From: an uncultured bacterium
GTDB lineage: Bacteria > Desulfobacterota_D > UBA1144 > Nemesobacterales > UBA2774
Direction of reading: 5' to 3'
Length of the DNA: 64,000 bases
NCBI GenBank assembly: GCA_963705505.1
Contig: CAVPJU010000006.1
Span: 576,001 to 640,000, forward strand
Shown: in pieces, positions 1-64,000 of the stretch
Layout: each line of letters opens with the position of its first letter
Numbering within the stretch: the stretch's first letter is position 1
Program-made: the position numbers and the translations under genes
The notes under the pieces: generated by a model
What the model saw: the letters and a program-made list of their open reading frames with translations, nothing else
Databases searched by the model: none
Told to the model about the DNA's origin: nothing

Positions 1-570
1 ATATTGACCACGACGCCAATAAAGGGGACCATCGACAGGGGGAATACCCGGGAATCGGACACGATTAAGAAAGCGAAGCTTGTGAGCAGCGAAAAGGAGA
101 GGGCAGAGAACCTTATGATCGTGGACCTCATGAGGAATGATCTCTCAAGGGTATGCAGGCGCGGCTCAGTAAAGGTCAGCAGGCTTTTCGATGTGGAAAC
201 ATATACGACCCTTCATCAATTGGTTTCAGAGGTGGAAGGCCGCCTTAACGACGGTGAAGCAATAAGAAGTATAATAAAAAATCTCTTTCCGCCCGGCTCT
301 GTCACCGGAGCGCCCAAGAGGAGGGCTCTTGAGGTGATAGATGAGCTCGAGCCGCATTATAGAGGACCCTATTGCGGAGCAATAGGATTATTTTTCCCGA
401 ACGGGGACTTTACGTTGAGCGTCGGGATAAGATTGATGGTCAAATATGCCGGGAGAGCTACGTTCTGGGCGGGCGGCGGGATCGTATGGGATTCGGACCC
501 GGAGAGAGAGTATGAGGAAACAGTTTTAAAATCCCTTGCGATCAAAAAGGCCATGGGGCTGGCTGAATAA
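1..570 (+). CDS. pabB: Aminodeoxychorismate synthase component I / anthranilate synthase-like chorismate-binding protein, C-terminal part (5' end outside window)
   Basis: Motifs PIKGT, KERAENLMIVDLMRNDL, FPPGSVTGAPK, RGPYCGAIG, GGGIVWDS; followed by a class IV aminotransferase. Confidence 0.85.
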   Translation: MLTTTPIKGTIDRGNTRESDTIKKAKLVSSEKERAENLMIVDLMRNDLSRVCRRGSVKVSRLFDVETYTTLHQLVSEVEGRLNDGEAIRSIIKNLFPPGSVTGAPKRRALEVIDELEPHYRGPYCGAIGLFFPNGDFTLSVGIRLMVKYAGRATFWAGGGIVWDSDPEREYEETVLKSLAIKKAMGLAE

Positions 571-592
571 AGATAGTATCAAGGAAAATGAG

Positions 593-1408
593 TTGGAACA
601 GGTACTTATAAATGGCGAAAGGGCAGAGCCCGGGGTCCCGCTGAGGGCTCTTTTTTATGGAGAGGGGCTTTTTGAGACATTTCGTTATAAATCACGTTTG
701 CCAGTCTTTTTCGAGAAGCACTATGAGCGTATGGAGCGTGGGGCCGCTCTGCTCGGAATACCTTTGATGGGTATAGCTGCACTGACCGGTTTAATAGATA
801 AAGCCCTATCGGATTCACGATTGCCGGATGCTTATGTGAAGGTATGCCTGCTTTCTGGCGGGGGTTTTAATTATTATGATTATCCTGCGAGCGGCGACAT
901 CATAATTATAGTCAGGGATTACCGGCCGAGGGGGGAGCCGGTAAGAGCCGATATATGCTCATTTAAAAGACACTCGGGATCTCCCATTCGCCGCATTAAG
1001 TCTCTCAACTATCTTGAGAATGTCGTCGCGCGGAGAGAAGCGAACCGGACGGGCTATAATGAATCAGCAATTCTCAATGAAAAGGGGGAGATAACGGAGT
1101 GCACATCGAGCAACATTTTCTGGGTAGGGAAAGATACCTTATGCACTCCTTCGCTTGATTGCGGGCTTCTGGCCGGAGTCACACGCGAAATTCTCATAAA
1201 TTCCGCCCCGGAGCTGGGATTGACGGTGGAAGAGGGCGGGTATTATCCGGAAGACCTGGCCGGTTCCCGGTTCGCCTTCTTGACGAACTCCCTCTCAGGT
1301 TCTCTTCTTATTTCGGAACTGGGAGGATTAAGCTTACCGCTTGGAGATGAACTATATGAAAGCATTAAGAAGCTGCTTTATGCGAAGCTCGGATGGGATC
1401 AAAATTAG
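593..1408 (+). CDS. pabC: Class IV PLP aminotransferase / 4-amino-4-deoxychorismate lyase
   Basis: YGEGLFETFR, KSLNYL, ECTSSNIF, GLLAGVTR motifs; downstream of pabB. ORF is open from 536; the TTG at 593 is the likelier start. Confidence 0.75.
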   Translation: MEQVLINGERAEPGVPLRALFYGEGLFETFRYKSRLPVFFEKHYERMERGAALLGIPLMGIAALTGLIDKALSDSRLPDAYVKVCLLSGGGFNYYDYPASGDIIIIVRDYRPRGEPVRADICSFKRHSGSPIRRIKSLNYLENVVARREANRTGYNESAILNEKGEITECTSSNIFWVGKDTLCTPSLDCGLLAGVTREILINSAPELGLTVEEGGYYPEDLAGSRFAFLTNSLSGSLLISELGGLSLPLGDELYESIKKLLYAKLGWDQN

Positions 1409-1506
1409 CTCTTTATATCCTCAAGCCTTTCTGTATTAATATATTTTCACGTCCTAATTGCTCAACCGCCCGAAAATAATGAAAAATTAAAAAAAGGTGG
1501 AAGGAT

Positions 1507-1515
1507 TGTGGATAA
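1507..1515 (-). promoter_or_regulatory. DnaA box (perfect TTATCCACA on minus strand)
   Basis: + strand TGTGGATAA in the AT-rich intergenic gap between pabC and mnmE. Confidence 0.7.
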
Positions 1516-1604
1516 AAACCAGGCGCAAAACAGCAAAATTGCCATAACCAACTGTTAATATTAAATAATATGCCTTAATGCGGTCTTCATAAATGTGAAA
1601 ATAT

Positions 1605-1624
1605 CTATCCACAATTGTGGATGT
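1605..1624. promoter_or_regulatory. Pair of inverted DnaA-box-like sites
   Basis: CTATCCACA (1605-1613, 1 mismatch) back-to-back with TGTGGATGT (1616-1624, 2 mismatches); core ATCCACAATTGTGGAT is a perfect palindrome. Confidence 0.5.
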
Positions 1625-1637
1625 TTCACGTGAAACA
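1622..1637. promoter_or_regulatory. parS: parS centromere-like site (ParB binding)
   Basis: Perfect 16-bp consensus palindrome TGTTTCACGTGAAACA. Confidence 0.9.
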
Positions 1638-1649
1638 TTCCCTAACACC

Positions 1650-3056
1650 CTATTTGCCAATGCAAAATTTACTGAAGATCCTTCCCAGTATATCTTCCGT
1701 AGTTACCTCTCCCGTTATTTCTCCGAGCGAATCGAGAGCCGTTCTGAGGTCTATGGCGAGGAATTCCGGGGACTCACCCTTATTCAATATCTCAAGGAAT
1801 GAATTGAGGTTATCTACAGCCATTTCCAGGGCGAGTTTGTGCCTGAGCTCCGTGAGCATGAGCTCGGTTCCATCGGCATGGACTTTCCCGCCTGTCAGCA
1901 GCCCGCCTACCGCGTCCTTAAGCTCCTCGATACCCGTGCCCAGTTTGGCGGATGTATGTACTATTTTGTTTCCGGGAATCAAATCGGAGAGTGCATCTGG
2001 GTTCAAAATAAATCCTCTATCTGATTTGTTGATAACAACGATGGCTTTCTTGTCGATCGCGTGTCTTAGGGCCTCGATATCGTCGCTATCGAGCTCCACA
2101 CTCCCATCGAGCACCACCAGCAGCAGCTCCGCCTCCTCGGCCTTTTTCTCCGCAAGCCGGACTCCCTCATGTTCTATCTCTTCGGATGTAATTCTGATGC
2201 CTGCGGTATCTATCAGGATGAGCGGGATCCCCCTGACATCTATGCTCTCCTCTATGAAATCCCTCGTAGTTCCGGGGAGGGGGCTAACGATCGCTCTATC
2301 CTTCATTAAGAGCCTGTTCAAAAGGCTTGATTTTCCGACGTTCGGCTTGCCGAGTATAGCGGTTTTTACGCCGTATTTTATTATCCGGCCTTCCTCGTAT
2401 GTGCATAAAAGCGTATTTAAGCCCGATAGCAGACTCTGTACACGCTTAATCAGGCTCTCTTTGACTATGGGATCTATATCTTCCTCGGGAAAGTCAACCT
2501 GAGCTTCCACCTCGGCCAGCATATCCAGAAGAACATCCTTGAATTCCCCGATCTTTTCCGAGAGGACCCCTTCGAGCTGGAGCTCGGCCTGTTTCAAACC
2601 CTCTTCGGTCCGGGCGTTTATGATATCCGAAACGGCTTCGGCCTGGGCAAGGTCCATTTTCCCGTTTAAAAACCCTCTGAGGGAGAATTCTCCCGGGTTT
2701 GCGGGCCTGATTCCCAGGCTGAATAGTATCTCAAGTATTTTTTTCGGGACCAGATATCCGCCGTGGGAATGTATTTCGACGACGTCCTCTCCCGTATATG
2801 AGTTTGGGGACTTCATGAATACGCAAAGCACCTCGTCCGCAACGTCGCCCGTTCTATAATCGATGATACGGCCGTGATACAGGCGGTGAGATTCCATAAG
2901 CGTTATATCGGCATCGCCGCGTCCGGTTTTAAAGATGAGATTAGTGAAATGAAGAGATTTCGGGCCGCTGATCCTTATGACGGCGATGCCTCCATTCCCG
3001 GGAGGTGTCGCTATAGCGGCGATAGTGTCTTCGTTCGATATTAAGCGCCAGCTCAT
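1650..3056 (-). CDS. mnmE: tRNA modification GTPase MnmE/TrmE
   Basis: DTIAAIATPPG, GKPNVGKSSLLN, GTTRD, DTAG, NKSD and C-terminal FCIGK. Confidence 0.97.
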   Translation of the reverse strand: MSWRLISNEDTIAAIATPPGNGGIAVIRISGPKSLHFTNLIFKTGRGDADITLMESHRLYHGRIIDYRTGDVADEVLCVFMKSPNSYTGEDVVEIHSHGGYLVPKKILEILFSLGIRPANPGEFSLRGFLNGKMDLAQAEAVSDIINARTEEGLKQAELQLEGVLSEKIGEFKDVLLDMLAEVEAQVDFPEEDIDPIVKESLIKRVQSLLSGLNTLLCTYEEGRIIKYGVKTAILGKPNVGKSSLLNRLLMKDRAIVSPLPGTTRDFIEESIDVRGIPLILIDTAGIRITSEEIEHEGVRLAEKKAEEAELLLVVLDGSVELDSDDIEALRHAIDKKAIVVINKSDRGFILNPDALSDLIPGNKIVHTSAKLGTGIEELKDAVGGLLTGGKVHADGTELMLTELRHKLALEMAVDNLNSFLEILNKGESPEFLAIDLRTALDSLGEITGEVTTEDILGRIFSKFCIGK

Positions 3057-3163
3057 TCGAAGGATAAGTTACCACATTAGCCTTGGGGCTGCTAATATTA
3101 TTAAAATATGTAGTAATACTGGACAATTAAGGTTTAAGCGGGGTATGGACTGACAATTCGTAT

Positions 3164-3195
3164 CGGAGACGATAGGGCTTCTGCCATCGTCTCCG
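3164..3195. terminator. 10-bp GC-rich hairpin, probable terminator of the TetR-AhpD unit
   Basis: CGGAGACGAT...ATCGTCTCCG downstream of the 3263-3970 gene; no clear U-tract. Confidence 0.4.
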
Positions 3196-3262
3196 CACGG
3201 GTTTGATTCATCGTTTTATTCGCCGAGGGGCGTAGGTTAAAAGCTTGACCGCATAATTCGAA

Positions 3263-3970
3263 TTATCCGGCAGCCCTGGCTTTATCCTTTGCATTCAGGC
3301 TTGAAAGCGTATCCATTGCAATGCTCGTATGGGCAAAGCATGCGCCCGCGGACATGACCATGGCTACATTGATAGCCTCTGCCATTTGCTCCTTCGTAAT
3401 TCCGCCGCTCCTCGCGTCCTTCACGCAGCCCCTGATGCAGTACGGGCATTTCGTCATGTGGGCGCAGGCGAGTCCGACTAGACCTCTTTTAAAATCCTTG
3501 CTTAGCGCCCCTTCGGCGAATACCTTTTTAGTGAAATTCTTGAAAGCCTCTGAATTAGCCCCGCTGCATTTGCTGAACTCGCTTATTTCCTTGGTTACGT
3601 CCTTTTTAAAGAAATGTCCTTCCGTAAGGGGGATATTGTGCTCAAGCGCGTCATGGGCTTCATAAGCTATGGTTGAGTAAGCATAGGGCCCTCCCATCGC
3701 AAAGCGCATCGCGACATAGATCGCTTCGATGATCTCCTGATCCGTGGCTCCGAGGTTTTTGGATAACCTGACCCTTGCCCTTATGCAGTATGGACATCGC
3801 GTTATGTGCGCTCCTGCAACTGCGATGAGCTGTTTCTCCTTCTGGGAGAGGGCTCCGTCTTCAAATGCTCCGTTATGAAATTCCATCCAGGCCCCGTGGA
3901 GCTCGGGGTTTAATTCTTTAAAAAGTGCCATATCACTTGAAATGTCACTTTTAAATAAAAATTCCGGCAT
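3263..3970 (-). CDS. Tandem-domain carboxymuconolactone decarboxylase / AhpD-like alkylhydroperoxidase
   Basis: Two repeats of F..GALS...K.L..A.AH.T.CPYCI...EAI.VAM (HITRCPYCI and HMTKCPYCI); RBS AGGAGG. Confidence 0.85.
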   Translation of the reverse strand: MPEFLFKSDISSDMALFKELNPELHGAWMEFHNGAFEDGALSQKEKQLIAVAGAHITRCPYCIRARVRLSKNLGATDQEIIEAIYVAMRFAMGGPYAYSTIAYEAHDALEHNIPLTEGHFFKKDVTKEISEFSKCSGANSEAFKNFTKKVFAEGALSKDFKRGLVGLACAHMTKCPYCIRGCVKDARSGGITKEQMAEAINVAMVMSAGACFAHTSIAMDTLSSLNAKDKARAAG

Positions 3971-3992
3971 AATACACCTCCTTAAATTTTTA

Positions 3993-4574
3993 TTATGCAG
4001 CTTTTAAAAGCTTCATGATGGTCTCGACCCCCGTAGAAAGCGGCTCGATCGACCTGTGGGTTTTAACCATCATTATCGCCCCTTCGAGATGAGAGAGTAT
4101 CAACTGAGCGATTACTCCGGGCGGGAGGTCGCTGCGGAAATCCCCTTTTCTCATACCCTCTTCAATGCACTCTTCTATAGTCTTTTCCCAGGAATTAAAA
4201 AAAACGGAAAGTTTTTCCCTGAAATTTTCATTTGCTCCGCTCATCTCAATTGCAAGATTGCCAAAAGGGCATCCCTTTGGTTTTTCTGAATCGCGGTGGA
4301 ATGTTTTAACGGCTTTATAAAACTCCTTTAGTCTTTCGGAGGGCCCAAGCGATGTATTTCCAAGCGTCTTCAGCAGCACTTCGGCCTCGTAATGCCTTAT
4401 AAATCTATCGAGTATGATAAGCCCCAACTCCTCCTTACTTTTGAAGTGGTAGTAGAAGTTGCTTTTTGTGACCCCGCTCTGCTTGAGAATTTCATCTACC
4501 GATGTCTGCTGGAAGCCGTTTTCGTGGAATAACTCCTTTGCGCTGGCTAGAATTTTTTCTTTGCTTTTATTCAA
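3993..4574 (-). CDS. TetR/AcrR family regulator (NemR/LmrA-like)
   Basis: N-terminal HTH GFQQTSVDEILKQSGVTKSNFYYHFKSKEEL; GCPFGNL motif. Confidence 0.9.
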   Translation of the reverse strand: MNKSKEKILASAKELFHENGFQQTSVDEILKQSGVTKSNFYYHFKSKEELGLIILDRFIRHYEAEVLLKTLGNTSLGPSERLKEFYKAVKTFHRDSEKPKGCPFGNLAIEMSGANENFREKLSVFFNSWEKTIEECIEEGMRKGDFRSDLPPGVIAQLILSHLEGAIMMVKTHRSIEPLSTGVETIMKLLKAA

Positions 4575-4593
4575 TTTCGATACCCCTCGTAAG

Positions 4594-4617
4594 TTAGTAC
4601 TGACCGGTTAGTCCTAA
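4594..4617. promoter_or_regulatory. Putative TetR autoregulatory operator
   Basis: 24-bp imperfect palindrome TTAGTACTGACCGGTTAGTCCTAA between the promoter and the start codon. Confidence 0.65.
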
Positions 4618-4645
4618 TAATATTATATCTCAGCGCTATTGTCAA
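4617..4645 (-). promoter_or_regulatory. Sigma70 promoter of the TetR-AhpD unit
   Basis: Minus strand TTGACA (4645-4640), 17-nt spacer, TATTAT (4622-4617). Confidence 0.75.
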
Positions 4646-4794
4646 GAGGTTTTTTGGCCCGGGATTATAAATGGATGAGTATATGCCGGATTTCGGATTA
4701 TCGCTGGATCCGGTAGGTCGTTTCGGGGAGGGGGCGAAAAAAGGTGTCTGACCGCAAAAGAATGATTATGTCCGGGAGCCGGCTTTTCTGCTTT

Positions 4795-5928
4795 TTATAC
4801 TATGCCGAAGCTTAATTTTAACGGGGATTCAGGATACAGGCCTTCATCGGTTTCATCGACGTTCTTTTTCTGAAGGAGTATTTTAAAACTATTGCCCATG
4901 GACCCCGGAAGGAAGAGGTTCTTTATAGTCATATTCTTATTATCCTCCAAATTACCGGGTTCCCTCATCATTATATCCAGTATCCCCCAGTCTATAAGGA
5001 ACTGGCCCTGGGTTGTGTACTTGAGCTTCTTGAGCCCGAAGGTCTCGCCCGCCCTTATCAGATTGCTGAAATCCACATGAGCGGTAATGTCCTGCTCGCC
5101 GATGTTTACGTAGGGATTTTCATTTGTCGTATGCTTATGCAAACACTTAAAGGTCCCTTTCATCCTTTCCGGGCTATATAGCTCGGGTGCGAGGTATCCG
5201 TAGTCTATGGTCAGGATAAAACCCTTTCCTATAATCTTTTGAGCCTGCCCGAGCCATCTGCCAGCATTCAGATTTATTTCGACCTCCTGCCCTTCACGAA
5301 AATGAAGCCCGTACCCATCGAAGTATTCGTCCAATTCCTTAGCGCTCGGCTCATCGAGGACTTCGGCGAATTCACCGTCTTTCAGCGAAACGAATATCTC
5401 CCTGAGAGCTCCGCCTGCGAACTTCGCTCTGTGAAAGGGGAATGCGTCGACGAGCTCGTTCGATAGGATAACACCGTCCGCTCCTTCGGGATCGATTTCG
5501 GAGATCGAGGATAAGAATTTAATTCTGGCGATATGATTTTCGAGGGCCTCTTCGGCTTGTTCGAGATTCCGAGCGCTCTTTTCGATCACATAGTAAGTAA
5601 TTTCATCATACAGTTCAGGACTCCCTCGTTTAATTGCATCGAGTATATCCGAGGCCAGTAACCCCCTCGCTGCGCCGAACTCAACTACCTTAAGACCGTT
5701 TCCGTCTATGAAAGTGCCTGCTTTGGCTATGAATCCGGCCAGGACCTCCCCGAATTCGGAAGTTACGCAGGGGCTTGTGTAATAGTCCCCTCCTTTTCCG
5801 ATCCGGGTTTTCCCGGACGTATAGTAGCCGAGCTCCGGATGGTAAAGCGCATGCTCCATGAATTCCGAGAAAGTGATCCGGCCTTTCGCCCTTATCTCCG
5901 ATTTGATAAATTCTGTGAGCGTATTCAT
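4795..5928 (-). CDS. SAM-dependent methyltransferase, MidA/NDUFAF7 (DUF185) family
   Basis: ITFSEFMEHALYHPELGYY, GDYYTSP, EFGAARG, SNELVDAFP, IDYG, QDITAHVDF; start moved to the ATG at 5928. Confidence 0.9.
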   Translation of the reverse strand: MNTLTEFIKSEIRAKGRITFSEFMEHALYHPELGYYTSGKTRIGKGGDYYTSPCVTSEFGEVLAGFIAKAGTFIDGNGLKVVEFGAARGLLASDILDAIKRGSPELYDEITYYVIEKSARNLEQAEEALENHIARIKFLSSISEIDPEGADGVILSNELVDAFPFHRAKFAGGALREIFVSLKDGEFAEVLDEPSAKELDEYFDGYGLHFREGQEVEINLNAGRWLGQAQKIIGKGFILTIDYGYLAPELYSPERMKGTFKCLHKHTTNENPYVNIGEQDITAHVDFSNLIRAGETFGLKKLKYTTQGQFLIDWGILDIMMREPGNLEDNKNMTIKNLFLPGSMGNSFKILLQKKNVDETDEGLYPESPLKLSFGIV

Positions 5929-6026
5929 CTGACTGTTTTTATATTTCCGCCGGGTGAAGTAAATTATATCCGGCAATTATTTTATCACAGCGGCCTGAAT
6001 CAAAGCGGAATCGGGCATCGGAAACT

Positions 6027-6821
6027 ATGACCTGGCTCATTAAACCCATCAAGATCCTCGCGTTCCTTGTACTCGTCATAACATTTCTCCCGTTATCCTT
6101 TTGCGTGGATCTTCTTGTTAGAGACAAAGGGGCGAAACTCAGGTATTTCTCGCGCATCTCTTCCTTTTATCTCCGGGCGGCTCTCATGGTGCTCGGCGTG
6201 AAAGTCACACTTAAGAATATTCATAGGCTGAAGGAAAGAAACGAGAACCACCTCATTATATCGAACCATCTTTCGTATATCGACATCTTCGTAATCTCCT
6301 CCTCCGCTCCCTCGGTTTTCGTAGCGAATTCGGAGCTCGAGGAAGCATTCCTGCTCGGATCGATTATCAGGTACTCGGGAGGGGTATTCGTCGAAAGGAG
6401 GAACAGGGCACGCCTGTTAAGCGATATGCGGAATATTAAGGATATACTAAATATGGGTCTGAACGTAGTCCTCTTCCCGGAGGGGACGACTTCTGACGGC
6501 GAGGGGGTAATGCCATTCAAAACGCCCTTACTCGGTGTGGTATCGGAAGGTGATGTCGATGTTCTCCCGCTTTGTATAAGGTACAGAAAAATAAACGGTC
6601 TCGATGTGGACGCCGTGAACGGGCGGCTGGTTTATTATCACGGCAACATAACCTTTTTCGAGCACTTTTTCAGACTCTTGAATCTCAGATCGATAAGCGT
6701 GGAGCTCACCGAGCTCGAAGCAATCGGGTCGGGCTCCTATCGTTCCAGAAAGGAGCTGGCGAAAATCGCATACGAACGAATTAGCGGGGCGTATAAAGAA
6801 AGCGCCGGTGCCGAAGATTAA
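6027..6821 (+). CDS. PlsC-like lysophospholipid acyltransferase
   Basis: NHLSYID (HX4D), FVERR and FPEGTTS motifs; N-terminal TM segment. Confidence 0.88.
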   Translation: MTWLIKPIKILAFLVLVITFLPLSFCVDLLVRDKGAKLRYFSRISSFYLRAALMVLGVKVTLKNIHRLKERNENHLIISNHLSYIDIFVISSSAPSVFVANSELEEAFLLGSIIRYSGGVFVERRNRARLLSDMRNIKDILNMGLNVVLFPEGTTSDGEGVMPFKTPLLGVVSEGDVDVLPLCIRYRKINGLDVDAVNGRLVYYHGNITFFEHFFRLLNLRSISVELTELEAIGSGSYRSRKELAKIAYERISGAYKESAGAED

Positions 6822-6956
6822 ATGGTGCCGGGAGGTTACATACATACTCCGATCGGCCTGTTTCTTCGGGCACCTGAGGCGTCCCGGCTTGCTCTAACAC
6901 GATAGGTTAGTTATGATAGAAAATCCTAAAGGGCAGAGACAAAGGAGAATTTCTAT

Positions 6957-8123
6957 ATGGATGTGAAGTGGGCGAAGAGAATTGCGGATCTTCCGCCGTA
7001 CCTGTTTGCAGAAATCGACGCAAAAAAGACTGAAATGAGGGCAAAGGGGATGGACATCATAGATTTAGGCGTAGGCGACCCTGACATACCGACACCGAAG
7101 CATATAGTGGAGGCATTGAAAAGAGCGGCCGAGGACCCGCAAAATCACAGATACCCCTCATATGAAGGCATGCTCTCATTCAGGACCGCAGTCGCTGATT
7201 GGTATAAGGAGCGTTTCGGAGTCGAGCTCGACCCGAAGACAGAGGTGGTTGCGCTCATCGGCTCGAAAGAAGGGATAGCCCATACTCCGCTTGCCTTTCT
7301 CGACCCCGGGGACATCGGACTATATACGGACCCGGGTTATCCCGTTTACCCCACGTCCATAAGCTTCGCCGGAGGCGTGCCCTACGCAGTCCCCCTCCTG
7401 AAGGAGAACGGATTTCTCCCCGACCTCGGAGCTATACCCGAGGATATCAGGAAAAAAGCGAAGATAATGTTCGTAAACTATCCGAACAATCCCACTACTG
7501 CCGTCGCGGGCGATGATTTTTACAAGGAACTTGTGGATTTCGCCATCAAGTACAATATTCTTATATGTCACGACGCTGCTTATACGGAAATAGCGTATGA
7601 CGGATATACTCCGGTCAGCTTCCTCCAGTTCGACGGTGCCAAGGAAATCGGTATCGAATTCCATTCCCTGTCCAAGACCTTCAACATGACCGGATGGAGG
7701 ATCGGGTTTGCGGTAGGAAATAAGAAGGCGATAGGAGGGCTGGGGAAAATAAAGACTAATATAGATTCGGGCGCCTTCCAGGCTGTCCAGGTTGCCGGCA
7801 TAGAGGCATTGAAAAACTACAAAGTCGGCCTTGAGGACAGGAAAAAAATATTCCAGGATAGGAGGGATATTTTTTGTAAGGGACTCGACGAGGCCGGTTT
7901 AAAGTACCATAAACCCAAGGCCACGTTCTATGTCTGGTTCGAAGTCCCACGGGGGCTTTCGTCAAAAGAATTTTCGACAAAGCTTTTAACCGAAGCCGGG
8001 ATCGTCGTGACCCCCGGCACGGGTTTCGGAAGGTATGGCGAGGGGTATGCGCGTGTATCGACTACGTTCAATACCGAAAGAATAATTCAGGCTGTAGAAA
8101 GGCTCAAAGAGGCAAAGTTCTGA
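6957..8123 (+). CDS. dapL: LL-diaminopimelate aminotransferase-type class I PLP aminotransferase
   Basis: LPPYLFAEID, IDLGVGDPD, GSKEGIAH, NYPNNPT, EFHSLSKTFNMTGWRIG. Confidence 0.75.
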   Translation: MDVKWAKRIADLPPYLFAEIDAKKTEMRAKGMDIIDLGVGDPDIPTPKHIVEALKRAAEDPQNHRYPSYEGMLSFRTAVADWYKERFGVELDPKTEVVALIGSKEGIAHTPLAFLDPGDIGLYTDPGYPVYPTSISFAGGVPYAVPLLKENGFLPDLGAIPEDIRKKAKIMFVNYPNNPTTAVAGDDFYKELVDFAIKYNILICHDAAYTEIAYDGYTPVSFLQFDGAKEIGIEFHSLSKTFNMTGWRIGFAVGNKKAIGGLGKIKTNIDSGAFQAVQVAGIEALKNYKVGLEDRKKIFQDRRDIFCKGLDEAGLKYHKPKATFYVWFEVPRGLSSKEFSTKLLTEAGIVVTPGTGFGRYGEGYARVSTTFNTERIIQAVERLKEAKF

Positions 8124-8159
8124 TCTTCTCCGGAAGGAAAAGGCAGCAGGAAATGAGAA

Positions 8160-9701
8160 GTGGAATACCTTATTTTAGCTTCTAAGATTATTGTAACAGT
8201 CCTTTATGCCGTAACGCTGACGCTTCTTTGCATATTCGGTCTGCACCGGTATTACCTTTCCTATTTATACGGTAAGAATAAAGAAAAAGTACCGGTCCCC
8301 AAATTCAGGTTCGAAACCCTTCCCCACGTAACGATACAACTCCCCATATATAACGAAATGTACGTCGTGGAGAGGCTCATCTCCTCAGTATGCAGGATAG
8401 ACTATCCGAGAGAGCTGCTCGAGATCCAGGTCCTCGATGATTCCACGGACAGGACCGTGGAAATTGCGAGCAGGTGCGTCAATCAATTTAAACAATCCGG
8501 CTACGATATAACATATATACACAGGGAAAACAGGGAGGGTTATAAGGCAGGAGCCCTGAGGGAGGGGCTTAAATCGGCAAAGGGCGAGCTTCTGGCAATA
8601 TTCGACGCTGACTTTATACCCCCCCGGGACTTTCTCAGGAATACCGTGGATTTCTTCTCCGATCCCGAGGTCGGCATGGTGCAGGTCAGGTGGGGGCATG
8701 TAAATCTCGATTACTCCTCCCTTACCAAAGCTCAGGCGATACTCCTTGACGGGCATTTTATGATAGAGCAGACGTCCAGGTTTAACGGCGGGATGTTTTT
8801 TAACTTCAACGGGACTGCCGGAGTATTGAGGAAGGAATGCATAGAAAGCTCGGGCGGATGGCAGCATGATACCCTTACCGAGGATCTCGACCTCAGTTAC
8901 AGGGCACAGCTTGCGGGATGGAAGCTGGTTTACCTGAGGGAAACGACTGCCGATGCGGAGCTGCCGGTGGATATGAACGCGTTTAAATCACAGCAGCACC
9001 GGTGGGCAAAGGGAGGGGTTCAAACTGCATTAAAAATACTTCCCGAGGTGTTCAGGAGGAAAAATCTTCCTTTTAAAATTAAGTCCGAGGCATTTTTCCA
9101 TCTCTTCGGCAATATATCTTATCTGCTCTTGTTGTTTCTCTTCCTGCTTATGTTCCCGATGGGATTTTTCTGGAGCAAGATAGGGTGGGACAGCGGCATA
9201 GTCATAAACATAATCGCTATAACTGCCGGAACTCTCAGCTTCGTGCTTTTTTATGTAATCACGGTGAGGGAGGTGCACGGCAAGAACTGGCTCACCTATC
9301 TGAAGTATGTACCGCTTGCCATATCTATAGGAGCCGGAATGGCGGTCAACAACTCGAAAGCGGTGCTCGAAGCCTTACTCGGCAAGACTTCGGAGTTCAG
9401 GCGTACCCCGAAATTTGCAGTTACTTCCAGGAATGACAACTGGCGTTCGAGGAGCTACGTCGCATCGAAAGAAATGACCGCTGTCATAGAGCTCGTTCTC
9501 GGCGTATTGTTTTTTCTCCAGACCGTTTTTGCTATATATATGGGACATCTGGGGTGGGTCCCGTTCCTTCTGCTCATACAGTTCGGATTTTTATATACGG
9601 GACTTCTTTCAATCTTTCACGGCTCCGGTAAAAAGGGCCCGGACTCATCAATTACCCCGATAATTCCCGAGCCCGCGCTTCAGAGAGATAAGGAGTATTG
9701 A
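8160..9701 (+). CDS. Membrane GT2 glycosyltransferase (cellulose synthase-like)
   Basis: QLPIYNE, QVLDDSTD, GYKAGAL, FDADF, TEDLDLS, QQHRW; multiple TM helices. Confidence 0.88.
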   Translation: MEYLILASKIIVTVLYAVTLTLLCIFGLHRYYLSYLYGKNKEKVPVPKFRFETLPHVTIQLPIYNEMYVVERLISSVCRIDYPRELLEIQVLDDSTDRTVEIASRCVNQFKQSGYDITYIHRENREGYKAGALREGLKSAKGELLAIFDADFIPPRDFLRNTVDFFSDPEVGMVQVRWGHVNLDYSSLTKAQAILLDGHFMIEQTSRFNGGMFFNFNGTAGVLRKECIESSGGWQHDTLTEDLDLSYRAQLAGWKLVYLRETTADAELPVDMNAFKSQQHRWAKGGVQTALKILPEVFRRKNLPFKIKSEAFFHLFGNISYLLLLFLFLLMFPMGFFWSKIGWDSGIVINIIAITAGTLSFVLFYVITVREVHGKNWLTYLKYVPLAISIGAGMAVNNSKAVLEALLGKTSEFRRTPKFAVTSRNDNWRSRSYVASKEMTAVIELVLGVLFFLQTVFAIYMGHLGWVPFLLLIQFGFLYTGLLSIFHGSGKKGPDSSITPIIPEPALQRDKEY

Positions 9702-9789
9702 TTGTACCGCCTCCTCCGGCGGCTGTAAGAATAGTGCCGGTTGGATTTGAGCGGAGCTATGCGAATCAATGGAGACTTTCCCGGATTAT

Positions 9790-9827
9790 AAAAAGGGGGG
9801 GGTGAGCCCGATGAAGTCTCACCCCCC
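9790..9827 (-). terminator. Rho-independent terminator
   Basis: Stem GGGGGGTGAG (9797-9806) / CTCACCCCCC (9818-9827); A5 at 9790-9794 gives a U-tract on the minus strand. Confidence 0.75.
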
Positions 9828-9851
9828 AGGAGCACGGAGTTTTAGGGTATG
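9790..9851 (-). ncRNA. Candidate small RNA 1 (~60 nt), under the 11-bp-repeat promoter
   Basis: No ORF; CU-rich 5' part followed by intrinsic terminator (10-bp stem + U5); own upstream repeat array and -10. Confidence 0.5.
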
Positions 9852-9857
9852 GAAATG

Positions 9858-9912
9858 ATTATTACTAAAAAAGATTAATTTTCTATTAAGGTTCGGTTGA
9901 GCATTGGTTAAC
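9858..9912 (-). promoter_or_regulatory. Pho-box-like array (4 x 11-bp period) plus -10
   Basis: Minus strand: GTTAACCAATG CTCAACCGAAC CTTAATAGAAA ATTAATCTTTT ttagt AATAAT. Confidence 0.6.
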
Positions 9913-10058
9913 GATCACGGTTGCTCGGCGTATTAACTACATCTTGCGCGTGAATCGAAATCGGATTAGAGGGGTTTTTAATTCCGCGGTGTTGACTTTT
10001 AAGAAAAAATAAATCCATACTAGATTTTCATATCGATGGAAACGGTACCGTATAACCA

Positions 10059-10817
10059 ATGAGAATCTGTACACTTGCGAGCGGCAGTTCCGGGAATTCT
10101 CTATATATAGAATCCGAGGACACGAGGATCCTCGTCGACGCGGGAATAAGTCTCCGGCAGATCGGTCTCAAGCTGAGGAGGCTCGATGTGGATGTATCCG
10201 ATATCGACGCCGTTGTAGTTACCCACGAGCATTCCGACCACACTGCGGCCATACCGAATATAGGCGTCCCGGTGCATGTCGCCAGAGCCACGTCCCATCT
10301 CTGGCATAATAAAGTGAGCTCTCTCAGGGAATTCGATAGCGATGCTTCTTTTATGATAAAGGATATGTTGATAACACCCTTCTCCGTGCCTCACGACGCC
10401 CTTGACCCCGTCGGCTTCTCGATCGAATCCGGCAAAGATGAGAAGATAGGGGTGGTCACGGACATAGGCACCGTCACTGCATTAGTCAGAGAGAGGCTCA
10501 GGGGGTCGAACGCTCTCGTATTGGAATTCAACCACGATAACGACATACTCCTTTACAGCCACTATCCGTGGGATCTAAAGCAGAGGATCAGGGGACGCCT
10601 GGGCCACCTTTCGAATAACCAGGCTTCGGAGCTCCTCTCGGAATTGGTTCATTGCGGGTTAAAACACCTTGTGCTCGCCCATTTGAGCCAGGTGAATAAC
10701 AAACCCGAAGTAGCTTATGAATCTGCGTCGAGCGTGTTAAAGAAATCGGTTGATGGGACGGAGGTGCAAATCTCAGTCGCTCCCAGAAAAACCATGGGGG
10801 AGGTGCTTACGATTTGA
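10059..10817 (+). CDS. MBL-fold metallohydrolase (YycJ/WalJ-like)
   Basis: ASGSSGNS, THEHSDH, PHDA, GHLSN, LAHLS. Confidence 0.88.
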   Translation: MRICTLASGSSGNSLYIESEDTRILVDAGISLRQIGLKLRRLDVDVSDIDAVVVTHEHSDHTAAIPNIGVPVHVARATSHLWHNKVSSLREFDSDASFMIKDMLITPFSVPHDALDPVGFSIESGKDEKIGVVTDIGTVTALVRERLRGSNALVLEFNHDNDILLYSHYPWDLKQRIRGRLGHLSNNQASELLSELVHCGLKHLVLAHLSQVNNKPEVAYESASSVLKKSVDGTEVQISVAPRKTMGEVLTI

Positions 10818-12106
10818 TTCCCAGATATTCAAGGCCTGAAATGTCCGCGGTCTGGACGGATGAGGCAAAGTACAGAAACTGGCTTCGAGTTGAAATTGCC
10901 GTTTGCGAGGCATGGGCTAAGTACAAGCGGATACCCAAAAAAGCGGTGGATGCCATTAAGAAGAAAGCCGGGTTCGATGTCGCCAGGATCAACGAGCTCG
11001 AAAAAGAGCTTAAGCACGATGTAATCTCCTTTCTGACCTCGGTCTCGGAGCACGTAGGTAAGGAATCAAGGTATATCCATCTCGGCCTCACATCATCCGA
11101 CGTTCTCGATACCGCGTTCGCGCTTCAGCTGAGGGAAGCGGCCGAAATAATAATTCAAGATATCAAGGTCGTAATTAAGATTCTAAAAAAACAAGCGTTT
11201 AAATATAAGAAGACGCCCATGATCGGCAGGACCCACGGCATTCACGCAGAGCCTAAAACACTGGGACTCGTATTCGCGCTCTGGTATGACGAAATGAAAA
11301 GGAACCTGGAGCGGATTATACGGGCAAGGGATGTTGTCAGCGTCGGCAAGATTTCAGGGGCTGTCGGGACGTTCGCGAACGTTACTCCCGAGATAGAGGA
11401 AGACGCTTGCAGACGCTTGGGTCTCAGGCCTGCTCCGATATCCACCCAGATCGTCCAGCGCGACATACATGCCGAATACTTCCTCACTCTGTCGATAATA
11501 GCATCGACTATCGAAAAAATAGCCTTGGAAATAAGGCACTTTCAGAGGACGGAAGTGCTCGAGCTCGAAGAGCCGTTTACGGAGGGCCAGAAGGGCTCAT
11601 CTGCAATGCCTCACAAGAGGAACCCTGTGCTTTCTGAAAACCTGTGCGGGCTTGCCCGTGTCGTTCGCTCTTATTCCATTACCTCGCTTGAGAATATACC
11701 CCTCTGGCACGAACGCGATATCAGTCATTCGTCCGTCGAGAGGGTGATTGGTCCCGACAGTACGATCCTCCTCGATTTCATGCTCGACAGGCTCGCCTAT
11801 CTTCTTGAGGGTCTTCAGGTCTATCCCGAGAATATGGAAAAAAACATATGGCTCACACGAGGACTCATATTCTCGCAAAAGGTTTTGCTGAAACTGGTCG
11901 AAAAAGGCGTGTCCAGAGAGGACGCCTATAAGCTAGTCCAACGGAATGCCATGAAAACGTGGAAGGAGAATGCCGATTTCCTCGACCTCCTTATTAAAGA
12001 CGCGGATGTCGCGGGTTTATTAACTAAGGAAGAAATAAAAGAATGTTTTGATGTGACCGCCGATCTCAAGAATATCGACCGCATATTCGACAGGGTGTTT
12101 TCATGA
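10814..12106 (+). CDS. purB: Adenylosuccinate lyase
   Basis: MIPRYSRPEM, HLGLTSSD, GRTHGIHAEP, GSSAMPHKRNP, HERDISHSSVER. Confidence 0.97.
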   Translation: MIPRYSRPEMSAVWTDEAKYRNWLRVEIAVCEAWAKYKRIPKKAVDAIKKKAGFDVARINELEKELKHDVISFLTSVSEHVGKESRYIHLGLTSSDVLDTAFALQLREAAEIIIQDIKVVIKILKKQAFKYKKTPMIGRTHGIHAEPKTLGLVFALWYDEMKRNLERIIRARDVVSVGKISGAVGTFANVTPEIEEDACRRLGLRPAPISTQIVQRDIHAEYFLTLSIIASTIEKIALEIRHFQRTEVLELEEPFTEGQKGSSAMPHKRNPVLSENLCGLARVVRSYSITSLENIPLWHERDISHSSVERVIGPDSTILLDFMLDRLAYLLEGLQVYPENMEKNIWLTRGLIFSQKVLLKLVEKGVSREDAYKLVQRNAMKTWKENADFLDLLIKDADVAGLLTKEEIKECFDVTADLKNIDRIFDRVFS

Positions 12107-12220
12107 ATTAAAATTGAATAATTCTGGCTACTAGCGCTTAAATTAGGCCAGAGGAGTTTATGTTGCTTTCTCAACATTCAGTGGTATAGTTTTAGCTAAC
12201 AAAAACCCAAGGAGGCATGT

Positions 12221-13348
12221 ATGAGATTTAAATTTTTGTCTTTGGCAATACTTACAATAACATTTCTAATTGTAGGCAGCCAGGCGTTCAGCCAGCAAAT
12301 ATCAAAAGAAGACTCTTCACGTCTTCAGACGTTTTTTAAAAACAGGTTCGGTGCGAATTTAACGCCCGATACCGTTATCGAGGTTCAAGGTTTTGAAGAA
12401 AGTTCGATAAAGGGTCTCAAAAAAGGTAAATTCGTTATCACTACCCCTCAGGGGGCGCAGGACGTTGCCTTCGTCATCAGCCAGGACGGGAAATATATAT
12501 TAATGGGCAACATGGTGGAGACATCGACCTTTAAAGAGACGCCGATAAAGAACATAAAGCAGGGTGCGATCCCCATTCCAAGGGGCGAGTTCCCAATTCT
12601 GATGACAGCTGACGGAAAGTTTCTGATCATCAATAGCGAGATTGTGGACACATCGAAGTTCAAGGCGTCCAAGATAACCGGTTTCAGAGAGGGATCGTTT
12701 AATATGGGAGGCCGTCAGACCGTTCCTGTGTTCGTTAGCGATAACGGGAAGTATCTCGTTCTCGGAAGCGAGGTATTCGATACGACCGTCGATCCGCATA
12801 AAGAGATAATGGAAAAGATAACGCTCGAGAACGTTCCGACAAAAGGCGCTGCGGACGCGAAGGTTACAATAGTCGAGTATTCTGATTTTCAGTGTCCTTT
12901 CTGCAAGAGGGGAAAAGATATGCTCCCCGCGATCTTAAAGGAATATAACGGGAAGGTTAAAATCTCCTACAAGCAGCTTCCTTTGAAGAACCATAACTGG
13001 GCAATGCCTGCCGCGATAGCCGCTACATGCGTCTATCAGGAGGGTGGTAATGATAAGTTCTGGGCTTACCATGACAAGCTATTCGATAATCAGAAGGACA
13101 TTACACTCGAGAACTCGAATGAAAAATTCAATCAGTATGCAAAGGAGCTAGGGCTCGATACCAAGAAGTTCGATGCATGCCTGCAATCCAAGGAAGTAAA
13201 GGCAAAGGTTGAGAGTCAGATTAAAGAAGCTACGGAAGTCGGGGTTCAGTCCACACCCACATTCGTCGTTAACGGTATGATAGTACCTGGCGCGAATCCG
13301 GAAGGTCTTAAATCCGCTATTGAGATTAAGCTCACGCAAGGTTCCTGA
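12221..13348 (+). CDS. Exported DsbA/DsbG-like thioredoxin-fold protein with three N-terminal repeats
   Basis: Signal peptide; EYSDFQCPFC; GVQSTPTFVVNG; three S/T-x-D/N-GK-Y/F-L repeats. Confidence 0.85.
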   Translation: MRFKFLSLAILTITFLIVGSQAFSQQISKEDSSRLQTFFKNRFGANLTPDTVIEVQGFEESSIKGLKKGKFVITTPQGAQDVAFVISQDGKYILMGNMVETSTFKETPIKNIKQGAIPIPRGEFPILMTADGKFLIINSEIVDTSKFKASKITGFREGSFNMGGRQTVPVFVSDNGKYLVLGSEVFDTTVDPHKEIMEKITLENVPTKGAADAKVTIVEYSDFQCPFCKRGKDMLPAILKEYNGKVKISYKQLPLKNHNWAMPAAIAATCVYQEGGNDKFWAYHDKLFDNQKDITLENSNEKFNQYAKELGLDTKKFDACLQSKEVKAKVESQIKEATEVGVQSTPTFVVNGMIVPGANPEGLKSAIEIKLTQGS

Positions 13349-13369
13349 CACCATAGTAAATAAATTCAT

Positions 13370-13445
13370 CTGCGCCCTATCCCGACTCCATATACCCATC
13401 AGAATGATTGATCTGATTAGTCGGGTTAGGGCGCAGTTTTTTTTT
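13370..13445 (+). terminator. Long composite hairpin + U9 terminator after the Dsb gene
   Basis: CTGCGCCCTATCCCGACT / AGTCGGGTTAGGGCGCAG (17 of 18 positions pair), inner ATCAGA/TCTGAT stem, T9. Confidence 0.7.
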
Positions 13446-13492
13446 CGTGCATAATATATTGATTACCATATTCGATATTACACCGAACACCC

Positions 13493-14428
13493 ATGAAATG
13501 TCCGTCGTGCGGATATAACAGTTTTGACTATCTGGAATACTGCAAGAAATGCGGTTCTCCTCTGAGTGCCGACCCGATATATAGAGCTTCTGATCAGGAA
13601 GATGCTAAAAGTGCTGAAATGAGCTCCGGGACGCACCGGGAAAACAATTCCGGCGACTCTTTAGACAGCTTGTTCAGTGAGCGCCCCCTCCCGGCGGACG
13701 ATACATCGTCACTCACTAAATCTCCGAAGTCATGGCCATCGAAGCGTAAACGGGGGGCTACGGCCGAAAATGATATCGAGAATGAATCCTATGAACTGTT
13801 TCCTGTCTCTAAAGAGTTTGGAAGAGGGAGGCCGGCAGAAAATAGACGCGGTAATTTTCCTCGCGCCCCAAAGAAAAAGGAGCCGCGTTTTGAAGAGGAG
13901 ATATCGGCACTGCGGTCTGACCCGTTCGTATCTGTCGAACACGAGGATGCTTCCGATGAGCCGGATTTACGGAAAGGAGCGGGATATGGCGAGCGGGAGA
14001 CCGAGGTATATAATCTCGCGGGCATCATTTCACGCGCTATCGCATTGATCATAGATATTGTGCTCGTCTCACTGGTCGCGTTTCTCGCGGCCGCAACGGG
14101 TATATATTTGGTAAATGGATTTAACCCGGGGGCATCGGAATCCCAAGATATATTTTTTCCCTTGTATATCATCCTTTTCTTCCTTGCGTCCACGTACTTT
14201 GTTTTTCTCCACGGGTACGGAGGGAAGACAGTTGGAAAGATGATGATGGGTATAAAATTGATCAATAACGAGGGTGAGAGGGTAGGGTTCTGGGAAGCCT
14301 TTGTCAGGTGGCTCGGCTATTATGTCTCCGCAGCGTTTTTGTTCGCGGGATTTTTGTGGTCTTTAATAGATTCCGAATATCAGACCTGGCACGATAAGCT
14401 CGCCGGAACATACGTCGTGAAAGATTGA
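13493..14428 (+). CDS. RDD family membrane protein with N-terminal zinc ribbon
   Basis: CPSC...CKKC; low-complexity linker; RAIALIID, GKTVGKMMMGIK, WHDKLAGTYVV. Confidence 0.85.
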   Translation: MKCPSCGYNSFDYLEYCKKCGSPLSADPIYRASDQEDAKSAEMSSGTHRENNSGDSLDSLFSERPLPADDTSSLTKSPKSWPSKRKRGATAENDIENESYELFPVSKEFGRGRPAENRRGNFPRAPKKKEPRFEEEISALRSDPFVSVEHEDASDEPDLRKGAGYGERETEVYNLAGIISRAIALIIDIVLVSLVAFLAAATGIYLVNGFNPGASESQDIFFPLYIILFFLASTYFVFLHGYGGKTVGKMMMGIKLINNEGERVGFWEAFVRWLGYYVSAAFLFAGFLWSLIDSEYQTWHDKLAGTYVVKD

Positions 14429-14435
14429 GACAGTG

Positions 14436-15698
14436 ATGCAGCATCTTAATGAACTAAATGTCAGGATATCGGGGAGCAAGGAGAAATTAGAAGCCTGGTT
14501 CAGGGGGAAGGCTGAAAAGGAGTTCATTCCCCTCTACTCCTCGGTTGATCTCAGGGTATCCGATCATAAGATCGCTCCCGTCGATACGAACATATTCCCC
14601 GCCGGGTTTAATAACCTCTCACAGCCTTTCAGGGACCGCGCATCCGTGCTTTTTAGGGACTATTTCCTCCGTAAGTACCCGAAAGTAAAAAATATTCTTA
14701 TCATTCCCGAGCTCCATACGAGAAACCCGTACTACTGGGAAAACATTTATGTCCTTAAGTCGATACTCGAGAATGTCGATTACGAGGTGGAAGTCGGGAT
14801 TGTGAGCGACGATTTTAACCAGGACGAAGCGTCTTTCCGTTCTCAGAGCGGAGAGGAAGTCGTGGCGCAAAAAGTAATGAAGGAAGGTAATAGGATATTT
14901 ACCTCGAGAGTTTCGCCCGATCTCCTGCTGATTAACAATGATTTTTCCGAGAAGTGTCCGAAGACACTGAAGGACATACTGCAGCCGGTCGAGCCGCCGG
15001 TTGAGATCGGCTGGCACACGAGGAGAAAGAGCGTCCATTTCGAGTATTACAACAGGCTTGCCGGGGAGGCGGCGGAAATCCTGGGCATCGACCCGTGGAT
15101 AATCTCGATCGATACCGTCTCGCTTCAGGGTGTGGACTTCGATAGTCCCGAAGACAGGGATAGAACCGCGTCGATCGCGGACACGATGCTGCAGAGGCTC
15201 CGGAAGGTCTATAGAGAAAAGGGGGTTTCCGAAGAGCCGTATCTGTTCTTAAAGAGTAATTCCGGAACCTACGGTATGGCAGTTATAAGCGTTTCGAACG
15301 GGGATGAAATACGCACCCTCAATGCCGAAGGGAGAAAGCGGATGAGGGTGAGTAAGGGGGGTAAGCCCGTGAGGGATATAGTCATACAGGAAGGGATACC
15401 GACGGCCATAAAACTGGGTTCGGATGCGGCTGCGGAGCCCGTATTCTATCTCGTCGAATCCAAGGTGGCGGGGGGATTCTTGAGGGTTAACCGCGGGAAA
15501 GACGACCATGAGAACCTGAACACGAAAGGAATGGAATTTACTCCGTTGTATGGTGAGGGAGAAAAGATCGAAGCCGAAGACGAGAGTATGATTTTTTCCC
15601 CGGTTCATGAATTGGTCTCGTGTATCGCGAGCATCGCTGCGGGGTACGAGATTGAGGAGATATTGAGGGAGGGTGGGTGCAAGGAAGAGGTTCTCTGA
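14436..15698 (+). CDS. gshA: Glutamate--cysteine ligase, ATP-grasp-like GshA family
   Basis: YSSVDLR, KIAPVDTNIFPAGFNNL, PELHTRN, LLINNDFS, GWHTRRKS, KSNSGTYGM, QEGIPT. Confidence 0.85.
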   Translation: MQHLNELNVRISGSKEKLEAWFRGKAEKEFIPLYSSVDLRVSDHKIAPVDTNIFPAGFNNLSQPFRDRASVLFRDYFLRKYPKVKNILIIPELHTRNPYYWENIYVLKSILENVDYEVEVGIVSDDFNQDEASFRSQSGEEVVAQKVMKEGNRIFTSRVSPDLLLINNDFSEKCPKTLKDILQPVEPPVEIGWHTRRKSVHFEYYNRLAGEAAEILGIDPWIISIDTVSLQGVDFDSPEDRDRTASIADTMLQRLRKVYREKGVSEEPYLFLKSNSGTYGMAVISVSNGDEIRTLNAEGRKRMRVSKGGKPVRDIVIQEGIPTAIKLGSDAAAEPVFYLVESKVAGGFLRVNRGKDDHENLNTKGMEFTPLYGEGEKIEAEDESMIFSPVHELVSCIASIAAGYEIEEILREGGCKEEVL

Positions 15699-15807
15699 TT
15701 TAAATTCTTGTCTCTTTATAGCCGGACGACCGGCCCGGTCTTTTCGTTTATATTTTAATACCCTTCCCATTCGCAATACTTATTATATTCGGGATTAACC
15801 GAGAGAT

Positions 15808-17163
15808 TTATTTTCTTGCGAGGCTGAGCGCCCTTCTCAGAAGCACCGTATAAACAGGCTTTCCCCCCAGTCCCTCCGCAACGAGCGTGGCCGTGAGGCA
15901 GGTAACAATGAGCGGGAGTATCATGGAGTAATTGCCCGTCATTTCTATAGTGAGGGCGATGCCGGTGAGAGGCGCTCTTACTGTTGCGCAGAAGAGGGCC
16001 GCCATGCCCGCGACAGCGAAAAGCTCCGGACGCACGACGAGGTCGGGCCGCAGGCCGTGAGCGATGTTGCCATACCACATTCCGAACAATGTCCCCAGAG
16101 CCAGCATGGGTGCGAATATTCCGCCCGGCGCTCCCGAGCCGTAGCTTATCATCGTCGTTCCGAAACGTGCGAAGAAGAGCAGCAGAAGCATAGTCACAGG
16201 AATCGTGCCCGAGAGGGCTTTTGGTATGACTTTATAGCCTCCTCCCACTATATCGGGGTAAAGCCACGCGAGAAGCCCGATGAAGGCGCCCACGTAAAGC
16301 CCCGTAAGCGTGAACGCGGGCCCCTTCATGTTCGAGAAGAAGTCGAGTGTTCTCACGAGGAGGAAGTTGAATACGACGCCGAATATGCCGAATAAAAAAC
16401 CGAATATGAGAAAGATCCAGAGAGAGGTGAGCGGGGGGGTCGCGAGGACGGTCATCTCGATATCTGGGCTTTGTCCCATTATGGAGCGCAGCGCTATATC
16501 CGAAGCCGCCGAAGCTATAATCACCGACTGTACAGATAGAAAGTTGTATTTGAATTCGGGGCGCATCTCCTCGAATACGAAAAGGATGCCCGCGAGGGGA
16601 GCGTTAAATGCCGCGGTCAATCCTCCTCCGGCGCCCGCCGCTATGAGCGCATGAGCCTCCTCTTTTCCGGCTTTGAATATATCCGCAACCATCTTGCCGA
16701 TGTTTCCGCCCATATGGATAGTCGGCCCCTCCCTCCCTAAAACCATGCCGCCGCCTAACGAGAGCATGCCGCCCAAGAATTTCACGGGCAGCACATTTTT
16801 CCACCTGATCGGCCTTACGTCATCGAGGGCTCCTTCAATCTCGTGCACTCCGCTTCCTCCGGTCTCAGGGGCCAGCCTGCGGACGAGCAGAAATGCGAGA
16901 TATACAAGAACCGCCGAGAATATCACGGAGGCGATCAGTAAAAGCGCCGGGACCTGAGGAAGCATTCCGATGAGTATTTCCCTCGAATCCTGAACTTTTG
17001 CTATGCAGATTTGAAATAACGCCGCTACTGTCCCCGTGAGGGCGCCTACGATTAGAGACCAGAATAAAATCGGGCTGTATCTTTTCTCGGCAGCGAGGAA
17101 CCTCGATGCGATCCTGCTTATGTCTGATTGTCCTGCCGGTTTCCGCTCCGAGTGAAGCTTCAT
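15808..17163 (-). CDS. clcA: H+/Cl- exchange transporter ClcA
   Basis: GSGVHE, LGREGPT, AAFNAPLAG, GGIFAPM, TVRAPLTG, C-terminal P.YT.LL. Confidence 0.92.
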   Translation of the reverse strand: MKLHSERKPAGQSDISRIASRFLAAEKRYSPILFWSLIVGALTGTVAALFQICIAKVQDSREILIGMLPQVPALLLIASVIFSAVLVYLAFLLVRRLAPETGGSGVHEIEGALDDVRPIRWKNVLPVKFLGGMLSLGGGMVLGREGPTIHMGGNIGKMVADIFKAGKEEAHALIAAGAGGGLTAAFNAPLAGILFVFEEMRPEFKYNFLSVQSVIIASAASDIALRSIMGQSPDIEMTVLATPPLTSLWIFLIFGFLFGIFGVVFNFLLVRTLDFFSNMKGPAFTLTGLYVGAFIGLLAWLYPDIVGGGYKVIPKALSGTIPVTMLLLLFFARFGTTMISYGSGAPGGIFAPMLALGTLFGMWYGNIAHGLRPDLVVRPELFAVAGMAALFCATVRAPLTGIALTIEMTGNYSMILPLIVTCLTATLVAEGLGGKPVYTVLLRRALSLARK

Positions 17164-17413
17164 TACTCCCTCCGGTGTATTGATGGAGACGAACGTCTAT
17201 TCAAGTCAAATGAACCGATGCCGGATTGTCTGGATCGCTATTAATTATCTTTCTTATCCGGTATTAGCGCAATAGTAAAATCAGGCGGGATAAAATTATA
17301 GTTCCTGAGATCTCCGGGTGTGGATTGCCTGGAGGCCGAACTCCCGTGTTTTCGGGCGTGAGCGGATTGGGGAGGGTATGAGAAATGCGGGACTCATATA
17401 TGGTAGAGAATTT

Positions 17414-17842
17414 CTACCATTCCGCCACGTCTTTATGGGCCGTTATCTTTGAGGGTTTGATCCTCACGAGCATCTCGCCCGGGGCCGAATTTCTTTCCCC
17501 ATATGCTTCCGCCTGGTCTTCGCCCATGTACCTCCCGCCTATGCGTGTGGCCCAGTAAAGGAGCTCATCGGGGTCCTCGGAAAAAGAAGCCGTCCCTTCT
17601 ATCATGACGTATGAATAAGGCGGGGTCTGATCGTCGACAGCAAGGCATACACGGGGGTCGCGTTTCATGTTCTTATACTTTACGGATTCCCCTCCGGTCG
17701 TGAATATAACCGTATCGCCGTCGAGATAGAACCATATCGGGACGACGTGGGGCCGCCCGTCCCTTCTTACAGTCGCGAGCTTGCCTGTTTTTGTGCCGTC
17801 GAGAAGGAATGCTCTGTATTCCTCCCTGTTCATTTCCTTCAC
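17414..17842 (-). CDS. PPOX-class (pyridoxamine 5'-phosphate oxidase-like) putative F420-dependent oxidoreductase
   Basis: LATVRRDGRPHVVPIWF, K..N..RDPRV, V.IEG.A. Confidence 0.8.
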   Translation of the reverse strand: MKEMNREEYRAFLLDGTKTGKLATVRRDGRPHVVPIWFYLDGDTVIFTTGGESVKYKNMKRDPRVCLAVDDQTPPYSYVMIEGTASFSEDPDELLYWATRIGGRYMGEDQAEAYGERNSAPGEMLVRIKPSKITAHKDVAEW

Positions 17843-17945
17843 TGCGGAATCTCCTTCATTGAGGGCATATTATTTTGTCCCGGCCCGGGTGTTGTTCCCG
17901 AACGGATGGCCGTTTGATTCGGGAGATCGAATCGTTATTTTCTCT

Positions 17946-19328
17946 TTACCATTTCCCGAGCTCTTTTTTCCCCAGTCCTATCATTTTAAGGACATTTTGT
18001 CTCGCGGTACCACCGTAGGATTTCCTGTTGCTTACCGAGCCTTCGAGTGTTATATGGTCGAAGAGGTCGTCGTCGAAGAGTTTGGAGAACATCCTGTACT
18101 CCGATATGTGGAGGTTGATAAGCTCTCTCCCTTTTTCTTCCGCGTAGCCGACTATCCTGCCTGTAACCTCGTGCGAGTGTCTGAACGGCACGCCTTTACG
18201 CGTCAGATAATCAGCAATGTCGGTCGCCGTTATGAACCCCTCATTCAGGGCTTTTTTCATATTTTCATGCTTGAATTCGATGTTGCTGAGCATCGCCCTC
18301 AAAATCTCGAGGGACGATTTAACGGTATCCGCCGTATCGAACATGGGCTCCTTGTCCTCCTGCATGTCCCTGTTGTAAGAGAAGGGGAGGCCTTTCATTA
18401 TCGTCAATATGGATACGAGGTTCCCGTAAACCCTCCCTGTTTTCCCGCGCGTGAGCTCGGCCATGTCCGGGTTCCTTTTCTGGGGCATGATGCTCGATCC
18501 GGTCGTGAACTCGTCCCCGAGATCGGCAAAATCGAATTCCTTGCTCGACCAGAGGACGAACTCCTCTGACACCCTGCTTAAATGCATCATTAAATTCGCG
18601 GATACTGCTATGAATTCGACGATGAAGTCCCTGTCGCTCACTGTGTCGATGCTGTTCTGCGTAACCTTGGGGAAATCGAGGAGCTTTGCGACGTATTCCC
18701 TGTCTATAGGGAAGGTCGTCCCTGCACCCGCCCCCGCCCCGAGCGGCATTACATTTATCCTGTCGAGGCAATTGAGGTATCTTTCTCTATCCCTCTTGAA
18801 CATCTCGTAAAGACCCATCAGATGGTGCGACAGGAGCACGGGCTGCCCCCTCTGGAGGTGCGTGTAGAGAGGCAACATCGCGTCTATATTCTTTTCCGCT
18901 AATTCAAGCAGTGACTCGGCGATGCCTTTTAAGAGCAGGAGAATTTCCTTGACCTCGCTCCTCAAATAAAGCCTCATGTCTAGCGTTATCTGGTCGTTCC
19001 TGCTCCTGGCAGTGTGAATTTTCCCCCCGGTCTCTCCTATCTTTTCGATGAGGCGTTTTTCGATGTTGAGGTGTATGTCTTCGTATTCTTCCCTGAACTG
19101 GAATTTGCCCGACTCGATCTCCTTCTCGATCTGTCTGAGCCCCTTTACGATCTTTTCGGCTTCGTTCTTGAGGATAATACCGCACTCAGCGAGCATTTTG
19201 ACATGCGCGACGCTCCCCTCTATATCCTCCTTGTAGAGCCTCTTATCGAAGTCTATCGAGGCAGAAAATTTTTCGGCGATTTTGTGGGTGTCTTTTTTGA
19301 ACCTGCCCCCCCAGGGTTTTTTCAGCAC
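17946..19328 (-). CDS. argH: Argininosuccinate lyase
   Basis: WGGRF, HTARSRNDQ, YTHLQRGQP, GSSIMPQKRNPD, YNRDMQEDK. Confidence 0.97.
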   Translation of the reverse strand: MLKKPWGGRFKKDTHKIAEKFSASIDFDKRLYKEDIEGSVAHVKMLAECGIILKNEAEKIVKGLRQIEKEIESGKFQFREEYEDIHLNIEKRLIEKIGETGGKIHTARSRNDQITLDMRLYLRSEVKEILLLLKGIAESLLELAEKNIDAMLPLYTHLQRGQPVLLSHHLMGLYEMFKRDRERYLNCLDRINVMPLGAGAGAGTTFPIDREYVAKLLDFPKVTQNSIDTVSDRDFIVEFIAVSANLMMHLSRVSEEFVLWSSKEFDFADLGDEFTTGSSIMPQKRNPDMAELTRGKTGRVYGNLVSILTIMKGLPFSYNRDMQEDKEPMFDTADTVKSSLEILRAMLSNIEFKHENMKKALNEGFITATDIADYLTRKGVPFRHSHEVTGRIVGYAEEKGRELINLHISEYRMFSKLFDDDLFDHITLEGSVSNRKSYGGTARQNVLKMIGLGKKELGKW

Positions 19329-19457
19329 GCTTTTTCTCCTCCGTAAGCCATTATGATACCGTGATTTTGCGTATCATTGAATAAGACTTCCGAGAAACTA
19401 TATCACGGAGGGGGATTTTATATAAGGGCCCCGGCCGTGGCATGTGGTCAGATTCCG

Positions 19458-19934
19458 CTACGTTTTATTCTCCTCCGGAAGCCTCAGGGCTTCCAGAGCC
19501 TCCTCGACGTGCTTTTTGTAGCCTAGCTGAGAGGATATCACGCGTATTACTTTGCCTGTCCGGTCAATTACGTATGTGACCCTGCCGGGGAAGATACCCA
19601 GGGTCTTGGGGACGCCGTAGAGCTCCCTCACTTTACCCTTCTCGTCGCTCAGCAGCCTGAAAGGGAGTCTGTATTCGGAGGAGAACCGTTTATGGGATTC
19701 GGCGGAGTCAGAGCTTATTCCGAATACTTCCGCATCGCCGATCTTCCTGAATTCGTCGTAGTTGTCCCTGAACGTGCACGCTTCTTTAGTGCATACCGCC
19801 GTATTGTCCTTCGGATAGAAGAAAAGGACTACGGGTTTTCTGCCGATATAATCGCCAATGTTTACGGTATCGCCGCTTTCTGAGGGGAGACTGAAAGCGG
19901 GGGCCCTGTCTCCGGTTTTAACGGATTCCGCCAA
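19458..19934 (-). CDS. bcp: Peroxiredoxin Q / BCP
   Basis: FYPKDNTAVCTKEACTFRD (CxxxxC), GIS.DS, GRVTYVID. Confidence 0.88.
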   Translation of the reverse strand: MAESVKTGDRAPAFSLPSESGDTVNIGDYIGRKPVVLFFYPKDNTAVCTKEACTFRDNYDEFRKIGDAEVFGISSDSAESHKRFSSEYRLPFRLLSDEKGKVRELYGVPKTLGIFPGRVTYVIDRTGKVIRVISSQLGYKKHVEEALEALRLPEENKT

Positions 19935-20094
19935 TTTGATTTCTCCCTGTATCGTTCAGCATAATGATACTTAAAGAATCCGGATTCCGCCCGTGCATGG
20001 TCGGACAGGAATCTTTTCACAGGATAAACTACTCTATAATATTGGACGATAAATAAGCGTTCACCGATACCGATTTACCGGAGGCGATAGTAAA

Positions 20095-20610
20095 ATGGAC
20101 GTATTCGAGTGTGTAAAGACAGTAAGCTCGATCAGGAGCTACATTAAGAAGCCGGTGCCCGATAAAGTCGTTAGAGAGGTACTCGAGGCCGGGAGGCTCG
20201 CGCCGAGCGCCCACAACGACCAGCCGTGGCAGTTCATTTTGGTGAGGGACAAGGATAAGCTCAAGGGTCTCGAGAAATTCTGCATAAGCGGGAGGTTCGT
20301 TTCCGAGGTCGACTTCGCTGTCGTAGTGCTGACCGACCCGGCCACGAAATGGCACGAGATAGACGGGACGCGCGCGGTACAGAACATGGTGCTGACCGCC
20401 TGGAGCCATAAGCTCGGCTCGTGCTGGATCGGGAGGATCGAGAAGGAAGGGCTAATGAAATATCTGGGTATACCCGATAATCTCAACGTCCTTACGGTCC
20501 TGCCCTTCGGGTATTTTGATGAGAGACAGGCGGACCCGGTTAAATACAGGAAACCCCCGGAGCAGGTCTTTCATTTGAACGGATTCGGGAATAGATTGAG
20601 TAACTTATAG
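20095..20610 (+). CDS. Nitroreductase family protein
   Basis: SIRSY, APSAHNDQPWQF, QNMVLTA...LGSCWIG. Confidence 0.88.
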   Translation: MDVFECVKTVSSIRSYIKKPVPDKVVREVLEAGRLAPSAHNDQPWQFILVRDKDKLKGLEKFCISGRFVSEVDFAVVVLTDPATKWHEIDGTRAVQNMVLTAWSHKLGSCWIGRIEKEGLMKYLGIPDNLNVLTVLPFGYFDERQADPVKYRKPPEQVFHLNGFGNRLSNL

Positions 20611-20628
20611 ACAGGCTTGAGTTCCTTT

Positions 20629-21579
20629 TTACAGGGTGGGAATTGGCCGCATAACTGTGACTTCTCTATTCATCGCGGCTCCAATGCTCAGTAATCTGTA
20701 TTGCGGAATAAACGACCTTTCCTTATCGCCGCAGCTTTTTAATACTTTGAAAGTGTTATCGGATCTTCTCAAGTTGACCTCGAAGATCTTTTCTTCAAAA
20801 TTAGAGAAAAATTTCACCTTTATTTCTCCATCTGCTTCCTTTGCACCTTCTAAATAAAATGAGGGAATCTCCGTTACCCCCGTTTCTCTTCTTAGAAAAT
20901 ATTCGGCTGCCTGCGCGGGTGCACTGTAGCACGAGCGGCCCCTGTAGCTTCTGAGATCGATCTTTCCGTTCTTATATTTATCGATTATCTCGTCAGCTCT
21001 CTTTCCTTCCCTGACGCGTCCGTAATATAGACCGTGAGGGAGGCAGACAAATGTGGAAGCGAACCTGTGCCCGCCGATGTGGGTCGTCTGCCACGTGTCC
21101 CGGCCGTTCACGCCTGCTTCAGCCTCCAGATACACCGGCATACCGAATTTTCCGCAGCACTTATCATGCTCGCCGTTTGTGCAAATGAGATATATCGGCT
21201 CTCTCCGTTCGGATGAGCCGTCATTTGTAATCGAATCGACGTCGAGCCCGAGCAGGTCCTCGTATTTGCCGAGTGTAAATTCGTATAGTTGCGGCTTCCT
21301 CTCTTCAGAGCGCGCTATATAAAACTTTATACCGCCCTTACTCTGTTCTTGTTTCTTAACGAGCTGGAGACGCGAATTGGGGAAGGTCTCGAGATAACGG
21401 CTGATCCGCGCTTTTGCCTTTTCGGGGATTTTACTATCGCGAAATGCATCGCCCGACCAGCGCCCGTTATATTCGAGTATGAACCACATATCGACTTTTG
21501 TAGCGGTACCGTACATCTCCTCGTCTGCTTCGAGCGAATCCATGGAGCATAAAGTACCGCGCTTAATCGTGACACTCAA
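20629..21579 (-). CDS. Sucrase/ferredoxin-like (Apd1/Aim32-type) thioredoxin-fold [2Fe-2S] protein
   Basis: ICTNGEHDKCCG and HIGGHRFA motifs; YYGRV, YRGRS. Confidence 0.82.
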   Translation of the reverse strand: MSVTIKRGTLCSMDSLEADEEMYGTATKVDMWFILEYNGRWSGDAFRDSKIPEKAKARISRYLETFPNSRLQLVKKQEQSKGGIKFYIARSEERKPQLYEFTLGKYEDLLGLDVDSITNDGSSERREPIYLICTNGEHDKCCGKFGMPVYLEAEAGVNGRDTWQTTHIGGHRFASTFVCLPHGLYYGRVREGKRADEIIDKYKNGKIDLRSYRGRSCYSAPAQAAEYFLRRETGVTEIPSFYLEGAKEADGEIKVKFFSNFEEKIFEVNLRRSDNTFKVLKSCGDKERSFIPQYRLLSIGAAMNREVTVMRPIPTL

Positions 21580-21607
21580 TCCTAATTCACCTATTCCTTA
21601 AGAGTAG

Positions 21608-22762
21608 TCAGAGCCGCTCGATGATCGTGGCTGTCGCCATACCGTGGCCGATACACATTACCTGAAGACCGAACTGTCCGTCCACGCGCTCGAGCTCATA
21701 GAGGAGCTTCGTCATGAGCACGGCTCCCGTGGCCCCCAGGGGATGGCCGTGGGCTATCGCTCCGCCGTTAGGATTTACTCTCTCCATATCGGGCTTTAGC
21801 TCACCCGACCATGCGAGCACGACTGAGGCAAATGCTTCGTTGATTTCAATTACATCGATATCGGACAAACGTAGCCCGGCGCTCCGGAGGGCTTTGATTG
21901 TTGCGGGTATAACCTCTATGAGCTGGAGCGTTGGGTCTCCTCCTAAAACTACCCTTGTCCGGAACCTTGCCCGCGGTTTAAAACCGTCGGCAACGGCGGC
22001 TTCACTGTCCGCGATCAGCAGAAGCGCGGCTCCGTCGGAAATCTGGCTCGAATTGGCTGCCGTAATGACCCCCCCGCTTCTGAAGATCGGAGGAAGAGAC
22101 GACATTTTTTCGAGGTCGGGCTTAAATCTTATCCCTTCGTCGTAATCGAGAATGAGCGGGCTGCCTTCGGCATCCACACCCGTCACGGGCATGATCTGCC
22201 CCTTGAAGAATCCTGACTTCGCTGCCCGCGCGGCCTTCGAATGGCTATCGAAGCTGAATCTGTCGAGCTCCTCTCTTGCGAGGCCGTATTTGTCCGCTAT
22301 ACGCTCGGCAGACTCGCCCTGATGAATGAGCTCGTATTTCTGAGAGAGCTTTGGATTTAAGTTTTCGAGTCCGCCTTTGATGTCCGAGAACATCGGGACA
22401 CGCGTCATTGACTCGACGCCGCCTGCCAGTATATACCTCGCGTCCCCCGACGCTATCGACTGCGCCGCGAAATGGACGGCCTGCTGGCTCGACCCGCACA
22501 TACGGTTAAGCGTTACGGCGGGGACCGATGGGGGGAGGGGGGAAAGGAGCACAGCGAGCCTCCCTGTATTTGCACCCTGCTCGCCGTACTGCGTCACGCA
22601 CCCCGTAATTACATCGTCGATTTTATCTCCGCCGATGCCCGTCCTTTTAAGGAGCTCGCCTATTAACCCGGCGTATAACTCGTCCGGCCTAATGTTCCTG
22701 AGCGCTCCCCGGCTCCGTCCCACGGGCGTTCTGACCGCATCGATAATTACAGGCTCTCTCAT
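21608..22762 (-). CDS. Acetyl-CoA C-acyltransferase (thiolase)
   Basis: NRMCGSS, NEAFA, NPNGGAIAHGHPLGATG, MCIGHG. Confidence 0.93.
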   Translation of the reverse strand: MREPVIIDAVRTPVGRSRGALRNIRPDELYAGLIGELLKRTGIGGDKIDDVITGCVTQYGEQGANTGRLAVLLSPLPPSVPAVTLNRMCGSSQQAVHFAAQSIASGDARYILAGGVESMTRVPMFSDIKGGLENLNPKLSQKYELIHQGESAERIADKYGLAREELDRFSFDSHSKAARAAKSGFFKGQIMPVTGVDAEGSPLILDYDEGIRFKPDLEKMSSLPPIFRSGGVITAANSSQISDGAALLLIADSEAAVADGFKPRARFRTRVVLGGDPTLQLIEVIPATIKALRSAGLRLSDIDVIEINEAFASVVLAWSGELKPDMERVNPNGGAIAHGHPLGATGAVLMTKLLYELERVDGQFGLQVMCIGHGMATATIIERL

Positions 22763-22767
22763 GCGGG

Positions 22768-23904
22768 TCAGTCCCTGGTCAGCTCCTTTACCATTACGAC
22801 GCGCTGTATCTCGTTCGTGCCTTCATATATCTGCAGCACCTTGGCGTCCCGCATGAGCTTCTCGAGCGGATACTCTTCACTGTATCCGTAGCCTCCGTGA
22901 ATCTGGACGGCTTCAGTCGCGGCCCACATGGCGGTGTCCGAGGCGAAGGTCTTCGCATATGAAGCCTCGAGAGTGTTTTTTTCTCCCCTCGCCGCTAACC
23001 ACGCAGCTTTATAGGCGAGAAGTCTCGAGGCCTCCGTGCGCATACCCATTTCGGCTATCTTGAAGCTTACTCCCTGAAAGTTGGCGATCGGACGTCCGAA
23101 GGCCTCTCTCTCCTTGGAGTAGCTTATGCATTCGTCGAGCGAGCGCTGGGATATGCCGACGCCGAGCGCGGCGATTAGGGGGCGGGTGTGGTCAAAGGCC
23201 TTCATGGCGAGCTTGAACCCGTCGCCTTCATTTCCGAGAAGAGAATTCGGCGAAAGCTCGACATCTTTGAAGACGACCTCACACGCGTCGCTCGCCCTCT
23301 GTCCCATCTTCGCTAGCTTTTTCGATACGTCCACGCCGGGCAGGTCCCGGTCAACAATGAAGGCGCTCATCCCCTTGTGTCCGTCGCCGGGTGACGTTTT
23401 GGCAAAGACTACGAAAAAGGAAGCCTCTTTCGCGTTTGATATCCATGTTTTCTGGCCGTTGAGTATGTACTTGTCCTTGAGTTTCCTTGCGCTCGCGCGC
23501 ATGGAAGCGACGTCCGAGCCAGCGTTCGGCTCGGTAACGCAATAGGATCCGAACCCCTCTGAGAGGATGCCGAGATATTTTTTCTTCTGGTCTTCATCGC
23601 CGGCGATTAAAATGGGCTGCGCGGTCAGTGTATTGATTCCGATTCCGCCTACGGCGATTCCGGCGCATCCCCAGGCGAGTTCTTCGGTTACTAATATCAT
23701 TTCAACCGCGGAGAGCCCCGAGCCTCCGTACTCCTCGGGTATGACCACGTTTATCAATCCGAGCTCGCGCGCCTTCGCCTGGATTTTGTGGGGGAATTCG
23801 GCGGTCCGGTCGTAGTGGGCTGCCGCGGGGGCGATTTCCTTCCTGGAGAAATCCCTCGCAACTCTCCTAATCATCTTCTGTTCTTCGGTGAAGTCGAAGT
23901 CCAT
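22768..23904 (-). CDS. Acyl-CoA dehydrogenase
   Basis: TEPNAGSD, LNGQKTWISN, QIHGGYGY, RDAKVLQIYEGTNEIQR; start moved to MDFDFTEEQ. Confidence 0.93.
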   Translation of the reverse strand: MDFDFTEEQKMIRRVARDFSRKEIAPAAAHYDRTAEFPHKIQAKARELGLINVVIPEEYGGSGLSAVEMILVTEELAWGCAGIAVGGIGINTLTAQPILIAGDEDQKKKYLGILSEGFGSYCVTEPNAGSDVASMRASARKLKDKYILNGQKTWISNAKEASFFVVFAKTSPGDGHKGMSAFIVDRDLPGVDVSKKLAKMGQRASDACEVVFKDVELSPNSLLGNEGDGFKLAMKAFDHTRPLIAALGVGISQRSLDECISYSKEREAFGRPIANFQGVSFKIAEMGMRTEASRLLAYKAAWLAARGEKNTLEASYAKTFASDTAMWAATEAVQIHGGYGYSEEYPLEKLMRDAKVLQIYEGTNEIQRVVMVKELTRD

Positions 23905-23996
23905 TTGGTTTTCACTATCCGTCTTTACACCGACCGGAGTATTGATGATATTGTACAGCATGGATAGAAAGATTTTTATACCGAAGGGGAAAGAAG

Positions 23997-24962
23997 ATGG
24001 ATAAGAGAGTTATCGGAATAGACGTCGGGGGCACTAACCTGAGGGGGGCTCTGGTCGATTCGGACGGTAAAATAATAAAGCGCCTGAAAATCGCGTCCCA
24101 GGCCGAAGAGGGGATCGAAGCGGTAATAAACAATCTCGTCAGCTTGATAAGGAGCATAGGGGAGGGCGCGGATGTCTCAGGTGTCGGGTTCGGCATACCG
24201 GGGATAATCGACTTTAAAAACGGGGTAATAACCCAGGCCCCTAATATATCCAACGTGAATAATTACCCTATAAGGGAGAATCTCCGCGTAAGGCTCGGGG
24301 ACGAAATGCGGGTAATCATAGAAAACGACGCCAACTGCGCCGCTCTAGGGGAGTGGTGGATGGGTGCGGGAAAGGACGTGGGATCGATCGTTATGATAAC
24401 GCTCGGGACGGGCGTCGGCGGAGGGATAATACTCGACGGTAAATTATGGAGAGGGGCGGACGGTATGGGAGGGGAGGTCGGACACATGACGATATATCCT
24501 GACGGTGCAAGGTGCAACTGCGGAAATTTCGGATGCCTCGAAAGCTACTCTTCGGCTACGGCCATAAGGCGAATGGTAAAAGAGGCCCTCGCGGATACGA
24601 ATTCAAAAACTGTACTCAGAGAACTGGTAATAGACGAAGACCCAGGGAGGATACCCGAAGTCGTCATGAAGGCGGCTCTTGAGGGCGACGGGGCCGCGCT
24701 CGGGATATGGGAGCAGTTTGGCATTGCGCTCGGCATAGGGATGGCGAGCCTCGTGAACATTTTAAACGTCGAAATGATAGTCCTGGGAGGCGGCGTTGCG
24801 CAGGCCTGGGAATTGTTTATAGATCAGGCGAGAGCGGAGCTTAAGAAAAGGGGGTTAAGGGCGCCTGTCGAGCGGGTAAGGGTAATGAAAAGCGTCCTCG
24901 GTGACGATGAGGGGATAATAGGCGCGTCGTATCTGGCATTGAATGCGGGAAAGCCCGCATGA
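23997..24962 (+). CDS. glk: ROK-family sugar kinase (glucokinase)
   Basis: IGIDVGGT, ENDANCAALGE, GTGVGGG, GEVGH, CNCGNFGCLE. Confidence 0.85.
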   Translation: MDKRVIGIDVGGTNLRGALVDSDGKIIKRLKIASQAEEGIEAVINNLVSLIRSIGEGADVSGVGFGIPGIIDFKNGVITQAPNISNVNNYPIRENLRVRLGDEMRVIIENDANCAALGEWWMGAGKDVGSIVMITLGTGVGGGIILDGKLWRGADGMGGEVGHMTIYPDGARCNCGNFGCLESYSSATAIRRMVKEALADTNSKTVLRELVIDEDPGRIPEVVMKAALEGDGAALGIWEQFGIALGIGMASLVNILNVEMIVLGGGVAQAWELFIDQARAELKKRGLRAPVERVRVMKSVLGDDEGIIGASYLALNAGKPA

Positions 24963-24968
24963 GTTGAT

Positions 24969-26345
24969 TTAGAGGGAAGACCCCGGGATCCTAAGGCTGA
25001 ATTTAAGCGCTTTCTTTCCTTTTTTTCTTACCTTGAACCTGTCGTCGATTCTCATGCCCCCGATCCAGAATATTTCCCCTTTACACCTGAATATCGGGAT
25101 TCCATATCTCCGGAACCTCGGGACCTTACAGTCGATAAAGAAGTTTTTCACCTTTTTCGGGCTTTTCATGCCGAGCGGGAAAAACCTGTCCCCCGGTCTG
25201 AAACTCCTCACCTCGACCGGGAACACCAGAGAGTCGGCGTCGAGATAAGCCACGTCTTCTCTCTCCTCCTCCAGACTCTTAGCCGATACTTTCTCTATAT
25301 CGACGTCGAATTCGGGGAAGCTCCATTTCCCGGTCGATGGGATAGTGTACGAGAATTCGCGCTCGAGCGCTGACCTAGTCGTTACAAGGAAGGAATCATA
25401 CCCCTTGGCGATGACCGTTTCGTCGGGGAATTCTATTTCTCCCGAGGCGGTATCCGACGTTAAGAATTCGTCCGCTGAAAAGAGGTGGAGTGACGTAACA
25501 TTCTTGAGGCTCTTATTGCGCTCCTCGACGGCGAGCCTCAGGACGCTCAATCTGATCGCTTGATCGAGGCGTCTGAATTTTTTTAAATCGCCCTGCAGTT
25601 CGAGTTTACTTACGGCGAAAATTCGTCTGAAATTCTTCTTCGCCTCTCCTTCGATAAAGCTGTCTTCTATCCTCAGCAGATCGGACGTTCTCGAAAGGGT
25701 CTCTTTAATTTTGGGGTTGTAGCTCTCGAGCTCGGGCAGCAGATCGAGTCTTATCCTGTTTCTCAGTATGGTTCTCAGCTTGTTTGTGGAATCCTCGATC
25801 CACTCTACGCCCCGGGATATGAGATAGTTTTCAATTTCGGAACGCTTGGTCTCTATGAGGGGCCTTATTATAACCCCGTTTGAAACGGGGGGAATGCCGG
25901 AAAGCCCTCTCGGGCCGCTCCCCCTCATGAGCCTCATCAATACGGTTTCCGCCTGGTCGTCGAGTGTGTGAGCAGTGGCTATCTTATCGGCTTTGTATTT
26001 TTTACGTGTTTCCTCAAAGAAATCGTAACGGAGAACCCTCGCGGCCTCTTCGAGACTGAGTTTCGATTCTTTTTTATAGCGGGGAACATTTACCTTTCCG
26101 ATCTCGAATTTCAAACCCAGGGAATCCGCAGCTCGTTTTACGAATAACGAGTCCCTCTTAGCCTCTTTGCCTCTTATCCCGTGGTTCAAATGAGCGACTA
26201 TAAGCTCGGTATCGTATTCCTCTAATTCGAGAAGGGCGTGGAGGAGCCCTATTGAGTCCGCCCCCCCGGAAACGCCTATAACTATCTTCTCTCCGGGGAG
26301 GAGCATTTCGTATTTTTTAATTGTTTTTCTTAGTCTCGACAGCAT
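24969..26345 (-). CDS. tilS: tRNA(Ile)-lysidine synthase
   Basis: SGGADS PP-loop, HLNHGIR, AHTLDDQAET, RPL, EDSTN, RNRIR. Confidence 0.95.
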   Translation of the reverse strand: MLSRLRKTIKKYEMLLPGEKIVIGVSGGADSIGLLHALLELEEYDTELIVAHLNHGIRGKEAKRDSLFVKRAADSLGLKFEIGKVNVPRYKKESKLSLEEAARVLRYDFFEETRKKYKADKIATAHTLDDQAETVLMRLMRGSGPRGLSGIPPVSNGVIIRPLIETKRSEIENYLISRGVEWIEDSTNKLRTILRNRIRLDLLPELESYNPKIKETLSRTSDLLRIEDSFIEGEAKKNFRRIFAVSKLELQGDLKKFRRLDQAIRLSVLRLAVEERNKSLKNVTSLHLFSADEFLTSDTASGEIEFPDETVIAKGYDSFLVTTRSALEREFSYTIPSTGKWSFPEFDVDIEKVSAKSLEEEREDVAYLDADSLVFPVEVRSFRPGDRFFPLGMKSPKKVKNFFIDCKVPRFRRYGIPIFRCKGEIFWIGGMRIDDRFKVRKKGKKALKFSLRIPGSSL

Positions 26346-26377
26346 TTTCTACGTTATTCGTGGCGAGGCCCGCGGAC

Positions 26378-26700
26378 TTATAACTTGAACGCGTCCTCTA
26401 TTGAGATCGGAAGCTCCGTACTTTCCTCTTCCGGGAGCATGATATAGTACCCGGCTCTCGGCTTGGGCGTCGTGGGGACGAGCAGGGTGCCGAGGGGTCC
26501 TATCAGGAATATAACGACTTCGAACAGGCCTTTCGGGGGTTCCGCCGGAGGGCTTCCGATTAGTTTTGCAGGAGCGGCGCTCACGAGTCCTATAATCCGT
26601 TTGGCGAGCTTGAATAATATAAGAAGCGTAAGTCCGAACGTACTGAAACCAGTATTCCGGCGAGTATGTTCCGCTTGAAGAAACTATAGATATGCCTCAT
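26378..26700 (-). pseudogene. DUF502-family membrane protein remnant (frameshifted, internally deleted)
   Basis: ATG 26700 gives MRHIYSFFKRNILAGILVSV; frame change to FGLTLLILFKL...; abrupt join to VPTTPKPRAGYYIMLPEEESTELPISIEDAFKL, which resembles the DUF502 C-terminal PTTPNPTSG motif. Confidence 0.6.
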
Positions 26701-26703
26701 TGA

Positions 26704-26988
26704 TCAAGCTGGTTGCTTGTCGATGGCGTCGCGGAGAAACCTGCTGGGCTTAAATACAACGGCACGTCTCTCTGCTATCTCAATCGTTTCGCCCGTGGCG
26801 GGGTTTCTTCCCTTTCTCGCCTTCCTCTTCTGAACCCGGAAGCTCCCGAACCTGGGAAGTTTTATACCCTCTCCCCTGCTCAGTTTTTCCTTGGCCACCT
26901 CAAAGAAGAATTCTACGATTTCTGCAGACTCCCTTTTGGAGAGTCCGATTTTGGTGTGGATCACATCCGCCAATTCTTTTTTCGTCAT
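26704..26988 (-). CDS. ihfA: Integration host factor alpha subunit
   Basis: MTKKELAD, FGSF, RKGRNPATGE, VVFKPS; classic position after pheT. Confidence 0.85.
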   Translation of the reverse strand: MTKKELADVIHTKIGLSKRESAEIVEFFFEVAKEKLSRGEGIKLPRFGSFRVQKRKARKGRNPATGETIEIAERRAVVFKPSRFLRDAIDKQPA

Positions 26989-27009
26989 GACGCTAACCTC
27001 CCCTTTTTA

Positions 27010-29421
27010 TTATATTGTACGTAATTCGGCTCCGAGAGCCAATTGAAGATTTTTAATAGTCTTATCCTGAACTTTGTTTATTTCTTCTTCTGTCAGAGTC
27101 TTGTCCGATGCCCGCAGTTGTAATGAAACCGCCACGCTCTTCTTCCCCTTTTCGACCGGGCTTCCCGTAAATACGTCGAATACCTCCGCATCCTCGATCA
27201 ATTTCGAAGCGGTCCTGCCTATCTCTTCGAGGATGCTGCTCACGGGGGTTTCCTCGTCAACGATCAAAGCAATGTCTCGTCTTACGGATGGGAATCTGGG
27301 GAGTGGGCTGAACGCCTTCTTCGATTCACCGTATTTCCCGGTTATCTTGTCTAAATCCATCTCCATAACATACAATCTTTTTGAAATGTCGAGCTTGTCC
27401 CTGAGCTCCGGGTGTAGCTCGCCTATAAAACCGCAATCGTCATTTCCGATCGTAATCACGGCTGATTTGCCGGGGTGGAGAAATCCGATTTCCGATGCTC
27501 GGCTGAATTTGACGCTTCCCGAAATCGATAAAGCGTCGAATCCTTTCTCAAGCAGGCTTTTGAAATCAAAGAAATCGAACTCCTCCTTGTCCCAGAGTTC
27601 CGGCTGCCTTCTTCCGGTTGCAGCCGCAGCAAGTTTCGTTATCTCGACGGGAAGTTTCCCCTTCCCGGCCGGTATGAATATTTTTCCGATCTCGAACAAT
27701 CTGACGTCCTGTTCCTGCCTGTTCAGATTTAGTGCGGTATTTCTAAGAAGACCCGGCAGGAGGCTCGTCCTCATTACCGAGCCCTCGCTCGAAAGCGGGT
27801 TCAGTATCCCGAGCGCCTCGGTTTTTCCGAAGAGTGTTAAAAGCTCGTAGTCTTCGAAGCTGTAGTTTATCGCTTCGTGGAATCCGCCCGAGATGAATAT
27901 TTCTTTCAGTCTTGCCCGAACCCGTTTTTCGGGATCGATCCCCTCCGATTTCATTATTGCGGCGGGCAGGGAACTCGGAATCCCGCTGTACCCGTATAGC
28001 CTTGCGAATTCTTCGATTAAATCGATCTCCCTCGTGAGGTCGACCCTGTATGTGGGGATACGGAATACGAGATCTCCGTTTGAGGATTGCGCGTTCTCCA
28101 GGCCGAGTCCTTCGGCTATTCGCATTACCTCTCCGGGATCGATGCTTGTCCCGAGGAGCGAGTTGACGCGCTTGATTGATAGTCCGACGAGAGAGGGCTC
28201 GATTTTTACCGGATACGCGTCTATCCTGCCTTTTGCGATCTGTCCGCCCGATAATTCCCTCATCAGCTCTGCGGCCCTGTCGAGCGCTTTTGTAATGCCG
28301 TTCGGGTCGACGCCCCTTTCGAACCTGTACGAGGATTCGGACTTGAGCCCTGTTTTTCTGGATGTTTTCCTTATCGCTGCGGGGTCGAAGTACGCGCTCT
28401 CGAGCAGGATGTTTTTCGTGCCGTCGGATACCTCCGTGTTCTCTCCGCCCATAACGCCCGCGAGAGCAACGGGTCTTTTGCCGTCACAAATGAGCAGGTC
28501 CTCCGGTGTGAGCTTCCTCTCGACGCCGTCTAGCGTCTTTATGACCTCACCATCGCCCGCGGCTCTGACTACGATTTTTCTTCCTTCCAGAAGATCGTAG
28601 TCGAACGCATGGAGCGGCTGGCCGAGCTCTAAAAGGACATAGTTGGTCACGTCGACGATATTGTTTATCGACCTTACTCCCGAAGACTCGAGCCTTGACT
28701 TGAGCCACACAGGAGAGGGTCCGATGTTTACGTTCTTTATCACACGGCAGGAATACCTGGGGCATTTTTCGGGGTCCAGAAGCTCGACCTTTGCAAGCTC
28801 ACGAATATCCTCGCCTCCTTCTTTGACTGACAGGTCGGGATAATTTAATTTCGTCCCGAGAATTGCGGACACTTCCCTCGCGACGCCTACAACACTCAGG
28901 CAGTCAGGGCGGTTTGGTGTGATATTGATCTCGAAAATTACATCGTTTAATCCTATCTCGTCTATGAGCCTGGAGCCTGCTGTCGCCGAGGGGGAAAGAA
29001 TCATTATTCCTTCTCCCTCGCCGCCGATCCCAAGCTCGTTTTCGGCGCAAAGCATCCCTTCTGAAACCTCTCCCCTTATCTTGGCCTTTTTAATCGTCAT
29101 GCCTTCCGGGAACTTCGGACCGGGCGGAAGGTTTGTTCCGATCTTGGCGAGCGCAACCTTGTCTCCGGCCTTCATGTTGTTGGCCCCGCATACTATGCTG
29201 TAATTCTTTTCTCCGTCCGAAACGTCGCAGAGGGAGAGCTTTTCGGCATCGGGGTGAGGTCTGATACCCAGAATTTGAGCGACAACCACATTTTCGAGAC
29301 CCTTCCCGCGGTACTCGACAGACTCCACCTCGAGTCCTGCCATCGTGAGCCTGTCCGCGAGCTCTTCGGGCGTGATTCCGAAGTCGACGTATTCCCTTAA
29401 CCAGTTAACCGTGATTATCAT
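27010..29421 (-). CDS. pheT: Phenylalanine--tRNA ligase beta subunit
   Basis: HPDAEKL, IVCGA, TPNRPDCLS, GQPLHAFD, RFERGVD, DLIEE, HPGKSA, FPSVRRDIA. Confidence 0.97.
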   Translation of the reverse strand: MIITVNWLREYVDFGITPEELADRLTMAGLEVESVEYRGKGLENVVVAQILGIRPHPDAEKLSLCDVSDGEKNYSIVCGANNMKAGDKVALAKIGTNLPPGPKFPEGMTIKKAKIRGEVSEGMLCAENELGIGGEGEGIMILSPSATAGSRLIDEIGLNDVIFEINITPNRPDCLSVVGVAREVSAILGTKLNYPDLSVKEGGEDIRELAKVELLDPEKCPRYSCRVIKNVNIGPSPVWLKSRLESSGVRSINNIVDVTNYVLLELGQPLHAFDYDLLEGRKIVVRAAGDGEVIKTLDGVERKLTPEDLLICDGKRPVALAGVMGGENTEVSDGTKNILLESAYFDPAAIRKTSRKTGLKSESSYRFERGVDPNGITKALDRAAELMRELSGGQIAKGRIDAYPVKIEPSLVGLSIKRVNSLLGTSIDPGEVMRIAEGLGLENAQSSNGDLVFRIPTYRVDLTREIDLIEEFARLYGYSGIPSSLPAAIMKSEGIDPEKRVRARLKEIFISGGFHEAINYSFEDYELLTLFGKTEALGILNPLSSEGSVMRTSLLPGLLRNTALNLNRQEQDVRLFEIGKIFIPAGKGKLPVEITKLAAAATGRRQPELWDKEEFDFFDFKSLLEKGFDALSISGSVKFSRASEIGFLHPGKSAVITIGNDDCGFIGELHPELRDKLDISKRLYVMEMDLDKITGKYGESKKAFSPLPRFPSVRRDIALIVDEETPVSSILEEIGRTASKLIEDAEVFDVFTGSPVEKGKKSVAVSLQLRASDKTLTEEEINKVQDKTIKNLQLALGAELRTI

Positions 29422-29503
29422 TTGTATGACCCACCAAAATTTAATGATTACATATTCTTATAGTCGGGTCAATACTCTATGTGTTTCTCAGATGCAACTG
29501 AAA

Positions 29504-31771
<2,268 letters not shown>

Positions 31772-31815
31772 TTAATATTTGAAAAACCCCACTTATACAT
31801 TAAACGAAATTCTCC

Positions 31816-31863
31816 ATAGTTGTCCAATATTGATATTCTATATATCCTATAGTTAATGCCTAT
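31816..31863. promoter_or_regulatory. OxyR binding site
   Basis: ATAG-N7-ATAT-N7-CTAT-N7-ATAG-N7-CTAT between divergent katG and oxyR; the last four tetramers match ATAG-N7-CTAT-N7-ATAG-N7-CTAT at 15/16. Confidence 0.8.
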
Positions 31864-31938
31864 GGTTTGGGTTTGGTTTATCGTTAAATTGGTCAGTGGT
31901 TGGTCAGGTTTTGGACCTCTTTAGGCAAGGATAGATAA

Positions 31939-32841
31939 ATGGAGCTTCATCAGCTTAGATACTTCGTCGCTGTCGCTGAAACAGGCGGGTTCAGCAAAGC
32001 GGCAAGAATATGTTTCGTCGCACAGCCGTCTCTTAGCCAGCAGATAAAGAAACTCGAGCAGGAGCTCGGTCAGAAACTCTTTGAAAGGCTCGGGAGGAGC
32101 ACAGTGCTCACGGAAGCCGGAAGGGCGCTCCTGCCGAGGGCGAGACTTATACTGAAAGAGACGAGGGATATAAAGGCGGGAATCACAGAGGACGTGGGCT
32201 CGGGGACAGGTCAGCTCTCGGTCGGGTTAATACCTACTATTGCGCCGTATATTTTGCCGGGAGTCCTGAAAAGGTTTTACGAATCGTTTCCAATGGCTCA
32301 AATCAGCGTCAACGAAAACCTGACAGAAAGGCTTATCAGGAGCCTGGTCGCGCTTGAGATCGAGATGGCCGTGATGAGCCTTCCAATCGATGACAAGCTG
32401 ATAAGGACAGAGCCTCTTTTCGATGACCCTCTGGTTCTCGCGCTGTCGCCCGGTCATGAGCTTGCGGAATCGGAGAATGTAACGATCGAGGACCTCAAGA
32501 ATATCCCGTTCATCGCTCTCGATGAGGAGCATTGTCTCGGCGAGCAGATTAATAATTTCTGCTACGAGAGGCAGATCAATCCTGAAATTATCTGCCGCAC
32601 ATGGAATCTGTCGACCATACAGCACTGCGTAGCATTCGGAAACGGTGTTTCCCTCGTGCCGAAGATGCTTGTCATGACAGATTCTTCCAGGCAATGCGTG
32701 TACAGGACTATTAAGGGTCAATACCCGAAGCGTACCGTCGTTGCGGCGTGGCACCGGGACAGGAAACTCTCAAAACTAGCTTCAGAATTCATTCAGATCG
32801 TAAAAGATGAGTACGAATACCTTCTTAAAAACTCAAATTAG
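31939..32841 (+). CDS. oxyR: LysR-family peroxide sensor OxyR-like
   Basis: LysR HTH; IPTIAPY; HCLGEQINNFC (OxyR Cys-X8-Cys pair); divergent from katG. Confidence 0.85.
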   Translation: MELHQLRYFVAVAETGGFSKAARICFVAQPSLSQQIKKLEQELGQKLFERLGRSTVLTEAGRALLPRARLILKETRDIKAGITEDVGSGTGQLSVGLIPTIAPYILPGVLKRFYESFPMAQISVNENLTERLIRSLVALEIEMAVMSLPIDDKLIRTEPLFDDPLVLALSPGHELAESENVTIEDLKNIPFIALDEEHCLGEQINNFCYERQINPEIICRTWNLSTIQHCVAFGNGVSLVPKMLVMTDSSRQCVYRTIKGQYPKRTVVAAWHRDRKLSKLASEFIQIVKDEYEYLLKNSN

Positions 32842-32922
32842 GCCGGCTCCGGTGACGCATCTCCCATTACATCTGAATTTCGAATAACGTGTGCCTGATG
32901 TAAACTTAATGTTCTCGACCGT

Positions 32923-34101
32923 ATGAAAAAAATATATCTCGATTACAATGCCACTACCCCCCTCGACCCGCGTGTCCTGGATGCGATGATGCCTTATTTC
33001 AAGGACGACTTCGGGAACCCTTCGAGCATCCATTCGTTCGGTATGAGGGGCAAGGGCGCGCTCGATTGCGCAAGGGAGCAGGTCGCGGCTCTGATAGGAG
33101 CCGACGCGAGGGAGATATTTTTTACATCGGGCGGGAGCGAAAGCAGCAACCTCGCGATAAAGGGGGCGGCATACGGCCTGAATAAAAGGGGGAACCATCT
33201 CATTACAACGACTGTGGAGCATGAGTCCGTGCTCGACACATTCAAATCTCTCGAGAAGGAGGGTTTCCGTGTCACCTATCTCGGCGCGGATAGAAGCGGT
33301 CTTATCGACCTGGACGAGCTGAGAGACGCCCTTACGGATAAAACCGTGCTCGTATCGTGCATATATGCGAACAATGAAACGGGAGTGGTTATGCCGATCG
33401 GGGAGATCGCGGGCATAGTGAAGGAGAGCGGGGCGGTTTTTCACACGGATGCGGTGCAGGCCGCGGGTAAGATAGGCATAGACGTGGGTGAGGTGCCTGC
33501 TGACCTTCTGACTATATCGGCTCATAAATTCTACGGGCCCAAGGGTGCGGGAGCGCTCTATGTGAGGGACGGAATTAACAAGAGGGTTCCGCTCCATCCC
33601 CTTATTCACGGAGGGGGGCAGGAAAGGGGTTACCGGTCGGGAACCGAAAACGTGCCGGGAATCGCGGGCATGGGTATGGCTTCCGCAATAGCCGTAAGCG
33701 AGATGAAAAGGGACGAAAAAAGGATAAGAGCGTTGAGAGACGGGCTATGGGAAAGATTCTCCGGGGGAATTAGCAGCATAAGGCTAAACGGTGAGCCTGA
33801 TAAATTGCTCTGGAATACGCTCAATGTATTTTTCGAGGGCGTGAGGGGGGACGCTCTTGCCATGGCTCTTGACCTTGAGGGTATAGCGGTATCGACGGGC
33901 TCCGCATGCTCTGAGGGAAAGGTCGATCCCTCTCATGTGCTCCTTGCTATGGGGCTCACTAGGGAGGAGGCATCTTCCTCGGTCAGGTTCAGCCTGGGAA
34001 GATTTACAACGCACGAGGATATAGACGTAGTCGCCGAAACCGTAACGGCTGCCGTAGAGAGGATAAGGGGAGTCCGCGGCATGGATTCCGCGGCCGTATA
34101 A
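32923..34101 (+). CDS. iscS: Cysteine desulfurase (IscS/NifS type)
   Basis: IYLDYNATTP, GNPSSIH, HTDAVQ, SAHKFYGPKG, RSGTENV, STGSAC. Confidence 0.85.
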   Translation: MKKIYLDYNATTPLDPRVLDAMMPYFKDDFGNPSSIHSFGMRGKGALDCAREQVAALIGADAREIFFTSGGSESSNLAIKGAAYGLNKRGNHLITTTVEHESVLDTFKSLEKEGFRVTYLGADRSGLIDLDELRDALTDKTVLVSCIYANNETGVVMPIGEIAGIVKESGAVFHTDAVQAAGKIGIDVGEVPADLLTISAHKFYGPKGAGALYVRDGINKRVPLHPLIHGGGQERGYRSGTENVPGIAGMGMASAIAVSEMKRDEKRIRALRDGLWERFSGGISSIRLNGEPDKLLWNTLNVFFEGVRGDALAMALDLEGIAVSTGSACSEGKVDPSHVLLAMGLTREEASSSVRFSLGRFTTHEDIDVVAETVTAAVERIRGVRGMDSAAV

Positions 34102-34110
34102 AAACGATCG

Positions 34111-35151
34111 CTAAGGAAATACGGGCGGTATTTCGAGACCTTCCGATTCCTTAAATCCCATCATGAGATTCATATTCTGGACCGCAGCACCCGATGCGCC
34201 TTTAACGAGGTTATCTATGACCGAGACTATTATCGCGGTTTTATTCTCGGTGTCGGCCCTCATTCCAATGTCACAGAAATTCGAGCCCCTGACCTGTGAA
34301 GTCGAGGGATAGAGCTTCTCGGGGGATATCCTGATGAACCTCTCGCCTTTGTAATGCTTTTCAAAGAGGCTGATAAGCTCTCCGGTCGTTCTCTTCTTTT
34401 TCAGCCTTACGTATATAGTGGAAAGGATGCCCCTGTCCATCGGGATGAGGTGCGGGGTAAAGGAGATCTTTACGCCGAGTCCGGAGTAGTCGGATAGCAC
34501 TTCCTCGATTTCGGGCATGTGGCGGTGCTCTCCCACCTTGTACGCCTTGACGCCTTCGTTTACTTCGCAGAAATGGTTGTCGAGAGAAGGGGACCTCCCC
34601 GCTCCCGATACCCCTGATTTCGAATCGACTATTATCGAGTCAGGCTCTATCAATTTCGCCTTCAAAAGCGGGGCAAGGCCCAGAATGGCAGAAGTCGGAT
34701 AGCAGCCCGGATTGGCGACCAGTTTGGCGCGCTTAATCTCAGACCTGTTTATCTCGGGAATACCGTATGCGGCTTTGGAAATGAGCTCGGGGCAGGGGTG
34801 CTCTCCGTACCAATCCCTGTAAATTTTGTGGCTGAGCCTGAAATCCGCTCCCAGGTCGATTATTTTTAGGTCCCGCTTATAGAGTTCACCGACCGTTTTA
34901 GCCGATTCCCCGTGGGGCAGAGCCAAAAATACTACTTCGATATCCTTCGGCAATGCTCCGGGGTCGAGGGGTTCGAGCCTGAGATCGAGAAACCCTCCCA
35001 GGTGCGGGAATACGTCCGATATACCCTTTCCGGCGTGTTTATCCGCTGTTAAATAAGCGACTTCCACGTGCGGATGGACGAGCAGCAGCCTGAGGAGGTC
35101 TCCGCCCGTGTAACCGCTTGCGCCCAGTATCGCGGCCTTCTTTTTCTTCAT
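34111..35151 (-). CDS. argC: N-acetyl-gamma-glutamyl-phosphate reductase
   Basis: GASGYTG, FLALPHG, ANPGCYPT, SGVSGAG, HRHMPEI, DNLVKGASG. Confidence 0.97.
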   Translation of the reverse strand: MKKKKAAILGASGYTGGDLLRLLLVHPHVEVAYLTADKHAGKGISDVFPHLGGFLDLRLEPLDPGALPKDIEVVFLALPHGESAKTVGELYKRDLKIIDLGADFRLSHKIYRDWYGEHPCPELISKAAYGIPEINRSEIKRAKLVANPGCYPTSAILGLAPLLKAKLIEPDSIIVDSKSGVSGAGRSPSLDNHFCEVNEGVKAYKVGEHRHMPEIEEVLSDYSGLGVKISFTPHLIPMDRGILSTIYVRLKKKRTTGELISLFEKHYKGERFIRISPEKLYPSTSQVRGSNFCDIGMRADTENKTAIIVSVIDNLVKGASGAAVQNMNLMMGFKESEGLEIPPVFP

Positions 35152-35337
35152 AGGGATTGAAAATATCAGGGAAAAGTATTAAATACAAGTTCTTACAGAT
35201 TTTCCTTTATCGATGGTATAGTTATACGGGGTTTTAACTCTCTCTCACATATCTTGACTCCAATTGTTTGAAAGGGTAGTTTCTTTAGGTTTTGTTCTTT
35301 AGTAAAACGAAAAAAGGGATTTTCGGAGGAATTTCTG

Positions 35338-36345
35338 ATGTCGACCAAAGTTGGTATTAACGGGTTCGGGAGGATCGGCAGACACATTCTGCGTATAGGG
35401 CTTGGACGTAAGGACCTGGAATTTGTAGGGATCAACGATATTTCCGATTCCAGGACACTTGCACACCTATTCAAATACGATTCTGTTTTCGGTCCGTACA
35501 AGGGAGAGGTAAAATCCGAGAACGGGCATATACTGGTTGACGGGAAAGCGATCAGGGTCTTTTCGGAGAAGGACCCGAAGAACATCCCGTGGGAGGATGT
35601 GGGGGCCCAGATAGTTGCCGAAGCGAGCGGTATTTTCAGATCGCAGGAGACGGCTTCCGCTCACCTGGGAAGGACTGTAAAAAAAGTAATCATAACTGCG
35701 CCGGCCAAGGGCGAGGTTGATTTTACCACGGTTCTCGGGGCTAACCAGGACCGTTATGAAAGTGACAAACACCACATTATTTCAAACGCATCGTGCACCA
35801 CGAACTGTTTTGCAATGATCGTCAAGGTGCTCCATGAGAATTTCAGTATCGTGAGGGGCGAGATGACGACTATCCACTCCTATACCAACGATCAGAGGAT
35901 ACTGGACGCCCCCCATAAAGACCTGAGGAGAGCTCGGGCGGCAGCCCTGTCGATAATCCCGACCGATACGGGTGCCGGAAAGGCCATACAGATCATATTC
36001 CCCGAATTAAAGGGTAAATTGAGCGCGGTCGCCATGAGGGTCCCGACCGCAGACGTATCGGTAGTCGATTTCACATGCGAAACCAAGAAACATACGAGCG
36101 TCGAAGAGGTAAACGGGAAATTCAAAGAGGCGGCTTCGGGTGCGCTGAAGGGGTATTTGAGGTATGTCGATGAGGAGCTTGTATCTTCCGATTTTATAGG
36201 GGATCCGCATTCGGCAGCTTTCGATTCGGCGCTTACGTCGGTCGTGGACGGAAACCTCGTAAAGGTTATAGGATGGTATGACAACGAATACGGATATTCA
36301 TCGAGAGTCGTTGATTTAATTCAATTCGTGGGGGAAAAATTTTGA
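35338..36345 (+). CDS. gap: Glyceraldehyde-3-phosphate dehydrogenase (type I)
   Basis: GINGFGRIGR, SNASCTTNC, WYDNEYGYS. Confidence 0.97.
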   Translation: MSTKVGINGFGRIGRHILRIGLGRKDLEFVGINDISDSRTLAHLFKYDSVFGPYKGEVKSENGHILVDGKAIRVFSEKDPKNIPWEDVGAQIVAEASGIFRSQETASAHLGRTVKKVIITAPAKGEVDFTTVLGANQDRYESDKHHIISNASCTTNCFAMIVKVLHENFSIVRGEMTTIHSYTNDQRILDAPHKDLRRARAAALSIIPTDTGAGKAIQIIFPELKGKLSAVAMRVPTADVSVVDFTCETKKHTSVEEVNGKFKEAASGALKGYLRYVDEELVSSDFIGDPHSAAFDSALTSVVDGNLVKVIGWYDNEYGYSSRVVDLIQFVGEKF

Positions 36346-37565
36346 TGAACAAGCTCGTGATATCCGACCTGCCCGATTCCGAATTCAACGGAAAGCGGGT
36401 GTTCGTGAGAGTGGACTTTAACGTTCCAATCAGGGACGGAAAGATCAGCGAAGATTACAGAATAAGAAGGGCTATACCGACGATCGATTATCTTGTCGAA
36501 AGGAAGGCAAAGGTCATACTGGGCTCACACCTCGGAAGACCCCAGGGGATCGCGCTTTCTGAATTGTCCTTAAAACCCATTGCCACGCGTCTTTCTGAGC
36601 TTCTTGGTAAATCCGTAAAGTTCACGGGCAAGGTTATAGGTCCGGAGGTTAAGGCGTCCATAGACAGTCTTGAGTGCGGCGAGGTCATGCTTCTCGAAAA
36701 TCTGAGGTTCCACAAGGAAGAAACGGATAACGACCCCGCGTTTTCAAGGGAGCTCGCGTCCTATGCGGATATATATGTGAACGACGCGTTCGGGACGTCG
36801 CACAGAAAGCATGCATCCACCTACGGGATGGCTTCGATGTTCGATCTGAGGGTCGCGGGGTTTCTCGTCAGCAGGGAGCTGAAATTCCTTACGAGACTTC
36901 GTGAGAACCCGGACCGGCCGTTCATAGTAATAGTCGGGGGAAGCAAGATCAAAGATAAAATCCACGCTTTGAAAAGCCTTATAGAAAAAGCGGACAAGGT
37001 TCTTCTGGGCGGAGGCGTCGCATATACGTTCCTTAAAGCGCAGGGTGTGAATATAGGCAACTCTATAGTGGAGGACGAGTTTGTAGACTGGGCAAGGGAA
37101 GCGCTTGAGAGGTACGGCAATAAGATCTTTCTCCCGGTCGATCACGTTGTTGCGGGCGGCTTCGAGAGAAGGAAGAATTGCATGGTGGTAGACGGCGAGA
37201 TACCGGACGATCTTCAGGGGTTCGATATCGGACCCAAGACGGCGGCCAGGTTTAACCATCTGATAAAGGGCACAGGATCGATCTTCTGGAGCGGGCCGAT
37301 GGGCGTTTTCGAAGTCGGCGACTTTTCGGCAGGCACCACACAGCTTGCAAGATCGGTAGCCCTCGCCACGTGGAGGGGAGCCACAACTGTGGTAGGAGGG
37401 GGTGAAACCATAGCGGCTATAAGAGAAGCCGAGGTTTTAGACCTGGAAATCACTCACATCTCGACGGGCGGCGGTGCTCTCCTTGAGTTCCTAGGAGGCG
37501 ATGAGCTCCCGGGTATTTCGATCCTTAACGATAAAGAAGAGAAAATTTCTTTAGCTGCGAATTAA
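36345..37565 (+). CDS. pgk: Phosphoglycerate kinase
   Basis: RVDFNVP, SHLGRP, LLENLRFH, NDAFGTSHR, GPMGVFE, STGGGALLE. Confidence 0.97.
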   Translation: MNKLVISDLPDSEFNGKRVFVRVDFNVPIRDGKISEDYRIRRAIPTIDYLVERKAKVILGSHLGRPQGIALSELSLKPIATRLSELLGKSVKFTGKVIGPEVKASIDSLECGEVMLLENLRFHKEETDNDPAFSRELASYADIYVNDAFGTSHRKHASTYGMASMFDLRVAGFLVSRELKFLTRLRENPDRPFIVIVGGSKIKDKIHALKSLIEKADKVLLGGGVAYTFLKAQGVNIGNSIVEDEFVDWAREALERYGNKIFLPVDHVVAGGFERRKNCMVVDGEIPDDLQGFDIGPKTAARFNHLIKGTGSIFWSGPMGVFEVGDFSAGTTQLARSVALATWRGATTVVGGGETIAAIREAEVLDLEITHISTGGGALLEFLGGDELPGISILNDKEEKISLAAN

Positions 37566-37686
37566 AAACTGCGGCCTCTTTCCGGAATTCATATACTGAA
37601 CCCCGGCTCTTTAAATCTATCCATCCCGTCAAAACCGTGTTAATCTTTAAAAACACTTATCCGGTATTAATAAGCGGAGTAAAAAC

Positions 37687-38772
37687 ATGGCAAAAATAAA
37701 TATAAAACAAGGTGCGGACTCCATAGCCGGGCTTTTGGGTAAGGAAGCCTCGTACCTCCTTGAGCATAAATGTAAAACCGTTTCTAAGAATATGCTGCAT
37801 CTGCCCGGACCCGATTTCGTGGACAGGATTTTTGCGCCCTCCGACAGGTCCAATCCTGTATTGAGGAACCTCCAGCTGATGTACAACACGGGCAGGCTGG
37901 CAGGGACGGGTTATCTCTCGATTCTTCCCGTGGACCAGGGAATAGAGCACTCGGCAGGGGCTTCTTTCGCGCCCAACCCCATTTACTTCGATCCGGAGAA
38001 TATAGTCAAGCTCGCGATAGAGGGCGGGTGTAACGCGGTGGCGTCAACGCTCGGTGTATTAGGTGCGGTTTCCAGGAAGTACGCGCACAAGATACCTTTT
38101 TTAGTAAAACTCAATCACAACGAGCTCCTTACATACCCGAACAAATACGACCAGATTATGTTCGCCAACGTCGACCAGGCATTTCAGATGGGGGCTGTGG
38201 CGGTAGGGGCGACAATATACTTCGGCTCCGAGGAAAGCGACCGTCAGATTCAGGAAGTCTCCGAGGTCTTCAGTTACGCCCATACGCTGGGATTGGTCAC
38301 TGTACTCTGGGCGTATCTCAGAAACTCCGCGTTTAAAACGGAGAAAACGGATTTCGATTTATCGGCCGATCTCACGGGGCAGGCCAACCACTTGAGCGCG
38401 ACGATCGAGGCGGACATAGTCAAGCAGAAGCAGGCCGAGAATAACGGGGGCTTTCTCGCGCTTAAATTCGGCAAAACGGACCCGAGAGTTTATTCGAAGC
38501 TTACATCCGACCATCCCATAGACCTCACGAGGTATCAGGTCGTGAACTGCTATATGGGACGGGCGGGGCTTATCAATTCAGGCGGAGCATCGACCGGAAA
38601 AGAAGAGGACGACCTAGCACAGGCGGTCAGGACTGCTGTCATAAACAAAAGGGCGGGCGGCATGGGACTGATTACAGGCCGTAAATCGTTCCAGAAGCCG
38701 ATGAAAGAAGGCGTCGAGATATTGAATGCCGTGCAGAATGTCTACCTCAGTGAAGAAGTAACCGTGGCCTGA
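37687..38772 (+). CDS. fbaB: Class I fructose-bisphosphate aldolase
   Basis: [55 protein letters not shown]. Confidence 0.93.
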
Positions 38773-38958
38773 CATAAAATTGTCCTGTTCGAGAGCTTCC
38801 GGGAGCAGGGATTAATAGTTCACTCTCCGATATTTAACCTTTGTGTGAAAACCTGAACCCATAATTTCGGCCTACCTTATTTTTCCACACGATTTATACT
38901 TGAGATCGGCGGAGTTTACTTTTTTCTCCGGACGCTCTCGGGTTTTATTCGGTTAACT

Positions 38959-40089
38959 GTGATGAACTGGAAGATAGAAGGGCTGAAAAGGTTAGACGGA
39001 GTCCTTGGAAGAATCTCGTGCTCCGTCTCAAAATTAATTGTCAGCCCCAGGAAAAAGACGAGTGAAGGTGCCCTGAAGATACTCGTTATAAGACCGGGCG
39101 GGATCGGCGATGCGGTCCTTCTATACCCGGCTCTGGCTGAGCTGCGGAATCATTTCCCGGACGCTGTGATTGATATTCTGGCCGAGAAGAGAAATGCCGG
39201 AATTCTCACCGGCTGTCCATACATTACCACGCTATTTCAATACGATAAGCGTCCTCACGAGACTCTGTACGGAGTGATGAAAGAGGGCTACGACATAGTT
39301 ATCGACACCGAGCAGTGGCACAGACTCACTGCGGCTCTCTCATATCTGACACGCGCCCCGGTCCGCGCAGGTTTTGCCACGAACGAAAGGGCCCGGCTTT
39401 ACAGCGCTCCGGTTCCCTACAGCCACGAAGATTACGAGGCGTACAGTTTTCTCAATCTGGTATCGGCGGTAACGGGTAAAAAGTACGAGTTCGATAAGGA
39501 GAGACCCTTTATACCGCTCGACCGCAGTTCGTACGACGGGATTAGTTCAGCTATTTCGGATTTCAGGAGAGACAAAAAGGCCGTCGTCGGATTATTTGCG
39601 GGCGCTACGGTTCGTGAAAGAAGGTGGGGCGTAAATAAGTTCGCGGAGCTTGCGGCGGAATTGTCACGGGAGCATATAGGAGTGGTAATAGTGGGCGGGG
39701 AGACGGACAAAAGCGATTCTGAAATATTTCAAAAAGCGGACACTAACGGATTCCTTTTGGACTGCATTGGGAGAACTACGCTAAGGGAAACAGCCGCCCT
39801 CATTTCAGGGCTGGACCTGTTTGTGTCAGGCGATACGGGACTCATGCACGTTGCATACGGCGTCGGCACGCCCACGGTGTCCCTCTTCGGCGCCGGTATA
39901 CAGAGGAAATGGGCGCCGGCCGGGGGGGATCATATAGCTATTAACAAGAATGTTCCCTGCAGCCCCTGCACGAAGTTCGGATATACGCCGAAGTGCCCTT
40001 ATGACGTAAGGTGCCTCTCCGGTATAACTGTAGGGGAAGTAAAGGAATCGGTAGTGACGCTTCTGGCCCGGTCCTTAAACGGCCGGTAA
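38959..40089 (+). CDS. GT9 glycosyltransferase (LPS heptosyltransferase-like)
   Basis: ILVIRPGGIGD, RRWG, GDTGLMHVA, PTVSLFG, CSPC. Confidence 0.88.
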   Translation: MMNWKIEGLKRLDGVLGRISCSVSKLIVSPRKKTSEGALKILVIRPGGIGDAVLLYPALAELRNHFPDAVIDILAEKRNAGILTGCPYITTLFQYDKRPHETLYGVMKEGYDIVIDTEQWHRLTAALSYLTRAPVRAGFATNERARLYSAPVPYSHEDYEAYSFLNLVSAVTGKKYEFDKERPFIPLDRSSYDGISSAISDFRRDKKAVVGLFAGATVRERRWGVNKFAELAAELSREHIGVVIVGGETDKSDSEIFQKADTNGFLLDCIGRTTLRETAALISGLDLFVSGDTGLMHVAYGVGTPTVSLFGAGIQRKWAPAGGDHIAINKNVPCSPCTKFGYTPKCPYDVRCLSGITVGEVKESVVTLLARSLNGR

Positions 40090-40123
40090 TGAAGAAGTGT
40101 TAGCCGATATTTAATCCCTGAGT

Positions 40124-41005
40124 TCAAACACCCTTATCTTCGAGTCCCGGAGGAAGTTCTCCGTAGTATGGGGAGCCCTCCTCATAAAGGGCCTTTATCT
40201 TGTCCCTGGGCATGTCCGGCATGTCTTCTTTAAGCCCGAACATCCTGCAAATATGCCTTAATTCCTCTTCCCTGCCGGGAAGCGGGTCCATCGGCTGTAT
40301 CATCTGTTTATTCGTGAGCTCCTGCTTAACGTTTGCGTCTTCCATGAGCGGGTTTCCGTATTTATTCAGGTGGAAGAGCCTGTCGAATCGTTTTCTGGGC
40401 CTCTGTCCCGGCGATTCCGCGGCATAGCCCACAGACATAAGCCATATAGGGACGATATTTTCCGGGACGCCGAGCACCTTGGGAAATTCCGCCGGTTTTC
40501 GGCCGGTAGCCAGCAGGCAGCAGCCCAGGCCTAATTCTGTTGCAGCCAGAAGGGCGTTGGCTATGGCTTGCCCGGCTTCGATCCTGAGCAAGTCTTCCGT
40601 TCTGTCCTTCGGAAAGCTCATGAGGCGCGGGTAAGTGACTTCCGTAAGGAGCTGATAAGTCCATCCGTGGGCGGCTGTTATTGCCCTTGCCGGAAACAGG
40701 ACTGCAAATGACTGGACCAGCTCCTGATACCAGGAATCGAGGTTTATCAGCCACGCTATGACTATCGGGGCCTGCCTCAGGTGAATCTCGTTGAATGGGG
40801 ACGCGCATTCGATGATCTTCTCGAATTCGTCTTTGGGATAGGTTCTTTTATCGATCACTATTGCTTCGGTCGAGTTGCAGTTACCCTGGCATGATGCATA
40901 ACGCGCAGCCTGAAGCATCGTCTGTATTTTCCAGTCCTCAACTTCTTTCCAGGGTTTATAAAAACGGATGCTCCTTCTGCTTCCTATCGCTTGCATTAGT
41001 TCCAT
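40124..41005 (-). CDS. Nitroreductase family protein (long form)
   Basis: RRSIRFY, GQAIANALLAATELGLG, VGYAAE...RPR. Confidence 0.8.
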   Translation of the reverse strand: MELMQAIGSRRSIRFYKPWKEVEDWKIQTMLQAARYASCQGNCNSTEAIVIDKRTYPKDEFEKIIECASPFNEIHLRQAPIVIAWLINLDSWYQELVQSFAVLFPARAITAAHGWTYQLLTEVTYPRLMSFPKDRTEDLLRIEAGQAIANALLAATELGLGCCLLATGRKPAEFPKVLGVPENIVPIWLMSVGYAAESPGQRPRKRFDRLFHLNKYGNPLMEDANVKQELTNKQMIQPMDPLPGREEELRHICRMFGLKEDMPDMPRDKIKALYEEGSPYYGELPPGLEDKGV

Positions 41006-41084
41006 AGACTTTACCTCCTTCAGTCATTAAAGCAGTATCACGTTTTCTTGTCAACGGTTGTTCGACGGGCGGTGGTTTCGGGTT

Positions 41085-41852
41085 TTAAATCTCGAGCTCA
41101 AGAAGGTCATGCGCCTCGATTACTTCTGCGCTCACATTTTTTCTTATCCTGTCGACGACTTTCATCTCATCGCATGCGGGATAAAGATGTGTAACGATGA
41201 TTTTCCTTGCCCCCGATCTATTAGCTATCTCTATCACTTCACCCGGTGTGAGGTGGCCGCTCCTTTTGGAAGCCTCGTCCGGAAGAGCGCATTCTATTAT
41301 AAGCGCATCCGCGTTCCGCGAGAGCTCTATCAGGGCCTCGGAGTAGTCAGTATCTCCCGAGTAGACGAGGGATTTCCCCTCAGCCTCGATTCTCAAGGCG
41401 AGGCTGCTCTCGATATGAGGGGTCCTGGCAGCGGTTATAATAAATCCTTTGAGATTTGCAGATACCTCCCCGATCTCCTCCACTGAAAGATATTCGGGCA
41501 ATATCCAGTCGTTATATGCGTTCTTAACCGCTTCGAAGAATCTTATAAACCCCTCACCGCCCCATAAGGTCAGCGGCTTTTCGCGCTTTGAGCCGTAGGG
41601 CGAGCCGTATGCGTATTTGGTTGCGAAAAGGAACGGCACCAGGTCTCCGGTATGGTCGGGGTGGAGGTGCGATAAAAAGATATGATCGATATGTAAATAA
41701 TTAATCCCTGCACGGCCTAGCTTCCAGGTCGTTCCGTTCCCGCAGTCGAGCAGTATCTTGACGCCGGGTATCTCGAGCGCGTATCCCGATGATCCGCGTT
41801 TTGTGTAAGGCACGCAGGTGCCCGAACCCAGAATCGTAAGCTTCATTTTCAA
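41085..41852 (-). CDS. MBL-fold metallohydrolase (RNase Z/AtsA-like)
   Basis: LTILGSG, LDCGNG, SHLHPDH, YSGDT, GHLT, THLYP. Confidence 0.85.
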   Translation of the reverse strand: MKMKLTILGSGTCVPYTKRGSSGYALEIPGVKILLDCGNGTTWKLGRAGINYLHIDHIFLSHLHPDHTGDLVPFLFATKYAYGSPYGSKREKPLTLWGGEGFIRFFEAVKNAYNDWILPEYLSVEEIGEVSANLKGFIITAARTPHIESSLALRIEAEGKSLVYSGDTDYSEALIELSRNADALIIECALPDEASKRSGHLTPGEVIEIANRSGARKIIVTHLYPACDEMKVVDRIRKNVSAEVIEAHDLLELEI

Positions 41853-41919
41853 TTCCGCTTTATTGAGTTATTTTAATAATCGAGCAATCTAGCATTATTT
41901 TTCAAAAGGGCAAACGGCA

Positions 41920-42690
41920 TTGAAAAACGTAATTACATTAATGACCGATTTCGGATTACAAGACCATTATGCGGGTGTGATGAAGGGGGTGATTCTCGGA
42001 ATAAACCCCGATGCGACAATAATAGATATTACTCACGGAGTCGATGCATATAATATAATCGAGGCCTCCCTCAGATTAATGAATTATTACTCTTACTTTC
42101 CTGAAGGAACCGTTCATGTCGTCGTTGTCGATCCCGGCGTGGGCGCAGGAAGGAGGCCCATCGCCGTCGAAGCCGGGGGATATTTCTTCGTGGGGCCCGA
42201 TAACGGAGTTTTCTCTCTTATATACGGAGGCAATGAAGCTCGAATGATTATCGAAATAACTAATCCGAAGTATATGCTCAAGGAGGTGAGCAATACGTTT
42301 CACGGGAGGGATATATTCGCGCCCGCGGCGGCGCATATTTCTTCAGGATTGGAGATTCGCAAGCTCGGAGACGAAGCCGCTTCGCCGGTATTACTCGACA
42401 TTCCCAAACCCTCTACGGGTAAGAATGAAGTTTTGGGCGAAGTAATATATGAAGACCATTTCGGAAATCTGGTCACAAATATCCCCGGGAAGCTTGTGGG
42501 TAGAGGCTCAAAGGTCTATGTCGGCCGTGTGAGAATAGACCGCATCTCGGAATCATACGGGGAAACGGGAGCGGGGGAGCTGCTGGCATTAATCGGCAGC
42601 TCGGGGCTCCTTGAAATTTCGGTGAATCAGGGAAGCGCAAGCGAGGTCTTGAAAGCTGAAGAGCGTTTAATCAGAGTTATTGTAAAATAA
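41920..42690 (+). CDS. SAM hydrolase / SAM-dependent halogenase family (DUF62)
   Basis: TLMTDFG, VVDPGVG, GPDNG, TFHGRDIFAP, DHFGNL, LEISVNQGSA. Confidence 0.9.
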   Translation: MKNVITLMTDFGLQDHYAGVMKGVILGINPDATIIDITHGVDAYNIIEASLRLMNYYSYFPEGTVHVVVVDPGVGAGRRPIAVEAGGYFFVGPDNGVFSLIYGGNEARMIIEITNPKYMLKEVSNTFHGRDIFAPAAAHISSGLEIRKLGDEAASPVLLDIPKPSTGKNEVLGEVIYEDHFGNLVTNIPGKLVGRGSKVYVGRVRIDRISESYGETGAGELLALIGSSGLLEISVNQGSASEVLKAEERLIRVIVK

Positions 42691-42768
42691 GCTTTTATAA
42701 TAATCAGTTGTAAAGATATCTGTTTTAATCGGGATGATGAAGTACGTACCGGGTTATGATCTGAGGGA

Positions 42769-43194
42769 TTACGCTTCCCATTCGATCCGGTATTTCTTTC
42801 CGAATACGTGAATCTCCTTTGCCGACTTATATGTGAACATATTCTCCCAGAAATGGTCTTCCGGGTCTCTTATTCCCCCATTAGCCAGCTCTTTTATGAG
42901 CGCCCAGTATTTTTCGTCTTCGGGAAGGTCAGGCAACAGATCGAAGAGTGTCGCGATGTCCGGCCTTTCCGACGGGTCTATCTTTTCCCAGCTCACCCAC
43001 TCTCTGTTCTTTTTCGATATGAATAGCTTGTCTCCCGAATTGTTGAGATGGGTCTGATTGAGCGCCCACGCCGGAATGTATTCGGTGTGGTAGTATTCGA
43101 AAGCGCTTTCGAGTATTTCGCTCCACTTGAGCGTAACAGTTTTTGCACCGGCGGATTCGGGATCTGCTAGATTTATGCCTTGCCTTTTAGCCAT
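42769..43194 (-). CDS. Hypothetical protein (Trp-rich, 141 aa)
   Basis: ATG ORF filling the gap between convergent genes; sigma54-type promoter upstream; no family recognised. Confidence 0.7.
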   Translation of the reverse strand: MAKRQGINLADPESAGAKTVTLKWSEILESAFEYYHTEYIPAWALNQTHLNNSGDKLFISKKNREWVSWEKIDPSERPDIATLFDLLPDLPEDEKYWALIKELANGGIRDPEDHFWENMFTYKSAKEIHVFGKKYRIEWEA

Positions 43195-43306
43195 CTGGGT
43201 CTTCCAAACTCAGGAGTCTGCTTCTCTCTCTTTTTAAAAGAATTAATTGCTGTGATTATCCGTTAGAGCCACTGAGCTTATTTATAAAATATCCTAAATT
43301 AATTGG

Positions 43307-43322
43307 AGCAAAATCCATGCCA
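43307..43322 (-). promoter_or_regulatory. Sigma54 (-24/-12) promoter
   Basis: Minus strand TGGCATGGATTTTGCT (GG-N10-GC), ~110 nt upstream of the 43194 start, AT-rich flanks. Confidence 0.65.
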
Positions 43323-43494
43323 TAACATGTCGAGTGCGTAACCGACCAAAACCCCTGCTTTTTTTTGTATTTCAGTCGAATATCTCTCTAAATTATTACA
43401 ATTTTCGTCATTTGTATAACCAAATCATGGAATTTAATTAAACAAGTGATTCGCTAAGTAGTCCGGAGGGAGGTGTATGAGAGGGCAATGAATT

Positions 43495-44439
43495 TTAAAG
43501 AATCTTAGATGAAGTGACGGGATTTTTTTCTTCCTTCCCATTCTTTTCCAGTATGCTCCTGACCCAGCCGACTATGGTGTCGGAAGCAGCTTCGGGGTTC
43601 TCCATGCAGTCGTGTTTCGCGTCAGGTATATGTTTGACTTCAACCGAGCTGTTGCCCGCTTCGATTGCCAGCCGGGCAAGCTCACCGCTCTCCCAGGTTT
43701 CCAGAATATCGTCGTTCTGACCCTGAAGAAAAAGTATTGGGATTTTCACTTGGGGAATGACAACATAGGTTTTGGCATTCCTCGCTTCGGGGCTTCTCAT
43801 AAACCACCATGTCTTGTAAGTGTAAATTTCGTTATGAAAAGGGCTGAACGTATCGCCCCAGGCTCTGTTTACTAAAAAGATCTGGTCCTCGGCGCTTGTG
43901 ATCGGAGCAGGACCCAGCACTTCGCCCGCCTTTTTATATACTTCGTCATAAGGCGGGACGCTCTTCCACCTGTCCCACCTCCTTTTCTGGGAGTCGGGCA
44001 GTGAGTATGCGCAGCCTTCCATTATCAATCCCCTGACGGTGCTTTCAGGTTTATTCGCGGCATAGAAAGCGACCAGATTTGCCCCCAGGCTGAACCCCAG
44101 GATGAAGATATTGGCGAAACCCTCTTTCTTGAGGAACTCCGCTGCGGCCTCGATATCGTACCCGGCCAGGTCGAATATAGCGTTTCCGAATATTTGTCCC
44201 AGGTGAGCCATCCTGGTATTTATCGAAAATGAATTAATGCCGCGCTCCGTCAGTATCTGGGGGAGCTGCCTCGGCGTACCCCGCGCGAGGAAATGCCCTA
44301 ACACACCGTGGACCATGATTATTATGGGAGTATTATAAAGGTCTTCCGGTTTTTCGTACTCCCCTGTAACAAGGAGTGAATGGATTAAAAAATCATCTTT
44401 TGACTTGATACTTATGAGTTTGCGCTGTCTCTTGACCAT
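43495..44439 (-). CDS. Alpha/beta hydrolase
   Basis: HG oxyanion motif, GFSLG nucleophile elbow, LQGQNDD, C-terminal H (AKHD). Confidence 0.85.
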   Translation of the reverse strand: MVKRQRKLISIKSKDDFLIHSLLVTGEYEKPEDLYNTPIIIMVHGVLGHFLARGTPRQLPQILTERGINSFSINTRMAHLGQIFGNAIFDLAGYDIEAAAEFLKKEGFANIFILGFSLGANLVAFYAANKPESTVRGLIMEGCAYSLPDSQKRRWDRWKSVPPYDEVYKKAGEVLGPAPITSAEDQIFLVNRAWGDTFSPFHNEIYTYKTWWFMRSPEARNAKTYVVIPQVKIPILFLQGQNDDILETWESGELARLAIEAGNSSVEVKHIPDAKHDCMENPEAASDTIVGWVRSILEKNGKEEKNPVTSSKIL

Positions 44440-44440
44440 T

Positions 44441-45365
44441 TTAGCGGGGAACTACTTTGGATCCGAATCTTCTGTCCAGCCACTTTTTTATGACCTCGCC
44501 CAATTCTTCCTCTTTCCCGTCGAAATTGTGATTTGCATCCAGATAAAATGCGGTCACATCGCGGTTGCCCGCTTGCTCAGCTATTTGCGCGAGGTTTTGA
44601 GCTTCCTTCGGCCTGAGCTCATCATCTTCCCGCCCCTGGATGAGCAGTATGGGAATTCTTATCTTGGAAATGTGCTTGAAACACTTTGCCGCCTCAGCTT
44701 CCGGTCCCGCGAGGTACCACCACGTCTTGTAAGTGTAAAGCTCCGTATGTTCGGGGTTGAGAGTATCTCCGCGGGCTTTGTAAATGATGACCGTACGGTC
44801 TTCCGATGAGACGTGAGGGTCCGGCTTGAGCGTTTCTTTTACTCCTTCTGTAAATCTCGTCATACGAAGGGTTGCTCCCCCATTTGTTCCATCTGCCTCG
44901 AATCGTGTCAGGTGTGGAATAGGGCGTGGAAAGAGCGATAACCCCCTTGAGGCTTGTGAATACGGACGGGTCGCTGCGCAGTGATAGATATCTAAGGACT
45001 ATGCTGCTGCCGAGGCTGTATCCGGATAGTATAATTTTGGAATAACCCATGTTCTTCAGATATACGATTGCGGTGTCTATCTGGGGGATCGTGTCATCGA
45101 TAATCCCGTAGCCGAAAAAAAGGCCGAAAGTCGCCATTCTGGTATTGATGGATAATGAAGAGTAGCCGGCTTCGGCCAGCATGGGCGGCAGATAGCGCTG
45201 GCTCCCGTCGAGGAAATTCCCGAGAAAGCCGTGGATATGTATGATGACGGGCTCTTTCTCCGGCCTGCCTGAGTGGGGGAGGCTTCTGTAAAATAGTGCA
45301 TCGATTTTGCCGTCCCCGTACGGAATCGAAAGAAGTTCCTGCTCGACTGTATCTTGGTTATTCAT
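44441..45365 (-). pseudogene. Alpha/beta hydrolase paralog split by a single frameshift (~44843-44850), or a sequencing error
   Basis: 44694-45365 (HGFLG, GYSLG, ...YDEIY) continues in another frame as VKETLKPDP...YTYKTWW...IQGREDD...ANHNF, collinear with 43495-44439. Confidence 0.7.
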
Positions 45366-45384
45366 GGTTATCCTGAGAGAGTCC

Positions 45385-46743
45385 CTAAAAAGTTATAACC
45401 GCCTCATTGGTATCGGCATTCAAGTCTATTTGACCTGCTTTCCTGTTTGTCTCTATTTTAGTCTTCGCGGATAATTTGATGAGCTCCGGTGAGGGTTTTA
45501 AAGTGATTTTTTTGACGTTATCCGCGTCGACCCTGATGCCGCTATTCCCCGCAACCCCCACCTGAATCCGTACAGGCTGAGTCACTTCGAAGGGCATGAA
45601 TTCGGCCCAGTATATTTGATTTTTAAATATTCCGAAAGGGGCCGTATAGTAAATGTTTTCCGGATATTTATTACGCTTGAATTTGCCGAACCAGTCAAAC
45701 ACGTTCGGGAGGTCTTCATCGACCGTGAGCCACGTATGCCCTTCATTGGGATAATAATTGAACTTCACCGGGGCGCCTAACTTCTCGACTATCTCGTGCA
45801 GCACGATTCCGTCGTCTGCCGGCACGGCTTCGTCGCCTCCGCCGTGGGAGATATACATGGGCGTATTTGCCAGGTTCGACAGCATCCTCTGAGGGAAGTC
45901 GAGGGTCGCTAAAAATTTCCTGAGGTCACCCGGGTTCATGTTATTGATTTTATCTTTGTAGTATCTGAGCCTGTACGGTCCGAACACGACTGCTGACGCC
46001 GCAATCAGGTCAGGGAAGTACATTGATACGAGCAGAGCCTCAAGACCCCCGTTTGACATGCCCGTTACATAAATCCGGTCTTCATCGATCGTGAATCTTT
46101 CTTTTACGTCGTTTATCAGCTCTGAGAATATATTCAGTTTTCCCTGTCTTATATAATCTCCTCCCAGATCCGGAGACGGCATTATGCCGATGTAACCGTA
46201 CTTGCGGCAAAACGAATCTATTTCCTGGGACTTTATGTAGTTGTTGAGGCATATGACAGCCGGAAGAGGCTCGCCGTCACGCGTTTCCGGCAATACATAA
46301 TAGAGATCGAAATTCCTTTTATATCTCTCGGACGTGAATATGCTATGTTTGATGCCTCTTCCCTCGAGGGAGAACTTATGCCTTTCCGGGTCGTCTTTCT
46401 GAAGGAGGTTGCCTTTTTCACCCACATATACGATCGAGTTCGCGCCCCCGGCGGTATCCGGGTTCAGGTCGGGGTTATTGGGGTCGGTTATCCAGCTTCC
46501 GTCTATTATGTATTTGTAGTCATACGACCTGTTTGGCGCGAGCTTGAGTATCACGCGCCAGACGTTGTCGCTCCCCTTGGCGAGTCTCACCGTTCCGTGC
46601 TTCCAGCCGTTAAAATCCCCCGATAGAAAGACCTCTCTTGACCCCGGCGCATAGTAGCTGAACAGGATTCCTTCATCAACCTGCTCGGGTTTCGTCGCCC
46701 ACCTGCCTTCGTACTGTTTGACGTTCTTATTCTCCCCTGCCAT
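45385..46743 (-). CDS. CBM48/AMPK-type glycogen-binding domain fused to an esterase/S9-like alpha/beta hydrolase
   Basis: APGSREVFLSGDFNGW...YDYKYIIDGSWITDPNNP; RIYVTGMSNGG, HGGGDEAVP, GHTW; start moved to the ATG at 46743. Confidence 0.82.
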   Translation of the reverse strand: MAGENKNVKQYEGRWATKPEQVDEGILFSYYAPGSREVFLSGDFNGWKHGTVRLAKGSDNVWRVILKLAPNRSYDYKYIIDGSWITDPNNPDLNPDTAGGANSIVYVGEKGNLLQKDDPERHKFSLEGRGIKHSIFTSERYKRNFDLYYVLPETRDGEPLPAVICLNNYIKSQEIDSFCRKYGYIGIMPSPDLGGDYIRQGKLNIFSELINDVKERFTIDEDRIYVTGMSNGGLEALLVSMYFPDLIAASAVVFGPYRLRYYKDKINNMNPGDLRKFLATLDFPQRMLSNLANTPMYISHGGGDEAVPADDGIVLHEIVEKLGAPVKFNYYPNEGHTWLTVDEDLPNVFDWFGKFKRNKYPENIYYTAPFGIFKNQIYWAEFMPFEVTQPVRIQVGVAGNSGIRVDADNVKKITLKPSPELIKLSAKTKIETNRKAGQIDLNADTNEAVITF

Positions 46744-47105
46744 AGCAATCTCTCCTCTGAAAGTTATAGACTCGCTGATACAGAGACATTTTGCTAAATG
46801 TATAGTAAAGTCAAGCAAATTGTCATAAGTTTTTTAGGATATATTCGTTTTTCGTCTTCATTCGAACACGAATGTATGAATCCCGGTCCTGAAACGAGAA
46901 GATATTTTATAATATCGACATGACTTTTGAAAGACGGGGATCGAGCCTTATATTGACGGAGCTTCCATTCGTCAGTTAGCCGGCGCTCTCCCGTCATCTA
47001 CTCCGAATAAACCTTGTCAGCCACAGAAGCGGCTCGGGAGGGGGCCCTCCCGGCATGTAAATTTACGGTATATTTAACCGTGGCGTTTTTTTACGCCCGC
47101 GGTAA

Positions 47106-48215
47106 ATGGTACAGGATATGACTGAAAACTTACCTGAATCGCTCAGACAATTCACGGACAGCTCCCGCCCGAAAGAGCTCCGGTTAACGGCGGCCCGGGG
47201 ATTGGTGCCCGCAACACCGAAGGACCTCACCCTGATTCTCTACTTTCTTACTCTGGATGAGGACCAGGATGTCGCCGGAGAAGCGCATAAGACCCTGAAT
47301 GGAATGCCCCCCGATGTCGTTTCGACTGTGCTTGCCGACACCGGCACACACCCGGGGCTGCTCGATTATTTTGCGCGGATACTTGAGGATGAAAACAAGC
47401 TTCAGCGTATCGCCCTGAATAACTCTACAACGGACGTCACCGTCGCTTATATAGCTGAGCATACTCACTCCCAGAGCTTGATAGGGCTCATAGCGAACAA
47501 TCACGAGAGAGTCGTGCGTTCCGCGGAAATAGTGGAGTCTTTGAGCAGGAATCAGGCTGTCACACGTTCCACCCTCGACGGAGTACTTGAATTCTTAAAA
47601 CTGTATCTCGGCAAGAAGTTCGGCATGCCCGACCTGTCCGTGAAAGACATTGAAACGGTGCCGGACACGGATGATACCCCTCAATACGCTCCCGAATTGA
47701 TCGAAGGGATTGAGGAGTCGTTCCTCGACGATATCGATCTCGATAGCGAGCTTATTGAAGAGACGGAGGAAGAGGAACAGCATGCGCCTGAGGTGCACAA
47801 TCAGGCTGTTATGGTCAAGATAAGCATGCTGAATATCGGCCAGAAAATAAAGCTTTCCATATTGGGCAACAGGGAGGCCAGGACTATATTGATAAAGGAC
47901 CCGAACAGGATCGTCTCGAAAGCAGTGCTCAAGAACCCGAGGCTCACGGATAGCGAAATCGTGCTGATATCTCAATCCAAGATCGTCAACGAGGAGATAC
48001 TTCGGGAGATTGCCGAGAGCAGGAGATGGGCGAGGCTGTATCAGGTCAAACTGTCTCTTGTAAATAACCCGAAGACGCCCCCTCACATATCGATAAATTT
48101 GATAAGGCAGCTAAGGGATCTTGATCTCCGGAACCTGAGATGGAATAAGAATCTGCCGGGTGTGATTACAACCGTTGTAAAACAGATAATGCGGGAAAAG
48201 AGAGACAAAAAATAA
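47106..48215 (+). CDS. Conserved hypothetical helical-repeat protein
   Basis: Acidic linker; C-terminal QKIKL..LGNREAR.ILIKDPN.IV..AVLKNPRLT and LVNNPKTP block, a family of unknown function. Confidence 0.75.
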   Translation: MVQDMTENLPESLRQFTDSSRPKELRLTAARGLVPATPKDLTLILYFLTLDEDQDVAGEAHKTLNGMPPDVVSTVLADTGTHPGLLDYFARILEDENKLQRIALNNSTTDVTVAYIAEHTHSQSLIGLIANNHERVVRSAEIVESLSRNQAVTRSTLDGVLEFLKLYLGKKFGMPDLSVKDIETVPDTDDTPQYAPELIEGIEESFLDDIDLDSELIEETEEEEQHAPEVHNQAVMVKISMLNIGQKIKLSILGNREARTILIKDPNRIVSKAVLKNPRLTDSEIVLISQSKIVNEEILREIAESRRWARLYQVKLSLVNNPKTPPHISINLIRQLRDLDLRNLRWNKNLPGVITTVVKQIMREKRDKK

Positions 48216-48249
48216 AATTCCGCCACGGACACCCTGACCGTAGTATGCG

Positions 48250-49215
48250 ATGATCGAAGAGGCAAAAACTGAAACCTTTCTTATCCCCCCGGGCCTGTCC
48301 GGCAAAAGGGCGGATGTGGTACTCTCCCGATTCCTGCCCGGCCACACGCGTTCTCAGATAAAAAGACTGATCGCCGAAAAACATGTTTTAGTGGATGGGG
48401 AGCCTATCAAGCCGTCAAAGAAATTCGACGGGGGCGAAGTGGTGCGGGTTACTCTGCCGGCGCCCGAGCCTATGGATGCGGAGCCCGAGGATATACCCGT
48501 TAATATTCTTTACGAGGATGATTATATAGCCGTCGTTGACAAGCCGCCGGGGATGACGGTTCACCCCGGCGCCGGTGTCAGGAGCGGGACACTCGTAAAC
48601 GCGCTCCTCTTCAAATGCAAAAACCTTTCAGGCATAGGGGGGAAGATCAGGCCCGGAATAGTACACCGTCTGGACAAGGATACCTCGGGGGTTATGGTCG
48701 TGGCGAAAAACGATTTGTCACATAACTCGCTCGTTAATCAGTTTAAAACGAGGTCAGTTCAAAAGAAATACCTGGCAATAGTCGAGGGCAATGTAAAGAA
48801 GGAATCGGGTACGTTTTCCTCGAAGATAGGAAGACACCCCGCGGACAGAAAGAAGATGTCTTCAAAAGCTAAATCCGGAAGGGAATCGCTTACGCTCTGG
48901 AAAGTGGTGAAGAGGTTTAAAGACGCGACACTCGTCGAGGCGGCACCTAAAACAGGAAGGACTCACCAGATAAGGGTTCATTTCTCGGAGAACGGCTATC
49001 CTATACTGGCGGACGCTGTTTACGGCCATAAGAAACAGAAATCACCTACGTTAAATCTTGCCGCAAAGAAAGTAGGGAGGCAGGCGCTCCATGCCTCAAA
49101 AATCGGCTTTCTGCATCCTCATACTCGGGAGTTCGTTGAATTCACGGCTCCGCTTCCCGGCGACATGAATGATGCCCTTAACATTCTCGCTGAATCCGGG
49201 GAAAATAATCTATAA
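48250..49215 (+). CDS. rluD: RluA/RluD-family 23S rRNA pseudouridine synthase
   Basis: S4 domain, KPPGMTVHP, RPGIVHRLDKDTSG, GRTHQIRVH, QALHA; upstream of pgeF. Confidence 0.88.
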   Translation: MIEEAKTETFLIPPGLSGKRADVVLSRFLPGHTRSQIKRLIAEKHVLVDGEPIKPSKKFDGGEVVRVTLPAPEPMDAEPEDIPVNILYEDDYIAVVDKPPGMTVHPGAGVRSGTLVNALLFKCKNLSGIGGKIRPGIVHRLDKDTSGVMVVAKNDLSHNSLVNQFKTRSVQKKYLAIVEGNVKKESGTFSSKIGRHPADRKKMSSKAKSGRESLTLWKVVKRFKDATLVEAAPKTGRTHQIRVHFSENGYPILADAVYGHKKQKSPTLNLAAKKVGRQALHASKIGFLHPHTREFVEFTAPLPGDMNDALNILAESGENNL

Positions 49216-49218
49216 GTT

Positions 49219-49902
49219 ATGGCCTGGATGAAATCAAAAATACTGTCGTCGCTTCCCGGTGTGGTACACGGCTTTGCCGACAGGGGCGTCAAGGGAGACC
49301 CGGCTGAAATTGCCGGGTATTTCGGGCTCTCCGGCATTGCGCGGTTGAATCAGGTTCACGGAAGAGATGTCTTTGTGCTCAAGGACAAGGCCGCCGGGGG
49401 AGGGAAGCTTTCGGACGGTGACGCGATCGTAACGGGTTTGAGGGGTATCGGCATCGGCATTTCGACCGCTGATTGCGTACCGATTCTCCTTGCCGATAAT
49501 GAGGGGAATATAGCGGCTGCGGTACATGCGGGATGGCGCGGGACACTGTCCCGGATATTGGACGCTACGCTTGAGAAAATCAATGCAGGCTATGGCCTCA
49601 CGCCCTCTCATTTGAGCGCGGTTATAGGCCCTTCCATCGGGAAATGCTGTTACGAGGTTGGCGACGAAGTCGCCTCTCTCTTCAGAGACGGGTTCGATTA
49701 CTGGAGCGAATACCTAATATCGACAGATGGTTGCAAATATATGCTCGACCTGCCCGGGGCCAACAGGAAGGCGCTTGAGGAGGCGGGTGTGCCGAATATC
49801 GAAGTCCTCGATATCTGCACCAAGTGTAATCAGAATTTTTACTCCTACAGAAGGGAGGGGAAGGGGGTCGGGAGCCAGCTTAGTTTGATAGGTTTTATTT
49901 AG
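49219..49902 (+). CDS. pgeF: PgeF/YfiH peptidoglycan editing factor / purine nucleoside phosphorylase
   Basis: QVHG, TADCVPIL, HAGWRG, GPSIGKCCYEV, YSYRR. Confidence 0.92.
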   Translation: MAWMKSKILSSLPGVVHGFADRGVKGDPAEIAGYFGLSGIARLNQVHGRDVFVLKDKAAGGGKLSDGDAIVTGLRGIGIGISTADCVPILLADNEGNIAAAVHAGWRGTLSRILDATLEKINAGYGLTPSHLSAVIGPSIGKCCYEVGDEVASLFRDGFDYWSEYLISTDGCKYMLDLPGANRKALEEAGVPNIEVLDICTKCNQNFYSYRREGKGVGSQLSLIGFI

Positions 49903-49977
49903 GGTATTCCGAAAAAGTGTTATATTTTTTGACTGGGTATAATATCGGGGAAATCTCGCGAAAATATAAATCTAAGA

Positions 49978-50424
49978 TTGGAGGCAAGAATGCTTCAGAT
50001 TATGTGCTGGGTCGATTCGGAAGACTACTGGTATCTGCATTCTCTGAATGAAACGAATCAGAGCCTGGATTATTACGGGTATAAATTCGAGATAGAAGGG
50101 GGCACAGAGGGGATCGGGACGAGCGTTGTGAGGCTGCTTATAATCGAGTTTATAAGTGCGAAAATGACGGTAGGGTTCGTTACGCCGGGGAATTTTAAAC
50201 TGGAGGACAGTGACTTAACACTCAGGTTCATTTCGCACGAGGAACCTACGAAAGATGTCCCGGTATTATGCAAGATTTCCGATGAAACCAAACGCGCGTC
50301 CTACATGGGCGATGACCAGGAGAAAATCGAATATATAGGCTTTACGCTCGAAAAGTTTTATGAGAGTCATAATGCCAAGTTTTACCTCCACGATTTGAGG
50401 CCCCCTTCGGAGCATAAAGGGTGA
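49978..50424 (+). CDS. Hypothetical protein
   Basis: ORF filling an intergenic gap; GGAGG precedes the ATG at 49990, the probable start; no motif recognised. Confidence 0.65.
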   Translation: MEARMLQIMCWVDSEDYWYLHSLNETNQSLDYYGYKFEIEGGTEGIGTSVVRLLIIEFISAKMTVGFVTPGNFKLEDSDLTLRFISHEEPTKDVPVLCKISDETKRASYMGDDQEKIEYIGFTLEKFYESHNAKFYLHDLRPPSEHKG

Positions 50425-50563
50425 TGTTCGCTCCATGAATAATAGCTTATTTCGGGGACTGCTTTTTCTTTAAGAGGAAAAAATCCCCGGGAAAATTGTA
50501 TCTCTATTAAATCTGAATTCTAATATCCGAGACTATTGAGCTTAATTGGAGGAATAACGAATT

Positions 50564-51772
50564 ATGAGCAGAACTGACAAAATCGTTTTGGCTTATTCAG
50601 GCGGCCTGGACACATCCGTGATTCTCACATGGCTCGCCGAGAAATACGACGCGGAGATAATTGCATTTGTCGCCGACCTCGGTCAGGGCGAAGACCTTGA
50701 AGCGGCGAGGGAAAAAGCGTTAACGACAGGCGCGAGCAAGGTTTATATCGAGGATTTGAGGGAAGAGTTCGTACGCGATTTCGTTTATACGGCGATAAAG
50801 TCGAGCGCTGTTTATGAGGGCAGCTACCTTCTGGGGACTTCTCTCGCCCGGCCCCTCATAGCGAAAAAGCAGATCGAGATTGCAAAGAAAGAGAACGCTT
50901 TCGCAGTATCGCACGGCGCAACGGGGAAAGGGAATGACCAGGTGCGTTTTGAGCTCACTTATTATGCCCTCGACCCGGCGATTAAAGTCATAGCGCCCTG
51001 GAGGGAGTGGGATTTGAACTCCAGGAGCTCGCTCATCGAATACGCCGAAAAACACGGGATACCTGTACCTGTTACTCAGCAAAAACCGTACAGCTGCGAC
51101 AGGAACCTTCTCCACATAAGCTACGAGGGGGGGATACTCGAAGACCCGTGGTCAGAACCCCCTGAAAGCATGTTCGAGATGACCGTATCGCCTGAGAGGG
51201 CGCCCGCTGAGCCGGTTTATATAGACATAGAATTTGACAAGGGGGTTCCGAGGAAGGTCGACGGCAAGGAACTCGGCCCTGTGGATCTCCTCACCGCCCT
51301 CAATAAAATAGGCGGGGCAAACGGCGTGGGCAGGGTAGATCTCGTGGAGAACAGGTTCGTCGGTATGAAGTCCCGCGGGGTCTATGAAACACCCGGGGGC
51401 ACTATACTCCACGCCGCTCACAGGGCGCTTGAATCCATAACCATGGACAGGGAGGTCATGCACCTGAGGGATTCGCTCATCCCCAAGATCTCGGAGCTCA
51501 TATACTACGGCTTCTGGTATTCTCCGGAAATGGATATGCTCAAAGCGGCGGTAGAGGAATCTCAGAAGAATGTGACCGGGACCATAAGGCTCAAGATATA
51601 CAAGGGCAATATAATCATGGCGGGGAGGCGATCCCCTTATTCGCTTTATAAAGAAGACCTGGCTACGTTCGAGAAAGACAGTATTTATAACCAGGCGGAC
51701 GCGACGGGCTTTATAAAATTAAACGCGCTCAGGCTTTCTGTCCGCAAGCTCCTTGAAAAGAAGGGACGGTAA
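50564..51772 (+). CDS. argG: Argininosuccinate synthase
   Basis: [51 protein letters not shown]. Confidence 0.97.
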
Positions 51773-51783
51773 GCTCTACGTCC

Positions 51784-52791
51784 ATGAAGACCTCTGACTT
51801 CGATTACCATCTTCCGGAGGAAAGGATTGCATACCGCCCTGAGTCTCAAAGACAAAATTCCAGGCTGATGGTGCTCGACAGGAAAAAGGGGGAAATAACC
51901 CACAGGAGGTTCTTCGAGCTTCCCGGTTTGTTAAACCCGGGCGATCTTCTTGTCCTGAATAATACGAAGGTGTTTCCTGCAAGGCTCTACGGGAAAAAGA
52001 AAACGGGGGACAGGGCAGAAATTCTGCTCGTCGAGAAGCTCGACGAAAAGGCGTGGAAGTGCATGGTCAGGGGTCCGAGGCAGGGACTTGAAATCGATTT
52101 TGAAGCAGGACTCTCGGGAAAGCTCTTCAGGGATGACGGGGGCGGATGGATTATCGAGTTTAACGGAGCCGCAGACTCATATATAGAGAATTCGGGCAGG
52201 ATGCCGCTTCCCCCGTACATAAAGCGGGAGCCGGACGAGGAGGACAGGATTTCTTACCAGACGGTCTATGCCGAGATACCGGGGGCTATAGCCGCGCCGA
52301 CAGCGGGCCTTCATTTCACGCCCGAGATTATGAGCGAGGTTAAACGCAGGGGAGTCGGGATAGCATATGTTACACTCCATGTCGGTATCGGCACATTTCA
52401 GCCCGTAAAAACGGAATTTGTCCGGGAGCACGAGATGCACGCCGAGTTCCGTGAGATACCCCGTGAAACGGCAGAAGCAGTCAACGGTGCGAAAGCCGGA
52501 GGAGGAAGGGTCATTGCGGTCGGAACGACGGTGCTGAGGACGCTCGAGTCCTCGGTAAACGAAGCGGGTGACGTAATACCGTGCAAAGGCCGGACCGGCC
52601 TCTTTATTCTCCCAGGGTACGGATTCAAGGCCGTTGATGCGCTGATCACGAATTTTCATCTTCCGCGCTCGACGCTACTGATGCTGGTCTCGGCGTTTGC
52701 GGGCCGGGAGTTCATTTTCAGAGCATATAAAGAAGCATTAGACGGGGAGTACAGGTTCCTCAGCTACGGGGATGCCATGTTTATAAATTAA
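51784..52791 (+). CDS. queA: S-adenosylmethionine:tRNA ribosyltransferase-isomerase
   Basis: FDYHLPEERIA, PLPPYI, AAPTAGLHFT, LHVGIGTF, TNFHLPRSTL, YGDAM. Confidence 0.97.
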   Translation: MKTSDFDYHLPEERIAYRPESQRQNSRLMVLDRKKGEITHRRFFELPGLLNPGDLLVLNNTKVFPARLYGKKKTGDRAEILLVEKLDEKAWKCMVRGPRQGLEIDFEAGLSGKLFRDDGGGWIIEFNGAADSYIENSGRMPLPPYIKREPDEEDRISYQTVYAEIPGAIAAPTAGLHFTPEIMSEVKRRGVGIAYVTLHVGIGTFQPVKTEFVREHEMHAEFREIPRETAEAVNGAKAGGGRVIAVGTTVLRTLESSVNEAGDVIPCKGRTGLFILPGYGFKAVDALITNFHLPRSTLLMLVSAFAGREFIFRAYKEALDGEYRFLSYGDAMFIN

Positions 52792-52803
52792 ACGGGGGTT
52801 GCA

Positions 52804-54060
52804 TTGCGTGTCGAAATCGAAAGTATTGCATTTGGCGGAAGCGGTATTGCTAAAAAGGACGGCAAGGTCTTTTTCGTAAAGGGCGGCCTCCCTCACGACA
52901 TACTCGATATAAAAATAGTAAATGATAAAGGTAGTTATGCCGAAGCCGTAATCGAGGCGATTGTGGAGCCCTCGGGGGAAAGGGTCGAGCCTCCGTGCCC
53001 CGTATTCGGTCTCTGCGGCGGGTGTCAGTTCCAGAACCTGAGATATTCGGCGCAGCTCAGGGAGAAGGAGAACGTACTGAGGGAAACGGTTGAAAGGATA
53101 GGGGGTTTCAGGGATGTCCGTATAGATACTACCATCCCTTCCCCTTCCGAGTACGGGTATAGGAGCCGCACCCTTCTTTCCGCCTGGTATTTTTCCGGGG
53201 GCTGGCATACAGGGTATTTTCAGGAGAAGAGCCGGAACACGGTAAAAGTCGTTTCGTGTCCCATTACCGATAGATGGATCAACGGTGCGATCTCCAGGCT
53301 GTCAGACGTTTTATCATCGATAGGAGACCCGCGTTATCCGCTGGAAAAAATATACATGTCTTCTGACGGAACGAGCGCTTATATTACGCTTGTGCCATAT
53401 TTCAGGAGCGGACCCGCCTCTCTCGGAGCGCTCGTAAGGCACCTCCGGAGGTTTGAGGAGACCAAAAACGTCTCGGTGATCGGGAATAAAGAGGTTCAAT
53501 TCGAGTTCTCGCATTCGGGTTACAGATTTTTGACGTCCCCTTCCGTGTTTACACAGTCGAATACCCCTGTAAACGAGGCTATTATCGATACTGTCCTCAG
53601 CTGGTCGGAATTAAATGGGACGGAAACAGTACTGGACCTCTACTCAGGGATCGGCAATTTCTCGATCCCGCTCGCTAAGGGTTCGAAACAGGTAATTTCC
53701 GTAGAGATAAACAAAAGGGCGGCCGGATTCGCACAAAAAAACGCGGAATTGAACGGGCTTCAAAATATAATTTTTCACAATCTATCATGTGAAGAATATT
53801 TACCGGGTCATAATATGAGCACCCAGCCGGTAGATATAGCGGTGCTCGACCCTCCGAGGGAGGGGGCGAAAGGCGCGGTTGCGGAGATTACGCGCTTATC
53901 GCCTCGAAAAATTATTTACGTATCCTGTGACCCGGCGACTTTAGGACGGGATTTAAAGATGTTCGGGGACTCGGGTTATGAGCTTGCCGGGATAAGGCCG
54001 TTCGATATGTTCCCCCAGACCTATCACATAGAATCGGCCTCACTTTTGGTCAGATCCTGA
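52804..54060 (+). CDS. rlmD: 23S rRNA (uracil-C5)-methyltransferase, RlmD/TrmA family
   Basis: TRAM domain, CPVFGLCGGC, FTQSN, DLYSGIGNF, DPPREG, YVSC, DMFPQTYHIE. Confidence 0.88.
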   Translation: MRVEIESIAFGGSGIAKKDGKVFFVKGGLPHDILDIKIVNDKGSYAEAVIEAIVEPSGERVEPPCPVFGLCGGCQFQNLRYSAQLREKENVLRETVERIGGFRDVRIDTTIPSPSEYGYRSRTLLSAWYFSGGWHTGYFQEKSRNTVKVVSCPITDRWINGAISRLSDVLSSIGDPRYPLEKIYMSSDGTSAYITLVPYFRSGPASLGALVRHLRRFEETKNVSVIGNKEVQFEFSHSGYRFLTSPSVFTQSNTPVNEAIIDTVLSWSELNGTETVLDLYSGIGNFSIPLAKGSKQVISVEINKRAAGFAQKNAELNGLQNIIFHNLSCEEYLPGHNMSTQPVDIAVLDPPREGAKGAVAEITRLSPRKIIYVSCDPATLGRDLKMFGDSGYELAGIRPFDMFPQTYHIESASLLVRS

Positions 54061-54104
54061 TGCTTTTAACCGGGCTCAGAGCGGCGATAGATATTCAAAC
54101 TGTT

Positions 54105-54946
54105 TTACATCCGGTTGATTCTTGAAGGCTTGGTTATTTCCGAATCACCGTCTTCTCTGCTTTCCTCTCTCCCCCCGTTATTAAATGCGCCGTTGATCAG
54201 ATCGTAAACGGATCTCGCCAGATCCTTTCTTGAGGCCATTGATTGAGGGTCGATTTTATCGAGCAGCATTAATTCCACATCTATGGATTTAACCGGCAGC
54301 AGCTTGAACAGGTGATCGAAAAATTTCATGTCCCCGTAATAATGAACCAGGTCTCTGTTCTTTTCGGTGATCTCTTCTCCGTCGATGCTCCTGTATTTGA
54401 TGCATAGGGGTAAAATTTCCACGCCGGCTTTTTCGGCAATGCTTAACAAGGGGGTTTTAAATGGCAGGACCTGATCCCCGTTTGAAGTCGTCCCCTCGGG
54501 AAAAAGGGCCACATTGATCCCCATACTTAAAATCTCGGAAATCGATTCTATCTCGTTCCTGAGTCCCGATCTGTTCCTCCTCTCAACGAAGAACCCTCCG
54601 CTGAGCTCCGTGGCCTTACCGAGAAGGAACGAGCCTTTTACCTCATCCACGCTCGCTATAAAGGACGCTGGAAAGATCGAGGATATTACGAAGACATCCA
54701 GGTACGAGAGGTGGTTCGACAGGATCAGGAAATTTGTTTCGCCGCGGAGACCGCTTCCCCGGCTCTTCGGATGGACCTTGATGCCTAAGACCTTGATCAA
54801 GAGGACTGCGTGAAAGGCCATTGCCCTCGTGGACCAGTTTAATTTCCTTTTTCTATCTCTTGCTATGGTTCGAAGGACGGTGGTAACAGCCATATAGGAT
54901 GCGACTACGCAAAAAAAAAGATGAGTTTTACATATTTTCTAATCAT
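54105..54946 (-). CDS. olsA: Lyso-lipid O-acyltransferase (OlsA/PlsC-like); N-terminus out of frame at an A9 tract (54911-54919)
   Basis: NHLSYLD, FVERR, FPEGTTS; directly downstream of the olsB-like gene. ATG 54946 overlaps the olsB end, and one extra T restores an N-terminus collinear with the paralog at 6027. Confidence 0.7.
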
Positions 54947-55799
54947 TCGATGCCTTGTATCTTTTTTCAAAGGATTTGGAAAGAACCTCGAGGTCGAGGA
55001 CCGTAAAGAAATCTGCGCATTTGAATTTTTTGTCGAGCGCCGGCTCTCCGCAAATTACCGATCCCGCTTTTAAGTAGCTCTTGAGAAGGGGAGGGATGAA
55101 ATCCTCGATCGATTCCGTCTTGATCGCGAACTTATCAAAAGCGCCTAAATAGTAGTCGAGCTCCTTGATCCTGTGATTTTCTTTAGGAAAAACCCTGAAG
55201 TTCTCGGGGGACAGGTAGAGCTCTTTTATATATTTGTAAATAAGACTGATTTCGACGATATTTGTAGTGCCGATACTTGAACACCCGAAGAGATATTTTG
55301 CATTGATCTTCCTGAAATATTCGGATAACCCTTTCCACAGAAGGGCTATCCCTATACCGTTCCTGTAATCCCTGTGGACGCACGCTCTCCCCAGTTCGAG
55401 CTTAATGCCCTCGGCGTTTTTAACCTGGTCGATCGCAAACTCGGTCTCCGAATAAAATTTGTCCGAAAAAGTAGAGGAGATAAATCTGTACGTCCCTACA
55501 ACCGTGTTGTGCTTTTTGTCCAGAATGATTAAGTGGTCGCAAAGAGAGTCGAACTTGTCAATATCGGTCCTGGAAAAGTTATCTTTATTGAGTGTTTCCT
55601 TGTAAAAGACCTCGTACCTGAGGTTCAAGGCTTTTTCGAGCTCGAAAATGTTTTCAACCGTTTTGATCACGAACTTGTTGCTTTCAATCAAAAGAGGAAC
55701 CTTTGGCTTAAACTGTCTTAACTTCCAGCGGAAAGCTCTTCTCAGAACGTTTGAAGAGGTAACCGTATTTGTTAGAGACATCACTTTTTTTGCCAGCAT
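54939..55799 (-). CDS. olsB: GNAT N-acyl amino acid synthase, OlsB-like (ornithine lipid)
   Basis: LRYEVF, D.DKFD..CDHL, VVGTYR, ELGRACVHRDYR, LLWKGL, YLFGCSS, PPLLKSYL, CGEPALD. Confidence 0.8.
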   Translation of the reverse strand: MLAKKVMSLTNTVTSSNVLRRAFRWKLRQFKPKVPLLIESNKFVIKTVENIFELEKALNLRYEVFYKETLNKDNFSRTDIDKFDSLCDHLIILDKKHNTVVGTYRFISSTFSDKFYSETEFAIDQVKNAEGIKLELGRACVHRDYRNGIGIALLWKGLSEYFRKINAKYLFGCSSIGTTNIVEISLIYKYIKELYLSPENFRVFPKENHRIKELDYYLGAFDKFAIKTESIEDFIPPLLKSYLKAGSVICGEPALDKKFKCADFFTVLDLEVLSKSFEKRYKASND

Positions 55800-55849
55800 G
55801 CATATCTCCGATTTGTGTGTTAACTGTTTAATACCACTTTAATGTTTAA

Positions 55850-55882
55850 ACCGTATTAAGCATCTATGAATTCTATGTTTAT
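55850..55882 (-). promoter_or_regulatory. Weak Pho-box-like array upstream of olsB
   Basis: Minus strand ATAAACATAGA ATTCATAGATG CTTAATACGGT at 11-bp period; no clear -10 at the usual spacing. Confidence 0.4.
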
Positions 55883-55975
55883 AAAATGTATCAATTATAT
55901 CAAATAAATAGGCATAAAGTCCAGTTATGGCAGCCGACCGAAAATGAATAGTATATTCGGTTTTTGAACTTTCGC

Positions 55976-56019
55976 TTTAATACATTTTTAATATTCCCTT
56001 AACGACAGTGATTTACAAT
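55976..56019 (+). promoter_or_regulatory. Pho-box-like array plus -10
   Basis: TTTAATACATT TTTAATATTCC CTTAACGACAG tgatt TACAAT. Confidence 0.7.
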
Positions 56020-56043
56020 GCATATCGCAAACGGGAAAGAGTC

Positions 56044-56360
56044 ATGAAATGTACGAAAAATAGTTTTATCTGCCGTGCTTGGAATAACTGTTAGTATCGA
56101 ATATAATTGGATTTTTAAGAACGGACGGGTTCTCGCGCCGGACTAAACCGTTTCGGATTTAAATAAAATGCGGACCAGGCACGGCTATATTGAAATGTTG
56201 AAAAAAGATAGAGTGTGCGGCGCTAGGTCATTGGCGGGTCCGCAAGTCAATTTTATAAGCCTGCGGGAATGGCTGAGGCCCGGATGTGCGCCGGACCCGG
56301 CGGGGTGATATACTCTTTAGGAGTACGGAATTGCGCCGCGGTATAGTAGAATACCGGATG
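56044..56360 (+). pseudogene. Decayed PlcP/LpxH-like metallophosphoesterase relic
   Basis: Fragments in correct order across frames: RKIVLSAV-LG, LDF, HG, SLA..VNFIS, GVIY, NCAA-IVEY; about half normal length, with stops. Confidence 0.5.
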
Positions 56361-56410
56361 ACGCCTTGTTTGGATGAATTTCTCGCGGGCTAGTAACAAA
56401 TGAGCTGATA

Positions 56411-57472
56411 ATGAAAGTATTGCTCGGAATACAAGGTACGGGAAATGGTCATATCTCCCGGTCAAGAGAGCTGTTGAAGTATCTTCTAAAGCGTGTCGAT
56501 GTGGACGTGCTCGTGAGCGGCTACCATCATGAGGTCGATCCCGGATTCGAAGTCAAATATAAGCTCCCGGGCCTGGGATTCACGTTCGGAAAACGGGGAG
56601 GGATCGATTACTGGAATTCTATCAGAAACTTCAGCCCGTATAAATTGCTCTCGGATATATATAAGATTCCAGTCGACAAATATGATCTTGTCGTCAGCGA
56701 TTTTGAGCCTGTCAGCGCCTGGTCCTCGAAGTTAAAGGGGGCTCCCTGTGTTTCTATCTCTCACCAGGCATCATTCCTGTCTCCGAATATACCGAGACCG
56801 CCGCAAAAAAACCGTGTCCAGGAGCTCATAATCAAATGGTATGCCCCCTCACCGGCCCATATCGGACTCCATTTTCAGGAATACGACGATTTTATTTTTA
56901 CGCCGATAATAAGGGAGGAAATAAGACATACCGATGTGAAAAATAACGGGCACTATACGGTATATCTGCCGTCTTACGATTACAGGTTTCTGTCCGCCGT
57001 ATTAAAGAAAATAGACGTAAGGTGGGAAGTGTTCTCAAAACATCACAAGGGGGAGCCGTACAAGGACTCGAACGTCACCGTTTACCCGGTAAACAACGGG
57101 GATTTCGTGAGAAGCCTGTCGACTTGCGAGGGCATATTGTGCAATGCCGGATTCGAAACGCCCGCAGAAACACTTTACCTCGGGAAGAAACTCATGGTTA
57201 TTCCGATGAAGAGACAGTACGAGCAGCAGTGTAATGCCGAAGCCCTCGATAGGCTGGGTATACCTGTAGTCAGGGGGATGCATAACGGATTTGAGAATAT
57301 TCTTAGCGACTGGATCAACTCAACTTTTGTCTATAACGCTAACTACAAAAACAATCTGCCCTTAATTGTCGAAAGAATACTAGACAGCTCTTCTAAAGCC
57401 GATGTGTTGAATGATTATATTTCTGATCCGGATTTAAATAAAGATGGGGTAGGCTTGGGGCCCACCAAATAA
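56411..57472 (+). CDS. GT-B glycosyltransferase, MJ1255/VC2487-like family
   Basis: GIQGTGNGHISR, YDLVVSDFEP, ISHQ, TVYLP, NAGFETPAE, EQQCNA. Confidence 0.82.
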   Translation: MKVLLGIQGTGNGHISRSRELLKYLLKRVDVDVLVSGYHHEVDPGFEVKYKLPGLGFTFGKRGGIDYWNSIRNFSPYKLLSDIYKIPVDKYDLVVSDFEPVSAWSSKLKGAPCVSISHQASFLSPNIPRPPQKNRVQELIIKWYAPSPAHIGLHFQEYDDFIFTPIIREEIRHTDVKNNGHYTVYLPSYDYRFLSAVLKKIDVRWEVFSKHHKGEPYKDSNVTVYPVNNGDFVRSLSTCEGILCNAGFETPAETLYLGKKLMVIPMKRQYEQQCNAEALDRLGIPVVRGMHNGFENILSDWINSTFVYNANYKNNLPLIVERILDSSSKADVLNDYISDPDLNKDGVGLGPTK

Positions 57473-57545
57473 TACCGCAGTCCGCTTTTAGCTTTTTCTA
57501 TCCGATCTTTTACTCGGTCCCCGGCGATTTATATTTCTGAGACTG

Positions 57546-58121
57546 TTACTGTTTACTTGTAAGATAATTTGATACCAGAGACAGACTTACCAGCTTCTCC
57601 GCTATGTTCTTATATAATTCCCCGATCTTTAGTAAATTTATCACCTCGTCTATATTGTGCCAATCCTGAATCAGGTATGTGAGGAGGACCCTCTTGTGCT
57701 GGTCTTCCAATGATTCGATAAACTCATAGTCCTCTCCCAATCTCTTGGTATCGAACTTCTCATACCAGTTTTTGCATTCCACCAGCGTTATTATGTGCGG
57801 GAGCAATATATCGAGCATTTGTTTTGTGTCGATCTCGGGACATATGGGCTTTCTCGATTTCAGGTTTTCCATCAGCTGCACGGAATACGTGAATTTGTGG
57901 ATAATTGAAAGTATCAGCTTGAGTGCCGTAATATAGTAGACATCGTGTTCTTTCTTGCTATGCTCGATCGCCGTCTCGAGCTTGAGCTTAAGATGAATGA
58001 GGTCGTTTCTCAGGGAAATCAACTCATCTTCGCTTCTGGTATTGATATAATTCTTCGATTTCGAAATGAGTATTTCGAACTTGCCCTCTATTAAAGATCT
58101 GTCGAAATTTTCAGTTTCCAT
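57546..58121 (-). CDS. Hypothetical protein (helical, AT-rich)
   Basis: ~191-aa ORF with GAGGGG RBS and its own repeat-array promoter. Confidence 0.7.
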   Translation of the reverse strand: METENFDRSLIEGKFEILISKSKNYINTRSEDELISLRNDLIHLKLKLETAIEHSKKEHDVYYITALKLILSIIHKFTYSVQLMENLKSRKPICPEIDTKQMLDILLPHIITLVECKNWYEKFDTKRLGEDYEFIESLEDQHKRVLLTYLIQDWHNIDEVINLLKIGELYKNIAEKLVSLSLVSNYLTSKQ

Positions 58122-58161
58122 ATTCACCCCTCTTTAGTGTACGTCGGAATTACGTGGGGGT

Positions 58162-58205
58162 AGTGTATATGGGTTTTGTTAAGATTGTGTGAAGATCGTG
58201 TTAAG
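58162..58205 (-). promoter_or_regulatory. Pho-box-like array plus -10
   Basis: Minus strand CTTAACACGAT CTTCACACAAT CTTAACAAAAC ccata TACACT. Confidence 0.72.
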
Positions 58206-58290
58206 TATTCGGGCTCGAAGACTCGATAACGTTTTGCATGCAACCCGCTTTAAAATGGAATCGCATGTGATATAGAGTCCGCTCAGAGAA

Positions 58291-58375
58291 TAAAAAGGGT
58301 GAGTCCTGCGGGTCGGGACTCACCCTGATGTTTTACATTGCCCGGTGAGAGAGACGGGCAATCAAATAGCAGATG
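58291..58375 (-). ncRNA. Candidate small RNA 2 (~85 nt), under the 11-bp-repeat promoter
   Basis: Hairpin ATTGCCCG/CGGGCAAT with UCUCUCUCAC loop, then an 11-bp terminator stem + U-tract; own promoter; no ORF. Confidence 0.58.
58292..58326 (-). terminator. Rho-independent terminator
   Basis: AGGGTGAGTCC (58296-58306) / GGACTCACCCT (58316-58326); A-run at 58292-58296. Confidence 0.8.
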
Positions 58376-58380
58376 ATGTA

Positions 58381-58435
58381 ATACTAGCACTTCATTATTA
58401 AGATAATTTTATTTGCGAGTTAAGGCATCGTTAAC
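58381..58435 (-). promoter_or_regulatory. Pho-box-like array plus extended -10
   Basis: Minus strand GTTAACGATGC CTTAACTCGCA AATAAAATTAT CTTAATAATGA agtgc TAGTAT (TGn-TAGTAT). Confidence 0.68.
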
Positions 58436-58513
58436 CCGGTATAGGGAAGACATAATTGGTTTCCGCGAAATGCTCGACCGGGGTAGGGAAGCGCAAGGGA
58501 CGGATGTATGGCC

Positions 58514-59500
58514 TCACATGAGGTGGTTTACAAACTGGTCTGCAATCGACTTCCAGCTCTGCGTTTCGGCATGTTTGAGCGCATTATTCGACAAGCCTTC
58601 AATATTCGCGAAAGCCCTTTCGATATTCTCTTCGAGGCTTTCCCCGATATATCCCGTCACCCCGTTCTGGATTATGTCGTTCGGGCTCGGGACATCGTAG
58701 GCGACAACGGGTAAACCGCAAGCCATAGCCTCGAGTATTACTAATCCGAATGTATCGAATTTACTCGGGAAAACGAATACCTGAGCCTGAGTGTAAATAT
58801 TTTTCAGCTGATTATGAGGCACGTACCCGGTGAACTCGACATCGGGATACCTGGCTTTGAGAGTCTTGAGATACGGTCCGTCTCCGACAAGTATTTTTCT
58901 GTATCCGCGTATCGCGCAAAAATCATCGAGATTTTTATCCTTGCTCACCCTGCCTACCGTAATGATGGTTTTCTCTTTGAATGGCGTTGTCCTGTCTCCG
59001 GGATTAAACAGGTGAGTGTCGACTCCCCTCCCCCAGACGATACAGTTACTGAGACCAAGCTGCCTGGCTATGCTTTTCGTCGTCACGAGGACTTTCTTAC
59101 TGCACCTGTGAAACCACCTTACATATAACCATGTGAGGAACGTGGGCACGCCGTAAAGTACCCAGCCGTAGTCGGCCAGTCTCGTGTGATAGGACGTATT
59201 GTAGTTGATTTTATTTTTTCTGCAGAACTGCCGCATGGCCAGGCCGAGGCTCCCCTCGGTGGCTATGTGCACTCTGTCCGGGAGATGCTGATCATAATGT
59301 TTACTCACGATGTGGGACGCATTTTTCAGTATAGGGATGTTTCCCTGGAGCTTTAGCGGCAGGTGCTCGGAGCCTTCTATGTAGGGATTCAGAACGGCTA
59401 CTTCATGATCCCTGCTGATCAGATTCGTGATATAGCTCCAGGTATGGACTACACCGTTTACCTGGGGGTGCCAAGCGTCCGTGACGAGCATTATTTTCAT
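58514..59500 (-). CDS. GT4 glycosyltransferase, Agt-like glycosyl-diacylglycerol synthase
   Basis: MKIMLVTDAWHPQVNGVV, HIATEG.LG, YHT, WGRGVD, VGRVSKDKN, DTFGLVILEAMACG. Confidence 0.82.
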   Translation of the reverse strand: MKIMLVTDAWHPQVNGVVHTWSYITNLISRDHEVAVLNPYIEGSEHLPLKLQGNIPILKNASHIVSKHYDQHLPDRVHIATEGSLGLAMRQFCRKNKINYNTSYHTRLADYGWVLYGVPTFLTWLYVRWFHRCSKKVLVTTKSIARQLGLSNCIVWGRGVDTHLFNPGDRTTPFKEKTIITVGRVSKDKNLDDFCAIRGYRKILVGDGPYLKTLKARYPDVEFTGYVPHNQLKNIYTQAQVFVFPSKFDTFGLVILEAMACGLPVVAYDVPSPNDIIQNGVTGYIGESLEENIERAFANIEGLSNNALKHAETQSWKSIADQFVNHLM

Positions 59501-59549
59501 TTTATCAGGCTCCCGTGATCTGCACTTAGGTTAAGGAACGTTTTTAGGT

Positions 59550-60188
59550 TCACAGCGCGTTGGTCAGATATAAAATAATTATGACGGTCGCCGCTCCGAG
59601 AAAACTGCCCGCGAGTGTCTGCGGAAATGTATGCCTTCCGAGACGTATACGGGACCATGCAATTACCGGTACTATGAGCGTAAGGGGGAGAACGCTTTCT
59701 CCGTATAAAGCCAGCGTCAGAAAAGCGAGCCCGGCTGCCGAAGTGCAGTGACCGCTTATCTTCCATCTGAGCGTGATGACAAAAACAAGAAGTATTTGAA
59801 TGAGGGCTGCCGCAGTCACTATGAGCATCAGTCTGGGCGCTCCTGCCATATACATAACAAGGAAGACAAGGGCAACGTACGCCAGTATTACGAACAACGG
59901 CTGAGCGCGCTCCTCTCTTATATTCATGTGGAAATCACTTACTTTTCCCCTGTGAACGAGCGTAAGGACGTAAACCGTAGGGGGTATTATGAGCAGGGCA
60001 ATGAAAATTAATATCCAGAAGAAGGTGGACTCACCTTGAGTCGCCAGCGCAGTTATGATTATGCATGAAAGCGCTATAAGCGGCGGGCTGAACAAGTTCG
60101 AGATTATGCGCGCCGACTTGTCACGCCAGTCGAGCGGAATGATTATCGAATCGGACGGCTGTTGATAGAGTTTCTTGTCAGTTTCCAT
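59550..60188 (-). CDS. PAP2-like integral membrane phosphatase
   Basis: ~6 TM segments; KISGH and SRIRLGRHTFPQ (PAP2 motifs 2 and 3). Confidence 0.72.
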   Translation of the reverse strand: METDKKLYQQPSDSIIIPLDWRDKSARIISNLFSPPLIALSCIIITALATQGESTFFWILIFIALLIIPPTVYVLTLVHRGKVSDFHMNIREERAQPLFVILAYVALVFLVMYMAGAPRLMLIVTAAALIQILLVFVITLRWKISGHCTSAAGLAFLTLALYGESVLPLTLIVPVIAWSRIRLGRHTFPQTLAGSFLGAATVIIILYLTNAL

Positions 60189-60912
60189 TTTGAAGCTCTC
60201 TGCTCGAATTATATTGGGACCAGTATCCCCAGTCGTAACTCTTCCACTTGTCCGGGATCAGGTTGAAGTATAATGCGCTGCACCTGGTAATCGAGTGGAG
60301 GGTCTTTCTTATTACACCTCTTTCGAGCCGTCTGTGGTCTCCGGCGTATACTACTAAATCGAATGTAAAGTACGGCCTGTATCCCATACGCTTTAAACGC
60401 CAGGCAAGCTCCGAATCCTCATTACATGTAAGATCGAGGTCGAATCCCCCGGACATCTCATAAGCCTCCCTCTTGATAATGCAATTTGAACCCGAAACAG
60501 CAGGTACCCCGAGTAAGTGAATGAGACGCTGCCCGTAAGCAAACCATTTATAATAGGCACGAAAGCGGTCCAGGGAAAGCTTAGGTCCGTAAATCAGGTC
60601 GTATTCTTCGAGTTTCGCGATATTCCTGAAGTATGCCGCAGAAAAAACTATATCCGCGTCGGTAAAGAGCAGCCAGGGGGTTTTTGCAGCGTCGGCTCCT
60701 ATTCGCCGGGCTTCGGTGACAGTTCCGGGATGCCTGATAAGGTTAGTATAGTCCGGTCTCAGTGAAGAAACAATATCCGGCGTCGAATCTTCGCTTGCAT
60801 CAACAACAATGAGGTGAATGTCTTCGGGTACTGATTTTAGAAAATGACGTATATTATGAGACTCGTTTCTCGTGGGGAGGATTATAGTTAAGTCACCCGG
60901 TTTTATTCCCAT
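60178..60912 (-). CDS. GT2 glycosyltransferase
   Basis: IILPTRNE, IVVD, LLFTDAD, SGGFD, EDSEL; start placed at ATG 60912 because ATG 60921 abuts the predicted -10. Confidence 0.85.
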   Translation of the reverse strand: MGIKPGDLTIILPTRNESHNIRHFLKSVPEDIHLIVVDASEDSTPDIVSSLRPDYTNLIRHPGTVTEARRIGADAAKTPWLLFTDADIVFSAAYFRNIAKLEEYDLIYGPKLSLDRFRAYYKWFAYGQRLIHLLGVPAVSGSNCIIKREAYEMSGGFDLDLTCNEDSELAWRLKRMGYRPYFTFDLVVYAGDHRRLERGVIRKTLHSITRCSALYFNLIPDKWKSYDWGYWSQYNSSRELQNGN

Positions 60913-60922
60913 AACAATCATT

Positions 60923-60977
60923 ATTTTAATTACTATCTATTAAGCGGTGTTGAATTTCACGTTAATTTACCGTTAAA
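60923..60977 (-). promoter_or_regulatory. Pho-box-like array plus -10
   Basis: Minus strand TTTAACGGTAA ATTAACGTGAA ATTCAACACCG CTTAATAGATA gtaat TAAAAT. Confidence 0.72.
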
Positions 60978-61075
60978 AATCATTAAATATTCGAAACCGG
61001 CTCTAAATATCTATTGCAATAATTATAGATCATATACGGGCGTCGGAGAATTACTACGTAATCAACCCTATTTCC

Positions 61076-62260
61076 TCAATTTTTTGAAACGCTGCCCTTT
61101 TCAAAACTTATTTTTAACACCCCTTCTTCGAGATTCGCTTTCTCCACGTTCAGTTTCGCGAGGAAACTGGGCAGGAATATATTCCTCCTCTGATTCTCGA
61201 TCTGTATTGTGAGCTCCTCGCCCACCTGATGAAGCTTTACTTCTTCCTTGCTGACGAAGGGCAGTTTTAACATGAGGTGATAGACACCTTTTTCTTTAAC
61301 GACATCGTAAGGTTTTCCTTTATAAAAGATATCCACGGGGTCTTTCTTTGCGAACAGCGTGCTGCCGAATTCGAGGAGGGCGTCTATTCCGAGAACCTCC
61401 TTGGAAAACAGGGGCGCTTCGTGCAGAGGTATTGAGCTGAAAAGCTCTCCTACATCTTTTCTGTAATTCTCCTGGAATTTCTGCCATTCCTTAAAATAGG
61501 GATGGTCGAGTTCTTTCGGCATCGCCCTGTTCACTATAACGGAATCCACGTTATACCCGTAAAGATTAAGATAGGTATAAGCCCTTTGCGTTTCTTTTAT
61601 GACCATCTTTTCGAGATTAAGCACAAGTCTTATCGATGTAATCTCGGGGTTCGAAAATATCTTGTGAATTGAATTCAGTTTTTCGAAGAGATCCTCGATT
61701 GCAATGTACGTTTCTTCCTCCGGCAATGGCATATCGGATACGACTTTGACGGCGGGACGTACTACCTTCAATAGTCTCCTCTCAATCGGAAAGACCTTTA
61801 CTATCCACCACCTCGCCACATCCGGAAGGGAAAGGAGCCTTAAGGTCTCTCCGGTAGGAGCGCTGTCCACGATGATTACATCGTATTGTCCTTCCTTAAA
61901 GTGGCTGTAGACCCATAGAAAGCATGAAACTTCCTCCATGCCCGGAAAGATGCTGAATTCTTCCGCCAGAACGTCATCCACCTTCATCCAGTTGAACAGG
62001 GACTGAATGTACCCCGTTAATTTGCCCCAGTATTTATCGACCGAATAAAAAACATCGATCTCCTGTGCATAGAGATTCTTCATGATTTTTTTTGGCTCGG
62101 GTCCTATTTCCATGTCGAAAGAATCTCTCAAGCTGTGTGCCGGGTCCGTGGAGACGACTAGTGTTTTGTATCCCCGTTTTGCCGCCTGAAGCGCAGTTGC
62201 AGCCGCAGCCGTCGTCTTTCCCACCCCGCCCTTGCCGGTATATAAAATTATCCTTGTCAT
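61076..62260 (-). CDS. ArsA/GET3-family ATPase with C-terminal HSP20/alpha-crystallin-like domain (Get3d-like)
   Basis: GKGGVGKTT, STDPAHSL, PGMEE, DSAPTGETLRLL; single ATPase domain plus a ~65-aa beta tail LKLPFVSKEEVKL...RRNIFLP...LKISF. Confidence 0.85.
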   Translation of the reverse strand: MTRIILYTGKGGVGKTTAAAATALQAAKRGYKTLVVSTDPAHSLRDSFDMEIGPEPKKIMKNLYAQEIDVFYSVDKYWGKLTGYIQSLFNWMKVDDVLAEEFSIFPGMEEVSCFLWVYSHFKEGQYDVIIVDSAPTGETLRLLSLPDVARWWIVKVFPIERRLLKVVRPAVKVVSDMPLPEEETYIAIEDLFEKLNSIHKIFSNPEITSIRLVLNLEKMVIKETQRAYTYLNLYGYNVDSVIVNRAMPKELDHPYFKEWQKFQENYRKDVGELFSSIPLHEAPLFSKEVLGIDALLEFGSTLFAKKDPVDIFYKGKPYDVVKEKGVYHLMLKLPFVSKEEVKLHQVGEELTIQIENQRRNIFLPSFLAKLNVEKANLEEGVLKISFEKGSVSKN

Positions 62261-62335
62261 ATAAGTCCGTTAGTCCCGCCGTATTTCAATTTTCAGAGGG
62301 TTTGATTCACTTATAATAGTACCTTACTCTTTATC

Positions 62336-62363
62336 TTGACATAAATTGCGCGGAGCTTAATAT
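62336..62363 (+). promoter_or_regulatory. Sigma70 promoter of the small ORF
   Basis: TTGACA (62336-62341), 16-nt spacer, TAATAT (62358-62363). Confidence 0.5.
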
Positions 62364-62397
62364 ATTAATTCCGTATCTTTTATTCGAGGTAATAGAA

Positions 62398-62538
62398 ATG
62401 GCCGAAAAGGGTAATACCGAAAATCAGGGGAATTCTTACGACGCAATTTTTGCCTTACTGGCTTTCGCCTTAATTCTGGGTACCGCGCTACTCGCCATAG
62501 GCGGGATTTATTACAACTTTATCAACCCGGTTTTTTGA
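62398..62538 (+). CDS. Small (46 aa) single-TM membrane protein, absent from the ORF track
   Basis: MAEKGNTENQGNSYDAIFALLAFALILGTALLAIGGIYYNFINPVF*; GAGGT RBS 7 nt before the ATG; upstream promoter. Confidence 0.65.
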   Translation: MAEKGNTENQGNSYDAIFALLAFALILGTALLAIGGIYYNFINPVF

Positions 62539-62818
62539 ATCTGTTGGCTGGGTGCTTGTCCGTCCCCGGCTGAGACGCATCCGTAAGCCCTCGTATTCAC
62601 GAACAATTTCCGTGTCTCAATGCGGCCGCTAATTCAGTGCGGAAAACTATCGCTCTCAGTGCTGACTAAATTCCGCCAACGCCTGCTTTATATCCGCAAG
62701 CTGTCCATGCCACAATTGCACGGGCTCCGGATTTCGATACCGACTCTCCGGAATTGTCCGGAGGTATGTTTTGTTTAGGAGTCCCGCAAGTGATATAATG
62801 GGTAAGGAGGACAGATAA

Positions 62819-63379
62819 ATGAGTGAAGAAAATCCATACGGAACCGGACCGGGCCCGGAAACTCCCGGCTCACAGGAGAGTTTTGCCAAGAAGATCCATA
62901 CGGAAGAAGCGATACTGATTACGCTCATGGCCTTATCCGCAATAGGTATCGGCGTTACTAATTTCAAGCCTGTTGAGAGTTTCTGGTACTGGGCTGCAAT
63001 GGTTCCTGTCTTCGGCGCCGTAAGTATTTATATGGGCTGGTCGAAGGCGAGACGAAGGGGGGAAGGGATGTCCAGAATTATCCGCGTACAGCTTCTCCAC
63101 TGGATAGGTCTTCTGGCCGCCGTTGCGCTTATTTATTTCTTGTTCAAGCGTACCGGTCGTATAGATTATAACCAGCTCGCATTAATATCTCTGCTCGCTC
63201 TGTCGCTCACGACATTCCTGGCGGGTGTTCACTTCGATTGGCGGTTTATGGTCGTCGGCTTAGTCCTCGGGGCATGCGTTGCAGGCGCGGCCTTCGTGGA
63301 ACAGTTCATGTGGATGATAGTTATCCCTATAGTCGTCGCTCTCGTCCTTATTGTTTTCTGGTGGAAGCGCTCTGTCTGA
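62819..63379 (+). CDS. Hypothetical integral membrane protein (~6 TM)
   Basis: AGGAGG RBS; multiple hydrophobic segments. Confidence 0.75.
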   Translation: MSEENPYGTGPGPETPGSQESFAKKIHTEEAILITLMALSAIGIGVTNFKPVESFWYWAAMVPVFGAVSIYMGWSKARRRGEGMSRIIRVQLLHWIGLLAAVALIYFLFKRTGRIDYNQLALISLLALSLTTFLAGVHFDWRFMVVGLVLGACVAGAAFVEQFMWMIVIPIVVALVLIVFWWKRSV

Positions 63380-63699
63380 AATATTTTTTTTCGACCGTGC
63401 CGCATGCGGTGAATCTATTCTTCCAATAAGATTGGATAATAAAGTATTGCCAAATCCCGGTGATCCGGTGTCGGAATGAGGATATTTCATGAAGAGGGGA
63501 TAAGGTTTTACTCGGGGAGCGGGTCGATAGTGGAGTATCTTGACTTCGAACAAATGCGGTTTTAAAAACCGGGACGGGATTGAATCCTCACTGTTTTTTA
63601 GAATGCTTCTCGCAATAGTTCTTATTTTTCCTGGAAATATTGATTTTTATTGAACTTTTCTGTACTATTGACTCAAAACTAGCTTCAAAGGAGAGGGAG

Positions 63700-63996
63700 A
63701 TGGCCGAGAAGAATCCGATGACAAAATCTCAGTTATCAAACCATATTGCCGAACTGGCGGGAATTACAAAAAAAACAGCAAACGAAATTTTAGATGAGTT
63801 GGCTGCTGTTGCTTATAAAGAGGCAAAGAGAAGCAAACAGTTCACAATCCCGGGGATCGGGAAATTGGTGCTATCTAAACGTAAAGCAAGAATTGGCAGG
63901 AATCCCGCTACAGGAGCCGAGATCAAGATACCGGCTAAAAAAGTAGTCAAGTTCAGGGTTGCCAAGGCGTGTAAAGACGCCGTATTGGGCGAATAA
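63700..63996 (+). CDS. hup: HU-family DNA-binding protein
   Basis: MTKSQL, FTIPGIGKL, RKARIGRNPATG, VVKFRVAK; GGAGAGG RBS before ATG 63700. Confidence 0.9.
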   Translation: MAEKNPMTKSQLSNHIAELAGITKKTANEILDELAAVAYKEAKRSKQFTIPGIGKLVLSKRKARIGRNPATGAEIKIPAKKVVKFRVAKACKDAVLGE

Positions 63997-64000
63997 TTAA

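Follow-up and report, generated by a model that had tools for sequence, protein, structure and literature searches.

The 64-kb window, by which the whole stretch of DNA analysed is meant, holds a group of lipid-type genes, a gene for a 191-aa protein, two small RNA candidates and five promoter-like sites (S1 to S5), and their positions are collected in Table 1. Among the lipid-type genes are an olsB-like and an olsA-like acyltransferase gene, three glycosyltransferase genes and a PAP2 phosphatase gene. The NCBIfam equivalog cut-offs were missed by both acyltransferases (350 for OlsB and 300 for OlsA, against the scores in Table 1), yet no other family scored higher for either, and the genes lie next to each other.

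Table 1 Features of the window, with positions and strands as numbered within it
Feature	Position	Strand	Description
S1, candidate Pho-box promoter	9858-9912	-	GTTAAC / CTCAAC / CTTAAT / ATTAAT; four units, 9869-9912; 5-nt spacer; -10 AATAAT, 9858-9863
S1 small RNA candidate, ~64 nt	9788-9851	-	single-stranded 5' part with ACUCCGUGCUCC, GC-rich hairpin, U run
olsA-like acyltransferase	54105-54893	-	Pfam Acyltransferase; best NCBIfam OlsA, 124.4 bits
olsB-like acyltransferase	54939-55799	-	Pfam Acetyltransf_5/FeeM; best NCBIfam OlsB, 138.7 bits
Weaker candidate Pho-box array before olsB-like gene	55828-55871	-	units 55839-55871; -10 TATTAA, 55828-55833; score 19.9
Sigma-70-like promoter, further upstream of olsB-like gene	55894-55923	-	TGGACT-18-TATAAT; 10/12 matches
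S2, candidate Pho-box promoter	55976-56019	+	TTTAAT / TTTAAT / CTTAAC; three units; -10 TACAAT
Sigma-70-like promoter, between S2 and glycosyltransferase gene	56079-56107	+	TTGGAA-17-TATAAT; 10/12 matches
Glycosyltransferase (GT1_3)	56411-57472	+	Glyco_trans_1_3 and MJ1255/VC2487 family matches
'Orphan' gene, 191 aa	57546-58121	-	predicted PhoU-like fold; start ATG 58121, after GAGGGGTGA ribosome-binding site
S3, candidate Pho-box promoter	58162-58205	-	CTTAAC / CTTCAC / CTTAAC; three units; -10 TACACT
S4 small RNA candidate, ~85 nt	58289-58375	-	free 5' end AUCUGCUAUUUGAUU, CUCUCUC-loop stem-loop, terminator
S4, candidate Pho-box promoter	58381-58435	-	GTTAAC / CTTAAC / AATAAA / CTTAAT; four units; -10 TAGTAT
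Operon GT2 / PAP2 phosphatase / GT4	58514-60921	-	Pfam
GT4 glycosyltransferase	58514-59500	-	Pfam; best NCBIfam are membrane-glycolipid synthases, all below cut-off
PAP2 phosphatase	59550-60188	-	Pfam
GT2	60178-60921 or 60912	-	Pfam
S5, candidate Pho-box promoter	60923-60977	-	TTTAAC / ATTAAC / ATTCAA / CTTAAT; four units; -10 TAAAAT

It can be seen from Table 1 that the five sites share one register, in which three to four in-phase 11-bp units, each with an NTTAAY-like hexamer first, are followed after 5 nt by a -10-like hexamer; in terms of the 7-nt core, the array ends 9 nt before that hexamer at all five. Five promoters of the same layout had been claimed by an earlier, sequence-only reading of this DNA, and inspection located them at the positions and on the strands it had given. 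The third unit of S4 (AATAAA) is degenerate and a single unit of S5 is one base out of line. With a matrix trained on the five window sites alone, the scores were 26.4 (S1), 24.8 (S2), 33.2 (S3), 22.8 (S4) and 21.1 (S5); S3 is the top array of the genome, ranking first with this matrix as well as with 3-unit matrices derived from the pstS arrays of relatives. A weaker array had also been placed at 55850-55882; an array does exist there, but the matrix sets it at an overlapping position on the minus strand (Table 1), and no additional array scoring at least 17 was found by the matrix scan of the window.

Binding sites of the PhoB family consist of 11-nt repeat units (PMC4415409), and the Escherichia coli Pho box is described as lying 10 bp upstream of the -10 (PMC1906773). 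As in the E. coli PhoB promoters of pstS and phoA, 11-bp direct repeats here replace the -35 about 10 bp before the -10, whereas the core is CTTAAC(A) rather than CTGTCAT and three to four units are present instead of two. The PhoP boxes of Bacillus subtilis, TT(A/T/C)ACA repeats about 11 bp apart and often in four units, share TTAACA-like tandem hexamers and the period with the present sites, although organism and regulator subfamily differ. The likeness to the cyanobacterial SphR box that had been pointed out earlier is borne out: for Synechocystis (Su et al. 2007) the box is given in PMC1906773 as CTTAACCT, an 8-bp element repeated in tandem three or more times across 3-bp linkers, with pst genes as targets, and this core is nearly the same as the CTTAACA found here. 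The cyanobacterial phylum is, however, unrelated to the host, and the spacing to the -10 is strictly fixed in the present sites.

The genome scan for pst and pho genes that the sequence-only reading had called for connects the motif with phosphate genes outside the window. The top non-training matches of the five-site matrix precede an OprO/P porin gene beside phoB-phoR (28.6) and pstS (28.2), and further high matches precede genes for a Metallophos_2 phosphodiesterase (24.3) and an MFS transporter (24.2) whose best family, phosphate:H+ symporter, is below cut-off. The motif immediately precedes the operon pstS-pstC-pstA-pstB-arsC-phoU, in which pstS comes first, and it also stands 5' of the porin gene, which is divergent from phoB-phoR, and of metallophosphoesterase genes; on the side facing phoB, the porin-phoB spacer showed no clear array. 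In the reciprocal test, a core-only matrix trained on 27 distinct pstS arrays taken from other genomes gave genome-wide ranks, in its 3-unit form, of 1 for S3, 2 for the porin, 3 for pstS, 4 for S2, 17 for S1, 20 for S4 and 31 for S5, and in its 4-unit form of 1 for pstS, 2 for the porin, 6 for S4, 8 for S3, 9 for S5, 10 for S1 and 21 for S2. With the full 11-column matrix, S3 (rank 1) and S2 (rank 3) were the only ones of the five among the 27 matches listed, and S1, S4 and S5 scored below 14 because their linkers are A-rich. Good arrays also precede lepA, egtB, ribonucleotide reductase and tgt, which have no evident phosphate link and are either matrix false positives or members of a broader regulon. 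Judged from sequence, the five sites are very probably Pho boxes, that is, tandem 11-bp repeats of core CTTAAC(A) standing in place of a -35 and 5 nt before the -10, bound by PhoB and activated on phosphate starvation.

The regulator had been said to lie outside the window, and phoB indeed occupies C6:447694-448383, which is about 128 kb ahead of the first position of the window. It is encoded as a pair with phoR; the regulator fits PhoB TIGR02154 best, with 242 bits where the cut-off is 296, and the neighbouring kinase clears the PnpS cut-off (409, with 400 required) and reaches 319 with the PhoR model. Only two regulators of the Trans_reg_C / OmpR family were found in the genome, PhoB beside PhoR and one other at C2:32109-32783. 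This second regulator could be invoked, as could a signal of envelope or general stress, to propose that the sites are real but answer to a different factor or to a non-phosphate signal, pstS being merely one target; the high-scoring arrays before phosphate-unrelated genes would fit such a view, and in a genome that is 93.6% complete an additional regulator could be missing from sight. The second regulator, however, is CopR/CusR-like, of the heavy-metal families, and adjoins a CusS-like kinase; the best out-of-window arrays are those of pstS and of the porin gene adjoining phoB-phoR; 29 of 30 family loci retain the pstS array at its fixed distance from the -10; and the core equals the SphR box as given in PMC1906773. 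We therefore regard control by another factor as unlikely.

It is very unlikely that PhoB acts here as a repressor, its boxes overlapping the -35 region of promoters active in phosphate-replete cells. The boxes do cover the expected -35 place, and response regulators of this family are described as able to repress too (PMC4415409). Against this, no -35-like hexamer was found at the five sites, a simple promoter scan giving only weak matches inside the arrays, and identical geometry is found at pstS and the porin gene, canonical induced genes. Furthermore, the olsB-like and GT1_3 genes carry separate sigma-70-like promoters, that of the olsB-like gene conserved in relatives and that of the GT1_3 gene forming the most conserved block of its 5' region in the alignment, which fits a basal plus an inducible promoter.

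Conservation was followed in relatives among Candidatus Dadabacteria / Thermodesulfobacteriota. The S3 array precedes the 'orphan' gene in all 14 related loci, with TAnnnT exactly 5 nt downstream in 12 of them, and the array before the S1-type RNA has the same layout in 11/11 genomes carrying the RNA seed. The S2 and S4 arrays are conserved in the nearer relatives (loci L008-L014). At a score of at least 18, S5 is conserved in 8 of the 12 related loci that reach the site (L008-L010, L012-L014, L020, L021), L015-L017 and L019 show an equivalent array that is richer in GC, and synteny of the gene cluster behind S5 is kept in 14 related loci. Loci L008-L014 share the region of the weaker olsB-side array, and L015-L019 show a weaker array at the equivalent position.

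When the direct repeats of TTAAY are sorted by spacing over the whole genome, 11 bp (54) and 22 bp (49) stand out from a level of about 30 for the rest, and triple TTAAY at the 11-bp period occurs five times. In 1602 intergenic regions (333,170 nt, 42.8% GC, defined by a crude longest-ORF gene map), 12 three-unit arrays, of which four had served for training, scored at least 22, whereas 200 dinucleotide shuffles gave 0.32 on average and 4 at most; at a score of at least 28 there were three (one training) against none. Equal frequency in shuffled AT-matched DNA had been named beforehand as evidence against the motif, and it proved far rarer there. That the pattern arose by chance in AT-rich intergenic DNA, or that it reflects phased A/T tracts bending DNA without a specific protein, is scarcely credible, for although this DNA has the GC content just given and palindromic TTAA produces reverse-strand pseudo-hits, both the shuffle control and the relatives already contradict it: across 14 to 30 related loci the cores are kept amid changing linkers and flanks, and array strand and distance to the -10 hexamer are fixed.

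The window sites would, as Pho boxes, serve a predicted phosphorus-free membrane-lipid cluster composed of the olsB/olsA-like pair, the three glycosyltransferases and the PAP2 phosphatase. In rhizobia and marine heterotrophs, phosphorus-free lipid remodelling with ornithine lipids and glycolipids depends on PhoB/PhoP. The present cluster resembles those systems in that predicted Pho boxes stand before an olsB/olsA-like pair, glycosyltransferases of lipid type and a PAP2 phosphatase, and its lipid products are predicted ones. Of the earlier claim of membrane remodelling, the lipid-type annotations stand, and the claim remains one of annotation, with family scores below curated cut-offs.

The protein behind the genome's strongest box had been called an orphan, which holds for sequence families: it has no Pfam match, PhoU (PF01895) matches 0 of 15 orthologues at E <= 10, and sequence support for a relation to PhoU is weak (hhalign probability 8.9%). 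It does not hold for the predicted fold. The AF2 model (pLDDT 72.5, of medium confidence; pTM 0.73) retrieved from the PDB with Foldseek a top 11 made up entirely of PhoU or PhoU-like structures, the best being 1t72_B (E 1.5e-4, TM 0.70), and it matches the six-helix fold of PhoU (1t72, 4q25, 2i0m) and PhoU-like proteins (3l39, 2iiu) at TM 0.58-0.70. The product is likely a divergent PhoU-fold protein with a predicted six-helix fold. Like phoU, its gene sits under a predicted phosphate box; unlike phoU, it is located among lipid-type genes and not near pst, and a regular phoU is also encoded in the genome.

The two small RNAs claimed previously are upheld as candidates, both being conserved in relatives. 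Each has the features expected of a trans-acting small RNA gene, namely its own predicted promoter of the Pho-box type, an intrinsic terminator, no ORF and a conserved sequence with structure-preserving changes. The S1 RNA folds with its hairpin present (z -2.35); its seed occurs in 11 of 33 family genomes (G000, 9/10 of genus g3, 1/3 of g7 and 0/9 other g1), each with its own, different terminator hairpin. The S4 RNA (fold z -5.12) occurs as a single copy in each of 15 genomes out of 120 in the class, in 14 distinct variants with like folds and compensatory changes in both hairpins. Neither reaches a gathering threshold in Rfam, where the best match of the S1 RNA is sbrA (26.7 bits against 45) and the S4 RNA has no match. 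PhoS of Bacillus is described as a small RNA induced through the Pho two-component regulator and derived from the phoPR 3' UTR (PMC11522486); the present RNAs are likewise under predicted Pho two-component control, but from Pho-box promoters of their own.

The 16S rRNA leader has, just past a boxA-like element, a segment to which the free and invariant 5' end of the S4 RNA, AUCUGCUAUUUGAUU, is complementary. In the 16S processing stem this segment forms the 5' strand, and the S4 RNA therefore resembles the trailer strand, with which the segment is normally paired. The leader is transcribed about 1.6 kb ahead of the trailer, and the S4 RNA, if bound to it while nascent, could interfere with formation of the stem, with processing or with antitermination. 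That the S4 RNA may in this way couple phosphate starvation to ribosome production is a tentative proposal, on balance doubtful; an enoyl-CoA hydratase gene that neighbours PHA-type genes offers, in its ribosome-binding site, another candidate target.

Overall, the placement at pst and pho genes, the rarity in shuffles and the conserved spacing in relatives support the phosphate-starvation regulon put forward by the sequence-only reading, which is most likely of an already known kind and newly seen in this lineage. At low phosphate, PhoR would phosphorylate PhoB, and PhoB~P would bind the repeats head-to-tail and recruit RNA polymerase, as described for E. coli PhoB, whose system likewise has pstS as a target, here a predicted one, and an encoded PhoB-PhoR pair. 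The classical core would lie outside the window in the pst operon with phoU, the phosphate-selective porin beside phoBR and the phosphoesterases, and the window would add the phosphorus-free lipid cluster, the divergent PhoU-fold protein and the two terminator-ended small RNAs.

For a lineage known from metagenome assemblies only, a cis-regulatory code (CTTAAC(A), 11-bp period, 5 nt to the -10) is thereby obtained from which its phosphate-responsive genes can be read in the sequence. It leads to the prediction that these bacteria meet phosphate scarcity by phospholipid replacement, gives a conserved family-less protein a likely role, and offers two new small RNA families with a defined, predicted inducing signal, one of them with a testable link to rRNA maturation. 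If that link is true, action of the S4 RNA would reduce the largest phosphorus sink of the cell.

The sequence-only reading had proposed that five sites of the window, S1-S5, share one promoter architecture, and this was recovered at each of them: three to four 11-bp units beginning NTTAAY, followed by 5 nt and a -10-like hexamer, with no -35-like hexamer at any of the five. S4 and S5 each include one imperfect unit (AATAAA and ATTCAA, respectively). The weaker array of that reading was likewise found, ahead of the olsB-like gene, and the features are collected in the table. The S1-S5 arrangement is that of PhoB-type promoters as portrayed in two papers (PMC4415409; PMC1906773). Its core is nearly the same as that of cyanobacterial SphR boxes.

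Features of the window and of probable Pho-box and other sites elsewhere in the genome (plain positions are window positions; C3 and C6 are contigs of the genome, L001 and L139 loci)
Feature	Position	Strand	Array score	Detail
S1	9858-9912	-		AATAAT
S2	55976-56019	+		TACAAT
S3	58162-58205	-		TACACT
S4	58381-58435	-		TAGTAT
S5	60923-60977	-		TAAAAT
Weaker array, olsB-like gene	55839-55871	-		TATTAA 5 nt downstream
Sigma-70-like promoter, olsB/olsA-like genes	55894-55923			conserved
Promoter between S2 and glycosyltransferase gene	56079-56107			TTGGAA-17-TATAAT, conserved
191-aa protein gene	57546-58121	-		
S4 RNA candidate	~58375-58289	-		predicted free 5' end, stem-loop with CUCUCUC loop, terminator; z -5.12
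S1 RNA candidate	~9851-9788	-		seed in 11 of 33 family genomes
GT2 start region	60910-60930	-		first ATG at 60921
ArsA-type ATPase	61076-62260	-		C-terminal HSP20-like domain; adjoins lipid cluster
OprO/P-type porin gene	C6:446113-447519	-	28.6	divergent from phoB (447694-448383) and phoR
pstS			28.2	array 49 nt upstream; first gene of pstS-pstC-pstA-pstB-arsC-phoU
Metallophos_2 phosphodiesterase gene			24.3	array upstream
MFS transporter			24.2	array upstream; best family phosphate:H+ symporter, below cut-off
pstS-divergent array	within L001:16278-16990 = C6:557278-557990	+	22.8	hexamer TATCGT
egtB-egtD (ergothioneine synthesis)	L001:4358-5856 = C6:545358-546856	-	22.7	array 120 nt upstream; near pst operon
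Second metallophosphoesterase gene			19.8	array upstream
arsC (arsenate reductase, thioredoxin type)	L001:9566-9991	-		between pstB and phoU
170-aa metallophosphoesterase, upstream region	C6:698321-698354	+		two-unit array
rRNA operon promoter and leader	C3:332105-332300 (L139)	-		TTGACA-17-TATTAT promoter

Across the genome (2.88 Mb in 10 contigs, with the window at C6:576001-640000; relatives labelled Candidatus Dadabacteria or Thermodesulfobacteriota), same-strand TTAAY pairs are most frequent at spacings of 11 (54 pairs) and 22 (49 pairs), other spacings giving about 30. A log-odds matrix was derived from the 15 promoter-proximal units of S1-S5 and three-unit arrays were scored on both strands, the intergenic set being 1602 regions defined by a crude ORF map. 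Twelve intergenic arrays (four of them training sites) score at least 22 against a mean of 0.32 in 200 dinucleotide shuffles, and three (one training) reach at least 28 against none in the shuffles, an excess over shuffled DNA that the regulon proposal called for. As it had also anticipated, pst/pho genes stand among the top non-training matches, namely pstS, the porin beside phoB/phoR and metallophosphoesterases. Further good arrays stand ahead of lepA, egtB, the ribonucleotide reductase gene and tgt, where a phosphate link is not evident, and false positives or a wider regulon must therefore be reckoned with; the egtB-egtD array could have arisen by chance or could tie thiol metabolism to phosphate. 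A 193-aa ORF begins 99 nt 3' of the pstS-divergent array; it belongs to no family, its Atlas recognition value is low (1591), and it may therefore not be a real gene; kinship between two Pho-box-linked 193-aa ORFs was ruled out, the sequences being unrelated.

The reciprocal matrices were built from 27 distinct arrays upstream of pstS in other genomes of the family, the genome under study being excluded and the register being set with the first (S1-S5) matrix. With all 11 columns, S3 ranked first, the genome's own pstS second and S2 third, while S1, S4 and S5 fell under the listing threshold. With the seven core columns and three units, the genome-wide ranks were S3 1, porin 2, pstS 3, S2 4, olsB array 16, S1 17, S4 20 and S5 31; with four units they were pstS 1, porin 2, S4 6, S3 8, S5 9, S1 10, olsB array 11 and S2 21.

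In 14 related loci (L008-L021) a syntenic cluster comprises ArsA-like, GT2, PAP2, GT4, the 191-aa orphan, GT1_3 (opposite strand), olsB and olsA, and most are complete as far as their DNA extends; L020 has no match to GT2, GT4, olsB or olsA, and L021 none to GT2. The S3 array is present in all 14, with TAnnnT exactly 5 nt downstream in 12. Arrays corresponding to S2 and S4 score at least 18 in all of L008-L014, and those of S5 reach this score in the six members of that set with DNA extending to S5, as well as in L020 and L021; in L015-L019, S5 and the olsB array have visible counterparts that are richer in GC. Upstream of pstS, a four-unit array, 5 nt and then TTTAAT, TTTACT or TTAACT occur in 29 of 30 family loci, the remaining one being interrupted by a contig end. 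The ArsA-type ATPase is kept in 12 of the 14 loci, those whose DNA extends there.

S5 would drive GT2-PAP2-GT4 and S3 the 191-aa protein gene, and lipid roles are presumed from annotation for the genes behind the weak array, S2 and S5. The olsB/olsA-like genes have both the weak array and the conserved sigma-70-like promoter upstream; S2 lies about 390 nt upstream of the glycosyltransferase gene, with a conserved promoter between. A 16-codon ORF after S2 was set aside, not being conserved. The first ATG of the GT2 ORF abuts the S5 -10 hexamer, and for this reason translation probably begins at the ATG at 60912 instead, which would leave the mRNA with almost no leader or none at all; in tblastn, alignments of GT2 to relatives start at residues 1-10.

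The S4 RNA candidate occurs as a single copy per genome in 15 of 120 class genomes: this one, all nine others of its genus, four of ten in a second genus (g3) and one of three in a third (g7). Its 14 distinct variants, folded one by one, preserve this architecture by means of compensatory changes in each of the two hairpins; an RNAalifold consensus was discarded as poor, the MAFFT alignment having put the arms out of register. The RNA lies 3' of the GT4 stop codon and, since no terminator-like site is listed between them on that strand, the GT2-PAP2-GT4 transcript may end at its terminator. The S1 seed was sought with a gapped pattern (it has a 1-nt indel in this genome), BLAST of the S1 region having found one relative only. 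All 11 carriers have a Pho array, 5 nt and a -10 hexamer (mostly TATTAT) upstream and a different terminator hairpin after it. The seed is found in none of the nine genus relatives. Just 3' of the -10 in L008-L013 (alignment A4, columns 24-60), the S2-type promoter transcript would begin ACCCUUAUCGUAAACUCCG, a sequence similar to the S1 seed ACCCUAUCAACUCCG and able to fold into a hairpin exposing AACUCCG, and an S1-type RNA may be located at S2 in those genomes; the corresponding segment differs from ACCCUUAUCGUAAACUCCG in the genome under study and in L014. Upstream of the 170-aa metallophosphoesterase, the two-unit array is followed by CCCTAAAACTCC, which matches the S1 seed at 12 identical nt; no terminator is evident there. 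Neither RNA matched Rfam, and Hfq was not found in the genome.

Possible targets of the S4 RNA are to be taken as leads, with weak statistics and modest controls. Its 5' end would pair with the RBS region of an enoyl-CoA hydratase gene (neighbours, an SDR and a PhaC-like gene), the top scorer among 2855 start regions (z -4.6), at a site conserved in all nine genus relatives. The 5' end would also form a 17-nt duplex, Watson-Crick at 16 positions and G-U at one, with a segment of the 16S leader that lies about 62 nt ahead of the mature 16S and normally pairs with the 16S trailer; 19 family genomes retain the leader motif, and the duplexes reach -18.5 to -23 kcal/mol in all eight genomes holding both elements. 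Among shuffled S4 seeds, 39% gave runs of at least 17 with free G-U pairing, and 5% of 300 found a genome site (17-mers, at most one mismatch). One base directly 5' of AUCUGCU covaries in seven of the eight genomes and may lie at -1, outside the transcript. The rRNA leader carries a boxA-like GAUCUUUGAAAA, and the block CTTTGAAA(A/G)TT(A/G)AATAGCAGAT(G/A)AGC is shared by 18 of 19 family genomes with a recovered leader, the exception (G078) differing just after the AGCAGAT core. For the S1 RNA, complementarity to sites in the genome nowhere extends beyond 12 nt. A literature search of limited extent returned no paper in which a bacterial small RNA pairs with the leader of an rRNA.

None of the 15 orthologues of the 191-aa protein has a Pfam match. 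An AlphaFold2 model made from their alignment (pLDDT 72.5, pTM 0.73) has PhoU or PhoU-like proteins as its top 11 Foldseek matches (1t72_B, E 1.5e-4, TM 0.70), and weak sequence signals agree with it: an Atlas score of 0.89 against PhoU-domain clusters, an hhalign probability of 8.9% against the genome's own PhoU, and 1t72 as best PDB profile match (E 0.18). A divergent PhoU-fold protein is the probable identity.

A Trans_reg_C domain was found in just two proteins of the genome (93.6% complete): PhoB, adjoining PhoR, and a CopR/CusR-like protein adjoining a CusS-like kinase. In the spacer between the porin gene and phoB, the side facing phoB showed no clear array. A limited literature search for Pho boxes in Dadabacteria retrieved no paper. 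Overall, the interpretation of S1-S5 as a phosphate regulon is supported at the level of sequence by the motif at pst/pho genes, its excess over shuffles and its conservation in relatives. The regulon is of a known type, and its new content is the two candidate small RNAs and the putative PhoU-fold protein.
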